DNA of 64,000 nt, from the IMG/VR virus record IMGVR_UViG_3300020046_001945; one strand, given 5' to 3'. Made by a program: the position numbers and the translations under genes. The notes under the pieces were generated by a model. The model worked only from the letters and a program-made list of their open reading frames with translations. It was not told where the DNA came from and did no database searches. Positions within the stretch are counted from its first letter, which is position 1. Every line of letters starts with the position of its first letter. The stretch is from an uncultured virus (IMG/VR IMGVR_UViG_3300020046_001945). Its lineage: Duplodnaviria > Heunggongvirae > Uroviricota > Caudoviricetes. Shown here piece by piece: positions 1 to 64,000 of the stretch.

Positions 1-21
1 TAACTTTAAGGAGGATTAAAA

Positions 22-360
22 ATGTATTTTGATATTGAAACTGACTGGAAGGATATGACCTGCCAACTGGGAATTACAGGACAAGAATTAAAGATTCGGA
101 TTGTTTCGGATACTTTGGTTGACAGGGAATTTATTTTTGAAAATTTGATGGAGAAGATTGATTCGGAATTGCGAGATTGTGGAGATACTTACAGAGTCGA
201 AATTTATGATGGTTCTTATGAATACTATTTGAAGAGTGAGGTTGTGGAAGTTGTTCGAAGTAAGATTTCTCGTAATGGATTGAACAAACGAGGTGGAAAC
301 TATGAAATGAAGTTCTCAATTTCGTTTGACAATCAGGGCTGGTGGCCAGATGAAGATTAG
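22..360 (+). CDS. hypothetical protein
   Basis: 112 aa ORF with strong RBS (AGGAGG). Confidence 0.7.
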   Translation: MYFDIETDWKDMTCQLGITGQELKIRIVSDTLVDREFIFENLMEKIDSELRDCGDTYRVEIYDGSYEYYLKSEVVEVVRSKISRNGLNKRGGNYEMKFSISFDNQGWWPDED

Positions 361-434
361 AAAACATTGAAATTGATTGAAGATATAGACGAATGCTTAA
401 CTGTGTTCGTCTTTTTAATTTTGGAAAAAAGGTG

Positions 435-463
435 TTGACATTGATTTTTTCCAAGAGTATATT
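435..463 (+). promoter_or_regulatory. sigma70-type early promoter
   Basis: TTGACA-N17-TATATT; the same geometry recurs at 6389, 16600, 26576 and 31086. Confidence 0.8.
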
Positions 464-511
464 GGTAGTAGAGGAAGTGTGTCAATTTTTCCAAGGATGA
501 GAGGAAAGAAA

Positions 512-847
512 ATGAAACTTGGGATTTTCGTTTGTGAGAATGCTGTTCAAGTTATGATTGTTGCCGAAACTGGATGTTGTAAGAGTTTGTTCCGCATGAT
601 TCACACTCCAATTGGAAGGTTTGAAGGAAGAAATATTACGACCATGAGTAACCGAACGAAGTTCTTTACAGATTATGAAATTATTAAAGAACAAGGAAAA
701 ATTATTTATGGATATGAAGTTACTAAAGAATATCAAAGACGCTTGAACTTATTGATGGTTGAGTGTAAGGATGTTGCTGATATTGATGAATATAGAAATA
801 AAACTACTGCTCTGTGTTTGGAATTTGAAAAGAAATACTCATTCTAA
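512..847 (+). CDS. hypothetical protein, possibly with an MKI/RRMK-like module
   Basis: start moved to ATG 512 after GAGG; MKLGIFV...YQRRLNL. Confidence 0.65.
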   Translation: MKLGIFVCENAVQVMIVAETGCCKSLFRMIHTPIGRFEGRNITTMSNRTKFFTDYEIIKEQGKIIYGYEVTKEYQRRLNLLMVECKDVADIDEYRNKTTALCLEFEKKYSF

Positions 848-880
848 TTAAAAGACACTCGCAAGTTTTCCAAGGAGATT

Positions 881-1351
881 ATGATGTCTTTTGAAAATGG
901 TATAGTGATTGAATATACTCCTAAGTTTAGTCATTTTATTAGATATTATTTGGAACCGTTTTATGAACGGTCTGTGAAGATTAACGCGAGATTGATTTTC
1001 TGGCCGATTCGTGTTTATTATCGTGGTGAATATTTTCGTTCTGAACGAGCAGATTTATATCAAAGAATTTCTCATGTTATGGTTGTTTTGAATATTCTTG
1101 GAGCAATTGGAATTCTTTGGTTTATTAGTATTTGGTTAGCGTTAGTAATGGTTGGGTGGTTTGTTGTAATCCAAATCTGCTCAGTCCACACAGAACATCG
1201 TCACATTAAATCTTATGTGAAGATGAAGAAACCGATGAGATTGAAATGTTTGCCGGGAGCAAGATATAGATTTGAATGTAAGAAAAATGGAACGTTGATG
1301 ATGAAAATGATTAATGGTGAACGAATGAAGAAATGGGAGGAAAAGAAATGA
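881..1351 (+). CDS. membrane protein with C-terminal MKI/RRMK module
   Basis: hydrophobic segments, then PMRLKC...ERMKKW. Confidence 0.7.
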   Translation: MMSFENGIVIEYTPKFSHFIRYYLEPFYERSVKINARLIFWPIRVYYRGEYFRSERADLYQRISHVMVVLNILGAIGILWFISIWLALVMVGWFVVIQICSVHTEHRHIKSYVKMKKPMRLKCLPGARYRFECKKNGTLMMKMINGERMKKWEEKK

Positions 1352-1794
1352 AAATTTCTTTTAAGATGTCTGCGTCTAATGATGTTTCTTTAGTTCTTGT
1401 TGATTTTATTATGACTGAAGCGAGAGTTGGTAAGAAATACGGAAAGATTCTTGTGGCAATTATGATTACAAATCCAAGTCTAAGAGGTGGGGAGTTTCCG
1501 GCTATTCTTGGATGTTCTCAAAACAAATTGAATCTTAGACGACTGTTGAAGAATAGACATAATGAATTATCAGATGTTAAAAAATTTAAGGGAGATGGGT
1601 TTGCGAATAGAGTGTTTGATTCTGTTGATTTTGCTAAATTGAACGAACTGAGAAATGCTCTTGATAAGAAGTATCCACCTCCTACTAAGTTATCGGGGGT
1701 TAGTTTAGAAAAGTGGGAAGAGTTTCGTCGTGAGAATGTGTCCAAACCAATTGAAGAGGTGAATAAGTTTTTGTATGAGCAGGAGGTCATGTGA
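1348..1794 (+). CDS. N-terminal MKI/RRMK module fused to an unknown domain
   Basis: ATGA overlap; MKISFKM...NLRRLLK followed by about 75 extra aa. Confidence 0.65.
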   Translation: MKISFKMSASNDVSLVLVDFIMTEARVGKKYGKILVAIMITNPSLRGGEFPAILGCSQNKLNLRRLLKNRHNELSDVKKFKGDGFANRVFDSVDFAKLNELRNALDKKYPPPTKLSGVSLEKWEEFRRENVSKPIEEVNKFLYEQEVM

Positions 1795-2021
1795 AGATTG
1801 TAATGTTGGTCGCAGATTCAAATAATGAGAAATATGGAACGTGTTTGTTTGGAATCATGCGTGGTTATTGGACCAGGAGTAAAAGACAGAAAAGTCAAGA
1901 CTGGAATTCTATTCATTTGTTTGTTGGTGAAGATTCTGATGGAAGGGTGTGGATTTCTAAGAAGAGTAATGTTAGAAGATTGAAGAAACAATTTGGTGAA
2001 AATAATAGGAATGAGGGGTAA
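1791..2021 (+). CDS. MKI/RRMK family small protein
   Basis: MKIVMLV...NVRRLKK. Confidence 0.7.
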   Translation: MKIVMLVADSNNEKYGTCLFGIMRGYWTRSKRQKSQDWNSIHLFVGEDSDGRVWISKKSNVRRLKKQFGENNRNEG

Positions 2022-2022
2022 A

Positions 2023-2349
2023 ATGAGTCATTCAAGTGGATTAGTTAGATTTTACGATGGTGAGATTTGGCATTTTGAATACAACGGAACTTCCGACTAT
2101 TGTATTTCACACATTTACAAGACTGCTCAGGAAGTAAGTGACAATTGGAGAAATCATGAATGGATGACTTGTTCTTGTGGATCATCTGAACAAGTTGAAG
2201 TTTATTCATTTTACGGCAGAGGATTTATGATGGATGGAACAGCTTGTAGGAAATGCTGTTCTTTAAATGTTGATATGGATGATTGTGGAATGGATGATGC
2301 TTTGTCTGTTTGGGTGAAAGAATATCTAAACGAAAGTGGGGAAGAATGA
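2023..2349 (+). CDS. Cys-rich hypothetical protein
   Basis: start moved to ATG 2023 after GAGGGG; CSC and CRKC motifs. Confidence 0.65.
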   Translation: MSHSSGLVRFYDGEIWHFEYNGTSDYCISHIYKTAQEVSDNWRNHEWMTCSCGSSEQVEVYSFYGRGFMMDGTACRKCCSLNVDMDDCGMDDALSVWVKEYLNESGEE

Positions 2350-2555
2350 AAATACAAATGTTCTTCCAAGGATTCACCAATGATAGATACTTTGATTTAG
2401 TTGCTAAAAGCGATGAATATAGAAATGATTATTGTGACAATGACGAAGTATATGTATATGTTTTGAAGCAAAAATTCAATCGGTGTATGATTTCTAAGAA
2501 TGGAAATCGTAGGAGAATTGAAAAATTGACAATGGGATTAAGAGTTGAAGATTAA
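2346..2555 (+). CDS. MKI/RRMK family small protein
   Basis: ATGA overlap; MKIQMFF...NRRRIEKL. Confidence 0.7.
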   Translation: MKIQMFFQGFTNDRYFDLVAKSDEYRNDYCDNDEVYVYVLKQKFNRCMISKNGNRRRIEKLTMGLRVED

Positions 2556-2711
2556 CTTGTATATTCATCCTGAGAATGATGACTATTTTCTTTCGTTTGG
2601 TAGACATAGTAAACATGAGAATTATTCAAGAAAGTCATCAATATTTTTTTTGATGGTAAAGAATATATCATTGGTAACTGTAACTATAGAAGAATGAGGA
2701 AGACTTTATGA
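2545..2711 (+). pseudogene. MKI/RRMK family member frameshifted at a T8 tract
   Basis: not in ORF track; TTG-KINLYI...; one extra T at 2644-2651 restores ...NYRRMRKTL and a stop overlapping the next ATG. Confidence 0.65.
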
Positions 2712-2902
2712 AGATTGAAATGGTGATTACACCAGAAACAAATTGTAAGTTTTTTGCGATTAGATACAACAGTATCTTTGGCAACAAATATATTATGTAT
2801 GTAATTCATTATAAAAACTATAAACTAAGCCCAAAAGTGAACCAACCAAGATTCGATAAAGTTGGAAGAGAACATGGAATTTTTGAAGGGGTAATAAAAT
2901 GA
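2708..2902 (+). CDS. MKI/RRMK family small protein
   Basis: MKIEMVI...NQPRFDK. Confidence 0.65.
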   Translation: MKIEMVITPETNCKFFAIRYNSIFGNKYIMYVIHYKNYKLSPKVNQPRFDKVGREHGIFEGVIK

Positions 2903-3345
2903 ACTACATTGACTCAAGTGAATTGAATCTACATCATGTTGCTATTGTTCGTCCAAATAATGATATTAGATATTGTTATTTGATTAAGGACAACTATGTG
3001 AATATCATGACTGGATTGACTGAAGATGTTTATGAAGACGTAGTTGGGATTCTTCCGGTTGATATTTCATCCGAAGTTGTTAGAGTTACTGCTTCATATC
3101 CAGTTGAAAAAATGAAAGAGTTGAGACTCAATAACGGGCAATATTTCCGATTTAGTGGAAAACATAATAGCTTTACTACGTCATATCCTATTTTTGTTTA
3201 TGATTGGTGTAATTATTCTTTGGTCGGAGAAAGTTATTGGGATGTTGATGTGCTGTTGAAGAAGTTTGAAGGATATACAACAATTGATTTAGTTGATGTT
3301 TCATATAAGATTAAAAACAATTGGAAAGAAAACCGTGAAGATTAA
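2899..3345 (+). CDS. hypothetical protein
   Basis: 148 aa ORF, ATGA overlap. Confidence 0.7.
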   Translation: MNYIDSSELNLHHVAIVRPNNDIRYCYLIKDNYVNIMTGLTEDVYEDVVGILPVDISSEVVRVTASYPVEKMKELRLNNGQYFRFSGKHNSFTTSYPIFVYDWCNYSLVGESYWDVDVLLKKFEGYTTIDLVDVSYKIKNNWKENRED

Positions 3346-3496
3346 AATGTATATCACAACTGGATATAGTTGTTGTTTTTCACACCTTCCATCATCAGGA
3401 ACAATGAACATAATTAAACAAATATTTCCAGATAATTCCGTCTATTCATCGGTGTATTTGGTAATGAACAAACAACGAATTGAAAAATGGAAATGA
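3335..3496 (+). CDS. MKI/RRMK family small protein
   Basis: GTG-KIKMYI...NKQRIEKWK. Confidence 0.65.
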   Translation: MKIKMYITTGYSCCFSHLPSSGTMNIIKQIFPDNSVYSSVYLVMNKQRIEKWK

Positions 3497-3681
3497 AACA
3501 CAAACTTCAAATTTTTATGTATGATGCTGCAACCATCCGATTGTTTTTTAATGAACGGAAGTTTTTAATAGAGGTGAATGCCAATAAGATTTTTTGTAAT
3601 GGCGTGTGTAATGATACAAATCCAAATTATGTCATTGCTGGAAATATATGTCGTCGTCTTAAAATGAAAGGATATATGTGA
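3493..3681 (+). CDS. MKI/RRMK family small protein
   Basis: ends ICRRLKMKGYM; close paralog of 3865..4050. Confidence 0.7.
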   Translation: MKHKLQIFMYDAATIRLFFNERKFLIEVNANKIFCNGVCNDTNPNYVIAGNICRRLKMKGYM

Positions 3682-3872
3682 AGATTAGCATGTTTGTGGT
3701 TGATGTTTACCATGGGTCCGAATTATATTTTTCAAGAATAAAAGATACTAATACTAAACCCGAAAATGGAAGTTGGGACGATGTTTACATATACACACAT
3801 AATTGGATTTCTAAAAAGTGTAATGTTGAACGAATGGAAAGAATCTTAGGAGTTAAAAATATAAATGTCTAA
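3678..3872 (+). CDS. MKI/RRMK family small protein
   Basis: MKISMFV...WISKKCNVERMER. Confidence 0.7.
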   Translation: MKISMFVVDVYHGSELYFSRIKDTNTKPENGSWDDVYIYTHNWISKKCNVERMERILGVKNINV

Positions 3873-4050
3873 GTGTGTTTTTAAAATCTTAGAAAGAAAC
3901 GACGAATCAATTTATTTAAGAGGAATGGGAATAGCTGGTTTGCTGCTGAGTGACATGGTTTATTGTTCGGGTTTGTGTGTTGATTCAAATCCTGATTTTA
4001 TAATGGCTGGTGTTTATTGTAGAAGATTGAAAAAGAAAGGCTATATGTGA
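3865..4050 (+). CDS. MKI/RRMK family small protein
   Basis: ends YCRRLKKKGYM. Confidence 0.7.
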   Translation: MSKCVFKILERNDESIYLRGMGIAGLLLSDMVYCSGLCVDSNPDFIMAGVYCRRLKKKGYM

Positions 4051-4454
4051 AATACAAACCAAGTTTAGAAGAACATTTTTGGTTTGCAACGTCTCTACCA
4101 ATGATGTTATACCTTTTTCCGATAATGTTATTAAAAGATAATGCTAAAGATTATAAAGTCTGGTTGGCAATTTCTGTATCAGCAAGTTTGTTATTTGGCG
4201 GATTCTTTTTTAATTCTTGGTTTGGAAGTGCGGCAATTGTTTATGTTTTTGGTTGGACTTGGTTGTTTGTTAAGTTTGGTATGAATACTTATCCGGAACA
4301 CTTGTATTATGAATGGTTCATGAAAAGAAAGCCATTTGTTATGAAAATAGGAAGTGTGAATTATTTTGAATACAAACGAAATGGATATCTTTGTCATCAT
4401 TATTTTGAAGACAACAAGAGAATGAAGAAATGGGAACAAGAGGACGATGAATGA
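4047..4454 (+). CDS. membrane protein with C-terminal MKI/RRMK module
   Basis: hydrophobic segments, then FVMKIG...NKRMKKW. Confidence 0.7.
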   Translation: MKYKPSLEEHFWFATSLPMMLYLFPIMLLKDNAKDYKVWLAISVSASLLFGGFFFNSWFGSAAIVYVFGWTWLFVKFGMNTYPEHLYYEWFMKRKPFVMKIGSVNYFEYKRNGYLCHHYFEDNKRMKKWEQEDDE

Positions 4455-4663
4455 AAATTGAATGGAAGTTACGTCAGAACACATCTGCCACATTACTAAT
4501 AACTTCTGCCACATTACTAATAACTTCATCAATTAATGGAGAACTTTGGTCACATATTTCTTTCAATACACCCGGTATGATGGTTTGGGGGTATGGTGCG
4601 ATTCATTCAAAAACGACATGTTACAAATTATCTGAACGAATTAAAGTGAAGGAGATTTGGTGA
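4451..4663 (+). CDS. MKI/RRMK family small protein
   Basis: MKIEWKL...LSERIKV; internal 7-aa duplication. Confidence 0.65.
   Translation: MKIEWKLRQNTSATLLITSATLLITSSINGELWSHISFNTPGMMVWGYGAIHSKTTCYKLSERIKVKEIW
4484..4525. repeat. perfect 21-bp tandem duplication
   Basis: TCTGCCACATTACTAATAACT x2, in frame (SATLLIT x2). Confidence 0.95.
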
Positions 4664-4848
4664 GAACAGTTTTAACAATCACTTACGAAAACTGGACAAC
4701 GATTTCGGTAATATTCAAACAGTCTGATTCATTAACATACAGATTTCGTTATGAATCCGATAGATTTATTTACTTTGCTAAACCAACATATGTTCCTAAA
4801 ATAAGAAGATTTTCACAACGAATGAAATATAAGGATAAGATTTTATGA
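4660..4848 (+). CDS. MKI/RRMK family small protein
   Basis: GTGA overlap; ends RRFSQRMKY. Confidence 0.65.
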   Translation: MRTVLTITYENWTTISVIFKQSDSLTYRFRYESDRFIYFAKPTYVPKIRRFSQRMKYKDKIL

Positions 4849-5072
4849 AGATATTAATGTTTGTGGAAGATGGAGATGGGATGACAACTTTTCGGATTTT
4901 GAACAAATCTTATCCGAGGCAAAAACATCGGAAACAATTTCCAAGAGACTATCCGGTTAGAATATATTGGTTTTGGGAAGACAAAAAACATTATGGTTCA
5001 AATTTCAAATCAGTAATGCGCCGAATGGAAACTTTTGGATACAACAAACAAGAAGAGATTTATACAATATGA
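4845..5072 (+). CDS. MKI/RRMK family small protein
   Basis: MKILMFV...VMRRMETF. Confidence 0.7.
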   Translation: MKILMFVEDGDGMTTFRILNKSYPRQKHRKQFPRDYPVRIYWFWEDKKHYGSNFKSVMRRMETFGYNKQEEIYTI

Positions 5073-5248
5073 AAATGATATTAAAAGTTAAAGACCATGG
5101 CTATTATGCAGGATTCGCCATCGGCATAAATAACAACTTTCATGTTGGATGGAACATAGAATATGAGCAAAATATTCTTTACTTCGGTGGTTCAAGAAAA
5201 GCAGCGTCCAAAATAGCAAGAAGATTGAAGATTGGTAGGGTTGTGTGA
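5069..5248 (+). CDS. MKI/RRMK family small protein
   Basis: start moved to ATG 5069; MKMILKV...IARRLKI. Confidence 0.7.
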   Translation: MKMILKVKDHGYYAGFAIGINNNFHVGWNIEYEQNILYFGGSRKAASKIARRLKIGRVV

Positions 5249-5424
5249 AAATAAGTTTAAGAATAAAAGATTTTGGCACATGGGCAGCGTTTTAATTAAA
5301 TAACGATATTAGTAACGATTTTAATTTCGATTATCAAAATAGCATTCTATACTTTGGTGGCGCATTCAGACGAGAAAAAGCAAAAGTATTAGCCAGAAGA
5401 ATGAAATTGGAGAAAATTAAATGA
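5245..5424 (+). pseudogene. MKI/RRMK family member with in-frame stop
   Basis: not in ORF track; MKISLRIKDFGTWAAF*...ILYFGG...LARRMKL with TAA at 5293-5295; paralog of 5069..5248. Confidence 0.75.
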
Positions 5425-5834
5425 TTAACTTTTTATTAACACCGTTTTATTTTGTCCATTTTCGGCTTTTTGATTTTGGCGATTGGATTGAAGATTATGT
5501 TGGTGGTTTTACAGCAGTTATTCAATCATTATTATTGTGTTCTATTCCAGTATCAGTTGTTATCACATCGGGGGCGTTCAAAAATATGATTGGTGTTTTG
5601 TTTGGGGTATTCCTTTTTGCTCCTTTCATTTACACCATTCATCAAATTGTTGATAATGACTGGTTTGAAGACAGAATTAAACTAAATGCTAAGATTGTCT
5701 GGAGAAAATTGCTCAAAAGAAATTATTGTGTTATAAAAGTTGATAGGTATGGAGATTATCACATTATAAAAGATACAAAATGGAAATGTGATTATTATGG
5801 GCACGATAGATTAACGAAATGGAACATCAAATGA
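5421..5834 (+). CDS. membrane protein with C-terminal MKI/RRMK module
   Basis: two hydrophobic segments, then YCVIKV...DRLTKW. Confidence 0.7.
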   Translation: MINFLLTPFYFVHFRLFDFGDWIEDYVGGFTAVIQSLLLCSIPVSVVITSGAFKNMIGVLFGVFLFAPFIYTIHQIVDNDWFEDRIKLNAKIVWRKLLKRNYCVIKVDRYGDYHIIKDTKWKCDYYGHDRLTKWNIK

Positions 5835-6022
5835 AAATTACTTTATATGTTCAACTTGAAACAGTAACTCATCACTTTTCAATAACAAGAGCGTGTAGGA
5901 AAGATTTTCAAACCGGCGACTCTGTATATGTTTTGAGGAGACCATTAGAAGAAACAAATTACGTTAGTTACAAAGTAAACAAACGAAGAATTTGTAAATT
6001 TGTTCCGGATGTATCAAAATGA
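5831..6022 (+). CDS. MKI/RRMK family small protein
   Basis: MKITLYV...NKRRICKF. Confidence 0.7.
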   Translation: MKITLYVQLETVTHHFSITRACRKDFQTGDSVYVLRRPLEETNYVSYKVNKRRICKFVPDVSK

Positions 6023-6198
6023 AAATCGGGCTAACTATTCACTACGGATATTATTCAGCATTAACATTCGTGAATACAAACAAAGATGATATGATTCTTT
6101 TTTATTTGGATGATGCTATAATGACTAATTGTGATATAAATGAAAAGAGATTCAATAAGTTTCTTTCTCTTCCTCTATTCTATGAGGAACCATTTTGA
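6019..6198 (+). CDS. MKI/RRMK family small protein (59 aa, not in ORF track)
   Basis: MKIGLTI...NEKRFNKF; overlaps both neighbours by 4 nt. Confidence 0.65.
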   Translation: MKIGLTIHYGYYSALTFVNTNKDDMILFYLDDAIMTNCDINEKRFNKFLSLPLFYEEPF

Positions 6199-6383
6199 AA
6201 ATATTGTTTTATGTTGAACCTGAAAAAGATTATACGCTGTTCAGAGTTCTTAAAATAAAAGGAAGTAGAAAGAATAGCATTTGGTGTAATGATACAGACA
6301 AAGTATATTTCAAACATCTTAGTGCTGGATATATTGGCTTTGGAAAATTTAAGTCAAAAAGACTGAACAAATATAAAGAATAA
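6195..6383 (+). CDS. MKI/RRMK family small protein
   Basis: MKILFYV...SKRLNKY. Confidence 0.7.
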   Translation: MKILFYVEPEKDYTLFRVLKIKGSRKNSIWCNDTDKVYFKHLSAGYIGFGKFKSKRLNKYKE

Positions 6384-6388
6384 AGTTC

Positions 6389-6417
6389 TTGACTCTATCC
6401 TTGGAAGAAATTATATT
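6389..6417 (+). promoter_or_regulatory. sigma70-type early promoter
   Basis: TTGACT-N17-TATATT in one of the few gaps in the array. Confidence 0.75.
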
Positions 6418-6433
6418 AAGGTGTGGAGGTGTT

Positions 6434-6616
6434 GTGAAGATTATAATAAAAATAGGAATGAGTGATTGGCCAGCATTCTTCTGCTTCTTTGATGAGAGAA
6501 ATATGTTTAATGTTTGTGGAAGCTTGTTCTATTCATCATTCCAATACATTAGATTAAACAATAGAAATTGTGAGCGCAGATTCGGCAAACTCTGGAGGAT
6601 TCAGTCGTGGTCGTAA
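6434..6616 (+). CDS. MKI/RRMK family small protein
   Basis: GTG start after GGAGG; MKIIIKI...CERRFGKLW. Confidence 0.7.
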   Translation: MKIIIKIGMSDWPAFFCFFDERNMFNVCGSLFYSSFQYIRLNNRNCERRFGKLWRIQSWS

Positions 6617-6792
6617 AAATGTTTGTTAAGTTCAAGTATCTATCCAACAAAGCTCCAAGGTTTTGTATTCTTAATACCAACCAATTTATTAGTGATTCGA
6701 AAAGCACACTCTATTGGATTAAAGAATACAAAAAAGAGTATGAAATTTGTAGAATATGCGAACGGCGAATGACGAAATGGGAACAGAAATGA
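6607..6792 (+). CDS. MKI/RRMK family small protein
   Basis: MVVKMFV...CERRMTKW. Confidence 0.7.
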   Translation: MVVKMFVKFKYLSNKAPRFCILNTNQFISDSKSTLYWIKEYKKEYEICRICERRMTKWEQK

Positions 6793-6965
6793 ACATTAAG
6801 ATGCGGCTTGTTTCTAATAATGTTGGTGTGGAAATTCTAAAGTGGAGTTTTTGTAAATGGCGATTGATTATCAGAACTAATTGTTGGCGTAGAGGATATG
6901 TTGAAAACTGCAAAGAACAAACTCGCATGGTTAAATTTCTTACAAGAGTTACGGAGAATATCTAA
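6789..6965 (+). CDS. MKI/RRMK family small protein
   Basis: MNIKMRL...QTRMVKF. Confidence 0.65.
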   Translation: MNIKMRLVSNNVGVEILKWSFCKWRLIIRTNCWRRGYVENCKEQTRMVKFLTRVTENI

Positions 6966-7435
6966 TGAAAGAACCAACGGATGAAATTCAAATCAAAGAT
7001 GTATTTGTGTTTGGTTTGTTGTTACCAATAATTACATGTATTGTATATATTCGCAAAATTAAATATTTGAACTTAGAAGAACATGCTGGAATTATTGTTG
7101 GATTGTCATATGTTATTTTGTCATTGTTTATTAGTTTGGCGATAACATATAACCTAATTCCGATTTATGTTTATTTGATTAGCAGTGCTTTGTTTCCGTT
7201 CTTTCTTACTACTCCTCCTCTTAAACATATGAATTTTATAAAAGGTTATGTGTTTTATGATATTGTTAATGCATATCTAAAGAAACATTTTCAAAAGAAG
7301 ACAGTTGTAAGGTTGTCAATCTATTCTCATTTTGGCGGAATGTATTCAAGTGCTTCGGTAATATATTACGAAAAGAATAACCGATACGCTTCGGAGTTTA
7401 AATCAGTTCGGTTGAAGAAGTGGGATGATAAATGA
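6965..7435 (+). CDS. membrane protein with C-terminal MKI/RRMK module
   Basis: three hydrophobic segments, then VVRLSIY...VRLKKW. Confidence 0.7.
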   Translation: MKEPTDEIQIKDVFVFGLLLPIITCIVYIRKIKYLNLEEHAGIIVGLSYVILSLFISLAITYNLIPIYVYLISSALFPFFLTTPPLKHMNFIKGYVFYDIVNAYLKKHFQKKTVVRLSIYSHFGGMYSSASVIYYEKNNRYASEFKSVRLKKWDDK

Positions 7436-7845
7436 GAATCAAAATGAAAGTGTGTAGATGGAATGAAATTAAAATAGAACACAACAGTTTTGTATTTTCT
7501 CGTAGATATTACCGATTAGGAAAACTAATAAACACCCACGCATTTGATTTTGATAAAGATAACCCAGCCAAACATTTTGATAAGTTCATCAGAAGAAACA
7601 AACCCCTTAGTTTACGAAGAGTTGTTTCTTTTTTAAAATGGGAAAGTGGAACAGGTCAATTTATTAGTAATTTTTATTCTCTACCAAACAATGAAAAATA
7701 TGTTAGAAGATATTGTGGAATGCGCCACTACGGAAAAGAATTAATTGAATTGATAGATAAGAGAGTCAAATCATTCCCAAGTCAAACAGATTACGAATTA
7801 GCAAACAGACTAAAACTAACAATAGAAAAGACATTCAATCTATGA
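7432..7845 (+). CDS. hypothetical protein with MKI-like N-terminus
   Basis: MRIKMKV...; ends ANRLKL. Confidence 0.65.
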   Translation: MRIKMKVCRWNEIKIEHNSFVFSRRYYRLGKLINTHAFDFDKDNPAKHFDKFIRRNKPLSLRRVVSFLKWESGTGQFISNFYSLPNNEKYVRRYCGMRHYGKELIELIDKRVKSFPSQTDYELANRLKLTIEKTFNL

Positions 7846-8540
7846 ACAAAGCTGTATTGGTTCAAGTTTGTGATGAAGTGTTTCACAATGATTTGACATT
7901 AAACTTAGATGTTCAAACAATCATTTCTAAGATTGATTCAGAACAACATCGGTTCTTCCACACACTTGAACATGTTTATGATGTGTTTTGCGATTTAGAA
8001 CCAACTTCAAAGAATCTCCAATTGGATTTTCTTTTTGCTGTTTGTCATGATTGTGTTTATGACCCAAAGAGAAGCGATAACGAATTCCAATCAGTTGTTT
8101 ATGTTTCGCAATTTCCAAGCATTGCTAACAGACCCGACTTCAACATTCTAAGGAAACAAATCTTAGAAACTGCTCAATTGCTTCCAACAAGAACAAATGA
8201 AGCTGATAGAAAAATCGTTATCAATATTGGCGAAACAAACTTCAAGAAATATTTCACAAGCATTAGAAAAGAATATGAACATGTGAAATGGGAAACATTT
8301 GTTTATAGACATTTAGGAATTGTTAAAGAAATCTGGAGATGTCACAAATCATTACACATAGATTCATATTGTAAGATGGTGAACAATTGGAAAAGAAAGC
8401 AAATGAAAATTGAAAGACATTATTCTTGGAGTGGATGGGGAATACCAAACAAATATTCAGCAACTGTTAGATTCAAAGAACATGGAATTTTTAATGTAAG
8501 TTCACCAATGTTTTCTAAGAGAATGGAGAAATGGAAATAA
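7842..8540 (+). CDS. HD-superfamily phosphohydrolase-like protein with C-terminal MKI/RRMK module
   Basis: RFFHTLEH...HDCVYDPKRSDNE (COG4339-like), then MKIER...SKRMEKWK. Confidence 0.7.
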   Translation: MNKAVLVQVCDEVFHNDLTLNLDVQTIISKIDSEQHRFFHTLEHVYDVFCDLEPTSKNLQLDFLFAVCHDCVYDPKRSDNEFQSVVYVSQFPSIANRPDFNILRKQILETAQLLPTRTNEADRKIVINIGETNFKKYFTSIRKEYEHVKWETFVYRHLGIVKEIWRCHKSLHIDSYCKMVNNWKRKQMKIERHYSWSGWGIPNKYSATVRFKEHGIFNVSSPMFSKRMEKWK

Positions 8541-8980
8541 TGTTTATTCGTTTATCTATTGTAGGATTTGTAAACTATGCTAAACTTACTATTGAAGATG
8601 ATAAGAATTGTAAGTCTTGTCGTCTGTCTGATTTTAAGGTTTATATTCATGACAATTCAACAAAGTTCGACAAGTTAGCTAAACGATTGAAAAAAGAGTT
8701 ATCTTTCTTTTGTATTGAAAAGTGGCAAATGAATGACGGAACAATGGTTTTGATTCGCAAGATGACAGACCAACACATTGAAAATAGTTTGAGATGGTTC
8801 TTTGAAAATTGTAAGTGGCAAAATAGAAAAGAAATGATTAAGTTTCTTTGGCTGGAAAAGAAAGAAAGAGAACGAAGGAAGACTTGGAATATAAATGCTC
8901 CAGGGACCAAGTTGGGTAAAAAAGGAAAGACCTATGGGGAGCAAGTTTCACAATTTATGTTGGAGTTCCACAAGATATGA
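8540..8980 (+). CDS. N-terminal MKI/RRMK module fused to an unknown domain
   Basis: MFIRLSI...LAKRLKK, then W..DG...IRKMTDQHIEN. Confidence 0.65.
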   Translation: MFIRLSIVGFVNYAKLTIEDDKNCKSCRLSDFKVYIHDNSTKFDKLAKRLKKELSFFCIEKWQMNDGTMVLIRKMTDQHIENSLRWFFENCKWQNRKEMIKFLWLEKKERERRKTWNINAPGTKLGKKGKTYGEQVSQFMLEFHKI

Positions 8981-9354
8981 TTTTCTCAGATAGACCATCA
9001 ATATTCATTAAACATTATTTTAATTCTGCATCATATCCATACGTTTGGGCGTTATATAGAATTATACAATGCGAAGTTCTGAATAATTCTAATGCCGATT
9101 TTGGTTTTTTATCAAATTATTTTTTGGATTTGGAACATTTTAATGTTATTTCAATGAATAAGGACTATACTGTTGATATAATTGATGATGGTGATTATAG
9201 CAGAGATGCTGAGAAATATGAATTATCTAAATCAGGTCCTAAGAAAAACAAAATCATCATGTATATTTCTTGTGGCGAACATATAATAACGCTTCACAAC
9301 TACCAAAACAAATACATCAAACAAAGAGAAAGGATGTCAAAATATGAAATGTAG
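8977..9354 (+). CDS. hypothetical protein with C-terminal MKI/RRMK module
   Basis: ...NKIIMYI...RERMSKY. Confidence 0.65.
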   Translation: MIFSDRPSIFIKHYFNSASYPYVWALYRIIQCEVLNNSNADFGFLSNYFLDLEHFNVISMNKDYTVDIIDDGDYSRDAEKYELSKSGPKKNKIIMYISCGEHIITLHNYQNKYIKQRERMSKYEM

Positions 9355-9523
9355 AATGACTTTTAAAGATGACAGAATGTATATGAATATTTTCGGAGTT
9401 CATTGCACTGTCTATAATTATATCGAGCTTGATTCTAAAACAGTTGGGAATGTTTTATGGAGAACCAAAGAAAACTACAAATCATTTTGCCAAAGGATGA
9501 GGTTGGAATATGTCGGTATTTGA
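9344..9523 (+). CDS. MKI/RRMK family small protein (59 aa, not in ORF track)
   Basis: MKCRMTF...IFG...YKSFCQRMRL. Confidence 0.65.
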   Translation: MKCRMTFKDDRMYMNIFGVHCTVYNYIELDSKTVGNVLWRTKENYKSFCQRMRLEYVGI

Positions 9524-9785
9524 TTGGTTTAGAAAGAAGAAACAATGTGACCATGAGTATTACATTTCCCCCAATTCATACACAGGTAATAACGAATTAG
9601 TATATAACCATCTTCTAACTTGTATTCATTGTGGACATTCTGTAGATTCTCGAGAAACAGTCTCACATCCAATAGATACTAAAATTAATGATGCGGAGGC
9701 TGTCCACGAATATTACAAGATTCCAATCCTCACAAGAATCTACGGAAAATATAAAATCGTCAACAAACTAACAAAGCTGATGTAG
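9510..9785 (+). CDS. CxH/CxxC putative zinc-binding protein
   Basis: CDHEY...CIHCG; paralog of the next gene. Confidence 0.7.
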   Translation: MSVFDWFRKKKQCDHEYYISPNSYTGNNELVYNHLLTCIHCGHSVDSRETVSHPIDTKINDAEAVHEYYKIPILTRIYGKYKIVNKLTKLM

Positions 9786-9786
9786 C

Positions 9787-10056
9787 ATGTTCAATCTATT
9801 CAAAACAAAAACTTGTAATCATGAATATTTCGTAATGTATGAAAGCTGTGATCTTTCATGGAACAACCTATTCATTTCTGGCAAATTTCATCTTTCCTGT
9901 ATTCATTGTGGTAAAGGAATTAGTCACAATGAACAAGTAAGATATCACGGCAATTGTTCTTACATGAATAATTTAATAAAAGAACAATACTCAAAAACAA
10001 TTCTCACAAGACTATACGCAAAATATCCAATCGTCAACAAACTAACAAATCTATAG
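9787..10056 (+). CDS. CxH/CxxC putative zinc-binding protein
   Basis: CNHEY...CIHCG...ILTRLYAKYPIVNKLT. Confidence 0.7.
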   Translation: MFNLFKTKTCNHEYFVMYESCDLSWNNLFISGKFHLSCIHCGKGISHNEQVRYHGNCSYMNNLIKEQYSKTILTRLYAKYPIVNKLTNL

Positions 10057-10113
10057 TTTTTAACAATCTTTTTTCTACATCGTGTGGAGGACAGGTTATA
10101 CCTATTTTTCTTA

Positions 10114-10164
10114 TGTTGATAGATTGTGAATAGATTTATTTTTGTGGATAAATTGTGGATAGAT
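10114..10164. repeat. four 11-bp direct repeats containing DnaA-box-like 9-mers (candidate origin)
   Basis: TGTTGATAGAT, TGTGAATAGAT, TGTGGATAAAT, TGTGGATAGAT; 10143-10151 is the exact reverse complement of TTATCCACA. Confidence 0.7.
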
Positions 10165-10242
10165 TTCATTCCAAAAATCTTCTGAAAGGCCGATTAAATG
10201 TGGATTTCTATATCTTTTAATATTGTCGCGGAAGGTGGATAA

Positions 10243-10491
10243 ATGATGAAAAAGTTTAATTTGTTAAATGTGTTTTGGAAAACGAAAAGAACAATAACAC
10301 GACAAAAAATCGTTCTTAAAATTGAAGCTACCATTACAGAACCCGTAGTTATTATTTTTGGTCCAGAACGAGCCGTTTCCAAATACGTTTGTATATATTA
10401 TGACGAAATCGTAAGAAACAAAGTTTTATACTGGACAACAATAAGAGAAAAATACGAAACAATTATCAGGAGAATGAAATATAATGGTTGA
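10243..10491 (+). CDS. MKI/RRMK family protein (FGP subtype)
   Basis: KIVLKI...IFGPE...YETIIRRMKY. Confidence 0.7.
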   Translation: MMKKFNLLNVFWKTKRTITRQKIVLKIEATITEPVVIIFGPERAVSKYVCIYYDEIVRNKVLYWTTIREKYETIIRRMKYNG

Positions 10492-10768
10492 ACAACTTTT
10501 AAATTGGTTTGGTGTTTGTGACCACAGTTATATAGTTGAAAGCCAATTTACATCATTCAAAAAAGATGTTATCTTCAGTGTAAATTCAACAAACATAAGA
10601 ATGAAGCATTTGTATTATAATTTTCATATGTGTTGTAATAAATGTGGTAATTTAAAAACACATCTTGTCACAATTAAAAATGTCGCGTATGACAGCGACC
10701 ACAATGAATTTTTAACCCAAGCAAAATCCAGCTTGTCGTTAAAATATAAAATTAGGAATAAGTTCTAA
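10484..10768 (+). CDS. CxH/CxxC putative zinc-binding protein
   Basis: CDHSY...CNKCG...KYKIRNK; third paralog. Confidence 0.65.
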   Translation: MVEQLLNWFGVCDHSYIVESQFTSFKKDVIFSVNSTNIRMKHLYYNFHMCCNKCGNLKTHLVTIKNVAYDSDHNEFLTQAKSSLSLKYKIRNKF

Positions 10769-10769
10769 A

Positions 10770-10958
10770 ATGAAAGTAGAAATAAAAATATTTGTAGATA
10801 CCTCTGAACGGTATTATTATATTATGTTTTATAATACTCTTGGATTTTTCTATTACACCGAATCAGGAAAAAGAAATTATATGGATTATGGCGGCATTAA
10901 AGATATAAATCAAACACAAATTAGACGATTAGGAAAATGGTGGGAGACAATGAGATGA
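10770..10958 (+). CDS. MKI/RRMK family small protein
   Basis: MKVEIKIFV...IRRLGKW. Confidence 0.7.
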   Translation: MKVEIKIFVDTSERYYYIMFYNTLGFFYYTESGKRNYMDYGGIKDINQTQIRRLGKWWETMR

Positions 10959-11230
10959 AAGTTGTCGCGAAATTATATTATTTTAGTTCAACATCCAGTA
11001 TCAAAAATACGTTTGTTGATTTTGAAGCAGATATAAATTTTGGTGTGGTTCATAGAGAAAAATTTAGCAATGTGGGTTTATATCCAGCACAATTTTATCG
11101 TCTTAAAGAACAATTGTCTGATAAACAATTACATCAAATACTTCTTGATTTAAATAGGAAATTGTTGACACGAACAAACCAAAATAATATTCTGAATTAC
11201 TTAGAAGAAAAATGTTTACAAACAAAATAA
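10955..11230 (+). CDS. hypothetical protein with MKI-like N-terminus
   Basis: MKVVAKLY...FYRLKE. Confidence 0.6.
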   Translation: MKVVAKLYYFSSTSSIKNTFVDFEADINFGVVHREKFSNVGLYPAQFYRLKEQLSDKQLHQILLDLNRKLLTRTNQNNILNYLEEKCLQTK

Positions 11231-11433
11231 CAATACACATTTTCGTTGAATCGGATTACTACAATATTGAATTTGATGTATGGGGTAATTTCTATTACTC
11301 AGCGCAGTTAGGTTTAGAATATTTGGATATGGGTGGAAGTGGTGTTCTTGAAGATAAATACAAAAATTTAATAAGACGAATGAACAAATACTTCATCAAA
11401 AAGAAAAATCACTACGATGAGGATGTTATATGA
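11212..11433 (+). CDS. MKI/RRMK family small protein
   Basis: KITIHIFV...LIRRMNKY; paralog of 10770..10958. Confidence 0.7.
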   Translation: MFTNKITIHIFVESDYYNIEFDVWGNFYYSAQLGLEYLDMGGSGVLEDKYKNLIRRMNKYFIKKKNHYDEDVI

Positions 11434-11648
11434 AATTAACAGTTCGTTTGGTAGATTTTACAACCAATTCTAAACCATTTTCAGCCAACATCACTTTAGG
11501 AATAATTCGGTTCAAATCAAAAACGTTTACAATGTGCTATCCTAAAGATTTTTGTAATGAACCTATTCTTTTGTTAAAATCTACTAAACGATTCTCAACC
11601 AGATTGAAAATGAATTGGGTTGTTGATGAACTTGAAGGAATTATATGA
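11430..11648 (+). CDS. MKI/RRMK family small protein
   Basis: MKLTVRL...FSTRLKMNW. Confidence 0.7.
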   Translation: MKLTVRLVDFTTNSKPFSANITLGIIRFKSKTFTMCYPKDFCNEPILLLKSTKRFSTRLKMNWVVDELEGII

Positions 11649-11896
11649 AAATATCTATTTGGATGTATGAAGATAATAGTCGGAGGGACTTCAACACAAA
11701 CGACAATGTTTCGAATTTTAGAATCTTTCAGTCAAGAGACTTGTTTGGTGATATTTTTGGTTTGCTCATCTACCCTAAAAAATACGAAGCTATAAAAATG
11801 GAATATCGTTATCCGGCGTTGTTAAAACAGAACCGAAGAATATTTGAAAGATTAGGAAATTACAAAGCTATAAAACATTTGGAATTAAATTCATGA
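11645..11896 (+). CDS. MKI/RRMK family small protein
   Basis: MKISIWM...RRIFERLG. Confidence 0.65.
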   Translation: MKISIWMYEDNSRRDFNTNDNVSNFRIFQSRDLFGDIFGLLIYPKKYEAIKMEYRYPALLKQNRRIFERLGNYKAIKHLELNS

Positions 11897-12108
11897 AAAT
11901 CTATTTTACTACAATATTGGCAACGAGAGACTACAAGCGATTCGCGTTTAGATTTGGGCCAAGAGGAAAACCTTGGTATGAACATTTGTCAATCAATGCC
12001 CAGGAATTTGAAAGAAATACATTGGTTTATACAGACGTTAAATGCGAAAGTCTAAGAAAAGTCTATGCTAATTTCTGTAGACGAATGAAGATGGAAGGAA
12101 AAGGATGA
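11893..12108 (+). CDS. MKI/RRMK family protein (FGP subtype)
   Basis: MKIYF...RFGPR...YANFCRRMKM. Confidence 0.7.
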   Translation: MKIYFTTILATRDYKRFAFRFGPRGKPWYEHLSINAQEFERNTLVYTDVKCESLRKVYANFCRRMKMEGKG

Positions 12109-12461
12109 AAATAAAAATGTATGTGTATGGTGGTGATTATTTAATTCCGACAAGATGTAAACCGAGTTGTGGATCATTCAACAATTTTGTTTTTATAGAT
12201 TGTGATATTAAACAACAAATAGAAATATGTAAATCCCATTCTATAAGACGAAGATGGAATAAAATAGACATAGAAACTCCAAACAATTTTCAAGTTGCGG
12301 AAAAAGATTATTTTTCCATTAGCGATTTGTATTCTCCAGGAGTTTTAGAAACATTTTTAAACTATTATTCAACACAATCAAAATCAAAAATCAAATTAGT
12401 AAGCGATTGGCAATGGAAATATTGTTTCGTTTCAAATGTAGAGGTTGTTCATGCCATATAA
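12105..12461 (+). CDS. N-terminal MKI/RRMK module fused to an unknown domain
   Basis: MKIKMYV...IRRRWNK followed by about 60 aa. Confidence 0.65.
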   Translation: MKIKMYVYGGDYLIPTRCKPSCGSFNNFVFIDCDIKQQIEICKSHSIRRRWNKIDIETPNNFQVAEKDYFSISDLYSPGVLETFLNYYSTQSKSKIKLVSDWQWKYCFVSNVEVVHAI

Positions 12462-12936
12462 ACTAAAACACAAATCAACTGGATTGTATTGGAAAGGTGG
12501 AGGAACTGTTCCGTTCACCGATGTCGGTCTAAATTCATTTTGTTGGAGTAAGAATGGAAAGAGTTGGAATCTAAAGCAACATCTTTCGTCTGCTATTTCC
12601 AATACATTCCACAAAGAATATATCCGAACAAAAACCGCAAACTTTTATAACTTGGCTCCTTGTGAAGATACTTACAATCGTTTCTCAGAAGAATGTGAGA
12701 TTGAATATTTCCAAGACGCAATTTCAATTCCATTTGCTGAGTTCCGAAAAGATGTAAGAGAGCCAACTAAAAAAGTCTGTTTGAAACTTGAAAACAATTG
12801 GAATAATGTTTATATTCTTTTTGGAACGCATATCAATTTAGATAAGTTTCTATTCTATATGGTTAGCAAAACAGAGGGAGTTGAATATTATCCTAAAGCA
12901 AAATATGCGAATTATAGACGGAGAATGAAACTGTGA
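12451..12936 (+). CDS. hypothetical protein with C-terminal MKI/RRMK module
   Basis: YKLKHKSTGLYWKGG domain, then KVCLKL...YRRRMKL. Confidence 0.7.
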   Translation: MPYKLKHKSTGLYWKGGGTVPFTDVGLNSFCWSKNGKSWNLKQHLSSAISNTFHKEYIRTKTANFYNLAPCEDTYNRFSEECEIEYFQDAISIPFAEFRKDVREPTKKVCLKLENNWNNVYILFGTHINLDKFLFYMVSKTEGVEYYPKAKYANYRRRMKL

Positions 12937-13124
12937 AATTTAACATACGAATGACTCAATTTTATTCAGAAAACTATTGGTGTGAATTGTTGTCGTGGTC
13001 TATTAGTATTGGTGGAATCATTAGAAGTGATAAAGCCGGAATACCTAAGAAGTTAACTACAATAAATCTAAGAGACAAAACCAGAGTTGGTGGACGATAC
13101 ACAAACAAAAGGATTAAACTATGA
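12933..13124 (+). CDS. MKI/RRMK family small protein
   Basis: MKFNIRM...NKRIKL. Confidence 0.65.
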   Translation: MKFNIRMTQFYSENYWCELLSWSISIGGIIRSDKAGIPKKLTTINLRDKTRVGGRYTNKRIKL

Positions 13125-13489
13125 TGTGCGAGGATATGAAAAAATTCAAATCGGCAAAAATTACTAAACCAGTCAAAGAAATTATTGATTATCTTAAAAG
13201 TGTCAAAGCTGATAACAATAAGAAATGTGTTACATTATCTATTGATTTAAATGTTGAAACAGAAAATCAAGATTCTGGCATGACATACGAAACTCATTCA
13301 ACATATCTTTGTAGTATTAAGAAAAAAGATGATGCGAAATATATTGAGAAATTATACAAAAAACTAAATGAAGAAGAAAAACAAGCACTTATATATTCAG
13401 TATATTTGAAAAATGAAAATTCTGATTTAGAAAAGAGACGAGACTGGATTTATGTGCTCGGTGGTAATTTAGACATGGAGATTTTATGA
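13121..13489 (+). CDS. hypothetical protein
   Basis: 122 aa ORF, ATGA overlaps. Confidence 0.65.
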   Translation: MMCEDMKKFKSAKITKPVKEIIDYLKSVKADNNKKCVTLSIDLNVETENQDSGMTYETHSTYLCSIKKKDDAKYIEKLYKKLNEEEKQALIYSVYLKNENSDLEKRRDWIYVLGGNLDMEIL

Positions 13490-13695
13490 AATGTGGAATA
13501 AGAGTTTCTGAAATAAAACTAACAAAAACATATCAGATATGGTTTGGACCAGATCAATATAATGAGGATTGGGAATTGTCTTGTATGATTCTTGAATATG
13601 AATTTAGAACTGGAAAAATTAGAATTGCTAGAAATAGATTAGAACGAAAATACAGAAGAATATGCTCTCGTTTGAAAATGAACTGGGAATATTAA
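13486..13695 (+). CDS. MKI/RRMK family protein (FGP subtype)
   Basis: WFGPD...YRRICSRLKMNW. Confidence 0.7.
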   Translation: MKCGIRVSEIKLTKTYQIWFGPDQYNEDWELSCMILEYEFRTGKIRIARNRLERKYRRICSRLKMNWEY

Positions 13696-13696
13696 A

Positions 13697-13888
13697 ATGA
13701 AAATTAAAATGAAGATGGTGAAATCGGGGTTTTATTTTGGTCCTGATGGGGAAGTTGATGGTGATTGGGAAGACCAGTTGATTGTTAACTTTTGGGAAAT
13801 TAACAAGGGTGCTGTGAGAGCTTCTGACCAGTTATCTGCGAAATATATAAGATTGGCTAACCGAATGAAATTAGATTACTGGTTCTAA
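13697..13888 (+). CDS. MKI/RRMK family protein (FGP subtype)
   Basis: MKIKMKM...YFGPD...LANRMKL. Confidence 0.7.
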   Translation: MKIKMKMVKSGFYFGPDGEVDGDWEDQLIVNFWEINKGAVRASDQLSAKYIRLANRMKLDYWF

Positions 13889-13900
13889 GAAAGGTATTAT

Positions 13901-14116
13901 ATGAAACTCCAATGGGTTATTTGGGATGATTCTAAGCTTGGTGAAAATTTTACAATAAAATTTGGTAATATTGATGTTGCGTGGGGTGGTGTTTTAACTG
14001 TGACATCTGAAGAAATGGGAGGCGAACGTTTCAGATTTCCAGGCAAAACCGACACAAATCAAAATTTACTTAAATCTTATCAAACCTTTTGTAGAAGGAT
14101 GAAATTAAACCGATGA
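13901..14116 (+). CDS. MKI/RRMK family small protein
   Basis: MKLQWVI...YQTFCRRMKL. Confidence 0.7.
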   Translation: MKLQWVIWDDSKLGENFTIKFGNIDVAWGGVLTVTSEEMGGERFRFPGKTDTNQNLLKSYQTFCRRMKLNR

Positions 14117-14319
14117 AAATTAAAATAAGAGTTAGTAATGATTTTGGAGGAAGAATTTATTTTGGTCCAAATCCTGACGAATGGTCATACACAAAAACTG
14201 TCGTGATTACGTTTGAAGAATTTGAAGCTGGACATGTTAGAGGAATCAAATATCTCGAAAAGAAATATAAAAAAGTAACAGAAAGATTGAAGATGAAGTA
14301 TTACGATCCGGAAAATTAA
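14113..14319 (+). CDS. MKI/RRMK family protein (FGP subtype)
   Basis: MKIKIRV...YFGPN...VTERLKM. Confidence 0.7.
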   Translation: MKIKIRVSNDFGGRIYFGPNPDEWSYTKTVVITFEEFEAGHVRGIKYLEKKYKKVTERLKMKYYDPEN

Positions 14320-14346
14320 AAAGCCCCAATTTTACTTGAGGCTTTT
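14319..14346. terminator. intrinsic terminator between convergent genes
   Basis: AAAAGCCCCAA...TTGAGGCTTTT hairpin with A/T tracts on both sides; the stem pairs fully (one G-U) on the - strand. Confidence 0.75.
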
Positions 14347-14350
14347 GTTT

Positions 14351-14821
14351 TTATTCTTGTTCTTTCTTTAGTTTCAATCTTCCATGTTTCTCATATTCTT
14401 TAGCAGCTTCGGGGTCTTTAGAAATTCTAATAAGTTCTTTTCTTGGTAGACTCATTTTTACTTGATTTCTATCGTCCTTATCATTCTTACCCAATTCCAA
14501 TGTCTTAACAGTATCAAGATTTATATTCAAAGCCGCTAAGAATGGATTCCGCATGTCTCTGAAAGTTTTTGCTGGGTTAGATGATTGTGGTTTCCAAAAA
14601 GAAATAACTGTTTCCTGATGCTTTGGTGTAGTTCCACGAATCAACTCATCAAGATTTAGAAACATCGCCATCTGAATTTCATCAAATGTGTAGTTAGACA
14701 AATCAATTCCGGCAGCTTTCAATTCTTCCATGGTCTTCTTGACATCATCCAGTTTAACATTTTCTGTCTGACGAGCCATTTCAGTAATCATGGTATTTTC
14801 AATCAAAGTTCTAAAATCCAT
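14351..14821 (-). CDS. late protein, candidate internal head protein
   Basis: start moved to MDFRTLIENTMITE; the function is an inference. Confidence 0.55.
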   Translation of the reverse strand: MDFRTLIENTMITEMARQTENVKLDDVKKTMEELKAAGIDLSNYTFDEIQMAMFLNLDELIRGTTPKHQETVISFWKPQSSNPAKTFRDMRNPFLAALNINLDTVKTLELGKNDKDDRNQVKMSLPRKELIRISKDPEAAKEYEKHGRLKLKKEQE

Positions 14822-15117
14822 TATGGTTTCCTCCACAATTCTTCCGGAACATTATAGCTCTTTGGACCGCGCATATTATCCCAAATAGAATCAACTGTTT
14901 TTCCCAAAGAACGAGCAGCCTTATCATAATTAAATCCAGCTGCTTGGATGTGAGCCAAATAAGCAAGAACCTTTACACTATCTTCACTCAGCTTTCTATC
15001 AAACTTCATTTTAGATAGTTTATCAGCCAAATCATTTACTTTGTCTACAGAAAAATTGACGGCTTCATTTAGTTCTTTTCCAGCCATCTCCTTTTCAACA
15101 AATTCCTTAAAATCCAT
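14821..15117 (-). CDS. late protein, candidate internal head protein
   Basis: MDFKEFVE...LNE; TAAATA and GAGG upstream. Confidence 0.55.
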   Translation of the reverse strand: MDFKEFVEKEMAGKELNEAVNFSVDKVNDLADKLSKMKFDRKLSEDSVKVLAYLAHIQAAGFNYDKAARSLGKTVDSIWDNMRGPKSYNVPEELWRKP

Positions 15118-15134
15118 GATTACCTCTTTTCAAT

Positions 15135-15140
15135 TATTTA
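15135..15140 (-). promoter_or_regulatory. late promoter core TAAATA
   Basis: resembles T4 late TATAAATA; recurs before many structural genes. Confidence 0.6.
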
Positions 15141-15527
15141 TCTTACAACTATTGTGCTATCAGGATTCTTTCTTACAAGTTCTGTTATTTTAGCAACAAC
15201 ATCGCCACATTTGTAAATAGTTCCTACTTTCAAATCTCTCATCTCTCCTATCAAAATACAACCGTGAGTGTCTTTGTCGGTATTTCCACCATGAATCAAA
15301 ACTCCATCAAATTTCGGAACATCCTTCACAGCAACCAATTCTTTTTTAAATCTATTTGAATAACGAACAAAAACAGAATATGTTCCTGTTGGGATTGCTG
15401 TTTCTCCCCACACCTTAACTTCTCTAACCTTATCCTCAAGTGTAAATGCGTAGAATACACCATCTACAAACATCTTTCCCATTGTAACATGTTCTAAATA
15501 TTTCTCTCTAACTACTTCTATTAGCAT
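15138..15527 (-). CDS. DUF5675-family protein (L,D-transpeptidase-like HxxN..GC), candidate endolysin
   Basis: FTLED...GETAIPTGTY...GVLIHGGNTDKDTHGCILIG. Confidence 0.75.
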   Translation of the reverse strand: MLIEVVREKYLEHVTMGKMFVDGVFYAFTLEDKVREVKVWGETAIPTGTYSVFVRYSNRFKKELVAVKDVPKFDGVLIHGGNTDKDTHGCILIGEMRDLKVGTIYKCGDVVAKITELVRKNPDSTIVVR

Positions 15528-15545
15528 TGTCTACCTCTTTGGAGA

Positions 15546-15551
15546 TATTTA
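15546..15551 (-). promoter_or_regulatory. late promoter core TAAATA
   Basis: 18 nt upstream of ATG 15527, with GAGG RBS. Confidence 0.55.
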
Positions 15552-15552
15552 T

Positions 15553-15720
15553 TTGAAAATCAATCTGAAAGTTGAATATGAACACCATGATTATTTTGTA
15601 GCCCGATTTGGTGAATATATTCTGTGTCAATGGTTCCGAAGAGAATGCGGAGTCTTCTTTTTATCATCCCATCGTTACGAAATATTTGTTAGCTACAAGA
15701 TATTCCGGGAACATAAATAG
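15553..15720 (+). CDS. orphan MKI-like small protein (55 aa, not in ORF track)
   Basis: GGAG RBS, TTG-KINLKVEY...RFG; no clear RRMK end. Confidence 0.45.
   Translation: MKINLKVEYEHHDYFVARFGEYILCQWFRRECGVFFLSSHRYEIFVSYKIFREHK
15714..15719 (+). promoter_or_regulatory. late promoter core TAAATA
   Basis: upstream of ATG 15742, with GAGG RBS. Confidence 0.55.
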
Positions 15721-15741
15721 TTCTAAAGCGAGGAACTAATA

Positions 15742-16581
15742 ATGGGTTTTAAGGAATGGTTGAATGAAGATGTTGATGTTGCTTCCGCTCTAAAAGATAA
15801 AGCTGAGAAGGGACTATCAATCAAGACTAAGTTTGGAACATTTAAGTTTGACAAGATGGATAAGAAGAAGTATGTATTTCTTCTTGACGGAAAAGATAAA
15901 GATATTAAGGTTGAAGTAGTTGCTAAACCTAATGACCGTTACCTTGACCTAACTGTAACTGTTCTTAAAGGTGAAGAGATTGTTGGTAAGAAGAAGTCTG
16001 AAAAAGATGATTCGGATGTTCATTACGAAAAGACTGACATCACTCGCAAAGCAACAAAAGATATTAAGAAAGCAATTGAAAGTGTTCTTGGTTCATTGAA
16101 TGAAGATGAGATTCTTCAATTAGATGAAGACATGGGTTTGACTGCTCTTGCTGGGGCGATGGCTCCTCTTGTAGTAATGGCAATTCCCGCTCTTTACAAG
16201 TCTGCTGTTGAGAATGGATGGTTTGGACTTGGTTCAGAAAAAGATAGCAAGATTACTAAGCCTGAAGATATTGCTGACAGAATGAAAAAGTTCTCTCTGA
16301 AGAAGACTCAAGAACTATTGAAAGACGAATCTCAAGTTGATGAAATTGTTGATGAAATTATCGACGCAATCAAAAAGAATTCCCCTAGATTCATTGTAAA
16401 TCCAAGAACCAAGGGTGAACTTTACAACAAGGTTCTTTACTATCTTCGTAGAAATGCAGAAGCTAAGGCAAGCGAACCAGCAGCTAAAGCTATGGGTTCT
16501 GTAAGAGATGCAGCTAAAGAAGCTTTGGCTAAGTCATCTGGCTACAAGAAAGGTGGAGTTTGGTTCGGAAATCAAACCTAA
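15742..16581 (+). CDS. late protein, candidate internal head protein
   Basis: MGFKEWLNE N-terminus, internal LNE/LDE sites, Lys/Asp/Glu-rich. Confidence 0.6.
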   Translation: MGFKEWLNEDVDVASALKDKAEKGLSIKTKFGTFKFDKMDKKKYVFLLDGKDKDIKVEVVAKPNDRYLDLTVTVLKGEEIVGKKKSEKDDSDVHYEKTDITRKATKDIKKAIESVLGSLNEDEILQLDEDMGLTALAGAMAPLVVMAIPALYKSAVENGWFGLGSEKDSKITKPEDIADRMKKFSLKKTQELLKDESQVDEIVDEIIDAIKKNSPRFIVNPRTKGELYNKVLYYLRRNAEAKASEPAAKAMGSVRDAAKEALAKSSGYKKGGVWFGNQT

Positions 16582-16599
16582 AATAGGCAAAAATAGCTA

Positions 16600-16628
16600 T
16601 TGACAATCGAGCCCCGTGGAAGTATATT
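16600..16628 (+). promoter_or_regulatory. sigma70-type early promoter
   Basis: TTGACA-N17-TATATT. Confidence 0.8.
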
Positions 16629-16649
16629 AACTCTACGGGGCTTTTCTTT
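16610..16649 (+). terminator. intrinsic terminator overlapping the promoter
   Basis: AGCCCCGTGGA...TCTACGGGGCT followed by TTTCTTT; the -10 box lies in the loop. Confidence 0.7.
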
Positions 16650-16659
16650 GGAGGTTCAT

Positions 16660-16860
16660 ATGTTTGTAAAGCTCATCGCCGCTTTCACTGTCTCCATTCT
16701 CTTGATTGCTTTTGGAGTTAAGTCCATTTTCGCAATCCTCGTAGCCCAGGCCGCTATCACACTTCTCATTTCCATTCTTGAGCAAAATTCAATTGACAAT
16801 CAGCTTGACAAAAACTGCTCCAAATTTAAGAAAGATTTGAGAAAGTATTATACACACTGA
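16660..16860 (+). CDS. small membrane protein
   Basis: start moved to ATG 16660 after GGAGG; hydrophobic N-terminal 40 aa. Confidence 0.65.
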   Translation: MFVKLIAAFTVSILLIAFGVKSIFAILVAQAAITLLISILEQNSIDNQLDKNCSKFKKDLRKYYTH

Positions 16861-16902
16861 GTTTTTCCTATGTTAAAATAATGGTATACAGGAAGGTATA
16901 CT

Positions 16903-17316
16903 ATGAAACTTGACGTAGAATATTCAGGAACAATTGTAAAGCACTCTTCAGCCACACGAACCATTGTTGAGTCAGACCCGAAGGAAGTAGTTCGTGTTTC
17001 ACAAATCAAGGTTAAATTAGAATATCAATCAGGAATGCTTGATGACATTCTTATTGCCGATGACAGAATGATTGCGGACGCGAATACTTATAAGACTTGC
17101 TCTTGGGACCAGCGTGTAGGAAGTTATGAATTAGAAATCAATGAAACTATTCTTTGTGTTGTCATTAACAAGATTGACAGAAAGAATAAGGATGAAATGA
17201 CACAAGAACTGAATATCACATTTGAAACAGCAGATGTTGAGAAGGCTGGGTTTGTTGGTCATTATCTCCGGGATAAGGAAAATCCAACTAAACTCACTCT
17301 TCGAAATCTGGAATGA
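16903..17316 (+). CDS. hypothetical protein
   Basis: 137 aa ORF with RBS. Confidence 0.7.
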   Translation: MKLDVEYSGTIVKHSSATRTIVESDPKEVVRVSQIKVKLEYQSGMLDDILIADDRMIADANTYKTCSWDQRVGSYELEINETILCVVINKIDRKNKDEMTQELNITFETADVEKAGFVGHYLRDKENPTKLTLRNLE

Positions 17317-17873
17317 ACTCACAAGAAATAATTGAAAAAACATTAGCGTTGAATCTATTTGAACCAAGTAAGAAGCGGTCTAACTTCTTTATTCTTGGTT
17401 CTGAATATCGTTACAATAACTCTCAGGAATGTCTGTTTACCGCAGATGTTCCTTTTCATTTTCTACAATACGTTTGCTTATCTTTGTCATTATCCGAACA
17501 CATTCCCGAACTTCGCGAATATATCAAAAAAGCCAAACCATCCGAACCTACTTTAGTTGAAGAATACAACCAAAACAAAATTGGGCTTCCGTCATTCTGT
17601 GTTCTGAACTGCCGACAAGAAAATGTCATTGGTGTGTTCTCTGACTATTGGTTGTCACAAGCCGTTAAGAAGAATACAACAATTTGTTATTTTTGGAGAA
17701 CTACATTTGAAGATAGAACCGACTATCTCGGAATTAAATATTCTATCTTCAACAAAAAGTTTCAGACATTTGAAGATTACAAGACAAAAACAAAATTTAT
17801 AAAAGATTACAAAACAAGAGATAATATTAACTTACTAATGGAGTTTTCTAAACTATGGCTGGTAAAAAGATAA
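17313..17873 (+). CDS. hypothetical protein
   Basis: 186 aa ORF, ATGA overlap. Confidence 0.7.
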   Translation: MNSQEIIEKTLALNLFEPSKKRSNFFILGSEYRYNNSQECLFTADVPFHFLQYVCLSLSLSEHIPELREYIKKAKPSEPTLVEEYNQNKIGLPSFCVLNCRQENVIGVFSDYWLSQAVKKNTTICYFWRTTFEDRTDYLGIKYSIFNKKFQTFEDYKTKTKFIKDYKTRDNINLLMEFSKLWLVKR

Positions 17874-18082
17874 AAAAGAAATGTTATTTGAAGATTATCT
17901 CATGTGGTAATTTTTTCTTTTCTAATAGTACCCGTGGAGAAAGATTTGATATGAGAAAAGGTGTCCGAATAGATATTGATGAATTTTTACTTAACACACA
18001 TACTTTCATACCAGATTGTATTTCATATGACTTAGACAAAGCATACAGAACTGTTATTCGTAGATTGAAATTGAGGCAATGA
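17855..18082 (+). CDS. MKI/RRMK family small protein
   Basis: KCYLKI...YRTVIRRLKL. Confidence 0.7.
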   Translation: MAGKKIKKKCYLKIISCGNFFFSNSTRGERFDMRKGVRIDIDEFLLNTHTFIPDCISYDLDKAYRTVIRRLKLRQ

Positions 18083-18083
18083 T

Positions 18084-18290
18084 ATGTTTGTTTTACGAAT
18101 CAAATTAGATGGAGAAACAATCTACATTCAAGCAAAACTATTAGACGAAAAGAATATGTATACAACTGTTCAAATTCTATACAGCGAAATAGAACTTAAA
18201 CAACCATTTTACATTCCCGATGCTGGCACGACAAACCAAAACATTAATTTTGGATACTGTGCAGTAAAAAGAAGGTTGAAGTTGAAATGA
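18084..18290 (+). CDS. MKI/RRMK family small protein
   Basis: MFVLRIKL...TNQN...YCAVKRRLKLK. Confidence 0.7.
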   Translation: MFVLRIKLDGETIYIQAKLLDEKNMYTTVQILYSEIELKQPFYIPDAGTTNQNINFGYCAVKRRLKLK

Positions 18291-18481
18291 AAATAGTAAT
18301 AATTGCCGAACCTAACAGAATAAACAACGGAATCATCTTTGGGGCAAAATTCGTGGTTAAAAAATATCCCTATATTAGGTATAATGAATTTGAAAATAAC
18401 CATTGTGAATATGTAACTCCGCTTGAAGAAAAATACGAAACAATTTGTAGAAGATTGAAATTGAAAAGAATATACTTATGA
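18287..18481 (+). CDS. MKI/RRMK family small protein
   Basis: MKIVII...IFG...YETICRRLKLK. Confidence 0.7.
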   Translation: MKIVIIAEPNRINNGIIFGAKFVVKKYPYIRYNEFENNHCEYVTPLEEKYETICRRLKLKRIYL

Positions 18482-18669
18482 CGCTTTACATTACTATTTG
18501 GAAAAGTCTCGGTGGGTTATCAATATACAATGACCCAACAACCCCTGAAAATTATGAAGACAGAGTTCAATTAACTTTTCCAGAATTACAATTACAAAAA
18601 CCATTAGTTTTTCCAGACAAATGTTCCGAGAAATACGTTCATATTAAAAGAAGGATGAAACTCAAATGA
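18478..18669 (+). CDS. MKI/RRMK family small protein
   Basis: MTLYITI...YVHIKRRMKLK. Confidence 0.7.
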   Translation: MTLYITIWKSLGGLSIYNDPTTPENYEDRVQLTFPELQLQKPLVFPDKCSEKYVHIKRRMKLK

Positions 18670-19145
18670 AAATTAAATTTGTATTAGAATCATTTAAGAA
18701 GATTGAAAACGACTTAGGATTTTCTGTTCAAGCAGTCATGTCAATGGTTCAATCTGGAATTCAATCAGCGACTCAGAATAAATCAGGTGATTGTTATGAA
18801 TTCAAGTTTCTATATCCGTGGGAACAGAATGATAAAGTAAGCGAAATGCTGAAAGAATTCAAGGATTCGTTCATCACTAATTCAAAGACATATCAATTTG
18901 ATGATAAGACCGGAGTTCTTCTTTTCCACACAATTCCGTCTGAAGAAAAAGAAAAGAAGCTAAAGAAGATTGTTGATGATATTTTCAACACAGAAGATAT
19001 TAACGCACTTCTTTTGATTAAACATCCGGACGATTTTGTTGCTAAACTGGCAGGAATGAAGATTAAGTTTTTTGACAAGGAAGAATTTGCGGATGTTGAT
19101 AACATGTTCAAGAATGAAATGACAGAAATGTTTGATGATGAGTGA
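18666..19145 (+). CDS. hypothetical protein
   Basis: 159 aa ORF. Confidence 0.7.
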   Translation: MKIKFVLESFKKIENDLGFSVQAVMSMVQSGIQSATQNKSGDCYEFKFLYPWEQNDKVSEMLKEFKDSFITNSKTYQFDDKTGVLLFHTIPSEEKEKKLKKIVDDIFNTEDINALLLIKHPDDFVAKLAGMKIKFFDKEEFADVDNMFKNEMTEMFDDE

Positions 19146-19476
19146 AGTTAAGTTTAGAGCAATTGGAGTTGGAACATGTGGAATGTCATATAAATGGGAT
19201 GTTCCTCTCACAGTTAAACAATATTCCGAATTGAAAAAGAGTCTACCAGAATATTCTCAAAATGGATGCTCATTCACATTCGTCAAAGATTACTTCAAAG
19301 ATGTTTATGTTCTGAGTATCATTTGTTATTTTGATTTGCCTCCGTTTAATTCCGAAGATGATGCTGAGAAATATATGACCGATGACACTTTGTTCATGTT
19401 GTATTCTAAACATCCAATGTTAAATGAACTAAACGAAATCAGACACGCAATGATTAAGAATGGAGTAGGGAAATAA
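19135..19476 (+). CDS. hypothetical protein
   Basis: ORF within the operon. Confidence 0.65.
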   Translation: MMSEVKFRAIGVGTCGMSYKWDVPLTVKQYSELKKSLPEYSQNGCSFTFVKDYFKDVYVLSIICYFDLPPFNSEDDAEKYMTDDTLFMLYSKHPMLNELNEIRHAMIKNGVGK

Positions 19477-20006
19477 TGGGATACCATCAAAGACTCGCAA
19501 GAATTCCTAAGACTTCAAAGAATGAAGTTTCTGGATTGAATTTGGAATTGGTCCAAGCACGTTATGATATCGACACAATAAGGGAACTTCCTCATTACGA
19601 AGAACTAATTTATCTCGGAGATATTAAAGATATTTCAGGAACACCTTTCTTTGATTTCAACATTGAAGACTATGGGTATGAATTCTCTATTCTAACCAAA
19701 GATGATTTGAAGAATATTATTGAACAGTATTACAAACATGTTCAAAATGAATTCACAAATCTAAAAGAACTTCTTACACCACTTTGTAAGAATGAACAAA
19801 TTGATTATGGTGCTATTGTTTCTCATCTATACTCCAAGTTCCAAATTTGGGGTGATAGTGGAATGAACTGGCGACCATACAACTTGAACGAGAACCGAGA
19901 AAACATTGTAGATTCAAATAGATACGAATACGATGTTTTTGAATTAGTTCGCATTCTCAAATCATTTGACTACGAAAACAATTATCTAATTCTGTCGGGG
20001 TGGTGA
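19476..20006 (+). CDS. hypothetical protein
   Basis: 176 aa ORF. Confidence 0.7.
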   Translation: MGYHQRLARIPKTSKNEVSGLNLELVQARYDIDTIRELPHYEELIYLGDIKDISGTPFFDFNIEDYGYEFSILTKDDLKNIIEQYYKHVQNEFTNLKELLTPLCKNEQIDYGAIVSHLYSKFQIWGDSGMNWRPYNLNENRENIVDSNRYEYDVFELVRILKSFDYENNYLILSGW

Positions 20007-20179
20007 TATTGTTCCATAAAATATACAGAATGAAATTGTTTGAATCTATCCAAGAACACACAGAACATTCTTATTTCACAATTACGAGAGTTCCTGGTGG
20101 GTGGTTGTTTAGAACAGCATCGTTAACAGAAACATTTGTCCCTTTTAGTAATGAATTCGCAAACAAACAGGAGATGTAA
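20003..20179 (+). CDS. small hypothetical protein with RVPGGW motif (not in ORF track)
   Basis: GTGA overlap; fills the gap exactly; start may instead be ATG 20030. Confidence 0.6.
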   Translation: MILFHKIYRMKLFESIQEHTEHSYFTITRVPGGWLFRTASLTETFVPFSNEFANKQEM

Positions 20180-20181
20180 AA

Positions 20182-20691
20182 ATGAGCGTAAGTAGATATG
20201 TTCCCGTTCGAGTAGCAGTAGTAGATGGTAAGATTTATCCAGTAACCGAATTAGAATTTGTAAAAGATTCTTTTAGTGGAAACTATTACAAATTTGGTCC
20301 AGGATATAATGACAAAGTTAAACAGTTGATTGAAATGATTTGGGACACTAAGAAGAAGTGTTATAAGAATCCATTTGTTGTTGAAGTCAAACAACCTGAG
20401 ACTATGTTTGAAGAATATAACATTGGTGATGAAGTTCTTGTAGAAGCTACTGGAAGTCATCGTAAACTAAAGAAGAATAAAATTGTAGATATTGTTTATG
20501 AAGAATATTCAAGCAGCTATCAAAAATATAAAAAGGTTGACGAATATTGGAAGAAGTATATATCAGAAGAAGATTCAGCTAAATTGATTCCTGACGAATT
20601 GATTGAGATTAGACAATTCAACCCAACGTATGTTTTTGAAGATGGATACAGAACAATATACCCTCACCAATTCTATAGGGTGGAAGAATGA
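20182..20691 (+). CDS. hypothetical protein
   Basis: 169 aa ORF, GGAG RBS. Confidence 0.7.
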   Translation: MSVSRYVPVRVAVVDGKIYPVTELEFVKDSFSGNYYKFGPGYNDKVKQLIEMIWDTKKKCYKNPFVVEVKQPETMFEEYNIGDEVLVEATGSHRKLKKNKIVDIVYEEYSSSYQKYKKVDEYWKKYISEEDSAKLIPDELIEIRQFNPTYVFEDGYRTIYPHQFYRVEE

Positions 20692-20921
20692 GAATCTATC
20701 CAGCCGGAACAAGAATCAAGCATAAAAAGAACATTGGTGAAATTGTCAAGTATGATGACAACATAAAGAAATGGGAAATAAAGTGGATTTCATTTAGTGA
20801 CAATCCCGTTCAAGGTTGGGTTGGCTGGTTGAAAGATTCCGAAATTGAATTAGAAACACCAATCCAACTACCAAAATTAAAAATCAAACCAATTGTAGAA
20901 TTAACAACAAGGAGAAAATGA
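20688..20921 (+). CDS. hypothetical protein
   Basis: 77 aa ORF. Confidence 0.6.
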   Translation: MRIYPAGTRIKHKKNIGEIVKYDDNIKKWEIKWISFSDNPVQGWVGWLKDSEIELETPIQLPKLKIKPIVELTTRRK

Positions 20922-21131
20922 ATGAAAGCAATCAAGAAATTTTTCAAAGATATTGAGAATCAACGACTAATAGCCATATCTTTTTTAGTATTTTGTTCAT
21001 TAGGTTCTTTCTATCTGTTGTTTTCTGATATGGTTACAACAAACAGAACATTTACGCAAGATTCAACAAGACAACAATTTCTGTTTTCAAATATTGACAC
21101 GACCAATACATTAAGTAAGGTTTATAAATGA
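20922..21131 (+). CDS. small single-pass membrane protein
   Basis: one hydrophobic segment. Confidence 0.6.
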   Translation: MKAIKKFFKDIENQRLIAISFLVFCSLGSFYLLFSDMVTTNRTFTQDSTRQQFLFSNIDTTNTLSKVYK

Positions 21132-21424
21132 TTCAAATTCAACTATTAGAAGAAGATGATGTTATCAATCCAACTGATTTCTGCCGACCACTAAGTTTAG
21201 AATATTCCGAATTTAGTGATTCTATTTTTACAAAAGCAACGTATAGTGGTTCGCCAATCAACAATATGAAATGGTGTCGTGTTCAATTTATTCTTGGTAA
21301 ATGTTGGCATGGAAAAAAGATAAAAGAATATCATTCAAAAGATTCAATCAGAAAGTTGGAATTTGTTCGTGGACGAATTCCGGATTCTCATCTTTTGGAT
21401 ATGAAAGGATACACAATCATATGA
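21128..21424 (+). CDS. hypothetical protein
   Basis: 98 aa ORF. Confidence 0.65.
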   Translation: MIQIQLLEEDDVINPTDFCRPLSLEYSEFSDSIFTKATYSGSPINNMKWCRVQFILGKCWHGKKIKEYHSKDSIRKLEFVRGRIPDSHLLDMKGYTII

Positions 21425-21963
21425 AAGAACAAATAGAAAAAGAACAGAAAGTTTTAGAATCTCTTTGGGAACAGTCTAAGAATATAAGTAGCCAGATTTC
21501 AAAACAAAGAGAACTTCTAAAATCTCTCCATGAAAAATATAACAAAACAAGAACGTTGACTCTAAAAGATATTATAAAGCAGGACCATTTAGAAACTACT
21601 TACATCCATTTCAAAAAGTGGTGTCAGGAAAATGGATTTAGTAATGCTGGATATTTTCTTGATACTAACGAATACACTATACAAGTTACTTTTTGTGTAG
21701 ATGATAAGAAGAAACTAAAGACACAAAAACAAAACATTCAGAAATATGCTAAAATTGCCGAACCAAGAGAAGATGGACTGGTCTGGATGAGCGTGATGGA
21801 AAATACTTTATCACTACATGGAAGTTATCACATTTGTTATGATAAAGAACAGGGTTATAAAATTCATCATACTTATAGAAAGTTTATTACTGAATTTATG
21901 ACTAAAGATGAATTGTTTGAATGGGGGTGTGAAGCATATACCATACGGAGGAGAAAGAGATGA
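21421..21963 (+). CDS. hypothetical protein with N-terminal coiled coil
   Basis: start moved to ATG 21421 (ATGA overlap). Confidence 0.65.
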   Translation: MKEQIEKEQKVLESLWEQSKNISSQISKQRELLKSLHEKYNKTRTLTLKDIIKQDHLETTYIHFKKWCQENGFSNAGYFLDTNEYTIQVTFCVDDKKKLKTQKQNIQKYAKIAEPREDGLVWMSVMENTLSLHGSYHICYDKEQGYKIHHTYRKFITEFMTKDELFEWGCEAYTIRRRKR

Positions 21964-22460
21964 ATATTAAAAAACTAAAAGAAGAAAACAAAAAACTTAT
22001 AGAAGAAAATGAAGCTCTTAAACAAATAGTCAACAGCCGCGAAGAAAATAAAGCTTTCAAACAAAACAATATTAAAAAATTCGAATCAGAATCATTTAAC
22101 ATTCGTAAAGACCACGAAAATATTTTCGCCTGGTTTGCTATTTCAAAGACAAATGAATGTTACATTATACCCGATGAAGATAGAAATTTTGTATGTATGG
22201 ATATTCCAACTCGTTTATTTAATGAGCTTTGGAAATATTTAGATGGTGGGTTTGATACTGATGAACTATATGAATTCCCAACATTCATTTTAGATTTCGA
22301 TGAACTAAAATGTGATTATGACATTGTTGTTTTAAATTCAAATGTTTTGTGTAATGGAGTTTATAAGATTCAAAAAAATAAAAAAGATGAATACATGATT
22401 ATTCCACAAACTCTAATTGTTGATTACGAAAACCATCACATTGAGGTAGAAGATGAATGA
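21960..22460 (+). CDS. hypothetical protein with N-terminal coiled coil
   Basis: 166 aa ORF. Confidence 0.65.
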   Translation: MNIKKLKEENKKLIEENEALKQIVNSREENKAFKQNNIKKFESESFNIRKDHENIFAWFAISKTNECYIIPDEDRNFVCMDIPTRLFNELWKYLDGGFDTDELYEFPTFILDFDELKCDYDIVVLNSNVLCNGVYKIQKNKKDEYMIIPQTLIVDYENHHIEVEDE

Positions 22461-22776
22461 AAGATATGTAGTTCAATGTGAATATAAAGATGGGAAAATA
22501 TTCTACTGGAAATTTTTTAATTACGGATTCGCGTCTCATTATCTCTCAGATGATATTGATGAAGCTGCCACATTTCCATCTATTGCTTCCGGAACGAAAA
22601 AGATAAAATATATACGAACCGGAATTGCTCAAATCTACGACAATAGAAAAATTCAAAATGATGATTCTCCACAATGTTTCGAAATAGGAGATGATAAGTT
22701 TGAATGGAACGATATAACTAATTTCTATGTAACAAAAGTTTCACTAATACATAAAGAACAAACGGAGATAAAATGA
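22453..22776 (+). CDS. hypothetical protein
   Basis: 107 aa ORF. Confidence 0.65.
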   Translation: MNERYVVQCEYKDGKIFYWKFFNYGFASHYLSDDIDEAATFPSIASGTKKIKYIRTGIAQIYDNRKIQNDDSPQCFEIGDDKFEWNDITNFYVTKVSLIHKEQTEIK

Positions 22777-23021
22777 TATCTGAAATTTTAAAAGTTGCGT
22801 ATTCCCATGCTCCAAAGGCAAGAACATCTGGATGGATTAAAAGCGATGCTATTTTTACAATCTACACAACACAGAATAGATATACAAATGTAGAAGTTTG
22901 GTATTATATTGATGATTACATTATGAAAACAAATGGCGGTGCTATTTCAATTCCAACTAAAGCTATTATTGGATTCGAAACTTGTGGAATTTTGTATGGA
23001 GAAAAAACAACAAATGAATAA
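22773..23021 (+). CDS. hypothetical protein
   Basis: 82 aa ORF, GGAG RBS. Confidence 0.6.
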   Translation: MISEILKVAYSHAPKARTSGWIKSDAIFTIYTTQNRYTNVEVWYYIDDYIMKTNGGAISIPTKAIIGFETCGILYGEKTTNE

Positions 23022-23241
23022 ATTCCTCAAATATTTCTGTTATCCAATCCATCTTTCGTTAGTTCTATCAAAACATATTAAAGATGCGGAAATTCGAGCA
23101 TGTGTTATATCTCTATCAGTCATAGTATTTCTTCTAATACTATCAATTTTCAATAGTTACTTAGGAGTAGCCGGGATATTATACTTTTTATATTCTCTAT
23201 ATTTATATGATGGTGTGTTTTACGAAAAGGAGATAAAATGA
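23014..23241 (+). CDS. small membrane protein
   Basis: start moved to ATG 23014; two hydrophobic segments. Confidence 0.6.
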   Translation: MNKFLKYFCYPIHLSLVLSKHIKDAEIRACVISLSVIVFLLILSIFNSYLGVAGILYFLYSLYLYDGVFYEKEIK

Positions 23242-23552
23242 TGAACGACGCCGAACAATTAAAATCACTATCAGCCAATTCTAAAAATGTATCTATTGAC
23301 GAACAGAATGAAAAGTCATTAAAAATTATTTACAATCGGCTACTGCTTGATATGAAATGGTCAGCGGAAATCGGAAGTAGACAATTTAGAGTTTTAAAAG
23401 ATTCTGCTTTACAATATGGTTTGGATGATGATATGCCTACAATTAAACCAAAAATAATTCAAATGCTAAAGGATAATGGGTTTGTTGTAACTGAAGGAAA
23501 AACTGGGTGGGGAATATTTGGTTTAAGTTATATTGAAATTAGTTGGGAGTGA
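23238..23552 (+). CDS. hypothetical protein
   Basis: 104 aa ORF ending EISWE. Confidence 0.65.
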   Translation: MMNDAEQLKSLSANSKNVSIDEQNEKSLKIIYNRLLLDMKWSAEIGSRQFRVLKDSALQYGLDDDMPTIKPKIIQMLKDNGFVVTEGKTGWGIFGLSYIEISWE

Positions 23553-23555
23553 GAT

Positions 23556-23756
23556 ATGAAAACATATTCGGTATGGACTAACAATGACAACAATACATTA
23601 ACATTGGTTGAAGGAACAAAACAACCAACGTTTGTTAATGGTAGTTTGGATGATGATGCTTCTGTTAAACTATACGAAATCCAAGCTGCAGATTATAATT
23701 CCGCTATGACAAAATATCATGAAATACAAGGTTGGGAACCATATAACCCATTTTAA
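23556..23756 (+). CDS. hypothetical protein
   Basis: 66 aa ORF, GGAG RBS. Confidence 0.6.
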   Translation: MKTYSVWTNNDNNTLTLVEGTKQPTFVNGSLDDDASVKLYEIQAADYNSAMTKYHEIQGWEPYNPF

Positions 23757-23758
23757 AA

Positions 23759-24712
23759 TTAAAGAAAAAGATTAGCTAACGAAACAGTCTCGTTGATTTT
23801 CTTTTCCATTTCTTTCTTCAATTCTTGTTTGACATCTTGTGTAACCGGAAGTTTCTTGTTACCATATTTAATTGGATCGAAAGCTCTTAACATCAATGCT
23901 TTTGCTTTTGGTGTTAAGTTTCCTTCGTCATCTTTGTTAGGACCGATGTTGGAATTGAAACGAGCGATGAAACGGCAAATACGCCCAACAGCCTGCCACT
24001 CAACATCTGTCAAATCCGGAACGCCACTATTTTTGAATTTTGAGCCTTTTCTTAAAATGCTAACAAGAAGTTTGGCATCTTTCATTCCAAAATTAGCACC
24101 ACCAACCGATTCCTTTTTAGCTTCATCTTCTGACCAACCAATACCATCGGACTCTTTTGAATTGATGAAACTTTGAAGTTCGGCAGATGACATATTGACC
24201 ATCTTCATCAACTTCCGAAACATGATTTCTCTATCACTTGGAACTGTGGAAACTCGTTCTTTCTTTTCTTCAGCTTCAAACAATTTTATTTCTATTTCGA
24301 ATTCCATTTCATAGTCCCTCTTATCAATATTTATCTCTTCATTTATCTTCTTCCGAGGGTCGTGACCCCAAACTAAAAGGCTTAATAGTTTTCTTGTCTT
24401 TCGTCCTTTCTCATCATATAGTGGCCCAGCGCCACCTTTTGCCCTACTTATATATGAAATTTGTCTTCCTGCCCATTCCCAATCATTAGAATCCCAATCT
24501 TCAACTTTCTTTCCAAGCATTCTAATGATAGCTCTTGCCGAATCTCTACCACTTTTTATTTTTCCACCCGAAGCACCAGCAGTAGCAGATTCTTTTCTAC
24601 TCAACCCCGCTTCTTTTCCTTCATCGGAATCTAAGAACTTTTGAATTTCGTTTGCTGACATGTTGATTAGTTTCTTCCATGTCTTGTATTGTTCTTTTTG
24701 TTTGTCGTCCAT
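23759..24712 (-). CDS. tandem DUF3140-like domain protein
   Basis: two copies of (I/V)NMS..E(I/L)..F..S.E...G, ending WGHDP and RAFDP; start moved to ATG 24712. Confidence 0.7.
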   Translation of the reverse strand: MDDKQKEQYKTWKKLINMSANEIQKFLDSDEGKEAGLSRKESATAGASGGKIKSGRDSARAIIRMLGKKVEDWDSNDWEWAGRQISYISRAKGGAGPLYDEKGRKTRKLLSLLVWGHDPRKKINEEINIDKRDYEMEFEIEIKLFEAEEKKERVSTVPSDREIMFRKLMKMVNMSSAELQSFINSKESDGIGWSEDEAKKESVGGANFGMKDAKLLVSILRKGSKFKNSGVPDLTDVEWQAVGRICRFIARFNSNIGPNKDDEGNLTPKAKALMLRAFDPIKYGNKKLPVTQDVKQELKKEMEKKINETVSLANLFL

Positions 24713-24717
24713 ACTCT

Positions 24718-24723
24718 TATTTA
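24718..24723 (-). promoter_or_regulatory. late promoter core TAAATA, 5 nt before ATG
   Basis: TAAATA-AGAGT-ATG. Confidence 0.55.
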
Positions 24724-24740
24724 TCTCGAAAGGATAACAT

Positions 24741-26570
24741 ATGCCAAATCGCATCATTGAACTTGAATCTAAACTTGCCGAATGGTCAAAGGCTTATTAC
24801 GAAAATGGAGAATCAATTGTTCCAGATTCTGTTTACGATGCTCATTTTAACGAACTGAAAGAACTAAATCCTAACAGCAAAATATTCCAAACTGCTGGTA
24901 AGGGTTATGTGGTCCAAGCATCTGAAAAAGAAAAGTTCAAGCATCCTATTGAAGTTGGAAGTATTGATTTTCGTTCACATGACTTAGATGAAATTTTGAA
25001 GAAGCTTGACAAAGATGCTACATGGACAATTAAGATAGATGGCAATTCTGTCTGTGATTATTTTGAAAATGGAAAGCTTCTGAATGTTTCTACCAGAGGT
25101 TCTGACAATATTGGAATCATTAGAACTAACCGATTTGTTGAATGTGGAAAGACTCCCAAACAAATTTATTTTCTAAAGAATGTTCGTCTTGCTTGTGTTC
25201 GTGGTGAAGTAGCAATTCCTAAGAAGAAGTTTTTGGTTGAGAATGGGTTTGATATTGAAAAGGCAAGTAGAAATTCAGTTGCTGGAGCTATTTCAAGAAA
25301 GACTGATTACGAAGATGTGTTCAAGCATGTAGACAATATCAAATATACTTTTATTGATTGTGATTCTGGTGAAAGTCTATACTCAGAAGATTGGGAGAAG
25401 TTCTATCCAGTTGAAAGACAGAAACCAGTCTACACAAATGGAAAAGCAATCACGTTAGATGAACTAAAAATAGCTGTTGAAAATTCTGAACATGAATGTG
25501 ATGGAATTGTTTTTAGGAATTCTGACGGAGAGTTGTTTGCGTTTAAGTTTGAAGATGCTAAAGCTACTACAAAGATTCTGAAGATTGACATTTCTATTGG
25601 AGCGGCACAACGACTGACTCCAATTGCCAATCTTTTGCCAGTCAATCTTTCTGGTTCGCTTATTTCCAAAGCATCGTTAGGGTCATTCGCTATGGCTGAA
25701 GCTATCGGAGCCTTCCCACTAAATTCTAATTGTATTTGTGAGGTGGTTAGGTCGGGCGAAATCATCCCGCTTATCACCAGAATCATTTCCAACGACGGAG
25801 AAGTAATTCAAAATGAAATTCTATGTCCGGTTTGTGGAACTGTGGCTGAATACAAAGGCGCTCATGCTTTTTGTGTGAATCCTGAGTGTCCAAACATTGA
25901 GCGAGAGTATTTATTCAAGTTCTGTTCATTTGTTGCTCCTGAAGGTTTGAGAGAGAAGAACCTGGAGAAGATTTTTGATTATTATGGAATTTCTTCTGTG
26001 ACTGATTTAGTTTCATTTGGGACTGATGAAGATTTTGATGTTACAGAAGTTGATGGAATTGGAAACTCAGTTGCTAAGTTGTTTGAGAAGATGTTAGAAA
26101 CTATTTCCTCACCAATCAACTCCAAAATCATCTACCAGACATTTATAACTGGTTGTGGTGAAAGAGCATCAAAGGCTATTGTTAATTCCGGATTCAAATT
26201 TGAAGACTATTTTAATTTTGATGGAGACTTTGATAAGCTTCACACATTACCAAACTTCAATTCCAATATTGTTTCGGAAATGGTTGATAAGAATGAAATG
26301 ATTGAAGAAGTTTGTTCGTATTTGGAAATTTATGACGAGAAGGAAGTTGTTGGTGAAAAGAGTTTCTGTATCACCGGAGTTCGCCTTTCAAAAGAACAAT
26401 TGGATTTAGCAAAGAATGCTGGCTGGGAAGAGAAGTCTGGAGTTAGTAAAAATTTGAATGTGCTGGTTGTTAAAAGCGCAACGTCATCTTCTTCAAAAAC
26501 TGAAAAGGCTAAGAGTCTGGGTGTGAAGATTGTTTCATTGGACGAGTTTGTTAAAATGATTCAAAAATAA
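24741..26570 (+). CDS. ligA: NAD-dependent DNA ligase
   Basis: AYY...D..YD domain Ia, KIDG, TRG, RGEV, DGIV, RSGEIIP, C4 zinc finger, C-terminal BRCT. Confidence 0.93.
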   Translation: MPNRIIELESKLAEWSKAYYENGESIVPDSVYDAHFNELKELNPNSKIFQTAGKGYVVQASEKEKFKHPIEVGSIDFRSHDLDEILKKLDKDATWTIKIDGNSVCDYFENGKLLNVSTRGSDNIGIIRTNRFVECGKTPKQIYFLKNVRLACVRGEVAIPKKKFLVENGFDIEKASRNSVAGAISRKTDYEDVFKHVDNIKYTFIDCDSGESLYSEDWEKFYPVERQKPVYTNGKAITLDELKIAVENSEHECDGIVFRNSDGELFAFKFEDAKATTKILKIDISIGAAQRLTPIANLLPVNLSGSLISKASLGSFAMAEAIGAFPLNSNCICEVVRSGEIIPLITRIISNDGEVIQNEILCPVCGTVAEYKGAHAFCVNPECPNIEREYLFKFCSFVAPEGLREKNLEKIFDYYGISSVTDLVSFGTDEDFDVTEVDGIGNSVAKLFEKMLETISSPINSKIIYQTFITGCGERASKAIVNSGFKFEDYFNFDGDFDKLHTLPNFNSNIVSEMVDKNEMIEEVCSYLEIYDEKEVVGEKSFCITGVRLSKEQLDLAKNAGWEEKSGVSKNLNVLVVKSATSSSSKTEKAKSLGVKIVSLDEFVKMIQK

Positions 26571-26572
26571 AC

Positions 26573-26604
26573 CTCTTGACTTGACAAAAATAAAAGAGTA
26601 TATT
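26573..26604 (+). promoter_or_regulatory. early promoter and left copy of 32-bp direct repeat
   Basis: TTGACT-N17-TATATT; 30/32 identical to 31083..31114. Confidence 0.85.
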
Positions 26605-26630
26605 TGCTGTAAATACTTTCAAGGACACTT

Positions 26631-27188
26631 ATGTCAGATTTAATAAAGTCAAAAGAACGAGTATCAGAACATGGTGAAGTGTTCACTCCAGAGCATATTG
26701 TTTTGGAGATGATTGCTCTTATTGATGATTATATTTGGTCTAACAAAGAATACATTTGTCTGGAACCCACATGCGGAAACGGAAACTTTGTTGTTGAAGT
26801 TATTAAAAAGAAAATCACATGTGGGCTATCTATTTTCCAAGCTGTTAACACTACTTTTGGTATGGATATTATGGAAGACAATATATTCGAATGCCGAGAA
26901 CGAGTATTACGAATTTGCTTAGACTATGAAGATGATAGTAAAAAATTGTTTAGGTTATCCTGTGTAATTGTGAATAATATCTTTCAAGTAGAAGATAGTT
27001 TAACATATATTCAAAACAAAGATTGGGAAAATAAGAAATTCTTTGATGAAGACCCAACAACCGAAGTTGAAGAAAAAGGATTGAATAAGTTCTTTAATAA
27101 AAAACAAACATCTCAAATTCTATCACTATCAGAACAAGACAAAATTAAAACCGAAACAAAAACATTTCTGAAGAAAGTCAACTCATGA
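26631..27188 (+). CDS. adenine DNA methyltransferase SAM-binding subunit
   Basis: GEVFTP (motif X), LEPTCGNGNF (motif I), FGMDI; no NPPY. Confidence 0.8.
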   Translation: MSDLIKSKERVSEHGEVFTPEHIVLEMIALIDDYIWSNKEYICLEPTCGNGNFVVEVIKKKITCGLSIFQAVNTTFGMDIMEDNIFECRERVLRICLDYEDDSKKLFRLSCVIVNNIFQVEDSLTYIQNKDWENKKFFDEDPTTEVEEKGLNKFFNKKQTSQILSLSEQDKIKTETKTFLKKVNS

Positions 27189-28759
27189 ATTTCAAAGGGT
27201 TTAAGTTGGGGGAACATTATCTATCTGCGTATCAATTAGAATGGATAAAAAAGGCCGAAACTACATCTCCAGAACTGTTATCCATTTGTAATAATGCTGA
27301 CGAATATTATACCGAAACAATTGGTGGAGTTGAAGCCGAACTTGTGTGTGACAGAAAGACATTTTCGTTTCCAGTTTATCGTCCAAATTTAGATAAAATG
27401 TGTGATGGACGAAGCAAGATACGAGGAAATGGAGAACCTGTTGATTTTGATTTAATTTTTCAAGATAAGAGAAATAGGAAATCGTTAATTGTTAGGATTG
27501 ATGAGTGGCAAGACCCCGAAACCAATAACTACATTGGACCAAATCTTCAATGTTATATGACGCCTGAGAAACTTGTGAAAGATATATGCTCACAATTTGA
27601 ACCGGAGTTTAACAATTTCACAACCTCTGAATTTTGGGTGTTGTTTAATCTTGAATTTATTGATGAACTGGTCTTTGAGAGAAATGTGAAGCGTGCTCGA
27701 GTAAAATTCTTCACAGATAATGTAATTAAATCTAAATGGGCTGTTAAGATGTATGGTGTCGAATCATATGTTATAAACGTTGACGAATTTCTAAACCAGG
27801 ATAAAATCATGCCAAAGTCAAACAAAATTATTGTTATCGGAAATCCTCCTTATAATGAAAATTCGAATGATAGCGATTCGAGACCGATTTATAATAGATT
27901 TATTGAAACAGTTATCGATTATATCAAACCAACAAAATTGTCAATGATTGTTCCAAGTCGCTGGATGCTTGGAGGAAAGGGTCTTAATAAATTCAGAAAT
28001 CGTATGATGAACGATTCTCATATTGTAAAATGTAATGATTATAAAAATTCTTATGATATTTTTCCTGGGGTTGATATTGCTGTTGGTGTGAATTATTTTC
28101 TATGGGATTCTGAATATACCGGACCTTGTAATTTTAATGGAGAAATTCGCTATCTTAATGAATTTGATGTTGTTGTTAGAGATAAAGAATCTATCGGCAT
28201 TATAAAGAATATCCAATCAAACGATAAATTATTTTTAATTGATTCTGTTTCGGTCTCAAAACCATATAATATCCGAACAAGTGAACCAACTACAGCGTCT
28301 GGTATTCTTTGTTTATATACACAAAAACTTGGAAAACAATATGTTAACCAAAAGTCCGTAACCGATAAACAAAATAATATAAATTCTTGGAGAGTTATTG
28401 TTCCTATAGCCCCAATTGCTGGTCAAACAAACTTCAATAAACCAATTTCAATTTACAATAACAATAATATTATAAAATTACCACCATCCGAAATTTGTTC
28501 AGAAGCATATATTGTTTTGAAAACGTTGTCGTCAGAATATGAATGCGACAATTTTATAACTTATATGAAGACGAAATTTTTTAGGTTCCTTCTTCTTCTG
28601 CGTATTGATGGTCAGAATGTTTCAAGAGATTGTTATGCGTGGGTTCCTGACCAAGAAGATTACTCTCGTTCATACAATGACGAATATCTTTACCAAAAAT
28701 ACAATCTCTCTCAGGAGCAGATTGAATACATTGAATCCAAAATCAAAACTATTCCATAA
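27185..28759 (+). CDS. Eco57I-like adenine methyltransferase catalytic/target-recognition subunit
   Basis: IGNPPY, IVPSRW, IFPGVDI..GV.YFLW, YM.TKFFRFLL; no intact motif I. Confidence 0.8.
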   Translation: MNFKGFKLGEHYLSAYQLEWIKKAETTSPELLSICNNADEYYTETIGGVEAELVCDRKTFSFPVYRPNLDKMCDGRSKIRGNGEPVDFDLIFQDKRNRKSLIVRIDEWQDPETNNYIGPNLQCYMTPEKLVKDICSQFEPEFNNFTTSEFWVLFNLEFIDELVFERNVKRARVKFFTDNVIKSKWAVKMYGVESYVINVDEFLNQDKIMPKSNKIIVIGNPPYNENSNDSDSRPIYNRFIETVIDYIKPTKLSMIVPSRWMLGGKGLNKFRNRMMNDSHIVKCNDYKNSYDIFPGVDIAVGVNYFLWDSEYTGPCNFNGEIRYLNEFDVVVRDKESIGIIKNIQSNDKLFLIDSVSVSKPYNIRTSEPTTASGILCLYTQKLGKQYVNQKSVTDKQNNINSWRVIVPIAPIAGQTNFNKPISIYNNNNIIKLPPSEICSEAYIVLKTLSSEYECDNFITYMKTKFFRFLLLLRIDGQNVSRDCYAWVPDQEDYSRSYNDEYLYQKYNLSQEQIEYIESKIKTIP

Positions 28760-28767
28760 GAAGTATC

Positions 28768-30414
28768 ATGTCAAATTTCCAGCCAGTAAAAGTTTTCGAT
28801 CCGTCCAACCCTTCTGATTTTCTAATTGCTAATAGTCAAGAAGAACATATTCGGCACATTGTTTCTTTTGCGGCAAGACAAATCACCCCCGCATATGAAC
28901 CTTATTTCAACTATAATAACGTCTTCGCGGACAAGTTTTTTGATTCTCTAAGACCGCACCAAAAAGCTTCTTTAGTTAATTCAACAAGTTGTGATATTGG
29001 TCAATTTATTCTACCAACATCTACAGGAAAAACCCGCGCCGGAATTTCGATTCTTCTTAAAGATGCGTTAGAAAAACACAATCTCAAAAAGAGTGGTGTT
29101 TATTTAATTGGAAATCATCGTCTAACACTTTCGGAGCAATTGATTGAAGAAACGATCAAAACTTTTAAGAATTGTGGATTGTTGTTTGATGTTCTGCTTG
29201 TAAATTCTGACAAAAATGACAACACCGATTTTCAGCTTCCGATTGATGAGTTTGAAGTTTTAAGCACAACAACCAAAGATGAAATTCAAAGATTTCATCG
29301 CATTTCTCGTAAAAATAACAAACATCTGCTGATTGTATCAACATACCATTCTATCAATAGACTTAAAGATTTATATATTGATATTGCTGTTTTTGATGAA
29401 GCTCACGAATTAACCAAAGATAAGTTTTCTGAGAACTTAAAAGATGTTACAAATATCCAAAGGAGATATTTCTTCACAGCAACCAGAAAGACAATAAACA
29501 CAACCAATGGAATGGGTAATGAATTCCTGTTTGGAAAAGTTCTTTATTCATTTCCTCCTAAAGAAGCTATTGACCTTGGGGAGATGTGTAGTCCAAAGTT
29601 ACATATTGTAAAATGTGACAATGAAACAGCAAACTCTGATAATATGTCAATAAAAACAACTATCGACGCATTTTTAGTTCACCAATCAAATATATCGCGT
29701 CTAAGTTCGTCTCCAGGAAAATTGGGAGCAAAAATGTTGATTTCTACTTGCGGAACTCAACAAATGTATGATATTCATAACAATAACGAATTCCAAACAT
29801 TTTGTAAAGAAAATGATATAAATGTCTTTACATTTAGTTCTTCTGATGATTTTGGATATTATCACAATTTTAGAAAGACAACTCGCAAAAATGTCTATGG
29901 TGAATTGAAACAATTGAAAGATTCGGAGAAAGCTATTATTCTTCATTATGACATTTTATCTGAAGGGATAGATGTTCCTGGAATTACTGGAGTAGCTATA
30001 TATCGGCAAATGAGTTTGTCTAAAATGCTACAAACAATCGGAAGATGTTTGCGACTTCATCCTGATGACCGTTCCAACATTTATTCAAAACAAATGTTGC
30101 CGTCTGAAACTGATAAATTTATAAAACCATTTGGGTGGGTGATTCTACCAGAATATTTCAATATAAAATTTGATGAAATGGAAGAACTTATTTTAGAGTT
30201 GTATAATGACTACAACTTGAAGGATGAAGACATTTTTGAAGATAATTCACCTTTAGGTATGAAAACATTTTTAGTTCAAACAGTCACAGAAGATGATGTA
30301 TCAGAAACGACCACCAAAGACTATTCAACCACACATATCATAAAATCTGTTCAAGACAAAATGATTCGTGATTGGATTTCGCAGTTTAGTATTAGTGACT
30401 TGATGCTTATGTAA
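28768..30414 (+). CDS. SF2 DEAH helicase (restriction-associated type)
   Basis: LRPHQ, PTSTGKT, STYHS, DEAH, TAT, LSEGIDVP, QTIGRCLR. Confidence 0.88.
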   Translation: MSNFQPVKVFDPSNPSDFLIANSQEEHIRHIVSFAARQITPAYEPYFNYNNVFADKFFDSLRPHQKASLVNSTSCDIGQFILPTSTGKTRAGISILLKDALEKHNLKKSGVYLIGNHRLTLSEQLIEETIKTFKNCGLLFDVLLVNSDKNDNTDFQLPIDEFEVLSTTTKDEIQRFHRISRKNNKHLLIVSTYHSINRLKDLYIDIAVFDEAHELTKDKFSENLKDVTNIQRRYFFTATRKTINTTNGMGNEFLFGKVLYSFPPKEAIDLGEMCSPKLHIVKCDNETANSDNMSIKTTIDAFLVHQSNISRLSSSPGKLGAKMLISTCGTQQMYDIHNNNEFQTFCKENDINVFTFSSSDDFGYYHNFRKTTRKNVYGELKQLKDSEKAIILHYDILSEGIDVPGITGVAIYRQMSLSKMLQTIGRCLRLHPDDRSNIYSKQMLPSETDKFIKPFGWVILPEYFNIKFDEMEELILELYNDYNLKDEDIFEDNSPLGMKTFLVQTVTEDDVSETTTKDYSTTHIIKSVQDKMIRDWISQFSISDLMLM

Positions 30415-30431
30415 AACTTAACAAAGGAACT

Positions 30432-31070
30432 ATGAACGAATCACCAAACTTATCAAAATTAATAACCTACGAGACATATCTAAAAGAAATATTTACAATC
30501 ATTAGACCAAAGCGAACAATCAATACATTAGTAGACGATATATCAAAAATAGGAAAACGTGTAGCTGAAAAATGTATTGATTCGGAAGACAATGAAATAA
30601 CTCGCAAAATTGAATATGATAAAAAGTATAACAAAATAACTGGTGGAGTTTTTGAATGTTTCTTTATCATATTCAACCATATATTTCAAAATGACCCCGA
30701 AGTTGGATTGAAATTTTGTTCAGCAACAACGTCTAATAACGATTTTGGTGTAGATGCGACAGGTGTTAATGCTAATGGAATTCCTTGTGCTGTCCAAATA
30801 AAGTTCAGGTCTAATGTAAAAGACTTAATAACATATGAAGATATTTGTAAAACTTACGCAAGTGGTCGCATTGATTTTAATATAGATACAGACAAAGATA
30901 ATTCAATTTGGGTGTTTACTACTGGAACTGTTAATTATATTGCTTTGAATAGATTCCGAACCCGACTTAAAGTTATTGATAGGAAACTAATGGGAATAAA
31001 AATGAACAATAATGATTCTTTTTGGGAAGAGGCTTGGCGACTTGTAAACAACCTTGAGGAAATGAAATAA
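30432..31070 (+). CDS. PD-(D/E)xK, Mrr-like nuclease
   Basis: G.VFE...DFGVD...AVQIKFR. Confidence 0.65.
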   Translation: MNESPNLSKLITYETYLKEIFTIIRPKRTINTLVDDISKIGKRVAEKCIDSEDNEITRKIEYDKKYNKITGGVFECFFIIFNHIFQNDPEVGLKFCSATTSNNDFGVDATGVNANGIPCAVQIKFRSNVKDLITYEDICKTYASGRIDFNIDTDKDNSIWVFTTGTVNYIALNRFRTRLKVIDRKLMGIKMNNNDSFWEEAWRLVNNLEEMK

Positions 31071-31082
31071 TTCAGAAAATAA

Positions 31083-31114
31083 CTCTTGACTTGGCAAAAA
31101 TAAGAGAGTATATT
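31083..31114 (+). promoter_or_regulatory. early promoter and right copy of 32-bp direct repeat
   Basis: TTGACT-N17-TATATT. Confidence 0.85.
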
Positions 31115-31143
31115 GAAGGAGGCTAAGAGCCTCCTTCTTTTTT
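31115..31143 (+). terminator. intrinsic terminator
   Basis: GAAGGAGGC-TAAGA-GCCTCCTTC followed by T6. Confidence 0.85.
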
Positions 31144-31158
31144 CCAAAGGTAATCCAA

Positions 31159-31410
31159 ATGTCTGAAACTCCTTCGTCTGTTCCGTCCATTTCTCCTTTT
31201 GGAATTTTTGGAGGAATTAGGAATGAAAATGGTGACTATCTGTCCATTGAAACTTTTGGACAAGCTGTAGTTATTAAGATTCATAACGGGGATAACAAAG
31301 CCCTGTTTACGATTTCTCACAACAACCTAATTCGGGCTGTTGATGATATTAACGATGAATTGAAGAAGTGTTGTGACCGCGTTCGTTCTGATTGTGCGAT
31401 CGATACCTAA
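31159..31410 (+). CDS. hypothetical protein
   Basis: 83 aa ORF downstream of the promoter. Confidence 0.6.
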   Translation: MSETPSSVPSISPFGIFGGIRNENGDYLSIETFGQAVVIKIHNGDNKALFTISHNNLIRAVDDINDELKKCCDRVRSDCAIDT

Positions 31411-32036
31411 ACGCTCATCGCAAAATAGCAATCCCATTCAGGTGGCAGGTAGTAGTAACTATCTGCCATTTTTGTTTTTGGTAATCTTGAATACACATGG
31501 TCATTTTTCGGACTTCCCGTCTCACTATACCAAGTTCTATATTTTTTAGCATATTGGAAAAAGTAAAGATATGAATTGGATGATAGAATATATTCTTCCA
31601 TATTTACAGGAAGATTGAATTCATCTATCATCTTTATTGTCATACATTCACATTCATATTCAACATCTTGTATTTTTCTTACGACTGTTTCTAATTCTTC
31701 CGCACTTAATTCAATATCTTTTTCAATCCAGTTCCACCACAAATCATATGCTTGCTTTCCATTAAATGTTAAATCTTGCCAACATTTTGATTTGTTTTGC
31801 TTCTGAAGAAAATGATTGTATTCATGAGCTAATGTAGAAACCCAATCTAAACCTTCATCAACAACTACTGCCAACTCTTTATTATCTTCGGAATAATATC
31901 CTTCGACTTTAGAACCAGCAATATAAAGGCCAGACCCAAGAACTAAACGGAACTTGTGTCTGGCATTTTTTAATTTTTTATCTACAATAGAAACGAACTC
32001 ATCTACGAATTCGTTTCCAGTTTCGATTATTATCAC
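31407..32036 (-). CDS. HEXXH zinc metallopeptidase-like protein
   Basis: TLAHEYNHFLQ plus downstream E.ECE. Confidence 0.65.
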   Translation of the reverse strand: MIIIETGNEFVDEFVSIVDKKLKNARHKFRLVLGSGLYIAGSKVEGYYSEDNKELAVVVDEGLDWVSTLAHEYNHFLQKQNKSKCWQDLTFNGKQAYDLWWNWIEKDIELSAEELETVVRKIQDVEYECECMTIKMIDEFNLPVNMEEYILSSNSYLYFFQYAKKYRTWYSETGSPKNDHVYSRLPKTKMADSYYYLPPEWDCYFAMSV

Positions 32037-33032
32037 TTACTCCTCAAATGCTTCAATAATATCCATAACAATACGGGAACGCTGTATATCATCTTTAGTA
32101 ATTTTGACAACTCCGACATCTTCCAAATCTCCCAACTTTTTAACACAAGCGTCCAAACTATTCTCATCTTTTGACTTCAAATCTGTCTGACTTGAATCGC
32201 CGCAGCAAACATACTTACTATGTGTTCCGAAACGAGAAAGAATGGTTCTTAGTTCCATTGAGCTTAGGTTCTGGATTTCGTCAATAATAACATATGAATT
32301 ATCCAAGGTCGCTCCACGAAGAAAACTTACAGGAGTGAATATAATTTTCTTCTCAGCTAATAGTTGTTCGTATTCTTTGATACCAACCAAGTTGATAAGT
32401 TCGTGGACGATTGTTTCGTAATAATTAGCAATCTTCTCATCCAAATCTCCTGGCATGAAACCAAGAGCATCTTTTCCGCCAACGTGAACTAATGGGCGAC
32501 AAACCCGAATATTATCATATCTACCTTCGTTCAAATACTTCAAACCCATTACAAGAGCAAAAAGAGTTTTACCACCACCTGCACATCCAGCTACAAATGT
32601 CAATTTCTTGTATTTGATATTCTTTACAATTGATTCCTGGTTCTTTGTTCTTGGGCTGATTTCTTTACCATCATGAGTAGTGTAAATTGCTCTAAACTTT
32701 GTATCTCCATATGGTCTTGGAAGATATTCTGAAATAACATCATCAATATCTTCATCAGCAATTACAAGTTCCGAATCAATCCAATCAAATATCTTTTCAA
32801 GAACGATTGCGGCTTTGCGACAATGCTGAACGTCTCCTGAAATATAAAACGTATTTCCTTTCAAATCAATCTCAACACCAAATGCTTTTTTTATCTTAAT
32901 CAAATCTGTTGAACAGAGTTCCGACAACATATCATATTCAACAACTAATTTAACAACATTTGTATCAATCACGATGCCAATTGGCTTTCTGCTATCTCTC
33001 AGCTTACCTTTTTTAATAGGGGGTTTGGCCAT
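32037..33032 (-). CDS. phoH: PhoH-family ATPase with N-terminal KH-like domain
   Basis: PRTKNQ, GCAGGGKT, RP.V, LGFMPGDL.EK, FLRGATL, DEIQN, GD..QTD. Confidence 0.92.
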   Translation of the reverse strand: MAKPPIKKGKLRDSRKPIGIVIDTNVVKLVVEYDMLSELCSTDLIKIKKAFGVEIDLKGNTFYISGDVQHCRKAAIVLEKIFDWIDSELVIADEDIDDVISEYLPRPYGDTKFRAIYTTHDGKEISPRTKNQESIVKNIKYKKLTFVAGCAGGGKTLFALVMGLKYLNEGRYDNIRVCRPLVHVGGKDALGFMPGDLDEKIANYYETIVHELINLVGIKEYEQLLAEKKIIFTPVSFLRGATLDNSYVIIDEIQNLSSMELRTILSRFGTHSKYVCCGDSSQTDLKSKDENSLDACVKKLGDLEDVGVVKITKDDIQRSRIVMDIIEAFEE

Positions 33033-33121
33033 TTGTTTTACCTTTTGGTTATTAAAAATCTCAAAAATCTCAAATTGAAAGAAAATAATTTACGTTTATA
33101 TTTCCGGAGACCTCCTTATAA

Positions 33122-33162
33122 AACAGAAAACGGGAACAGAGAGTTTTAATCCCCATTCCCGT
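33122..33162 (-). terminator. terminator-like hairpin upstream of phoH
   Basis: ACGGGAAUGGGGA-loop-UCUCUGUUCCCGU followed by UUUCUGUUU; three G-U pairs fix the strand. Confidence 0.7.
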
Positions 33163-33201
33163 AAAACAAATTGTTTGTTTTCTTGTCATACTATCCAATT
33201 A

Positions 33202-33366
33202 TTAAAAGAAATCTTGTGAAAAATCTTCAGGGTCATCTAACATAAATGAATGACTACTCTTTTGTTCATCATAATCATCTATAGATTGCCACTGCATAAA
33301 TTGGTCAAGTGGCTGGTCAAAAGAAAATTCATTTGACATATCTTGTGAATAAAAATCGTCCATCAT
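33202..33366 (-). CDS. very acidic 54 aa protein (not in ORF track)
   Basis: MMDDFYSQD...DDPEDFSQDFF; AAGG RBS-like site; TAAATA at 33407-33412. Confidence 0.55.
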   Translation of the reverse strand: MMDDFYSQDMSNEFSFDQPLDQFMQWQSIDDYDEQKSSHSFMLDDPEDFSQDFF

Positions 33367-33415
33367 CCCATACCTTTATTTTAACGTTGTCATAATTGAA
33401 AAGCACTATTTATTT

Positions 33416-33943
33416 TTATTTAGTAACGAATATTATAGTAGCTACAATAACAACTGAAGCAACAAATCCCGAAATAACTCCATGTAACAATCCCCGCTTG
33501 TATTGAACCACCTCATTCTTTTTTGATTCAATTACAAGAGTATCAACTTTTGAAACAACTGAGTCTAACTGAGCATTACAAGAATCTCTATCAGAAGTCA
33601 TCAACACTAATGAAGAAGAATCTCTCTCAAATTTAATTTTATATTCTAAACATTTCTCTAATTGCGAATTCTCAACACAAACAGAATCCCCACCATTACT
33701 AACTATCTCTTGATTGAAATCTAATTCTTTTATATTTGATATACGGGCGCTTGCTTTTTTTCTAACGACTTCTATCTTAGTATCCGTATATCTCGTCTGT
33801 TCTTTTCTGATGGTTTGGATGTTGTGTATTTCTCTTTGGATGCGAACAATAGTCTTTTGTTCTGTTTGTTTTGGCCAGAAGAAAAGAATTATTGAAATTG
33901 CGAAAAGAATATAACCAAGAATTGAAAGTTTGTTTACCGACAT
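33416..33943 (-). CDS. protein with N- and C-terminal transmembrane segments (possible spanin-like lysis protein)
   Basis: hydrophobic termini flanking a coiled-coil-like, Cys-containing middle. Confidence 0.5.
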   Translation of the reverse strand: MSVNKLSILGYILFAISIILFFWPKQTEQKTIVRIQREIHNIQTIRKEQTRYTDTKIEVVRKKASARISNIKELDFNQEIVSNGGDSVCVENSQLEKCLEYKIKFERDSSSLVLMTSDRDSCNAQLDSVVSKVDTLVIESKKNEVVQYKRGLLHGVISGFVASVVIVATIIFVTK

Positions 33944-34467
33944 TCTTCTACAAACTCCACATTATAATCTTCTGTCTTGAACGAAACTTCAAATGTCATT
34001 TCGTTAGCAGTTCCATATTCTAATGTCAAAGGACTAATATTTGAAATGAAGCAATTAGTGTATATGTATTTTACTTTTTCTCTTTTTTCATTATCTAAGA
34101 AAATTATCTTAATATCATCAATCATGTTTAACCGAAAGAACTTTTTACCATCTATATTCTTCTGATTTCTTAAAGCATGAATCCAAGCATATATGTAATG
34201 GTAATTTAACATATCTTCGGAAAGTTTGAACGTAATAGATAAATCCGAAAGGTCTTGATTGATACGAGAAATTGGATGGTTCACATGATAGTTCACAAAA
34301 TCCGATTCTGTATACGCAACATCAAGACCTGGGAAATTTACACTCTTAATATACAATTCATACAAATCAAAATTTTTGTAGTTATCAAGATTGTTTGGAG
34401 TGAATCCAGGTATGTTACTGAAAATCACTCTAAACTTATCAGAGAATTGAATATTAGGAAGTGCCAT
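33934..34467 (-). CDS. tail tube terminator (T4 gp3-like)
   Basis: SVNFPG...L.ITF.LSEDMLNY..IY.W tube-fold pattern. Confidence 0.7.
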   Translation of the reverse strand: MALPNIQFSDKFRVIFSNIPGFTPNNLDNYKNFDLYELYIKSVNFPGLDVAYTESDFVNYHVNHPISRINQDLSDLSITFKLSEDMLNYHYIYAWIHALRNQKNIDGKKFFRLNMIDDIKIIFLDNEKREKVKYIYTNCFISNISPLTLEYGTANEMTFEVSFKTEDYNVEFVEECR

Positions 34468-34471
34468 TATA

Positions 34472-34987
34472 TTATCCTACAAGTGCTTGAATTTCTTCAT
34501 CGCTTTCTTTAACTAACTTAATTACCGTAGCAAATAAATCAGAATCGAGAGTTTCCGGAATTGTCTTAAAAGAAGTCTTGACAATATTAACTTCTATCTC
34601 TTCATTTACAAACTTAGTAAATTCGTCTTTTAATGAATCTACTCGCTTCACATCGTCAGCATACTTCTCAGAAAGCTCTACCATCTCCTTACGAACTTCA
34701 TCAGTCTTGTCTTCAGAAATATCATAACGATTCTCAACAATAACTGGCTTGTCAAACTCGTCTCTATTAGAAAACTTCTCCAAGATAGAAACGCGGTCCT
34801 TTTCAAACTGCCTAAGCTTTTCATCATAGATAATTTCATATTCTTTCTTTCCGGCTTCATCAATAATAGCCTTCAATTCTACCTTAGTCTTTTCAACCGC
34901 ATATAGAAAGAAACGATTGTATTCTTTCTTTGGTAGAGAAGAAATACTCTTAAATAATTCAACTGCTTCTAATCTTGTCATCTTCAT
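34472..34987 (-). CDS. hypothetical helical protein (possible fibre chaperone)
   Basis: 171 aa ORF downstream of the fibre gene. Confidence 0.55.
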   Translation of the reverse strand: MKMTRLEAVELFKSISSLPKKEYNRFFLYAVEKTKVELKAIIDEAGKKEYEIIYDEKLRQFEKDRVSILEKFSNRDEFDKPVIVENRYDISEDKTDEVRKEMVELSEKYADDVKRVDSLKDEFTKFVNEEIEVNIVKTSFKTIPETLDSDLFATVIKLVKESDEEIQALVG

Positions 34988-35002
34988 ATTATAGCAACCT
35001 TT

Positions 35003-35446
35003 CTATTGTATTATTGACATCAAATGAGATATCTCTTCATCACTCAAATTCAAAAACATCTCATCGTCTGTTTCATCTATATTTATAACAGCGTTGGGTT
35101 TGTATTCTGACGAAATGTAATGAGTGTATTGGTTTAGAGCAACCATATCTGGGTGATTCTCGTTACTGCGAATAAGTTCCTCAACGGGAGATATACTAAC
35201 AAGCTTATACTCACCAACAATTATATTTCCATGTTCAGAATTTAGAGACTTAATCAATTCTTGTTTCTCTGTTTCAATCCTCATAACTTCTGGAGTAATA
35301 TATGACTTCTTAATTTCGTCTTGAATTACCTTCTCTGCTTTTAGTTCAGAAATAATAGAGAACAATTTATGCCGAACAATTGGATTGCTTGGCATTTTTA
35401 TTTTACTCAATATTTCCAACACAGAATCAATATCTTTTATTTTCAT
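35003..35446 (-). CDS. hypothetical helical protein
   Basis: 147 aa ORF coupled to the fibre gene. Confidence 0.55.
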   Translation of the reverse strand: MKIKDIDSVLEILSKIKMPSNPIVRHKLFSIISELKAEKVIQDEIKKSYITPEVMRIETEKQELIKSLNSEHGNIIVGEYKLVSISPVEELIRSNENHPDMVALNQYTHYISSEYKPNAVINIDETDDEMFLNLSDEEISHLMSIIQ

Positions 35447-38400
35447 ACAACAACTGCTTGTTTGTCCCCATTAAGAAGAAACTCATTCCCATCATCACAA
35501 GGAGAATAGAAAAAACTATCAGATGTTTGGTCCAAAGACAAATTTGTTTTTCGTATAGATGTGACTTCACCATCAACTAAACCCGAATATGTTGGGACAT
35601 ACAAAACTCGTTTAATTACATTATCTCCATTGGTATTGTCTGATTTTACTGCTCCTAATCTTGGTGTAAATCCAATAGATACATCATCACGTTTTAGATA
35701 TGTCTGACCTACCAATTTTATCATTGTGTCTGATGTTAATGTTTGATATTCTTCAACATATTCATCACCACACCCAACAATATAATCTGAGGCTCCGGAA
35801 CCACCAGATCGTCGGTTACTATTTACATAAAGATTTATTTCTCTCACATCGTTGAATGCGTAATAAAACACACTAACATCGGTCATAATATTTGTTTCAG
35901 CTCTCATCAACAACCTATACCCTTGAGAAAGATATCCAGGAATATCTAAAAGATTGTTTCCAAATTTCCAAGCTTCCGGAGAGGTTAAATCCTTTGCAGT
36001 TGGATTGACCATCAAATAATTAGCGGATTGGATGCTTCCGATTGAAGTTTGTGGCATTCCATTACTCGCATATATCGAACGGCCTGTTGCTCCTCTTGTG
36101 TAGAAAATATATTGGCCACCAACATATTTAACAAGAAGATATACCGAATCCGCTTTTCCTGAAACAGAATCGTGTCTGGCTCTAAACAATTTAATCTTTA
36201 TGAATTGATTTTCGGGGTATTCTGTATTGACATGACGCCCATATGCCAAATTATAACGATATTTTTCAATATTTCCAGTATAACCATCGAGAATAATTTC
36301 ATTAGCTCTCAAAGTTATATTTGATTGTGTATTACATTCTTTGGCATCTATTAAAATATTCTTAGATAAGATTGTTGTCTTTTCAATTCCACAAGCACCA
36401 ATAACAATTGTGTTGTTTTCTGAAGCTTTAGCACCAGCTCCAATCGCTGTTGAATTTATTCCGGTGATTTGAATATCTTTACCAAACGCATATGAAGATG
36501 CTGCAGTTATTTTATTATTCGAACCAACAGCCACCGATTCGGAAGCATTTACGGTATTATAATTTCCAAGAACCAATGATCTTGGTGCATTTGTTATGTT
36601 GTTCAAATTACCAAAAATAGAAGCATAGAATGAACCAACATTTGTATTATCACTACCAATAACATGCGAACGATAAGCATTTGTAACTGAGTTGTTGTTA
36701 CCTATAGCCAATGTTATATCAGAATTAGTTATTGTATTTTTTGTTCCTGTTACATATGAATAGTCCGCATCTGTCAACGAATTCCAAGAACCTTTAACAT
36801 GAGACATTTTTGAATTTGACAAAGTATTCTTAGCACCAATAACCGAACCAAATCCAGAATTAGTTTCAACAGTATTCAAATATCCAAGGATGAAGGACGC
36901 CTGAGAACTGGTCTTGTTCATTGGACCCGCTACAAATGAATGTAGAGCTTCCCCAAAGGCTGATGTGCCTTGCCCATAAACAAATGACGCCATCGCATTG
37001 TTATACGTCCGAACATACTTGTCAATTGTGTAATTTGATTCAGCAACATTTGAATCTGGAGCCGATGTCCCATTCCAAGTTTTTGTTGTATATCCCGGAA
37101 TAACAACAAGTGTATTTCCACCACCTTCTCCATAAATGTAAGGAGAACCAAATGTAAATGAACCATGTGCGCTTACATCTGCCAAAGCTAATCCACCATA
37201 AACATATGATAGAATTGCGTTTGCGGAAGTATATTGTCCATGTGATTGTGAAAGTATTCCGCTGGCAATTGTGCTCAAACCTGTGGCAAGTGAAAGAATG
37301 TTCAAAGCGGATGTCGCCATACCCAATGAAGTATTTCCGGTTCCATAAGAAACTGTATTCAATCCAAAAGCTACGTTTCCGTTTCCTTTTGCTAATGTTT
37401 GGATGTTGGCTGCGAAGTTACCACCCGCAAGCTGACCTGTAATTCCATTAAACCAATTTTGTAGAGAAGATGGCGAACCATTTCCTGGAAATGTTGAATT
37501 ACTTTCTGTTATTGCAGATGTTCGGAATCCATATGCGAAGTTCATGCCTTCTGAAGGATTTCCGTAATACATAGTAAACATATCTTCTGAAGAAGCTACC
37601 GAACCAAAACCACCAGCAAATGAAGCGAAACCAACAGAAGATGTTTGATATCCTAATGAAGTCGAAACTAAACCTTTAGCTAAAGTCTCAACACCAATTG
37701 ATAAAGTATATCCACCACGATTTGATTGGGAATATAATGCGTTAAAATCTGGATTGGTTTGTTGAAAATCTTTATAAGGAGCATCAGAATCTTCAAACCC
37801 AACAGCCGACGCATAACAACCTATAGCTACAGATTTAATTCCTGTTGCTTCGCAATTATATCCTAGTTGAAGAAGAGAATCATCCGGGCAACTTGTATCA
37901 ATATTAAGAACGGCCATTGATGCTGTTGTTGGGAATGATGGATATGGAAGAAAACTTTCAGTCTTAATATTAGTAAATCTCAATTCATCATAAGCTAAAC
38001 GAACTTGGTCTTTCTCAGGGTCTGTGATTGTTAGTTTTGCTCTTGGAACCCAAGAACCAGGGGAAGCTGAAGAAGAGATTACAACATCCCCATCATAATT
38101 CAAAGCATATGCTGATGTTGTGTTTGAAGTTGGGACTCTTGTGAAATAATCCGTATTTACATAAATTGCTTGAGCTTGAGCAGACTGTAACGCAAAGTTA
38201 AGTTCAACGTTTGCTTCAAAAGCATTTAGACTTCCGGCTGTGTCAGATTTTACTTGTGGAGTATCAAAAACAACAATAGCGAAAAGAGTTGGGTTGTATG
38301 GAGAACCAACAACGCCGGGGTCAGCGTAGCCAAATTGATTTACTCTTGTTGCGTAAATGGCAAGCATGTTGAATTTGAATGAGCCTGTTCCTGCTGGAAT

Positions 38401-38988
38401 TCTGCATTTGTAATTACCCGAAGCTGTTCCTGAAGTAGATTGATTTGGAGAATAGGACGTAACTCTGAAAAGGTTTTTGTAATTCCAATTGTTAGTTACG
38501 CCTGAAAGAGGGTTCCAAGAATTTACAGAAGCTCCATTTAATGTGGTATAAGAACCAGTTGCTGAAAGTGAACCATTTGATACATTTGAAAACCCTACAG
38601 CCGAAACTTGATTTTGTAGAACCTTGCCATTAAGAATGTTGACTTTATTGTCTGCGTTTCTTTGACGAGTATTTGTGAACAATGGACCAGAACCAAGAAC
38701 ACCTGCAAGATAAAGAGAATTGAAATTCGCTATGTTGTAAGAACCTTGTCCAGATAGTTCTGGATTGTTATAAATCTTTTCCAAAGCCGACAACGAATTG
38801 TGTGTAGCTGATGAATAATTTAATGAACTGATACTTAAAGCAGACGTATCACATATAGTTTTATCAATGCGAAAATCATACATTGGTAAGAAATATGTTA
38901 ATGCGAAATATGGGCCAAGGCTACCTGCGGAAGTAACCGAAGATAACCCTGCTGAACAAATATAAGTTACACCGTTTAAGCTTGACAT
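35443..38988 (-). CDS. tail fibre/baseplate protein with YadA-head-like repeats
   Basis: about 14-aa repeats such as S.A.G..T.A.G and S.VIG..N; located in the baseplate cluster. Confidence 0.7.
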   Translation of the reverse strand: MSSLNGVTYICSAGLSSVTSAGSLGPYFALTYFLPMYDFRIDKTICDTSALSISSLNYSSATHNSLSALEKIYNNPELSGQGSYNIANFNSLYLAGVLGSGPLFTNTRQRNADNKVNILNGKVLQNQVSAVGFSNVSNGSLSATGSYTTLNGASVNSWNPLSGVTNNWNYKNLFRVTSYSPNQSTSGTASGNYKCRIPAGTGSFKFNMLAIYATRVNQFGYADPGVVGSPYNPTLFAIVVFDTPQVKSDTAGSLNAFEANVELNFALQSAQAQAIYVNTDYFTRVPTSNTTSAYALNYDGDVVISSSASPGSWVPRAKLTITDPEKDQVRLAYDELRFTNIKTESFLPYPSFPTTASMAVLNIDTSCPDDSLLQLGYNCEATGIKSVAIGCYASAVGFEDSDAPYKDFQQTNPDFNALYSQSNRGGYTLSIGVETLAKGLVSTSLGYQTSSVGFASFAGGFGSVASSEDMFTMYYGNPSEGMNFAYGFRTSAITESNSTFPGNGSPSSLQNWFNGITGQLAGGNFAANIQTLAKGNGNVAFGLNTVSYGTGNTSLGMATSALNILSLATGLSTIASGILSQSHGQYTSANAILSYVYGGLALADVSAHGSFTFGSPYIYGEGGGNTLVVIPGYTTKTWNGTSAPDSNVAESNYTIDKYVRTYNNAMASFVYGQGTSAFGEALHSFVAGPMNKTSSQASFILGYLNTVETNSGFGSVIGAKNTLSNSKMSHVKGSWNSLTDADYSYVTGTKNTITNSDITLAIGNNNSVTNAYRSHVIGSDNTNVGSFYASIFGNLNNITNAPRSLVLGNYNTVNASESVAVGSNNKITAASSYAFGKDIQITGINSTAIGAGAKASENNTIVIGACGIEKTTILSKNILIDAKECNTQSNITLRANEIILDGYTGNIEKYRYNLAYGRHVNTEYPENQFIKIKLFRARHDSVSGKADSVYLLVKYVGGQYIFYTRGATGRSIYASNGMPQTSIGSIQSANYLMVNPTAKDLTSPEAWKFGNNLLDIPGYLSQGYRLLMRAETNIMTDVSVFYYAFNDVREINLYVNSNRRSGGSGASDYIVGCGDEYVEEYQTLTSDTMIKLVGQTYLKRDDVSIGFTPRLGAVKSDNTNGDNVIKRVLYVPTYSGLVDGEVTSIRKTNLSLDQTSDSFFYSPCDDGNEFLLNGDKQAVVV

Positions 38989-39012
38989 TAATGCCTCTTT
39001 AATTTACAAGAG

Positions 39013-39018
39013 TATTTA
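39013..39018 (-). promoter_or_regulatory. late promoter core TAAATA
   Basis: upstream of ATG 38988, with GAGG RBS. Confidence 0.6.
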
Positions 39019-39032
39019 TGTCATTAACTTTA

Positions 39033-42000
39033 TTACGGCATTTGGTTCTTAATAATCATATTTCCTTCCAGTTGATATCTTGCGTCAACATAAACCGGAG
39101 GAGCAACAACATCATATTTGCCAATCAATCCTTCAAACACAACATTAGCTGGACGAATAGCTTCGAAACTCTTATAGACAGAAGATAGAACTTGCTCGCT
39201 ACCATAAATGTTTTCCAAAGATGTGTTGTTAATATCAATAGAAACATACATATGAGGAGTTGGGAATCTATCATTGGTCATACCATTTGAGACATAAGTT
39301 CCTGGAGGAATGTTGTTTATAACCCAATCAGAAACATAGTCGTTTGTGTAAACTTCTAACAAATCTCCAAACAAACCAAATGACAACAGCAATGTCTTTA
39401 TAGCATTTCTGGTCGTTTTGATTGAATACCAGTTAGGAAGATTTCTAACAACGAATCTCAACGCTTTCTTTTTATATTCATTGAACACTGGTTCGCCGTT
39501 TATAATATCCGGACCATCTGCATAAGCCGAACTATTTGGATTTGAAACGAAACCACCAAGTTCACTCTTATTAACATCAACATTATACCCCAGATAATTT
39601 GCGAAGAATTGAATGTAATCAAGTTCCATAGTATCAGGGTCGTGGAGGTTTCTCAATCTATTTGTTTTTTCAAGAACACCCAACGAACATGGTTTATCAA
39701 GATTTGTATAAATTGTGTTCAAATATCCTTCAAAGAAAGATGTTAGAGTTAACAATTCAGATTCTCTACCACTATTATCAAAAGCAAGATGGTTCGGAAG
39801 ATAGTTTGTTAGATTTATCTTTCGGCCATCACAAGCAAATATGTAATTGTTTACTTGATATGTTGCTGAATTTGATAGAATGTTCATAGCTGACAAAGAA
39901 ACACTGCCAGTTGCCGAAACACTAACAACTACTTGATATAGTTTGTTATCATTCAGCGAAGTTACTGATTGGAGAGTTCCATTTGTAACACCAATAGTAG
40001 CCGAAAGAATTCCAAACATACTATCAGAAACATTAAATGTGGTTTCGATTGTTTCTCCATAATCAACAACCAAAGTTTCTGGAGTTGAGCTAACATAAGT
40101 TATTGTTGGATATGACTCTATCCCAATCGAATTAACAACAATAACTATTGGAGCAGAATATGAATACGCCCCAAGAGTATCAGTAGATTTGGAAATTATC
40201 GTATGACTTCCAACACCAAGAACCGATGATGGTATTGTAATAGTTCCATTGTTAACAGTTCCAATAAATATCAAACTACCATTTACAACTTCATAAACTT
40301 CAACAACACTTATTGTAGCCGGATTTGGAGTAGTCCCTGAAGCACTAATTGTAATAAATGCAGAAGTATCATATGTTGGAGCATTAGCCGAAACTTCCGA
40401 AATAGTCTCTTGAATAATATTAACTAACGAAACTGGAGATGACGCAGACAATCCGGTTGAATCATAAACATTAGCTTTAAGATGAGAAGCCGAAACGGAA
40501 GTTACAAATCTCCACAAATTATTGCTTATTTCTGTAGCAGCGCCAATCACGGTTGAGTTGTTTAGAATATTAACAGCGGAAATATAACCAAAGGTGCTTG
40601 GTGAAACAAGAACATCAACACTATATGGCGTTCCAGACATTATATAAGAATTGTTTGCTGGGCTGGTAATCAAAGCGACAGGGTAACTTGTAACATTTGC
40701 AGAGATTGTTGGAGATATAGACACACAACCATTCTTTGAAATAGTTTTTGCGTAAATTTCCAAAATTCCTTCAGATGCTGGAGTAACAGAACCTTCAAAT
40801 GGAGAGTTTACCGATACAAACACCTTTCCGGAGTTGGCGTAATATTCAACCGAGGAAATGTTGGAATCATTTGAAGAACTCAAAGTCAATGTCATTGGAG
40901 TCATTACTGGATATAGAACAGACGAAGTTGGATTGGTAATTGTGGTTATCAATGCAGCTTGAATTGGATAGAACTCAGTTGTCTTAATAACTTCTCCAAA
41001 CATTGAAGAAGATGTATAAAGAGTTAATGCGGAAGTTCCAATTAAAGCCGAGTATTGAAAATCAAACAACGCGAAATCGTTATCATCCAACGCGCTTGTT
41101 GATATTGTCTGAACCGTATTACCAAATGAATCTTTAACATAAGCTGACAATATTTCTTCATCCGAAAGAATATCGTTTGCGGAGGTTCCATATTCACCAA
41201 CAGAAAATTTCAACCTACCAATTATTCCACCTACAATAACATCATCAGAATCACAAGTAGTTGTTTGGATGCTTGAAATATTACTGATAAACTTTGTTCT
41301 TATTAGCGAAATATATTCAGAGTAGACTTCACATCCACCATTTGTTATTGTTTTTGCTTTTATGTTATATACTCTATCATAAAATAGATTTACAGAAACC
41401 GAATTTGTTGTTGAGTATAACACGTCAATAGAATCTTCTGTTTCTATTATAAATTGTGTCTCTTTTACATCCGAAACATTTAGGGTTGATGACAATATAA
41501 CAGACGAAGCCGAAACAATATAAATTCCGGATATTTCATGTGTGTATGCTGTTGGGAAAATCGTATTAGAAACATTTCCAGTTATTACAGATGGTATAGG
41601 ATAATTGTATGAGAAATTTCCATATTGATTTACACATCTAAATTCAAGATTTGTAGTTCCTTCAATCGGAGATTCCCAAACATATGAAAATCTGTAATTT
41701 GTTCCTTCCTGTATCAAAACCAAATCATCAACATACACAGAATCAGCATATAGTTTTGTAACAAAGATATTGTCTATAAATTGACTTGAGCCAGACAACC
41801 CATCAAATTGAAGTGTTCCATTTATGTTTAGGTTTATTCCACAATTTGAAAAATCTTCCAAATCAACAACCGGACCCAATACATAAAATCTTAACATTTC
41901 ATTTCTGACACACCCTCCAACTGTTCTGGCTTCAACCAAAATGTGTTGAAGCTGCTGCGATGATTCAAACGAAATATATGCGGAACTGTTAACAGCAGCC

Positions 42001-45000
42001 GCAGATATTAATGAAAGTTTATTTCCAAATTCATCACATGTCCAAAAATCTGTAAATGTCGTTTCAGATGAAATAACTGTTGCCGAAAGAAGATGGATAC
42101 CTGCTGAAATAACATTTATTTTTGGATTTACTGCAGCCCCATTTTTTACTCCAAATGCGAAGTTGTTAATAACAGACATATTAGGAGTTTGTCCTGCTGA
42201 AATAGTAAATTCGGTCATTGTAAAATCTGCAGAACTAACAACATCATAAACTACTGCTGATAATGTATGTATTCCTGATGGTGGAGAAGTCCAATCCCAC
42301 AAAAATGTTCCGTTTGTATCAGCAGAAGTTAGTATTGTGGAACCTGACAAAACTCGTACATGACAATTAGAATTGCCATCAATGTCTGATACAATTCCAG
42401 TTACATTCAGAATACCTTCCTGACATACTGGTCCTTGTGGATTTGTAAGAAGAAATGTTGGTAGATTGTTTGCGGAAAGTTTGTGAGATTCTGTTTTTGC
42501 AGAAACCCCATTTATATCTGTAGCACTTGCGTAGATATTGTATTCACCACCAACATTATCAAAATCTGACAATGTCGCTGATACGTTAATAGTTTCTGAC
42601 CAATAAAACCCATTACTTGAAGGGTTTGGTAATATTTTTTCAACTCCGCCCTTCTCCAAGACGAATTTCAAATTGTTTACTACTTGACCACCATTAATAG
42701 TTGCTGATAATGTAACATTTGTATTTTGAATTGTATACAAACCCGAAGTTGGTGGATTTGTTAATGTGATGTTTGGAGCAGAAACTATAGATGAAGGAAT
42801 GGTCAACCCTACAGTTGTAGTTTTTCCAAAATAATCAAATGCCTTGGTAGAAATGGTTGTTGCAGATGAATCTGGATTGTTCCAAATATATTCCCAAGAA
42901 CCAGAAGTATATGAATTTTGGTAGTTGGAGAATGTTGCTTGCCCAAGATATGTTGGACCGGCATATATTTCTATTTTGTTAACAGAATCATTTGAGGTAT
43001 ATCCATTAACTGACAACACATTACCATAATCTCGTTCATAGAAATTACCAGAAAGGGTTATGGGCGTAGTTGTGTTATATGGTCCAGTTGATATATTAAC
43101 ACTAACATTTGGAGAATAATTACCATAGGCCAAAACTTGATTTGACACAGCACTACATCCAAGGACGGTCGCTACTTCAATCTTATAAAAATATTTCTGA
43201 CCTTGGTAAACAATATCAAAAATTTCAATGTTTTTGGTTACTAATCCTGATTCATAAACAAACCAATTCTGAGAATCAATAGATTTGAATATTGTATAAT
43301 TACACATCTCACCATGGATAAAATCAACATTATCAACAACAAAATCAAACAACTTAATTCTTGTGTGTGTATTTGCTATGGAAATATCTGAGCTTGGATA
43401 TTCTCGAGTAATTGTTGGAGTATGTCCGGCAGATAATGTAAATGGAATATCAACAACACTTGAACCATATTCAAAATGGGCTATTAGATTTAATGGAACT
43501 TCATAAGCAACATCTAAATCAGAAGTCCATGTCCCATCTGAATTTACAATTATTGGAGAATTTTCATAATCTCTATTAGGAGAATTCCAAACAGAACCAT
43601 CGTAGAATGAAACTCCACTTGTTGTTGCGGCCCACAAATTACCAAAAGAATCTTTCAACAACCCTCTACCAACATGACTTGATGGAATAGAAATGTTATT
43701 TGTTGAATCGTATACTGTCCAATTTGCGGATGTTGAAATATTAGAATAATCAAAATCAATACCTGTATATTTTACAACACCACCTTCGAATTCCCCAACA
43801 TCACCAACACCAAAACCAAACCATTTATCATTATTAGAATCTATGAAAATTGAATTGGCATATCCGTTTGGTTTGTGAGTTAAATCTCCAGCTAAACCGT
43901 TAGGCCAAGCAGGAGTATTGTAATATGAAATAGTTTCCCAAGCCGAAGTAGATTGGTTATATGTTGAAAGACCACCAATAAAACACACATATATTAATCC
44001 ATTATTATCAACATCAATCTCTCTCGCGTTTGAAGCTGGTGCTGGAGTAGCAAAACTAAAGGTATCTGTCGCTGACGAGTATATAGATAAATTATTATTG
44101 TAATAACCAACATAAACTCCATTCTTACAACCAATAGACCGAGGGTTTGAGTCAGTATTGTATATAGTAACAAATGGGGAATTTAGAGTGTTTCCAGAAA
44201 GTTTGATGATTGAATTTGTGGTTGCCCAAGTCAAACCAATCCAAATGTTATCATCGTCATCAGAATTCATAGAATATATTGAAATATCTGAATAATCAAC
44301 AAGAACCGAATTGCTTCTATCAAACAAATCCCAATCAGACAATGTAAATGAATTCCAATTTAATGTATTAAATCTGAATAGACCAACACCCGAATTTGAG
44401 GAATTGACACCACTGAAGAATATATTGCCGTCAGATTTGATAGCACCAACAATTAGAAAATTTGTTGTTAGAGGTGAATTTTGAGTATTGTAGTTTGTCC
44501 AAATTTTCTGAACGGAATCATATCTCCACAATCCATCACCATATGTAATCAACCACATAACACCCGCAAAATTCTTATCCTCAACCATATCAAACACTGC
44601 TGCTGATGTTGGTAGTTTCAAATCAGAATATTTTATAAATGACGCTGTTGGTGTTGAAGTAGATACATCAACTGTTCCAACAATATTAAGAACATCCGAA
44701 TAACATATAATCCCACCAGTTCCAATATTAACATTCGGTTCTGATGTAATAGTTATATTTACATCCTCTGATAATGTAATGACTCCAAGATCGGATTCAG
44801 CTTTAAGAAATAATGTGTCTGTTGTTTGACCCGAAGACAATGTATACGTTAAAGACCAACCCGTAGATGAATCGTTTGTTAAATTCGAGACAAAAATCGG
44901 CGTTCCTATTAAATCTTTTCTAAATAAAGAAACCGAAACTACTGAACCTCCAGATACATAGCTTGTAGCTGAAACATTGACAGACGTTCCAACAACTACT

Positions 45001-46529
45001 GAATTGGTTTCAGGAGTTTCAAATTTTACATAAGGGGATGGACCTGTTGTGTTTTGAACATTATACGCAATTAGCAATTCTGGACGATTGTTAAAACCAT
45101 CTGCCAAATCCAAACGGCTGGAATTTATCTCATAAACAATATTTGTCGACGCTTCATTAGCATTGGGGTGTAGTTTTACGATAAACCCATAATTCTCTGT
45201 TGGATTTTCTTTCCAATATTGAACAATATCTGTAACATCAAAATCCATATAGAAATGTGCGGATGTTGTTCCTGATGTAAAATTTGTGACTAAATTTGTA
45301 TTACCAATCCACCGACGAACAGTATTGTCAAAATCTCCACCGACACTATTCCAATTTGTTGTTGTTGTAGCATTTGTCCAAGTAGCTTCGTTTTCAACCC
45401 ATTCAGTTGTAACTCTGTGAACAGACGCATGACCATCACCATTTGTATAATTCCAAGCACCACTGGTTGATATAACGTTCAATCTAAGAACAGCGTTTCT
45501 AATAGATGTTGCTGAAACTGGCAATGTGGAAATATCGAACTTAACAAGCGAACGAGTTTTTGATGTTGTTTTAAGAAGAAGCAAATTCTTATCTGCCGCA
45601 TTTGTTAAGATTGGGTTTGGATTTCCTTCAGAAATATAAACCGATTCGTTATTTACAACCGAACCGACAGGAGAGATTTTCATTTGATAGTCGGTCTGTG
45701 GACCAATTCCTGTATCTATGTCTATTCCATAATTGTTGAATTCCGAAACAGCAACCCAAGAAGACCCATTCCATTCTTCCAAAACAAAATACGAATTGTC
45801 AACCGGAATCAGCGAATCTTCCGGAACTGAATACCAAGAAGTAGTTGGAATAGATGATTCAAAAAATGTTCCAGTTTTTTGTTTAATGAAGATAGACGCG
45901 CTCACTACACCGCAAGAAGGAGGAATTGCTTCTGTTGAATTGTATTGAACAATAAACTTGCTATCACATTTCTTCGCAGCAACTCTGTAAGATTCTGTCG
46001 CGGATGTTATAGTAATAGATGGAGCTGGTAACGCAGTGGTTCCGCCGATATAAACTTGTTCTGTATAAGGTATAAACCAAGTTACCGAATATAGATTGTT
46101 TGGAGGTAATTCTGTTAGAACAATATCAAAATAATAATCGGTTCTATTGTTAACCGAAACTGGGGCGATATATGAGTTGTTAGAAGGTATGTTTAATGTA
46201 ACCAATGGTGCGAGTTTAGAACTATCTACCATATTATGATTTACACGGTAAACATACTCTGTCGAATTAAGATTTACAATTCCGGTTTGACCAACTCCTG
46301 GAAAATTAGGAGTAGCTGTATTTGAAACTAATTGAATCTGGCCGTTTGTATTGACTCCGGATGTCAAAGCCAAATCAAAACGGCGATTTTGTGACCACAT
46401 ATAACCAACAACTCTAACTGCCGAAACATTAACGGCAGATGTGTCATTGTTTATAATCTCATAATTTACCGAATAATTTCCAGAATTATAATTGATTCCA
46501 CGACTAACTTTTAGGTCAAGCTTAGACAT
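39033..46529 (-). CDS. giant multidomain baseplate wedge protein (gp7/P2 gpI-like C-terminus)
   Basis: DNRLRE-like domain (RSLVKFD, W.E..ATW, FDVT.IV..W, PEL), propeller repeats (D..GNLW), Ig-like repeats, C-terminal DPD...YIQFFANYLGY...WYSIKTT..AIK.LL..FG; follows gp6. Confidence 0.7.
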   Translation of the reverse strand: MSKLDLKVSRGINYNSGNYSVNYEIINNDTSAVNVSAVRVVGYMWSQNRRFDLALTSGVNTNGQIQLVSNTATPNFPGVGQTGIVNLNSTEYVYRVNHNMVDSSKLAPLVTLNIPSNNSYIAPVSVNNRTDYYFDIVLTELPPNNLYSVTWFIPYTEQVYIGGTTALPAPSITITSATESYRVAAKKCDSKFIVQYNSTEAIPPSCGVVSASIFIKQKTGTFFESSIPTTSWYSVPEDSLIPVDNSYFVLEEWNGSSWVAVSEFNNYGIDIDTGIGPQTDYQMKISPVGSVVNNESVYISEGNPNPILTNAADKNLLLLKTTSKTRSLVKFDISTLPVSATSIRNAVLRLNVISTSGAWNYTNGDGHASVHRVTTEWVENEATWTNATTTTNWNSVGGDFDNTVRRWIGNTNLVTNFTSGTTSAHFYMDFDVTDIVQYWKENPTENYGFIVKLHPNANEASTNIVYEINSSRLDLADGFNNRPELLIAYNVQNTTGPSPYVKFETPETNSVVVGTSVNVSATSYVSGGSVVSVSLFRKDLIGTPIFVSNLTNDSSTGWSLTYTLSSGQTTDTLFLKAESDLGVITLSEDVNITITSEPNVNIGTGGIICYSDVLNIVGTVDVSTSTPTASFIKYSDLKLPTSAAVFDMVEDKNFAGVMWLITYGDGLWRYDSVQKIWTNYNTQNSPLTTNFLIVGAIKSDGNIFFSGVNSSNSGVGLFRFNTLNWNSFTLSDWDLFDRSNSVLVDYSDISIYSMNSDDDDNIWIGLTWATTNSIIKLSGNTLNSPFVTIYNTDSNPRSIGCKNGVYVGYYNNNLSIYSSATDTFSFATPAPASNAREIDVDNNGLIYVCFIGGLSTYNQSTSAWETISYYNTPAWPNGLAGDLTHKPNGYANSIFIDSNNDKWFGFGVGDVGEFEGGVVKYTGIDFDYSNISTSANWTVYDSTNNISIPSSHVGRGLLKDSFGNLWAATTSGVSFYDGSVWNSPNRDYENSPIIVNSDGTWTSDLDVAYEVPLNLIAHFEYGSSVVDIPFTLSAGHTPTITREYPSSDISIANTHTRIKLFDFVVDNVDFIHGEMCNYTIFKSIDSQNWFVYESGLVTKNIEIFDIVYQGQKYFYKIEVATVLGCSAVSNQVLAYGNYSPNVSVNISTGPYNTTTPITLSGNFYERDYGNVLSVNGYTSNDSVNKIEIYAGPTYLGQATFSNYQNSYTSGSWEYIWNNPDSSATTISTKAFDYFGKTTTVGLTIPSSIVSAPNITLTNPPTSGLYTIQNTNVTLSATINGGQVVNNLKFVLEKGGVEKILPNPSSNGFYWSETINVSATLSDFDNVGGEYNIYASATDINGVSAKTESHKLSANNLPTFLLTNPQGPVCQEGILNVTGIVSDIDGNSNCHVRVLSGSTILTSADTNGTFLWDWTSPPSGIHTLSAVVYDVVSSADFTMTEFTISAGQTPNMSVINNFAFGVKNGAAVNPKINVISAGIHLLSATVISSETTFTDFWTCDEFGNKLSLISAAAVNSSAYISFESSQQLQHILVEARTVGGCVRNEMLRFYVLGPVVDLEDFSNCGINLNINGTLQFDGLSGSSQFIDNIFVTKLYADSVYVDDLVLIQEGTNYRFSYVWESPIEGTTNLEFRCVNQYGNFSYNYPIPSVITGNVSNTIFPTAYTHEISGIYIVSASSVILSSTLNVSDVKETQFIIETEDSIDVLYSTTNSVSVNLFYDRVYNIKAKTITNGGCEVYSEYISLIRTKFISNISSIQTTTCDSDDVIVGGIIGRLKFSVGEYGTSANDILSDEEILSAYVKDSFGNTVQTISTSALDDNDFALFDFQYSALIGTSALTLYTSSSMFGEVIKTTEFYPIQAALITTITNPTSSVLYPVMTPMTLTLSSSNDSNISSVEYYANSGKVFVSVNSPFEGSVTPASEGILEIYAKTISKNGCVSISPTISANVTSYPVALITSPANNSYIMSGTPYSVDVLVSPSTFGYISAVNILNNSTVIGAATEISNNLWRFVTSVSASHLKANVYDSTGLSASSPVSLVNIIQETISEVSANAPTYDTSAFITISASGTTPNPATISVVEVYEVVNGSLIFIGTVNNGTITIPSSVLGVGSHTIISKSTDTLGAYSYSAPIVIVVNSIGIESYPTITYVSSTPETLVVDYGETIETTFNVSDSMFGILSATIGVTNGTLQSVTSLNDNKLYQVVVSVSATGSVSLSAMNILSNSATYQVNNYIFACDGRKINLTNYLPNHLAFDNSGRESELLTLTSFFEGYLNTIYTNLDKPCSLGVLEKTNRLRNLHDPDTMELDYIQFFANYLGYNVDVNKSELGGFVSNPNSSAYADGPDIINGEPVFNEYKKKALRFVVRNLPNWYSIKTTRNAIKTLLLSFGLFGDLLEVYTNDYVSDWVINNIPPGTYVSNGMTNDRFPTPHMYVSIDINNTSLENIYGSEQVLSSVYKSFEAIRPANVVFEGLIGKYDVVAPPVYVDARYQLEGNMIIKNQMP

Positions 46530-46547
46530 TAAATACCTCGTTGGAAG

Positions 46548-46553
46548 TATTTA
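46548..46553 (-). promoter_or_regulatory. late promoter core TAAATA
   Basis: upstream of ATG 46529, with GAGG RBS. Confidence 0.6.
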
Positions 46554-46557
46554 GAAG

Positions 46558-49158
46558 TTACCGATAATAAACATATTGAGAAAGTTCCGGAGCTTTTACA
46601 CGAACAATCTCATTTTTTATAGTGTAATTAACAGCATTTGTATAAGAATCAAGCATTCCATTCTGGATGTCTGTTATAAATGAATTTCTGAATATCTCAA
46701 CAACATCCGCGAATTTTGTATTTATAAAATCCGAAACTTCCAATGGGTCTGCGTTGTAAATTGGAGACAAATCTTTTCCAAAAATAGAATCAACATCAAC
46801 AATACTCTTTATTTTGGAGAGTTGTTTCATTGAACATCCGGCACAATTATCATAGTTTGAAATATATCCTTCAAGATAATCCATGACAAGATTTGAATTA
46901 TTTCCTGTAGCAATTTTCTTCATCTTATCATAAACAGGCTTCATCATTCCGAGATAAAAGTTTCTCTCAGATGGAACGAAATTACGAACCAAATCAACAT
47001 CAGAATCACCATCAACAGCTATCCTACAGAATTTCTTATTCCAAACATTTTCAGAAGGCCAAACAATTTCTGTAGAAACTAATCTCAAACTTCCATTCTC
47101 TTTTGGGTCAAGCTTAAACGTAGCTGTTTCTAATTGAGGAAGAAGTAAAACAATTGCCTGTTTTGTATTTTCTGAATATGCTGACAAATAAGATGAAAGT
47201 GATGACGTATAAATGTCCTGACTGGAAATGTAATATGGAGATGAAATACTTCGGTCGTTAGATACTTCCCTATATATCTTACCTACCGGGTCAGCATCAT
47301 ATGAACCCATATCATCAAAAGTAGCACTTGAACTAATGTTATGTGTTGCGGCATCTTGATAAAATTCATCATTTGATACTAATTTAATATCGGCGTGATG
47401 AACTTCTGGGAAACTCTCAATCAATTCAATCAAATTCGAAACATACACAGGAATATCAAAATCGGCATTTTCATCAAGATAAGCATATACTGCGTTTTTT
47501 ATTTTTGTATCTGTCTTGACTCTATCAGCAAGAGCATTCAAATAAATATATCCGCCAATCTTCAAATCTTTTATGATTGGAGCAATATATACGTTTTTTG
47601 TTGTTACTTGAGAACGAGATTTGAGTTTAGAATATACCAGCCCAACATCTTCAAGAGTAACATTGCTTTCGTAATTTTCATCTCTAAGAGGAGTAACTGA
47701 ATCTCCTGCTACAAGCAAATCAAACCAATTATTATCGGCTAATAATTTGTAAAAGTCTTCATCCCCAGCTAACGAATCATATTGTTCAACACCATTACTA
47801 TTTGATTTATGATACATGCTACCAAGAATGCTAAACAAAACAACGTTGAACATTTTTATATTTGGTATAATCTTATCAGCGGTCTCTTCTTGTTCACCCC
47901 AAGCAATAGCGTTTTTAACATTGATAGGTGATGTAAGTGTTTTCAAAAAGTTAACATAGTCTTTAGAAGATACACAACGGTCAAGTGAATAAAAAATGCC
48001 AGGAGCATTAACTTTCATCGAATCTATTGTTTCTATGTCAGAACCACCTGTTATGTTTTTGCGAAGATAAAACTCAACTTCTGAAGAATTAAATGAACCA
48101 AATGAAGTTGCTTGCGAATATATTAACTTTCCAGCGACTCCAATTTGGTTAGCAGCCGCCCCTTTTGTTGAGAGATATTTAACGTAAAGATATTGGTTAT
48201 TTGAATTAGGACCAATCTTACCAATATTATCATCTGCAAATAACACTTCAACCGAATCATCCATGGTTGTTCTTACTACACAATACTTAGAACTCGACCC
48301 CGAATTTCTTGCTGATAGTCCATCGTAGGTAGCATCGTTTAAGAAAGAACGACGGTCAATATAAAATTCACCAGAGTTATTGAAATCTACTTGACTTGAA
48401 GAGTTAGCAAACGCAGTTACAACTGAATTAGAAACCCCAACTCTTGTGAAATTTGAAGTTACATCAATATTTCCAGTAGATACATCATAACCATAATCTT
48501 CTGAACCAAATAGATTTGAAAATGTTTTGTCTGAAATTTTATATGTCTGATACCGAGTATTTAATTGGTCATTATCTGACGGAGCTAATTCATATGTTAT
48601 TAAATCGCCTTGAATAAGATATATTGGATTCTTGTCTTCGTCTGATAATTGTTCCGTTGGCTTTAATACACCAATATTATTCTTATCTGAAAATTCAAGA
48701 AGAATGTAGTAATTTGGATTTGTTGAGAAATTATTAATATCTGTTTGAGATAGTGTATATGTTACAGAATTCTTTAAGATGAAGTTCAATCCATTGAAAG
48801 AAAAAACGGTTCCTCTTGGGATTGTTAATACTGGAGACGCACCAACACCCTTAGTCTTTATCTTAATTTGAATTGATGTGGTTGCAGGTATTGGTCGTTG
48901 AATAATATAACCAAGCATCTTAGAGAGCATAATAACCGAACTGCGAAGTTTAGCAGAATCTAAAAAGGATTCCTCAGCACGGCGACCAATGTAATAATTT
49001 GTGAAGTCGGTAGTTGCTGCGAATATTTCAACCAAGACAGAATATAATTGAGATTCTGTAAAATTAGAAAAACGAGGGTCTTGAGACATCCGAGAAACAA
49101 TATCCTGTTTCAATTCACCATAAGACAGATTTGCGTAGTTAAGAAAATTTGATTCCAA
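46558..49158 (-). CDS. baseplate wedge subunit (T4 gp6-like)
   Basis: ESFLDSAKLRSSV...LGY, GGSDIETIDSMK.NAP, R.V...DY, AWGE. Confidence 0.88.
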   Translation of the reverse strand: MESNFLNYANLSYGELKQDIVSRMSQDPRFSNFTESQLYSVLVEIFAATTDFTNYYIGRRAEESFLDSAKLRSSVIMLSKMLGYIIQRPIPATTSIQIKIKTKGVGASPVLTIPRGTVFSFNGLNFILKNSVTYTLSQTDINNFSTNPNYYILLEFSDKNNIGVLKPTEQLSDEDKNPIYLIQGDLITYELAPSDNDQLNTRYQTYKISDKTFSNLFGSEDYGYDVSTGNIDVTSNFTRVGVSNSVVTAFANSSSQVDFNNSGEFYIDRRSFLNDATYDGLSARNSGSSSKYCVVRTTMDDSVEVLFADDNIGKIGPNSNNQYLYVKYLSTKGAAANQIGVAGKLIYSQATSFGSFNSSEVEFYLRKNITGGSDIETIDSMKVNAPGIFYSLDRCVSSKDYVNFLKTLTSPINVKNAIAWGEQEETADKIIPNIKMFNVVLFSILGSMYHKSNSNGVEQYDSLAGDEDFYKLLADNNWFDLLVAGDSVTPLRDENYESNVTLEDVGLVYSKLKSRSQVTTKNVYIAPIIKDLKIGGYIYLNALADRVKTDTKIKNAVYAYLDENADFDIPVYVSNLIELIESFPEVHHADIKLVSNDEFYQDAATHNISSSATFDDMGSYDADPVGKIYREVSNDRSISSPYYISSQDIYTSSLSSYLSAYSENTKQAIVLLLPQLETATFKLDPKENGSLRLVSTEIVWPSENVWNKKFCRIAVDGDSDVDLVRNFVPSERNFYLGMMKPVYDKMKKIATGNNSNLVMDYLEGYISNYDNCAGCSMKQLSKIKSIVDVDSIFGKDLSPIYNADPLEVSDFINTKFADVVEIFRNSFITDIQNGMLDSYTNAVNYTIKNEIVRVKAPELSQYVYYR

Positions 49159-49160
49159 TG

Positions 49161-50378
49161 TTAAGCCCTCTTGGAACTATTTATTAGCTGTGTTAATATG
49201 CTTATATTATTTATTTGTCTTTCTGTATATGGTTCTTCAAAATACTCAATTTTATCATTAACCAAGTAAAATTTGGAAAATGTTAAGAAATCAAAAAGTT
49301 TATTGATAACCTGAGAATCATCTTGTTTTTTTGGGTTATTTTCTGTTGCGTCTACAATCACTCGGTTTCTTGAAAGGATATATTTTGAAAATAAAATATT
49401 GTCTATATGGTTAATAGGAAATTTTATTTTTTTAAGTATGTTATCTATTTCCAACTCACCTTTTTGAATTCTCTTTAGATTGTTTGCTTCTTGTTGAAAA
49501 AATCCTAAAGGAACACTGATATTCCTATTCTTTTCAAATATCGTACAATCTCCAGATATATCTCCAACAATTATTAAATGCTTAAGTGTATTAGATAATC
49601 TCTTTAATATTTGCTTCTTTATTTCTAACCCGGTTCGGTTTGATTCTTCGTGCCAGATATGCTTAACATAACAATCCTTAGATGTTAATAAAATATTATT
49701 TCCGGTTCTGAACAAACAATCGGATATAAAATTATCTTCGCCACCCCAACTACCATCAAATTCCGGATTGAATACCCTGTTTGAATTTGATATTAGTGAA
49801 TTTATTCGTTTACACAACTCTATTGCTGATTTATTAAATGCTAAATTACAGGAATAAGTAAAAATAGAATCTAATGTAACTCTATTAGAAACTAACAGCC
49901 GAGCATTTCTATCTGTAAACGAATATTGATTCCCCCACGAATTGTCTATTCTTTCATCCTCCGATTCAACGCTTGTTTGGTCTACCATTATTCTTCTACC
50001 ACACGAAACTGCTGGAACGGTTGACTGAGACAAACAATCAATATGTAGTTGAACTAAATTTTCAGAAGGAACACAATCCCCATCTGTAAATATTATGTTT
50101 TTGTATTCTGGAAAGTTTTTGCCAACATAATCAATACCAAAATCTCTCGTCATACCAGCCGAAAAATTAGTTCCTTCTGTTTTAATCAAGCATTTTATAT
50201 TTAATTTCGTTCTCTGTTTCAAAAACTCTTGACGAGAAGTATCTGAACATCTATCAAAAACAAACAAAATTAAATCAGGAATGATTGTTTGCTTTTCATA
50301 TCCTTTTATTATTTTAGATATATTATCCGCTTGGTTGTGCGACGGAACAATTACAATATTCAAAGAACAACCTTTCAA
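49161..50378 (-). CDS. GT2-family glycosyltransferase
   Basis: IVPSHNQ, DRCSD, IFTDGDCVP, SCNLA, F.G.WGGED, HIWH. Confidence 0.85.
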   Translation of the reverse strand: MKGCSLNIVIVPSHNQADNISKIIKGYEKQTIIPDLILFVFDRCSDTSRQEFLKQRTKLNIKCLIKTEGTNFSAGMTRDFGIDYVGKNFPEYKNIIFTDGDCVPSENLVQLHIDCLSQSTVPAVSCGRRIMVDQTSVESEDERIDNSWGNQYSFTDRNARLLVSNRVTLDSIFTYSCNLAFNKSAIELCKRINSLISNSNRVFNPEFDGSWGGEDNFISDCLFRTGNNILLTSKDCYVKHIWHEESNRTGLEIKKQILKRLSNTLKHLIIVGDISGDCTIFEKNRNISVPLGFFQQEANNLKRIQKGELEIDNILKKIKFPINHIDNILFSKYILSRNRVIVDATENNPKKQDDSQVINKLFDFLTFSKFYLVNDKIEYFEEPYTERQINNISILTQLINSSKRA

Positions 50379-50755
50379 ATAGAGAGTTTTTTAGTGTATT
50401 GTGCGTATGCTCTTGATTTGTTTATTATAAATGGGATTGATAACGACATTGAATTTTCTCTGGAATTTATAAACAACTTACAATCTTTAGCAATAACTGT
50501 AACTCTTGGTTCGTATTTATTTATTGACCCAATTAAAGAATCCAAAAGACGTTCACCACTTTGAGTTGTTATGTTCCGAAAAACAGTTGCCATTAAAACC
50601 GAACCAAACTCCGGCTCAAATACACGCTCTCCTGGAACCGTTAAGATGATATTTTCAATAGATTGTAGAATTGCTTTAGAGTCATAAACATCTGAAACTG
50701 TCAGAGACTCTTTTGCCAAATCAATAGCATAATTATCAACAAAAAATCTGCTCAT
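50375..50755 (-). CDS. baseplate wedge / sheath initiator (T4 gp25-like)
   Basis: AI.QSIENIILT.PGER.F.PEFGS...YEPRV. Confidence 0.92.
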   Translation of the reverse strand: MSRFFVDNYAIDLAKESLTVSDVYDSKAILQSIENIILTVPGERVFEPEFGSVLMATVFRNITTQSGERLLDSLIGSINKYEPRVTVIAKDCKLFINSRENSMSLSIPFIINKSRAYAQYTKKLSI

Positions 50756-51777
50756 TAGGCAATTCCCTCATCAGTTAAGTAACGAACATTTACAGGTCTG
50801 TTTATCAGTATAGATGTAGTTGATGTGACATTTGTAGTATCAGAAGTCTTAACACCTTCCAATTCAGAATTCTTATTCTCTTTCTTTATTTCCGCTTTAA
50901 CAGCATCAAAATTATCTTTGGAATTCTGAGCATCTTCAGATATTTGTGCGAATATTGCTTTAGTGTCTTCTAATGAATCGGAAAAAGCTTTTGTTATTTT
51001 TTCTCTTGACACCTTCCAAGTCGCAGCTAAAGAAGTTAACGACTTCGGTTGTTGTCGTTCACAATCCATCTTATCACCAAAATCATCCAAGAAGTTCTTT
51101 GTAGAAACCGCGAAGTCGCAAGTAGCAAACGCGCAATCCATAAATGGTTCTACATCATCGTTTATTATTTGAAGAATATATGACATCAGTGCTTCATACT
51201 CTGCGATTTTTCTTTTTATTAAACGACCAATATAATGATTGTCTAACCAAAAATCTAAATCCAAATACTTTTCAAACTGTTGAAGATAGGCAAGTAATGA
51301 ATTTATCATATTATCAATGTAATTATTAAGGAGAGTTGTTACACTTAACCTACAAGCAATGTATTCAAACAATTCAAAATTGCTATTGATTGATACTCCA
51401 TAAATTCCAAACGATTCTAATGTCTCTTTTTTAACTGGATTTGGGCCAAATATTTCGTCAGCCAAGCCTTTAGGAATAACCCCAAACTCTATTAATTTAT
51501 TGACAGCAGGCATACAAGAATACAAAAGCGAACAAAATGATTTTCTTGCTTTTGAACTATCAATTTTTCTAAGGTCAAGATAAGACTTAATTAGGTCTGC
51601 TATCTCCTTAGCATATTTTACCAAAACATCATTTACAATATTCTTTAACTTCTGAACTAATTGTTTTAGTTGAGTTAGAACTTTTCTCGGAATATCTTTC
51701 AAATTATTCAATAGAGTAATAAGAGAAAACCAAGTATCCCTAAGAATATCACATACATTTTTTTCAGCATTACTCAT
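50755..51777 (-). CDS. hypothetical helical baseplate-region protein
   Basis: 340 aa ORF; TAAATA 5 nt upstream. Confidence 0.6.
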   Translation of the reverse strand: MSNAEKNVCDILRDTWFSLITLLNNLKDIPRKVLTQLKQLVQKLKNIVNDVLVKYAKEIADLIKSYLDLRKIDSSKARKSFCSLLYSCMPAVNKLIEFGVIPKGLADEIFGPNPVKKETLESFGIYGVSINSNFELFEYIACRLSVTTLLNNYIDNMINSLLAYLQQFEKYLDLDFWLDNHYIGRLIKRKIAEYEALMSYILQIINDDVEPFMDCAFATCDFAVSTKNFLDDFGDKMDCERQQPKSLTSLAATWKVSREKITKAFSDSLEDTKAIFAQISEDAQNSKDNFDAVKAEIKKENKNSELEGVKTSDTTNVTSTTSILINRPVNVRYLTDEGIA

Positions 51778-51785
51778 AACATTAT

Positions 51786-52289
51786 TTAGAGTTTATGCTT
51801 AGTTAAGTCATCTTTAATAATTTGAGCATTTGTCATACTTGCCAACGTAGACGAATATGCTGGTTCAACTAACAATGAAGATAGTGTTGTTCGTATAAGT
51901 GCTAATTCGTTCGCTAAAGAAATAATAGCCGAGTGGACATTGTTCGCGTTGCTAAGATTTGGATTCTCTGATGTGTTTTCAAAACTAATATTAACAGCGG
52001 AATCTACAGAACCATTCAACCCATCTCTTAAACCAACTAAAATTGATTTGGTTATAGAATCAACAATAACTTCTAAAGGAACAGCTGCTGATAATGTTCC
52101 AAATCCATTCTTGTATTGAAGTATGTGTCCCTCATTACGCTTGTTCACAGCTTCACCATTAACTAATTGTTCTGAATAAATTCCGGAATCAATTAAATTC
52201 TCAATACAATCCGAATAAACTGGATTGATTGGAGGAGTTTTCTTAAAATCATAAAATCTACCAACAACATATTCACCATTTATAGACAT
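51786..52289 (-). CDS. hypothetical protein
   Basis: 167 aa ORF downstream of gp5. Confidence 0.6.
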   Translation of the reverse strand: MSINGEYVVGRFYDFKKTPPINPVYSDCIENLIDSGIYSEQLVNGEAVNKRNEGHILQYKNGFGTLSAAVPLEVIVDSITKSILVGLRDGLNGSVDSAVNISFENTSENPNLSNANNVHSAIISLANELALIRTTLSSLLVEPAYSSTLASMTNAQIIKDDLTKHKL

Positions 52290-53749
52290 TACTCTTCCTC
52301 CACATTATTAAATCCACCAGAAGGACCAATCAAATCAAAATATGTTGTTTTATTTGTTGGGTCAAGTAATGCTCTAACTTCCGCACCAGGAATCTTAGAT
52401 GTGTGTATAAATGATTTTCCTTGAGGTGTTGTTGGGTCAATGTTAGTTCCAAATACAGGTTTCTTAATATTAGAACCATACAGATTATCCAAGTCTTCAA
52501 TTAAAGCATCATATTTCGCATTGATGGCTTTGGTAGAATCAGAAATCTCTTGAGCCATTTTCTTTTGTGTAAATGCCACTGCTGCTGGCCCAGAAACAGC
52601 TAACTTAGTCTGTTCAGTTATAGAATTGTATTTCTTTGTAATTTCTATTGTTGAATCGGAAATCTCTTTAGCTTGTTGAGTTTTTAGGATAGCTGCCTGA
52701 CGAATCAATTCCGCTTGTTTTGTTGGGTCTACTGTTTTTATAGCAGTCGGTCCAGAAACGTGTCTACCTTGATGTAAAGCTCCTGTAAGTGGATCAAACA
52801 TTAACGCATTGAATGGACCACCAAGAGCAGAAGGCTGAACTGACAAAATTGGAGTTCCTAAGTCACTACCAACATTCATTTCAAATTTTGAAGATTTTTC
52901 CGTAGAATCGGAATCCGGAAGACCATCAACTGATAATATATCTGTTGGTCCTGTAGCAATATCAAAGGTTATGTTATTTGAAAGAATCTCACAACTCAAT
53001 GCTTCAATTGAACACTTTTCTTTTGCTTGGATTTTTGTTTCGCCACCAGCAACAATATCACAATTGCCATTTACAGCAATTTCAGCATTCTTCAAACTCT
53101 TTATTTTAGTCGACCCGTTATTAACAATATTCATATCTCCAAAACCGGATAGATTGAAATTGTTTGTAAAGATGTTTATATTCCCAAATGGATTTGTTAT
53201 GTTGAAGTTTCCTCTAAGATTTAATGTCATATCACCAACATCCGTAGAATCGTTGGATATTTCAATAATCCCACTTTCAAATACTTTTACAAATACTCCA
53301 TTGTGTGTCTTTAATGTATATTCTCCTTTAGTTCTATTAAACTTGGAAAAATCGCCTTTTTCAGTTTCCCAAAAAATCATTGAGTTGGGATAATCTTCAT
53401 TTTTATCTGCTTCAAATTTTTGGTTTGGGATATCTAATGTTTTTGAAAAATATCTTGGTTGATAAATGTCATTATCGTCGTAATAAACATTAACAACCGA
53501 ACCCAATTCAGGAACTATGAACGAACCCTTGGTTCCTACAAATGAAAAATCTGGCAATGACCAAGGAAGCATCTCAGTTTCAATATCATCATACAAACCC
53601 ATCACACGAATTTTACAACGACCAATTCTCTCAGGGTCATTATTATCTTCAACAACTCCATTATATCTTTGGTCATATTTAACACGCAAATCCATATCAA
53701 CAAACGACCGAAGTTTTTTAATTAACGAATCCGATAAATTCTCTTTCAC
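52289..53749 (-). CDS. baseplate spike (T4 gp5-like OB fold plus beta-helix, no lysozyme)
   Basis: GVVEDNNDPERIGRCKIRV.G...LPW...VP..GS.V.V. Confidence 0.85.
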   Translation of the reverse strand: MKENLSDSLIKKLRSFVDMDLRVKYDQRYNGVVEDNNDPERIGRCKIRVMGLYDDIETEMLPWSLPDFSFVGTKGSFIVPELGSVVNVYYDDNDIYQPRYFSKTLDIPNQKFEADKNEDYPNSMIFWETEKGDFSKFNRTKGEYTLKTHNGVFVKVFESGIIEISNDSTDVGDMTLNLRGNFNITNPFGNINIFTNNFNLSGFGDMNIVNNGSTKIKSLKNAEIAVNGNCDIVAGGETKIQAKEKCSIEALSCEILSNNITFDIATGPTDILSVDGLPDSDSTEKSSKFEMNVGSDLGTPILSVQPSALGGPFNALMFDPLTGALHQGRHVSGPTAIKTVDPTKQAELIRQAAILKTQQAKEISDSTIEITKKYNSITEQTKLAVSGPAAVAFTQKKMAQEISDSTKAINAKYDALIEDLDNLYGSNIKKPVFGTNIDPTTPQGKSFIHTSKIPGAEVRALLDPTNKTTYFDLIGPSGGFNNVEEE

Positions 53750-54996
53750 TTTTCAACTCCAATCAGTTTGGGCTTAACAATACCATCGTTTTTTATATTA
53801 AATCCATTTCTAAACAAAACCAAAACCATTGTGTAATATCCACCAACATGAATATTATGATAAATTCCACCCACCAAATATTCACCCGAATGGATATCAT
53901 CGATACCAACATTCCCTGTTTCTATATCTTTCTGCTTAACAAACGAAACATTTATCTTATCCATCAAATCAATTTTCATGTTTGGTGATATCGTTATAGT
54001 TGTGTAATATGAAAATATATTCTTTTTCAAATACAAATTCTGACTAAATGCTAAAAGATAATTGTCATGGACGTTGGAGTTCTGCATATTAAATGTAATG
54101 CTGTTATAATTTCCAGTTGTTGGTTTTTTGTTTATTGTATTTGACAATGGATGATAATTAAAATCAACAACAACGTCATTAAAATTAGTAGCATCAAAAT
54201 AAGTGTAATCAAACCGATATCCACCCGTTCTATTTTCAATCGGCATATTATCAACAAATGTATAATCGCTCTTGAAGAATAAAATCTTGTCTCTATCTTT
54301 TTCTGATATCAATGACGAAATAACTTTATCTTGAGTTCCAGCATCCATTGCTAACAAGTCGTTATTGATAGCTACAAATTTTTGTTTTTGGGAACATTTT
54401 GTTTTTAATGTAGTGTAATGAAATCTATTGTTCTTGTTACAATAGATAATCGGTATATCTTTTTCTTGATAAAATGAACGTTCAGTTATATTCTTAATAA
54501 ATGAAGAATCGTGAATACTTATTTGATACCATATTTGAGAATCATTTGATTTAACTTCTTCTACATATGTTAGTTGTTTGTTCTTTGATACAACTTCTCC
54601 AATAACTTCCGAAGATGTTCCACGATATGCTGTTTGTGATACTTCACCAAACATATAATCAGTTCTTTGGATAGCTACTAAACTGACGAAATACATTGAA
54701 TTGCCTGGAGTATTCTTTTTAACAGCTTTGTTGTTCAAAATATCAAATTCTATTTCTATCGGGTTCTCTTCTTTGTCTTTTGAAAGAATAACTTTAAGAA
54801 CGGAACCATCAACAATCGGATATTCTTCTACAAACAATCCATTATCAACAAATTCCAAATCCAACTCAACGGCAGTGTCGAAAATAAACTCTCGCATTGA
54901 AAGAGATTGTATTTGTTGTGCTCCAATTTCTATTCCATTTATGAAAGCGCGGCAATAATACTGAGCACCTTGAATGTTTGTATCTTGTTGGTTCAT
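53746..54996 (-). CDS. baseplate hub (gp27-like)
   Basis: lies between gp53 and gp5; SGEYLV..I.H motif. Confidence 0.65.
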   Translation of the reverse strand: MNQQDTNIQGAQYYCRAFINGIEIGAQQIQSLSMREFIFDTAVELDLEFVDNGLFVEEYPIVDGSVLKVILSKDKEENPIEIEFDILNNKAVKKNTPGNSMYFVSLVAIQRTDYMFGEVSQTAYRGTSSEVIGEVVSKNKQLTYVEEVKSNDSQIWYQISIHDSSFIKNITERSFYQEKDIPIIYCNKNNRFHYTTLKTKCSQKQKFVAINNDLLAMDAGTQDKVISSLISEKDRDKILFFKSDYTFVDNMPIENRTGGYRFDYTYFDATNFNDVVVDFNYHPLSNTINKKPTTGNYNSITFNMQNSNVHDNYLLAFSQNLYLKKNIFSYYTTITISPNMKIDLMDKINVSFVKQKDIETGNVGIDDIHSGEYLVGGIYHNIHVGGYYTMVLVLFRNGFNIKNDGIVKPKLIGVEK

Positions 54997-55352
54997 TTAT
55001 AATTCCGAGCAAAGCTAAAGAAATTATCAATATCTCGCTTGCTGGGAATATTTATGAATTCTGTAAGTTTAACTGCGTCTGGATATTTCTCTTCTTGCTC
55101 ATCATCAATAGCAACATCATTCCAAATATCCTCTATCTCCGGGTTACATTTTAATATAATCCACCAATAATCTGTAACGCCAAAGAACTTAAGAGAAATT
55201 AAATCTGGACGCATGTAATCATTGTATTGTATTCTATATTGTGTGAAGTCATCTCTAAATTTGAATTCATTAAACGCACTATTAACCAAATCTCTTTCCA
55301 TTAGCGAATTTCTTACTTCACTTTTGTAATAATTTGTTCTTGAATATTTCAT
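54993..55352 (-). CDS. baseplate wedge protein (T4 gp53-like, LysM-like)
   Basis: RPDLISLKFFG..DYWWIIL..N. Confidence 0.85.
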   Translation of the reverse strand: MKYSRTNYYKSEVRNSLMERDLVNSAFNEFKFRDDFTQYRIQYNDYMRPDLISLKFFGVTDYWWIILKCNPEIEDIWNDVAIDDEQEEKYPDAVKLTEFINIPSKRDIDNFFSFARNYK

Positions 55353-56314
55353 GGCGTTTTTGGTTCCACTCTTGGCGAACCTTTGATATTATTCCAAGCA
55401 TAACTCATTTGTTTACCAATACCAGCAATAGGGTTTGATTGTTCGTATTTATCTATTACAACTCTATCATAATTATTGTTTCTTGAAAATCCTGGTCCAA
55501 AAATCTGACTCTGGACTTCCGAAGAATTTGATACAGGAGTTCCGAATCCTAAAGCTAAGGATGAATATAAACTTTCCACCTGTAAATCAAAATCAACATA
55601 TGTTGGATATGTTCCGCCTTCAGAACGCGTGAATTCTTTCGAAAATGTAAAACTACAATTAGTAAGAACCATTTCGGTTTTTTTGAAATATGAGCCAATA
55701 CTTATTCTCAAATGTGGCGGCATTCTTGATGTCATATCATCTGTTATATTTTCTAAAACCGAGGCGGTGGCTGCTCCAACACTATAATCATTATTAACAA
55801 ACGCATACGCACCTTCACCAAGATACGTCCCAACCCGACCGATAGCTGCGCCTGCAACTTCTATAGCATTTGTATTCAACATGAAATTTTCGCGACTTAT
55901 TATAGGCAAACAACATTTGGTTAACAAATCACACTTAGAGATGATATCTGGTTCGTCATATGCCCGAAATTTCAAATTCAGTTGAACGTAAGATTTTCCA
56001 GGATTAAATATTCTCTTTGACCCATATCCTGAGAAGAATGACAAGTTTCTCTGGGTCGCATCCTTAAACATTTTTGCGAATATACCATCACTCGAGTCAG
56101 ACCACCCAAGAACATTCGAATACTCAGCTTGAACAGAATAACTAAATGCTTCTTTAGAAAACCCATCTATCGTTGTTAATGCAGGGCCGTCAAAACTATT
56201 TGGAGGCATTATGTCAATTACAATCTTATGTTCTTGGGCCGCACCCAATGATTCTGGAGCAATTACATCTTTGGTCCCATCTCCACCAATATTTCCATAT
56301 ATACTCCAACCCAT
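55349..56314 (-). CDS. tail tube initiator (gp48-like)
   Basis: PP.L.I.IG.YF....VLT...F.FS...G.YP...DF.L; position after the tape-measure genes. Confidence 0.55.
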   Translation of the reverse strand: MGWSIYGNIGGDGTKDVIAPESLGAAQEHKIVIDIMPPNSFDGPALTTIDGFSKEAFSYSVQAEYSNVLGWSDSSDGIFAKMFKDATQRNLSFFSGYGSKRIFNPGKSYVQLNLKFRAYDEPDIISKCDLLTKCCLPIISRENFMLNTNAIEVAGAAIGRVGTYLGEGAYAFVNNDYSVGAATASVLENITDDMTSRMPPHLRISIGSYFKKTEMVLTNCSFTFSKEFTRSEGGTYPTYVDFDLQVESLYSSLALGFGTPVSNSSEVQSQIFGPGFSRNNNYDRVVIDKYEQSNPIAGIGKQMSYAWNNIKGSPRVEPKTP

Positions 56315-58743
56315 TATTCACCACCAAATTCAGATTTAACAACATTCGCTAAAGCTGGCATAAAAGTATTTATCCAAAAATTAGAGTCGGAATAGATGTC
56401 ATATTCTTCTATTAGTTCAGGATTAGATATTTCATATTTGCCGGACTTTACAGATGATCTTATTTTGTTAGCATGGTATTCCGGAACAATCATCTCTCCT
56501 TTATGGACAAATGCTTCTTGGTCCCTGTCTATTTTCCACGAACCAATATCAAATGATTTAATTGTTTCTTTTCCTGGAACAAATCCTTCTTTTTTCTGAA
56601 ACGCATCTATGATTTTTTGTCGTGTTGGTTCATCAAACGATGATAACACACCATCACTTCCAGCAACCGCAATAACCGCTTTCGCATAAGCAACTGGATC
56701 ATTTTTATCTTTAGCTGGCGCATATCTCTGCAACGCTTGGGATATCTTTAGATTTTTATAACTTTTAGCTTCAAATAACTGACGATATAATGCTTTTCGT
56801 CCCGACTCATACGAATCAAATACTAAAAACTTACCACTGTCCGTAGCCATTGTACCAATAACTCCAGGACCATTAATATTGGCTGGTATTGGGCGAATAT
56901 TTCCTGGGTTGTTTGCTCGCCAATTAATATTACCTGTTCGTTCTATAAGAGCACCGTCGGTTCTCTTCAACGTTAAAGTCCGTCCTTTAGATGATACAAT
57001 TTCTGAAATAGACGTTTTGATTCCAACAGAAGTCATTAACTCTTGTTGGGGTGTTGTTGTGTCTAAATTATCACCAATAGATGTCATTGTTTCTTTTTTC
57101 TGTGGATTAATATTACCCTGCTGATTTGTTACGTTGTCGGCTGGCGACGCCGCCGTTTCCGAGAAATAACTACGAATCTTTTTCATATCATCAAAAAAGA
57201 CTTCAAATTTCTTGTCTATTTCTCTCTGCTGTTGAATTTGTTGTTTTTTCAAAGATGCTCGTTCTTGAGTTATCTTTTTTTCAACTTCTCTATTTTGTTG
57301 AACATTTGGCACATATGTCTCTGGTTGTCTTTCACCAACAACATAGGTTTTATTTCTAACAACTGGTCCGCCAGTCTTTCGTGTTGATATTGCTACCTTA
57401 CCAACATTAGGAACAATCATATAGATGTTCCCATTTTCAACAACAATCTCTCTTTGTCCACCCGTTTTTGTATTTAATTTATATGTCTGTATTCCTGGAA
57501 GTTTTGGGTCTGTCGATTGAATGATTGGATTTCTTCCATTCATTGCTGACAAATATTTTCCTGTAGAACTATCAACAATCGGCTTCCATTCATCACCAGA
57601 GTTATATTCCCAATAAATGTTTTTGTAGTCTGAGAAATTTGGACGAAGTTCTACCATCGTCCCTTTACTTCTCTCAACATCAATCAACTGTTCGGTCTTA
57701 GCAACTTTCTCTCTTGCTTCGCCAATATATCCTTCAGTTCGTCCATTTGTTTCTTTCATCTTATCAGAAACTAATGTCATTGATGTGCCGAGAGCAAATA
57801 AAGCAATTCCTAATGGTCCTGGGAGAAATGAACCAACAACATTTATAGTATTTCCAAAAGTGTTCATCAACATGGCCGACAAAGCACCTTGAGCAGCTAA
57901 CTTATCCCCAGCTTGAGAATATTTTGAATAATCAGCAAGTCCTGTCTTAACACCTTTTACCAAATCATAGATAGACATAACAGCACCAATAACAGGTAAT
58001 GCTTTTCCACCTAATTTAGTAGCGCCTTTTAACAATCCTCCAGCTTTTCCTACAAGTCCACCCAACTTACTTCCTATTTTAGCGATTCCGCCTATTTTAG
58101 AAAGCGTTGGAAAGTATTTTGCTATTAGTGAAGAAATGATTCCTCCACCCAAAGCTGCTGAAATCAATCCACCAATATTTCCAAAGAAACTCCCCGAATC
58201 CTTTTCTTCTTTAATGTCTCCGAGATTCATGTTTGGAGAATTTGAAAGATTGTCATTGATTCTTTTTAATATAGCTATCTTTTCCGTTTGATATTCATTC
58301 TTCTTATCATCTGTTTTGTAAAAATCTTGAGATGATTGTGAAACTTTTTGTGTTTGTGATTTAATACCAAACAAATTAACTTTTGAAAATACAGCATTAC
58401 CAATTGTTAAACTTGGAAATAGAAACTTAGCAGACGTGATTTTCAGAGTCTTTGGTTTCTCTTTTATTGTTTTTTGTTGTTTAGCAGGTTCAACAATTTT
58501 AGAAACAGACGAAACTAATTTCTTTTGAATTGTCTTTAATTTATTGGCTTCTTTTAACTCATTACCTTTTAAAGAAGTCTTTGTTTTATTCTTCAACAAC
58601 CCCCGAAGAATATTATTAACTGCCTCAAATTCACTGATTTGATTGTCAATAATTTCCGAAGTCTTTTCTAATTCTTTTGCTACATTCTTGTGAGAGGTTT
58701 GCAGTTTGGCGTATTCGGCGTTGAAAAATGTTCTAATATCCAT
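56314..58743 (-). CDS. tape-measure-like protein with lysozyme-like domain
   Basis: Gly-rich amphipathic region, GGPV...YVVGE..PE, RANNPGNIR...RYAP..D.ND..AY. Confidence 0.7.
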   Translation of the reverse strand: MDIRTFFNAEYAKLQTSHKNVAKELEKTSEIIDNQISEFEAVNNILRGLLKNKTKTSLKGNELKEANKLKTIQKKLVSSVSKIVEPAKQQKTIKEKPKTLKITSAKFLFPSLTIGNAVFSKVNLFGIKSQTQKVSQSSQDFYKTDDKKNEYQTEKIAILKRINDNLSNSPNMNLGDIKEEKDSGSFFGNIGGLISAALGGGIISSLIAKYFPTLSKIGGIAKIGSKLGGLVGKAGGLLKGATKLGGKALPVIGAVMSIYDLVKGVKTGLADYSKYSQAGDKLAAQGALSAMLMNTFGNTINVVGSFLPGPLGIALFALGTSMTLVSDKMKETNGRTEGYIGEAREKVAKTEQLIDVERSKGTMVELRPNFSDYKNIYWEYNSGDEWKPIVDSSTGKYLSAMNGRNPIIQSTDPKLPGIQTYKLNTKTGGQREIVVENGNIYMIVPNVGKVAISTRKTGGPVVRNKTYVVGERQPETYVPNVQQNREVEKKITQERASLKKQQIQQQREIDKKFEVFFDDMKKIRSYFSETAASPADNVTNQQGNINPQKKETMTSIGDNLDTTTPQQELMTSVGIKTSISEIVSSKGRTLTLKRTDGALIERTGNINWRANNPGNIRPIPANINGPGVIGTMATDSGKFLVFDSYESGRKALYRQLFEAKSYKNLKISQALQRYAPAKDKNDPVAYAKAVIAVAGSDGVLSSFDEPTRQKIIDAFQKKEGFVPGKETIKSFDIGSWKIDRDQEAFVHKGEMIVPEYHANKIRSSVKSGKYEISNPELIEEYDIYSDSNFWINTFMPALANVVKSEFGGE

Positions 58744-60377
58744 TAAGCAACCCCAAATATATTACCAATATCATATGTAACCATTCTGTTCTGAGTCTTT
58801 TCTGTCTTAATCATTGTGGCAAACTTAGGAACGAATTCATCAATCCAGAACTCTTTTCCTAATTGTGATTTTGTAACATATTGAGGAGTCTGTTTTGTAT
58901 TAAATGGTTGGTTTTGTAATTTGGCTGTAGCTCTCAAAGCTTCAGATTGTGCCGCAGGAATAACCATTTCATCTTGGTGTAGAGAAACTTTCATGTCTTT
59001 TGGAACATTCTTGTCACCAATTCTTCTTGCTGGAGCTGCTGGGGAAGATGAGGGAGAAAAAATAGATTTGACATCTGGAATAAGAGGGATTTTTAGATCA
59101 CCCAAACCAATAGCCTTCAATCCACTATTAACTGTCTCCGAACCAGTGTTAATAACCTTCGTCCCAAAGTCCTTAACCACATCTACGGCGGCTCCCGCAA
59201 CATCCTTAACTTTGCCTACAACTTTCTTTATACCCTGTTTAATCAATTCTAAAATATTAGACGGCCTAAAGAAATCAATAACCTTTTTGAAAGCGTCTGT
59301 GAAATATTTGAACAAGTTAGATGATTTTGTATTTTGTTCCCGAATTAATGCAAACATGCTCTCATATACTTTACTGTTATTAGCATATTTGTCTGTGTGG
59401 CTTTGTAGTTTATGGTTTGGAACTATTCTACCTGATTCTCTTGGCTTGAATAATTCCGGTCCTTTTTCACCAACAATATAAGGTTTTCCGGAAATAACTG
59501 GACCACCTTTTTCTCTTTGTTCAGCATTACCCATTTCATCAAAGTCTTTTGTAAACACACCTGCTTTGATAGAATCATAAATTGTGTAACCAGCTCCTGC
59601 AATTAAAGCAGGGATCAATATTTTCGGATTCTTCAACAACTTTGCCGAATCTTTTAGAACACCCGATGGTTTAAGTTTAGACAATGGTTTGAAAAGACTT
59701 CCTAATTTTTTGAATTTAGAAAGACCAAACAAACTTCCAGCAACGCCGCCAATTCCAGCACCGGCAGCACCAACAAACATTTTTGCTAAATTCCCAAGAC
59801 CTCCAAACAATTCTCCGAAAAGACTTGAGCCGCCATTTGAAAAACTTAGTTTAGATTCAATACTTCTTAATAATTTTAATTCTTCTTCATTACCAGCAGA
59901 AACATCATCCGTTCTATAAAAATCTTCCGATGATTGAGACTTCTTGTCAATATTAACTGGAACTTTGAAATTTTTAGAATTGACTATTAAATTTCCACGG
60001 ACATTCAAAATAGAATTAGAAACATAAACCTTTTCTAATGAGTCTGTTTTCTCTTTCTTAACTGGCTTAACTAACTCTTTTACTGTCTTTGTTTTTGTTG
60101 CTTTTTCAATTAAAGCCGAAGTTGTTTTAAGAAAAGATGAAATGTTTGTTTCATTCTTCTTTTTCTTTTCTTTCTTCTGGTCAATGTCCGAATGAAAAAG
60201 ATTTAATTGGTCAACAGTTGTTCTTATTGTCTTTGTTAACTTCTTAGCTTTGTCAGAATTCTTACTCTGAACATCATTTATATTTTTGGCAGCTTCTAAC
60301 TGAGACGCAGCAATCTTGTTCGTTGCTGCTAATGCCTCATTTAACATATTTGTAATATCTGCAGGAGTTCCAGCCAT
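58743..60377 (-). CDS. tape-measure-like protein, paralog of 56314..58743
   Basis: REKGGPV.SGKPYIVGEKGPELF.P; LHQDEMVIP. Confidence 0.7.
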   Translation of the reverse strand: MAGTPADITNMLNEALAATNKIAASQLEAAKNINDVQSKNSDKAKKLTKTIRTTVDQLNLFHSDIDQKKEKKKKNETNISSFLKTTSALIEKATKTKTVKELVKPVKKEKTDSLEKVYVSNSILNVRGNLIVNSKNFKVPVNIDKKSQSSEDFYRTDDVSAGNEEELKLLRSIESKLSFSNGGSSLFGELFGGLGNLAKMFVGAAGAGIGGVAGSLFGLSKFKKLGSLFKPLSKLKPSGVLKDSAKLLKNPKILIPALIAGAGYTIYDSIKAGVFTKDFDEMGNAEQREKGGPVISGKPYIVGEKGPELFKPRESGRIVPNHKLQSHTDKYANNSKVYESMFALIREQNTKSSNLFKYFTDAFKKVIDFFRPSNILELIKQGIKKVVGKVKDVAGAAVDVVKDFGTKVINTGSETVNSGLKAIGLGDLKIPLIPDVKSIFSPSSSPAAPARRIGDKNVPKDMKVSLHQDEMVIPAAQSEALRATAKLQNQPFNTKQTPQYVTKSQLGKEFWIDEFVPKFATMIKTEKTQNRMVTYDIGNIFGVA

Positions 60378-60382
60378 ATAGA

Positions 60383-60388
60383 TATTTA
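60383..60388 (-). promoter_or_regulatory. late promoter core TAAATA, 5 nt before ATG
   Basis: TAAATA-TCTAT-ATG. Confidence 0.55.
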
Positions 60389-60396
60389 GTTACAAA

Positions 60397-61095
60397 TTAA
60401 ATTCTATCTGTCCACCAAGAATTGAATGGGTCTTTTGGAGCGCATTCCGTAGCTCCTGGTTCATATAAAAATTGTTTTTTCTCATCATCAATAATATCAT
60501 TTAATGCGTAAATATCTTGAACATTTACTCCCGAAGCAGATGTTGTAATATAGTCTCCCATATTAAACAACTCCTCACTTACAAGATACCCTTTGTTCTT
60601 AAATTCAATCAGTTGTAGTGTCCAAGTATGCTTACCTTGAAGAAAAATATTATCTTCTTCTTTGACCATATTGACTTCATAAAACTTGTCATTATATTTG
60701 GCATAAACGATATCACCAATCTTAGGAGAATAACTTGGATAGAATCCTGAAGTTCCTGAAGAGTGATATTGAGAAGCTACAGTGAAATGAATCATACTAA
60801 TGTAGATTGGAAAATTATCAATAACAATGGTCCCCAAAGAAGAAAACATCTTCTCTTCTTTAGGGAGTTCGTAGTGAGCATTATAATCAAATGCTCTTTG
60901 AATAACTCTCGCATTATCCTCACCATATAACTTATCTGCTGAAATAGAAACTGTGTAATATCTCATAGGAACAGCGTGGTGATTGAATCCTTCCATTTGA
61001 AGAACATCATACAACTCACGCTCACAATCATACGCAGAAACACACTTCACGAAAAAGTTTTTATTTGGTAGCGGATTCCAATCATCATAGCTCAT
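60397..61095 (-). CDS. neck / head-closure protein (T4 gp14-like)
   Basis: E.ELYD.L..E...YY...DKLYGED; PK.GDIVY...FYEV..V. Confidence 0.8.
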   Translation of the reverse strand: MSYDDWNPLPNKNFFVKCVSAYDCERELYDVLQMEGFNHHAVPMRYYTVSISADKLYGEDNARVIQRAFDYNAHYELPKEEKMFSSLGTIVIDNFPIYISMIHFTVASQYHSSGTSGFYPSYSPKIGDIVYAKYNDKFYEVNMVKEEDNIFLQGKHTWTLQLIEFKNKGYLVSEELFNMGDYITTSASGVNVQDIYALNDIIDDEKKQFLYEPGATECAPKDPFNSWWTDRI

Positions 61096-61100
61096 ACTTC

Positions 61101-61106
61101 TATTTA
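61101..61106 (-). promoter_or_regulatory. late promoter core TAAATA, 5 nt before ATG
   Basis: TAAATA-GAAGT-ATG. Confidence 0.55.
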
Positions 61107-61337
61107 CTTCTTCCCTAACATATCCATCAAATTAACATTACTCTTGTTTCCTGACATACTCTCATTTCTCTTCTGAATGTAATTATCAAGACGCTCTTTC
61201 AAAGATAGAACTTCATAAAAATCTCTATCTTCAATATTAGTTATATGAGCATGGATAGCCAAAGAAAACTCAATGTCCAGTATCTGGTCTATGGTTATAC
61301 TTGGGAAGAAAGAACTCAGAGTGAAATCGAACCTCAA
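61104..61337 (-). CDS. gp51-like tail assembly protein, probably a frameshift extension of gp26
   Basis: overlaps the upstream gene by 68 nt in the +1 frame; only a TTG start. Confidence 0.55.
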   Translation of the reverse strand: MRFDFTLSSFFPSITIDQILDIEFSLAIHAHITNIEDRDFYEVLSLKERLDNYIQKRNESMSGNKSNVNLMDMLGKK

Positions 61338-62100
61338 TTAGGTTTTCCTCCTGACAAGTCTGATTTGAACAAGCAACAGGAATTACAGGAGATACCCCAA
61401 TTTCAATATCATCCATATAAGACTTGATGAATGAGAAATCTTCAGGGGTCAAATTGTTCAAATACTCATAAACATACTTCAATGACATTTCTTCCCCATT
61501 GATTGTTTTTACCATAGTAGCCATTGAAAGAATCTCTTCATCCAACTGTTGAGCGTTGTTCTTGTTCATCCTCAACATATGAGATACTTTATTCTCATCT
61601 TTGACTTTTGGAAAACAAATTCTCAACTTATCATCTCTATTCAAAAGAGATAGCTCATTATCTACATCAAAATCCTTTTCACTCAAAGAAACAATGTTCA
61701 ACTTATCCATTGTAAACATGTAACGATTCTTAGTTCCGCAATGCTGACAAATATACTCAGTAGAATAACCTTCATTCTTGTAAGTATTAGCCCGAAGCCA
61801 AAATAGAATGTAAAGCTTATCCGCTACATACAACTCGTCAACCTGAATTCCGGTAATTGTATTTTGAAGAACTTCGTTAATGATGAATGAAAAATTGGAT
61901 TCGTTCATTCCAGCCAACAGCTTTGTTTCTTTTACAGTTAGAGGACGACCATATATCATTGTTCCTTCTGGATACAACTTGTAATCTGTTGGAAGTCCTT
62001 CAATCGGAAACATATTAGTCTTAGTTGTAATAGTTTCTTTTTGAATTGACTCCTCTTGGAATTCTTTGACCAGAGGAGTTCTTTTTCTTTGCGGTGTCAT
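61270..62100 (-). CDS. baseplate hub assembly chaperone (T4 gp26-like)
   Basis: RPLTVKE.K.L, D..YILFWLR, two Cys pairs, EFFLP near the end. Confidence 0.8.
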   Translation of the reverse strand: MTPQRKRTPLVKEFQEESIQKETITTKTNMFPIEGLPTDYKLYPEGTMIYGRPLTVKETKLLAGMNESNFSFIINEVLQNTITGIQVDELYVADKLYILFWLRANTYKNEGYSTEYICQHCGTKNRYMFTMDKLNIVSLSEKDFDVDNELSLLNRDDKLRICFPKVKDENKVSHMLRMNKNNAQQLDEEILSMATMVKTINGEEMSLKYVYEYLNNLTPEDFSFIKSYMDDIEIGVSPVIPVACSNQTCQEENLIEVRFHSEFFLPKYNHRPDTGH

Positions 62101-62118
62101 ACATACCTTTCAATGCTT

Positions 62119-62775
62119 CTATAGTAGTATATATGGTAGTTGTTTTCTCTTAGCTCTAACGGTATCGAAATAATCATTTGTTGCCGAAAAATCTCGTTCT
62201 GTTTGATACAATGAACCGCGACCATCAACTTCGTGGAAATGGTCTGCGTTGAATGTGATATCGTAGAAGATTTGCTTTCCTTCTTCGTAACTAAATGTTG
62301 CGGTGGATGCTTTCAGATAATAACAATTCTTAAAATAAACTTTTCTAACATTTGTTCCGTCAGCTTGATACACACTAACAACAATGTGGTCTATTACAGT
62401 TTCTTTATACCGTTTGTTGAATCCATCTTTATCAATATTTCTTTCAACCAGTTTGCGAATCAATTTATTGACAATGCCATCCGAATCTTCCTCAAACCTA
62501 ATGGTAAATTCAAAACCATTGTGGTCTAAAATTGGGAATGATTTAACGAACGGACCTACTTGCTGGTCTTCTTTCTTAAATGAATAATTGGGCAACTCTA
62601 CAGAAACCGCATGATAAGCATATAGCCCATTAAATACGGAAGCTGTAGAGTCAGATTCATCAAAATACACCATGAAATTAAATGACCGCTGAATGTCTTT
62701 TCGAATGTAGAAATTGGCGGTTCTACTTGTTAGAGAACCACCATCATTCAAAAAATTTCCACGGTCATCAGCCAT
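62119..62775 (-). CDS. tail tube-fold protein (gp19/gp54-like)
   Basis: QRSFNF.V...SVELP...FTIRFEE...F.NCY...ITF..D; paralog of the next gene. Confidence 0.7.
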   Translation of the reverse strand: MADDRGNFLNDGGSLTSRTANFYIRKDIQRSFNFMVYFDESDSTASVFNGLYAYHAVSVELPNYSFKKEDQQVGPFVKSFPILDHNGFEFTIRFEEDSDGIVNKLIRKLVERNIDKDGFNKRYKETVIDHIVVSVYQADGTNVRKVYFKNCYYLKASTATFSYEEGKQIFYDITFNADHFHEVDGRGSLYQTERDFSATNDYFDTVRAKRKQLPYILL

Positions 62776-62778
62776 GGA

Positions 62779-63435
62779 TTAGCTCGCTGTCTCCTGAACA
62801 TTTAGCTTCAAGGTAGGATTTGGTCCACCGAGATATGGAGGATTGTCAGTATCACCCATTAACCAGAAATCAAACTGGAATGTGGCGTTATACTTGACCG
62901 CTTCATTTGTGCTATAGTCAAGAGCAACATCATCGACATTTTGAAGCCAAGCGTTGTAGAAATAAATGGAGTTGTTGAAAACTTCACCATTATATCTAAC
63001 AGGAGTGACACGAATCATGTCAACATACGCATCTGACTTAGTTTGTCCACGCTTCTTTCCTGAATTAGAGTGACCCTTAGTAACATCAAAAATCATCTGA
63101 TGCCAATTGTAAAGCCAAATTCCAATTCCTTGAGATTCGGTTTCTTCAAATTGGATAGACGTTGTGTTTCCAAAAGAAGGCTTTCCAGGGAAATACTGCT
63201 TCATCGCACCGAAATTAGATTCGATAGCTTCATGACCGCGCTGAGGAATAGTAGCATTCCGAGCACGAAAAGTAATATCCTCAGACTTCCAATTGGTTCC
63301 AAGAGCCATATCATATCCTGGAAGCTGCTTGTTAGTGAAGTTCATTATCTCAACTTCAAACATGAACGAACGCTCAATATCAGCAAAATTCTTGATATTT
63401 CGTCCTTCAATAAACATGGGAGAAATTCTTGCCAT
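62779..63435 (-). CDS. tail tube protein (T4 gp19-like)
   Basis: ATIP...G....FPG...F..W...NAW..NV..V.LDY...ATFQFD.W; directly follows the sheath gene. Confidence 0.85.
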   Translation of the reverse strand: MARISPMFIEGRNIKNFADIERSFMFEVEIMNFTNKQLPGYDMALGTNWKSEDITFRARNATIPQRGHEAIESNFGAMKQYFPGKPSFGNTTSIQFEETESQGIGIWLYNWHQMIFDVTKGHSNSGKKRGQTKSDAYVDMIRVTPVRYNGEVFNNSIYFYNAWLQNVDDVALDYSTNEAVKYNATFQFDFWLMGDTDNPPYLGGPNPTLKLNVQETAS

Positions 63436-63448
63436 TTTACTTTACTCC

Positions 63449-64000
63449 TTACTCGCTGACCGTGACGGAATCAGCGGTTATTATCACTTTAAGATTTATG
63501 TATTCAATCGCATATGTTGGCTGAATATACAAATCAACATTCAAAATATTCTGAGCAATAGAAGTTGGTGTGTTATTTGTATCATCAACAACTGCTCTGA
63601 ATGACTGAACACCTTCACCTGTCTTTACAGCAGACATGAAGTTGTTAATCAAACTGGTTACCCGTTCGCGAGTCTTGGCAGAGTTTCCTTTGAATAGGAA
63701 AGCGGCAAGAATGTTTTCTACGTTACGTTCGACATAAAGAAGCATACGGCGAACATTAATTCTGTCTCTGGCAGTGTGCTTTAGTTGAGCAGTCTTCTGT
63801 CCCCAAATGTATTGAATTCCAGCAATTCTCTTAACACAGTTGATGTTGTATCTCTCATACAAATCACCAAGGTCAATTTCATCAAGTTTGATGTTTTGCT
63901 TTGCGGCAGGAACTCCACCAAAATCTTGTCCGGCAGGAGCATCCCAACGATTAGCTACACGATCTGTTCTTGCGATAACAGAAGCGGCAAAAATTGAATT
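63449..64000 (-). CDS. tail sheath protein (T4 gp18-like), C-terminal part
   Basis: frame is open to the window edge; W.APAG, IWGQKT, DRINVRR, VD..NNTP, IQP..AIEYI.L. Confidence 0.93.
   Translation of the reverse strand, partial: NSIFAASVIARTDRVANRWDAPAGQDFGGVPAAKQNIKLDEIDLGDLYERYNINCVKRIAGIQYIWGQKTAQLKHTARDRINVRRMLLYVERNVENILAAFLFKGNSAKTRERVTSLINNFMSAVKTGEGVQSFRAVVDDTNNTPTSIAQNILNVDLYIQPTYAIEYINLKVIITADSVTVSE

Follow-up and report, generated by a model that had tools for sequence, protein, structure and literature searches.

The DNA analysed here, a 64,000-nt stretch that we call the window, comes from an uncultured AT-rich phage with a contractile-tail baseplate, whose context genes include baseplate genes, a helicase, an NAD ligase and PhoH. 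The phage is distant from all phages of the collections searched: megablast against the phage collection returned no match for its DNA, and the best tblastn match, to a cyanophage baseplate wedge, reached 23-33% identity. On the plus strand, positions 512..14319 hold an array of small ORFs, 49 called genes and one broken copy, as a first-pass annotation of the sequence had described. Neighbouring genes overlap at 41 of 49 junctions, 27 times by four nucleotides as NTGA (21 ATGA, 5 GTGA, 1 TTGA) and 14 times in other ways, and the non-overlapping junctions are six gaps of at most 15 nt and two larger ones. The satellite that it had placed at 17.9-18.7 kb is also present, as a block of four genes at 17855..18669 on the plus strand, and the five copies that it had found missing from the ORF track do exist, at 2545-2697, 5245-5424 (the broken copy), 6019-6198, 9344-9523 and 15553-15720.

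A sigma-70-like promoter candidate from a consensus scan only (TTGACA-17-TATATT, 11/12) precedes the array at 435..463 on the plus strand, with a terminator-like hairpin just upstream at 387-412. A second terminator-like hairpin, at 14319..14346 on the minus strand, lies between the array and converging minus-strand genes and closes the block. Coupled genes behind a strong promoter-like site fit the earlier suggestion of early expression, and we infer early timing for the array from its position and from this consensus scan, whose overall yield of promoter-like sites shows no enrichment over shuffles (99 and 97).

A single family for the whole array is not supported: alongside several pairs and a large number of singletons, the array holds at least two new multi-copy families of 55-80-aa proteins. 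Profile tests place at least twenty array and satellite proteins in two multi-copy families, A with 14 members and B with 6. Family A occupies the distal third of the array and the satellite block; an iterated HMM retrieves 10 members at E<=1e-14 with no decoys among 696 sequences. Its members, all on the plus strand, include a 71-aa protein at 11893..12108 found by the iterated HMM, four adjoining genes at 13486-13695, 13697-13888, 13901-14116 and 14113-14319, and the four satellite genes at 17855-18082 (its ATG start at 17855 backed by the homologue P0025), 18084-18290, 18287-18481 and 18478-18669, together with an 82-aa protein at 10243..10491 whose N-terminal extension is conserved in P0053. 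The 59-aa protein at 9344..9523 joins them with an extended-profile E of 3.2e-6 and a full-length hhalign probability of 91.6%. Three members are peripheral. The 73-aa protein at 11212..11433 aligns over residues 5-58 with an hhalign probability of 90.3%, and by HMM alone scores E 0.007, where a decoy reaches 0.0087; the 62-aa protein at 10770..10958 matches 11212 by blastp (E 9e-6), its profile E of 2.8e-5 having been obtained after its addition to the profile and thus partly by construction. The third is a C-terminal domain at 12766..12936 within the 161-aa protein 12451-12936, where hhalign aligns residues 108-161 with a score of 26.4 (shuffle maximum 12.0) and a probability of 44%. The deepest family A profile recruits nothing beyond the 14 members, the next scores equalling that of a decoy.

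Family A is a small basic alpha/beta domain that begins with an N-terminal beta-hairpin (MKIxIxI ... hxFG), continues through a strand and a turn with a near-invariant Glu, and closes with a C-terminal helix that carries a Tyr and ends in R-R-(M/L)-K-L; the head strand may pair with the C-terminal strand. The AF2 model of 13486 (pLDDT 78.7, pTM 0.60) runs E2-10, E13-21 ... H53-62. Across 72 family A sequences the constant core comprises the hairpin up to F20-G21, E39, Y56 and R61-R62-(M/L)63-K64, with R62 present in 72/72, E39 in 69/72, Y56 in 65/72, F20 in 64/72 and K64 in 62/72, and loops 8-17, 22-32 and 41-51 vary in both sequence and length. The constant scaffold with a variable surface that the first-pass annotation envisaged thus holds for family A, as does its claim of an unrecognised multi-copy family: we found 57 metagenomic representatives at E<=1e-3 among 1.84 billion proteins, no match in Pfam, PHROG, NCBIfam, PADLOC or PDB, and no known fold in structure searches (Foldseek E >1, TM <=0.36; best VIA Z 3.3).

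Family B lies in the proximal half of the array, with a 76-aa member at 1791..2021 on the plus strand and others at 2346-2555, 3678-3872, 4845-5072, 5831-6022 and 6195-6383. An iterated HMM links four of the six, and alignment A3 brought in 4845 and 6195; the 25 database homologues at E<=0.01 include near-identical matches to these two. The family C pair at 3487..3681 and 3865-4050 on the plus strand (blastp E 8e-13) shares the tail CRRLK(M/K)KGYM and has five database homologues. A membrane-anchored form is represented by 881..1351 on the plus strand, in which a hydrophobic N-terminal part precedes a beta-rich C-terminal module of ~40 aa ending in R(M/L)(K/T)KW. The C-terminal part of 4047-4454 matches 881 (blastp E 1e-4), and 5421-5834 and 6965-7435 take the same form; these four were grouped by eye, with TM-like windows in 881, 5421 and 6965 and none in 4047 at the threshold used, and an HMM built from them recruits no further protein. 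Smaller sets include the plus-strand mini-protein 5069..5248 and its tandem paralogue 5245-5424, joined by a GTGA overlap, the latter starting with GTG and interrupted at codon 17 by an in-frame TAA. The TTG-start mini-protein at 2545..2697 on the plus strand, which has the head motif described below and lacks the tail, is a paralogue of 15553-15720, also TTG-started (blastp 40% identity over 37 aa, E 5e-6). Finally, the 232-aa protein at 7842..8540 on the plus strand has a weak HD-like phosphohydrolase match (phrog_19425, E 1.8e-5), and its last ~46 aa resemble a mini-protein module (QMKIERH...KRMEKWK).

What recurs throughout the array is a pair of terminal motifs, a head (MK-h-x-h-x-h) and a tail (R[ML]x[KLMYWI]), which we scored in 53 block proteins and, for comparison, in 45 ORFs of at least 100 aa from the rest of the window. 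The tail is present in 27 of the 53 (mean 0.64 and maximum 4 in 1000 shuffles), in none of the 45 ORFs elsewhere, and only four times in the 3905 interior residues of the block proteins; the head is present in 26 of the 53 (shuffle mean 0.8) and in one of the 45. At both motifs the codons vary synonymously: the motif Arg is written AGA 15 times, CGA 8, AGG 6, CGT 2 and CGG 1, and Ile at residue 3 of the head is ATT 10 times, ATA 5 and ATC 3, in proportion to overall usage (279/114/72). Selection therefore acts on the protein, and head and RR(M/L)K tail are protein-level features that recur across families whose bodies are not detectably related. The conserved ends noticed in the first-pass annotation thus lie far above chance and, given both the shuffle enrichment and the synonymous variation, are not an artefact of AT-rich starts and overlaps. 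The mini-proteins are basic (median pI 9.4, median net charge +5, median length 64 aa), with a median charge of +3 in the tail and +1 in the body.

Between near-identical wild strains, entire cassettes are present or absent, and deletions running from one paralog into another create chimeras; the copy number of two mini-protein families changes as well. In two runs, contigs connect 13730 directly to 14156, skipping 425 nt, with 10-13 nt at the joint that fit either side, and the database protein P0003 is exactly this chimera, a 13697 head on a 14113 body; P0062 similarly combines a 2346 body with a 3678 tail. Elsewhere strains carry extra letters: two runs have ~295 of them at 6959/6968, and one run has 296 at 2018/2021. 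The wild strains show two processes: recombination between paralogues inside the conserved head or tail segments, which deletes the intervening genes and leaves chimeric ones, and the gain or loss of whole segments of ~295 nt at gene boundaries. In a relative, L001, a flanking gene is 85% identical and the mini-proteins at most 40%, with non-syntenic paralogues as their best matches and a syntenic but non-orthologous counterpart of the satellite block.

Such turnover raises the possibility that heads and tails persist mainly as recombination modules, with gene conversion and unequal crossing-over between neighbours making gene boundaries more alike and spreading the ends onto unrelated bodies, so that they would be an evolutionary footprint rather than a shared functional site. 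The breakpoints of P0003 and P0062 do fall in these segments, the 13730/14156 joint shares its 10-13 nt, in P0080 the body has diverged and the tail is identical to the one in family B 1791, and DNA repeats between paralogues are longest at tails and junctions. These repeats, however, are just 70-88% identical over 23-64 nt, weak for ongoing conversion, while synonymous variation at the motif codons shows selection on the residues and the family A tail is kept in distant metagenomic relatives. We consider this reading the strongest of the alternatives and still doubtful, and it is compatible with a functional role as well.

A somewhat less probable alternative is that all 45-49 small ORFs form one ancient family, its middle diverged beyond recognition and its N-terminal strand and C-terminal basic helix constant, much as the first-pass annotation had claimed. 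Protein lengths are similar, one end motif or both are found on 45 of 55 ORFs (a total that includes the broken copy and 15553), the AF2 models of A and B both open with a beta-hairpin and close with a helix, and the peripheral 11212, 10770 and 12451 C-terminus show family A fading gradually. Yet only 20 of the 55 carry both motifs and 10 carry neither, and mini-proteins beyond the 14 and 6 could not be linked by profile tests. Profile-profile comparison aligns A with B over 10 columns of the head strand only (probability 2%) and C with A over 11 columns of the tail only; the scores of 23 non-A bodies against the A body profile resemble those of their own shuffles (mean z 0.28, z>2 in 2/23), and past its 14 members the A profile falls to decoy level. 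The long L..KY..F.RR helix seen in family A is also absent from family B, and since the B model (E3-8, E15-20, H50-57) is poor (pLDDT 52), a fold shared by A and B is neither shown nor excluded. Because 60-aa proteins carry little signal, failed profile tests do not prove separate origins. The earlier observation stands for the array, the end motifs, the satellite and the missing copies, but not for 45-49 copies of one architecture.

We propose, as the reading we moderately favour, that the locus is an early accessory-gene array with at least two new, recombining mini-protein families, probably a diversifying host-interaction repertoire. The mini-proteins would be made at the start of infection and would supply small, diversifying binders for taking over the host or countering its defences, with the conserved head and tail serving as fold-closing or common-docking elements. 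No defence-gene context was found for the array. The interpretation offered in the first-pass annotation is supported in its unrecognised family and in its variable surface (in family A), and the position of the array fits early expression; a single family is not supported, and anti-defence binders or adaptors for a common partner are candidate roles suggested by the context.

The mini-proteins could instead be small nucleic-acid-binding proteins, either early regulators of transcription or translation or DNA-coating proteins, rather than binders of host proteins. Sso7d/chromo-like and Tudor-like binders are small beta-barrels with a C-terminal helix, and the proteins described here resemble them in size (~60-65 aa), in basicity concentrated in the C-terminal helix, and in the alternating pattern of their N-terminal strands; the fold search, too, listed chromo-barrel, Tudor-like and SH3-like DNA/RNA polymerase binders, though weakly (TM 0.29-0.36, E >1). 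Neither sequence nor fold searches support membership of any such family, the membrane-anchored forms 881, 4047, 5421 and 6965 are hard to reconcile with DNA binding, and at least 14 divergent paralogues would be unexpected for general DNA coating, which together make this reading unlikely. Still less credible, indeed very improbable, is the view that the ORFs share no protein feature and that the end motifs are side effects of translation signalling in a coupled, AT-rich operon, the tail encoding the next gene's Shine-Dalgarno and the head an A-rich, weakly structured initiation region: in 10 of 32 tails the distance from the motif Arg to the next start is indeed 7-14 nt, some reading AGGAGA, 19 of 26 heads have AAA as their second codon, the relative L002 has the head MKIEIKI on ORFs without the tail, and TTG is enriched at the motif Leu (11/16 against 28% overall; this could hint at nucleotide-level constraint, but ATG/TTG toggling between M and L explains it too), but in 22 of 32 tails the Arg is at least 19 nt from the next start and often CGA or CGT, unable to act as Shine-Dalgarno, the tail is kept on the block's last gene (14113-14319) and ahead of gaps, head codons follow overall usage, other genes of the phage lack the motifs, and in family A sequences of many different origins R62 never varies and K64 is nearly constant.

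A diversifying host-interaction repertoire would have parallels in several known systems. Anti-CRISPR and anti-defence islands likewise cluster small, fast-evolving, early-expressed proteins without detectable homologues, but hold a few unrelated genes each, whereas here one family has 14 copies, and neither an Aca-like HTH marker gene nor a known anti-defence family was found among 61 proteins. In the internal proteins of T-even phages, polymorphic bodies carry a conserved capsid-targeting sequence at the N-terminus; these proteins share with the mini-proteins a short conserved N-terminus on fast-changing or unrelated small bodies and loci reshuffled at conserved ends. T-even internal proteins, however, are late and packaged and their head peptide is cleaved, while the mini-proteins, encoded in a coupled array close to the promoter, have a C-terminal motif in common as well, and their head is predicted to be a structural beta-strand. 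Another parallel is given by the early small-ORF accessory regions of large lytic phages, such as the immediate-early 'hyperplastic' regions of T4 and the host-takeover module of SPO1, where host-type promoters close to one end of the genome precede dozens of packed ORFs of ~50-100 aa; mostly of unknown function, these ORFs differ from one related phage to the next and are believed to target host processes. The array described here is like these regions in its packed small ORFs, candidate host-type promoter and position near a genome end, and differs from them in that its mini-proteins match no PHROG or Pfam family and in its large share of paralogues (14 and 6), with a head or tail motif on 45 of 55 ORFs.

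The phage is distant from everything in the collection we searched: megablast of either the 20-44 kb region or the early array returned no match there, and the best tblastn matches of its 866-aa baseplate protein are cyanophage wedge proteins at only 23-33% identity. Minus-strand genes at 33-64 kb specify tail and tape-measure-like proteins along with the baseplate wedge and hub; an NAD-dependent ligase, a helicase and PhoH are encoded at 24-33 kb. The tail/baseplate block also contains an ORF of 2498 aa (39033-46529, minus strand) and a neighbor of 1181 aa (35443-38988), neither of which matches a PHROG at E<=1e-5. Scans for tRNAs and Rfam families found none.

Over the first 20 kb, where G+C is about 0.31-0.34, the plus strand from 512 to 14319 is filled throughout with small ORFs, comprising 49 called genes and one broken copy. 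Twenty-seven of the 49 junctions are 4-nt overlaps (21 ATGA, 5 GTGA and 1 TTGA), with 14 other overlaps, 6 gaps of at most 15 nt, and 2 larger gaps of 33 nt (847/881) and 186 nt (10056/10243). Upstream lie a terminator-like hairpin (387-412) and then a TTGACA-17-TATATT promoter-like site (435-463), found by a consensus scan in which such sites are not enriched overall; a second terminator-like hairpin (14319-14346) marks the end of the array. The sole long intergenic gap within the array (10057-10242, 186 nt) holds five copies of TGTGGATARAT, with at most one mismatch, inside 130 nt. The rest of the window shows no enrichment of this pattern, and the gap may be an operator or second promoter region. 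Between the array and the satellite block of further small genes at 17855-18669, the only strongly conserved phage family is represented by a 129-aa protein (15138-15527, minus strand) matching phrog_1501, of unknown function, at E 4e-23. Five copies that the first-pass annotation had reported missing from the ORF track (2545, 5245, 6019, 9344 and 15553, named by start coordinate) all exist. By blastp, 2545 and 15553 are TTG-start paralogs of each other; 5245-5424, which begins with GTG in a GTGA overlap and resembles its neighbor 5069-5248, is broken by an in-frame TAA at codon 17 and is likely a pseudogene or a recent inactivation.

The array and its end motifs are real and well above chance, while the single family of 45-49 copies proposed at first pass is not supported. 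The C-terminal tail motif, R[ML][KTERSN][KLMYWI] within the last 16 residues, occurs in 27 of 53 block proteins. By comparison, 1000 shuffles give 0.64 on average and never more than 4, the interiors of the same proteins have 4 occurrences in 3905 residues, and 45 ORFs of at least 100 aa elsewhere in the window have none. The N-terminal head motif, M[KR]-h-x-h-x-h, is found in 26 of 53; shuffles give 0.8, and just one of those 45 other ORFs has it. These mini-proteins are basic (median pI 9.4), with the charge mostly in the tail.

Within the array we identify a multi-copy family, here called family A, that bears out the first-pass impression of an unrecognized group. It was defined by two alignments (A1 and famA2) and by an F-G turn, Glu39, Tyr56 and an R-R-(M/L)-K tail. 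Its core of ten members (10243, 11893, 13486, 13697, 13901, 14113 and the four satellite genes), aligned as A1, was recovered by iterated HMM searches at E<=1e-14 without a single decoy. Run against 1.84 billion representative proteins, A1 yielded 57 relatives at E<=1e-3, 7 of them at E<=1e-10, all 42-82 aa long and all with the same head and tail. Once these are added, 9344 enters at E 3e-6. By hhalign (51 proteins, 5 shuffles each), 11212 enters over its full length at 90% probability, as do the last 54 residues of the 161-aa product of 12451-12936, scoring 26.4 where no shuffle exceeded 12.0; a blastp match to 11212 adds 10770, bringing the family to 14 copies. A further profile round adds no member, since the next candidates, 3487 (0.026), 2708 (0.033) and 3335 (0.034), are level with a decoy at 0.054. 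Beyond the window, a family A member used as tblastn query matched nothing in the phage collection at E<=1, a search of viral contigs with one member gave 6 pattern matches, none real, and screening 1556 ORFs around 17 viral-contig loci with the DNA pattern for F-C-R-R-M-K-L-K revealed no family A or B ORF. Nor did any longer protein (145-2000 aa) match family A at E<=0.01, which is weak evidence.

The AF2 model of family A, built from A1 (pLDDT 78.7, pTM 0.60), contains a hairpin of strands 2-10 and 13-21, a strand at 33-36, a short helix at 37-42, a strand at 44-46, a helix at 53-62 and a strand at 66-68. Across 72 aligned sequences, conservation falls on M1, K2, I3, hydrophobic positions 5, 7 and 18, F20 (64/72), G21 and an aromatic residue at 29; on hydrophobic 33, I35, E39 (69/72), hydrophobic 40, L52, Y56 (65/72) and F59; and, in the tail, on R61, R62 (72/72), M/L63, K64 (62/72) and L65. 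Sequence and length are both variable at residues 8-17, 22-32 and 41-51, so that family A reads as a constant core with variable loops. The first-pass picture of a constant scaffold with a variable surface holds for family A. No mini-protein among the 61 early proteins matches Pfam or PHROGs above family threshold, A1 members match nothing in NCBIfam or PADLOC, and PDB sequences give no match at E<=10. Foldseek with the family A model found nothing convincing (best E 1.2 in PDB and 0.15 in BFVD), a wide search of 48,161 chains with VIA reached at best Z 3.3, and the ESM Atlas gave no usable feature match; the model it supplies is of low confidence (pTM 0.36), and the structural matches it lists are implausible. 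Small folds of Sso7d/chromo-like and SH3/Tudor-like type were among those considered in the structural comparison. A literature search found nothing on such a family, which is weak evidence that it is unpublished. Family A is clearly a new domain family.

Two smaller groups accompany it. Family B, a second new set of paralogs, comprises 1791, 2346, 3678 and 5831, with 4845 and 6195 added by alignment, and has 25 database homologs; family C is the pair 3487 and 3865, with 5 homologs. Family B occupies 1.8-6.4 kb, and family A 9.3-14.3 kb and 17.9-18.7 kb, positions consistent with local duplication. Larger proteins of the array carry related-looking ends, grouped by eye except for 881 with 4047: the products of 881, 5421 and 6965 have hydrophobic windows resembling transmembrane segments, followed by a beta-rich C-terminal module, some 40 aa long, whose tail reads R(M/L)(K/T)KW, and 4047, with no such window at the threshold used, has the same kind of module and a blastp match to 881 over the C-terminal part. 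A candidate HD-like phosphohydrolase (7842-8540; phrog_19425, E 1.8e-5) ends in a similar module. An HMM built from the membrane-anchored C-terminal modules recruits only its own five sequences. Also inside the array, and lacking head and tail motifs, are three paralogs of about 90 aa (9510-9785, 9787-10056 and 10484-10768) with zinc-ribbon-like Cys/His pairs (C.H ... C..C) and a common tail YK(I/P)VNKLT; the middle of 10484-10768 is a diverged patch of the same length in three runs.

Related phages, for which the database records contigs of about 73-76 kb, indicate how the array changes. Among the matches listed, at least 20 sequencing runs contain part of 9000-14400, and we compared four of them, from four studies, with window positions 1-20000 (X1, X2, X4 and X6, labeled freshwater, soil, activated sludge and wastewater). 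Four habitat labels for a near-identical phage region represent an unusually broad spread for one lineage; only the labels of these four runs are used here. Their contigs keep the order of the window and diverge from it by a few percent (for example, a 16,344-nt record corresponds to 1323-16166). They differ from it by insertions of 296 letters at 2018/2021 (one run) and 295 letters at 6959/6968 (two runs), a skip of 425 nt between 13730 and 14156, seen in two runs, where 10-13 letters fit either side, a back-step of 176 nt at 18462/18287, and diverged patches of the same length at 2741-2824 and 10525-10717. Through the 425-nt skip the body of 14113 acquires the 13697 head, and the database protein P0003 is exactly that chimera; P0062 combines the body of 2346 with the tail of 3678, and in P0080 a diverged body carries the 1791 tail. 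Copy number thus varies among related strains by whole cassettes and by chimera-forming deletion. In a metagenome locus (L001), homologs of 16903-17316 (85% identity) and 17313-17873 (36%) are followed by at least five family A mini-proteins, none of which exceeds 40% identity to a window copy and whose best matches are non-syntenic paralogs. Another (L002) carries arrays of MKIEIKI-type mini-proteins, some belonging to family A and some without the tail; beside them lie a 478-aa ORF (2477-3913) resembling a metallocarboxypeptidase and a 207-aa ORF (7291-7914) resembling a PP-loop (SGGxDS) ATPase, both by eye. Window paralogs resemble each other over the longest DNA stretches (23-64 nt, 70-88% identity) at their tails and at gene junctions. 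Judged from these skips, insertions, chimeras and repeats, copy number and gene content change by recombination in the conserved head and tail segments. That the ends are kept mainly as recombination modules is somewhat unlikely in our estimation, and such a role does not exclude other readings.

As far as sequence can tell, the array is not one family. All-against-all blastp gives 19 pairs at E<=0.01, and an iterated HMM search of 696 sequences (the 61 early proteins, their reversals, five shuffles of each, and other six-frame window ORFs) gives one cluster of 10, one of 4 and four pairs, leaving 39 of the 61 proteins as singletons. Profiles, which the first-pass annotation had suggested building from its copies, link only the 14 members of family A and the 6 of family B. 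Either end motif is present in 45 of 55 ORFs, both in only 20 and neither in 10; the 45-49 copies originally counted are therefore the ORFs with either motif, not demonstrable homologs. It could still be argued that all mini-proteins descend from a single ancient superfamily, as the AF2 models of families A and B both open with a hairpin and close with a helix and may or may not represent one fold, the family B model being poor (pLDDT 52.2, against 78.7 for family A), with a hairpin at 3-8/15-20 and a helix at 50-57 as its only elements. Against this, extended profiles of A and B align only over the 10-column head, at 2% probability; C aligns with A only over 11 columns of tail, at 42%, and with B not at all. 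Against a body-only profile of family A (columns 8-55), 23 other mini-protein bodies do no better than shuffles (30 per body; mean z 0.28), with z>2 for only two, 6195 and 12933. We consider common ancestry of the whole array unlikely.

Host-takeover and anti-defense factors come mainly from small early phage proteins, most of which are orphans that resist grouping. We propose that the array, coupled behind a host-type promoter-like site, would be expressed early, that its mini-proteins would be small binders, diversifying as a set and directed at host processes or defenses, and that the head strand and tail may close the fold or dock to a common partner. The description of the array as a whole we judge somewhat more likely than not; the host-interaction role in particular is tentative, falling a little short of even chances. 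An anti-CRISPR or anti-defense island was sought among the 61 proteins, and no HTH (Aca-type) or anti-defense family was found at E<=0.01 in libraries that may lack recent families. That the mini-proteins instead bind nucleic acids seems quite unlikely.

A bolder version of the proposal makes the head and RR(M/L)K tail a universal module of about 45 otherwise unrelated early proteins, including membrane-anchored and enzyme-fused ones, that closes the mini-fold or docks each protein to one host or phage partner or to each other, yielding a combinatorial repertoire reshuffled at the shared ends. We regard this as improbable; if true, the repertoire would be the phage's own equivalent of a diversified recognition system, with host defenses as its target.

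Both motifs are protein features. The motif arginines are encoded by AGA (15), CGA (8), AGG (6), CGT (2) and CGG (1), and in 22 of 32 tails at least 19 nt separate them from the following start codon, more than a Shine-Dalgarno element would allow; the tail is retained even by the final gene of the array, and residue-3 Ile in heads uses ATT, ATA and ATC in overall-usage proportions. Codon choice and distance led us to reject a Shine-Dalgarno or internal-start origin of the tail, and they rule out the AT-rich start/overlap bias that the first-pass annotation had raised against itself. A translation-signal by-product is thus a very remote prospect, favored by the TTG excess at motif leucines (11/16, against 28% overall), which counts against a purely protein-level reading and which ATG/TTG toggling explains equally well.

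The proposed repertoire of early binders is open to study: in a single phage a 65-aa domain is repeated 14 times and a second one 6 times, with relatives spread over many metagenomes, so conserved and variable positions are directly readable, and wild strains reveal how copy number changes. The array therefore offers a tractable system for asking what a phage gains from a repertoire of tiny paralogs, and whether the shared head and tail are a common docking signal. If the repertoire idea is true, it would represent a new route by which phages diversify counter-defense; if false, family A is still a new domain family deserving a structure.

Among known systems, the array is most readily compared with three. 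T-even internal proteins are expressed late, packaged into the head and cleaved from a head peptide, and the promoter-proximal, coupled arrangement of the array, opposite in orientation to the structural genes, argues against that type, although T-even internal-protein loci likewise place a conserved head on polymorphic bodies and recombine at their ends. In layout and presumed role, the array resembles the host-takeover module of SPO1 and the regions of small early ORFs in T4-type phages. It differs from all of these in its greater paralogy, in a tail that is common as well, and in finding no match among catalogued families.
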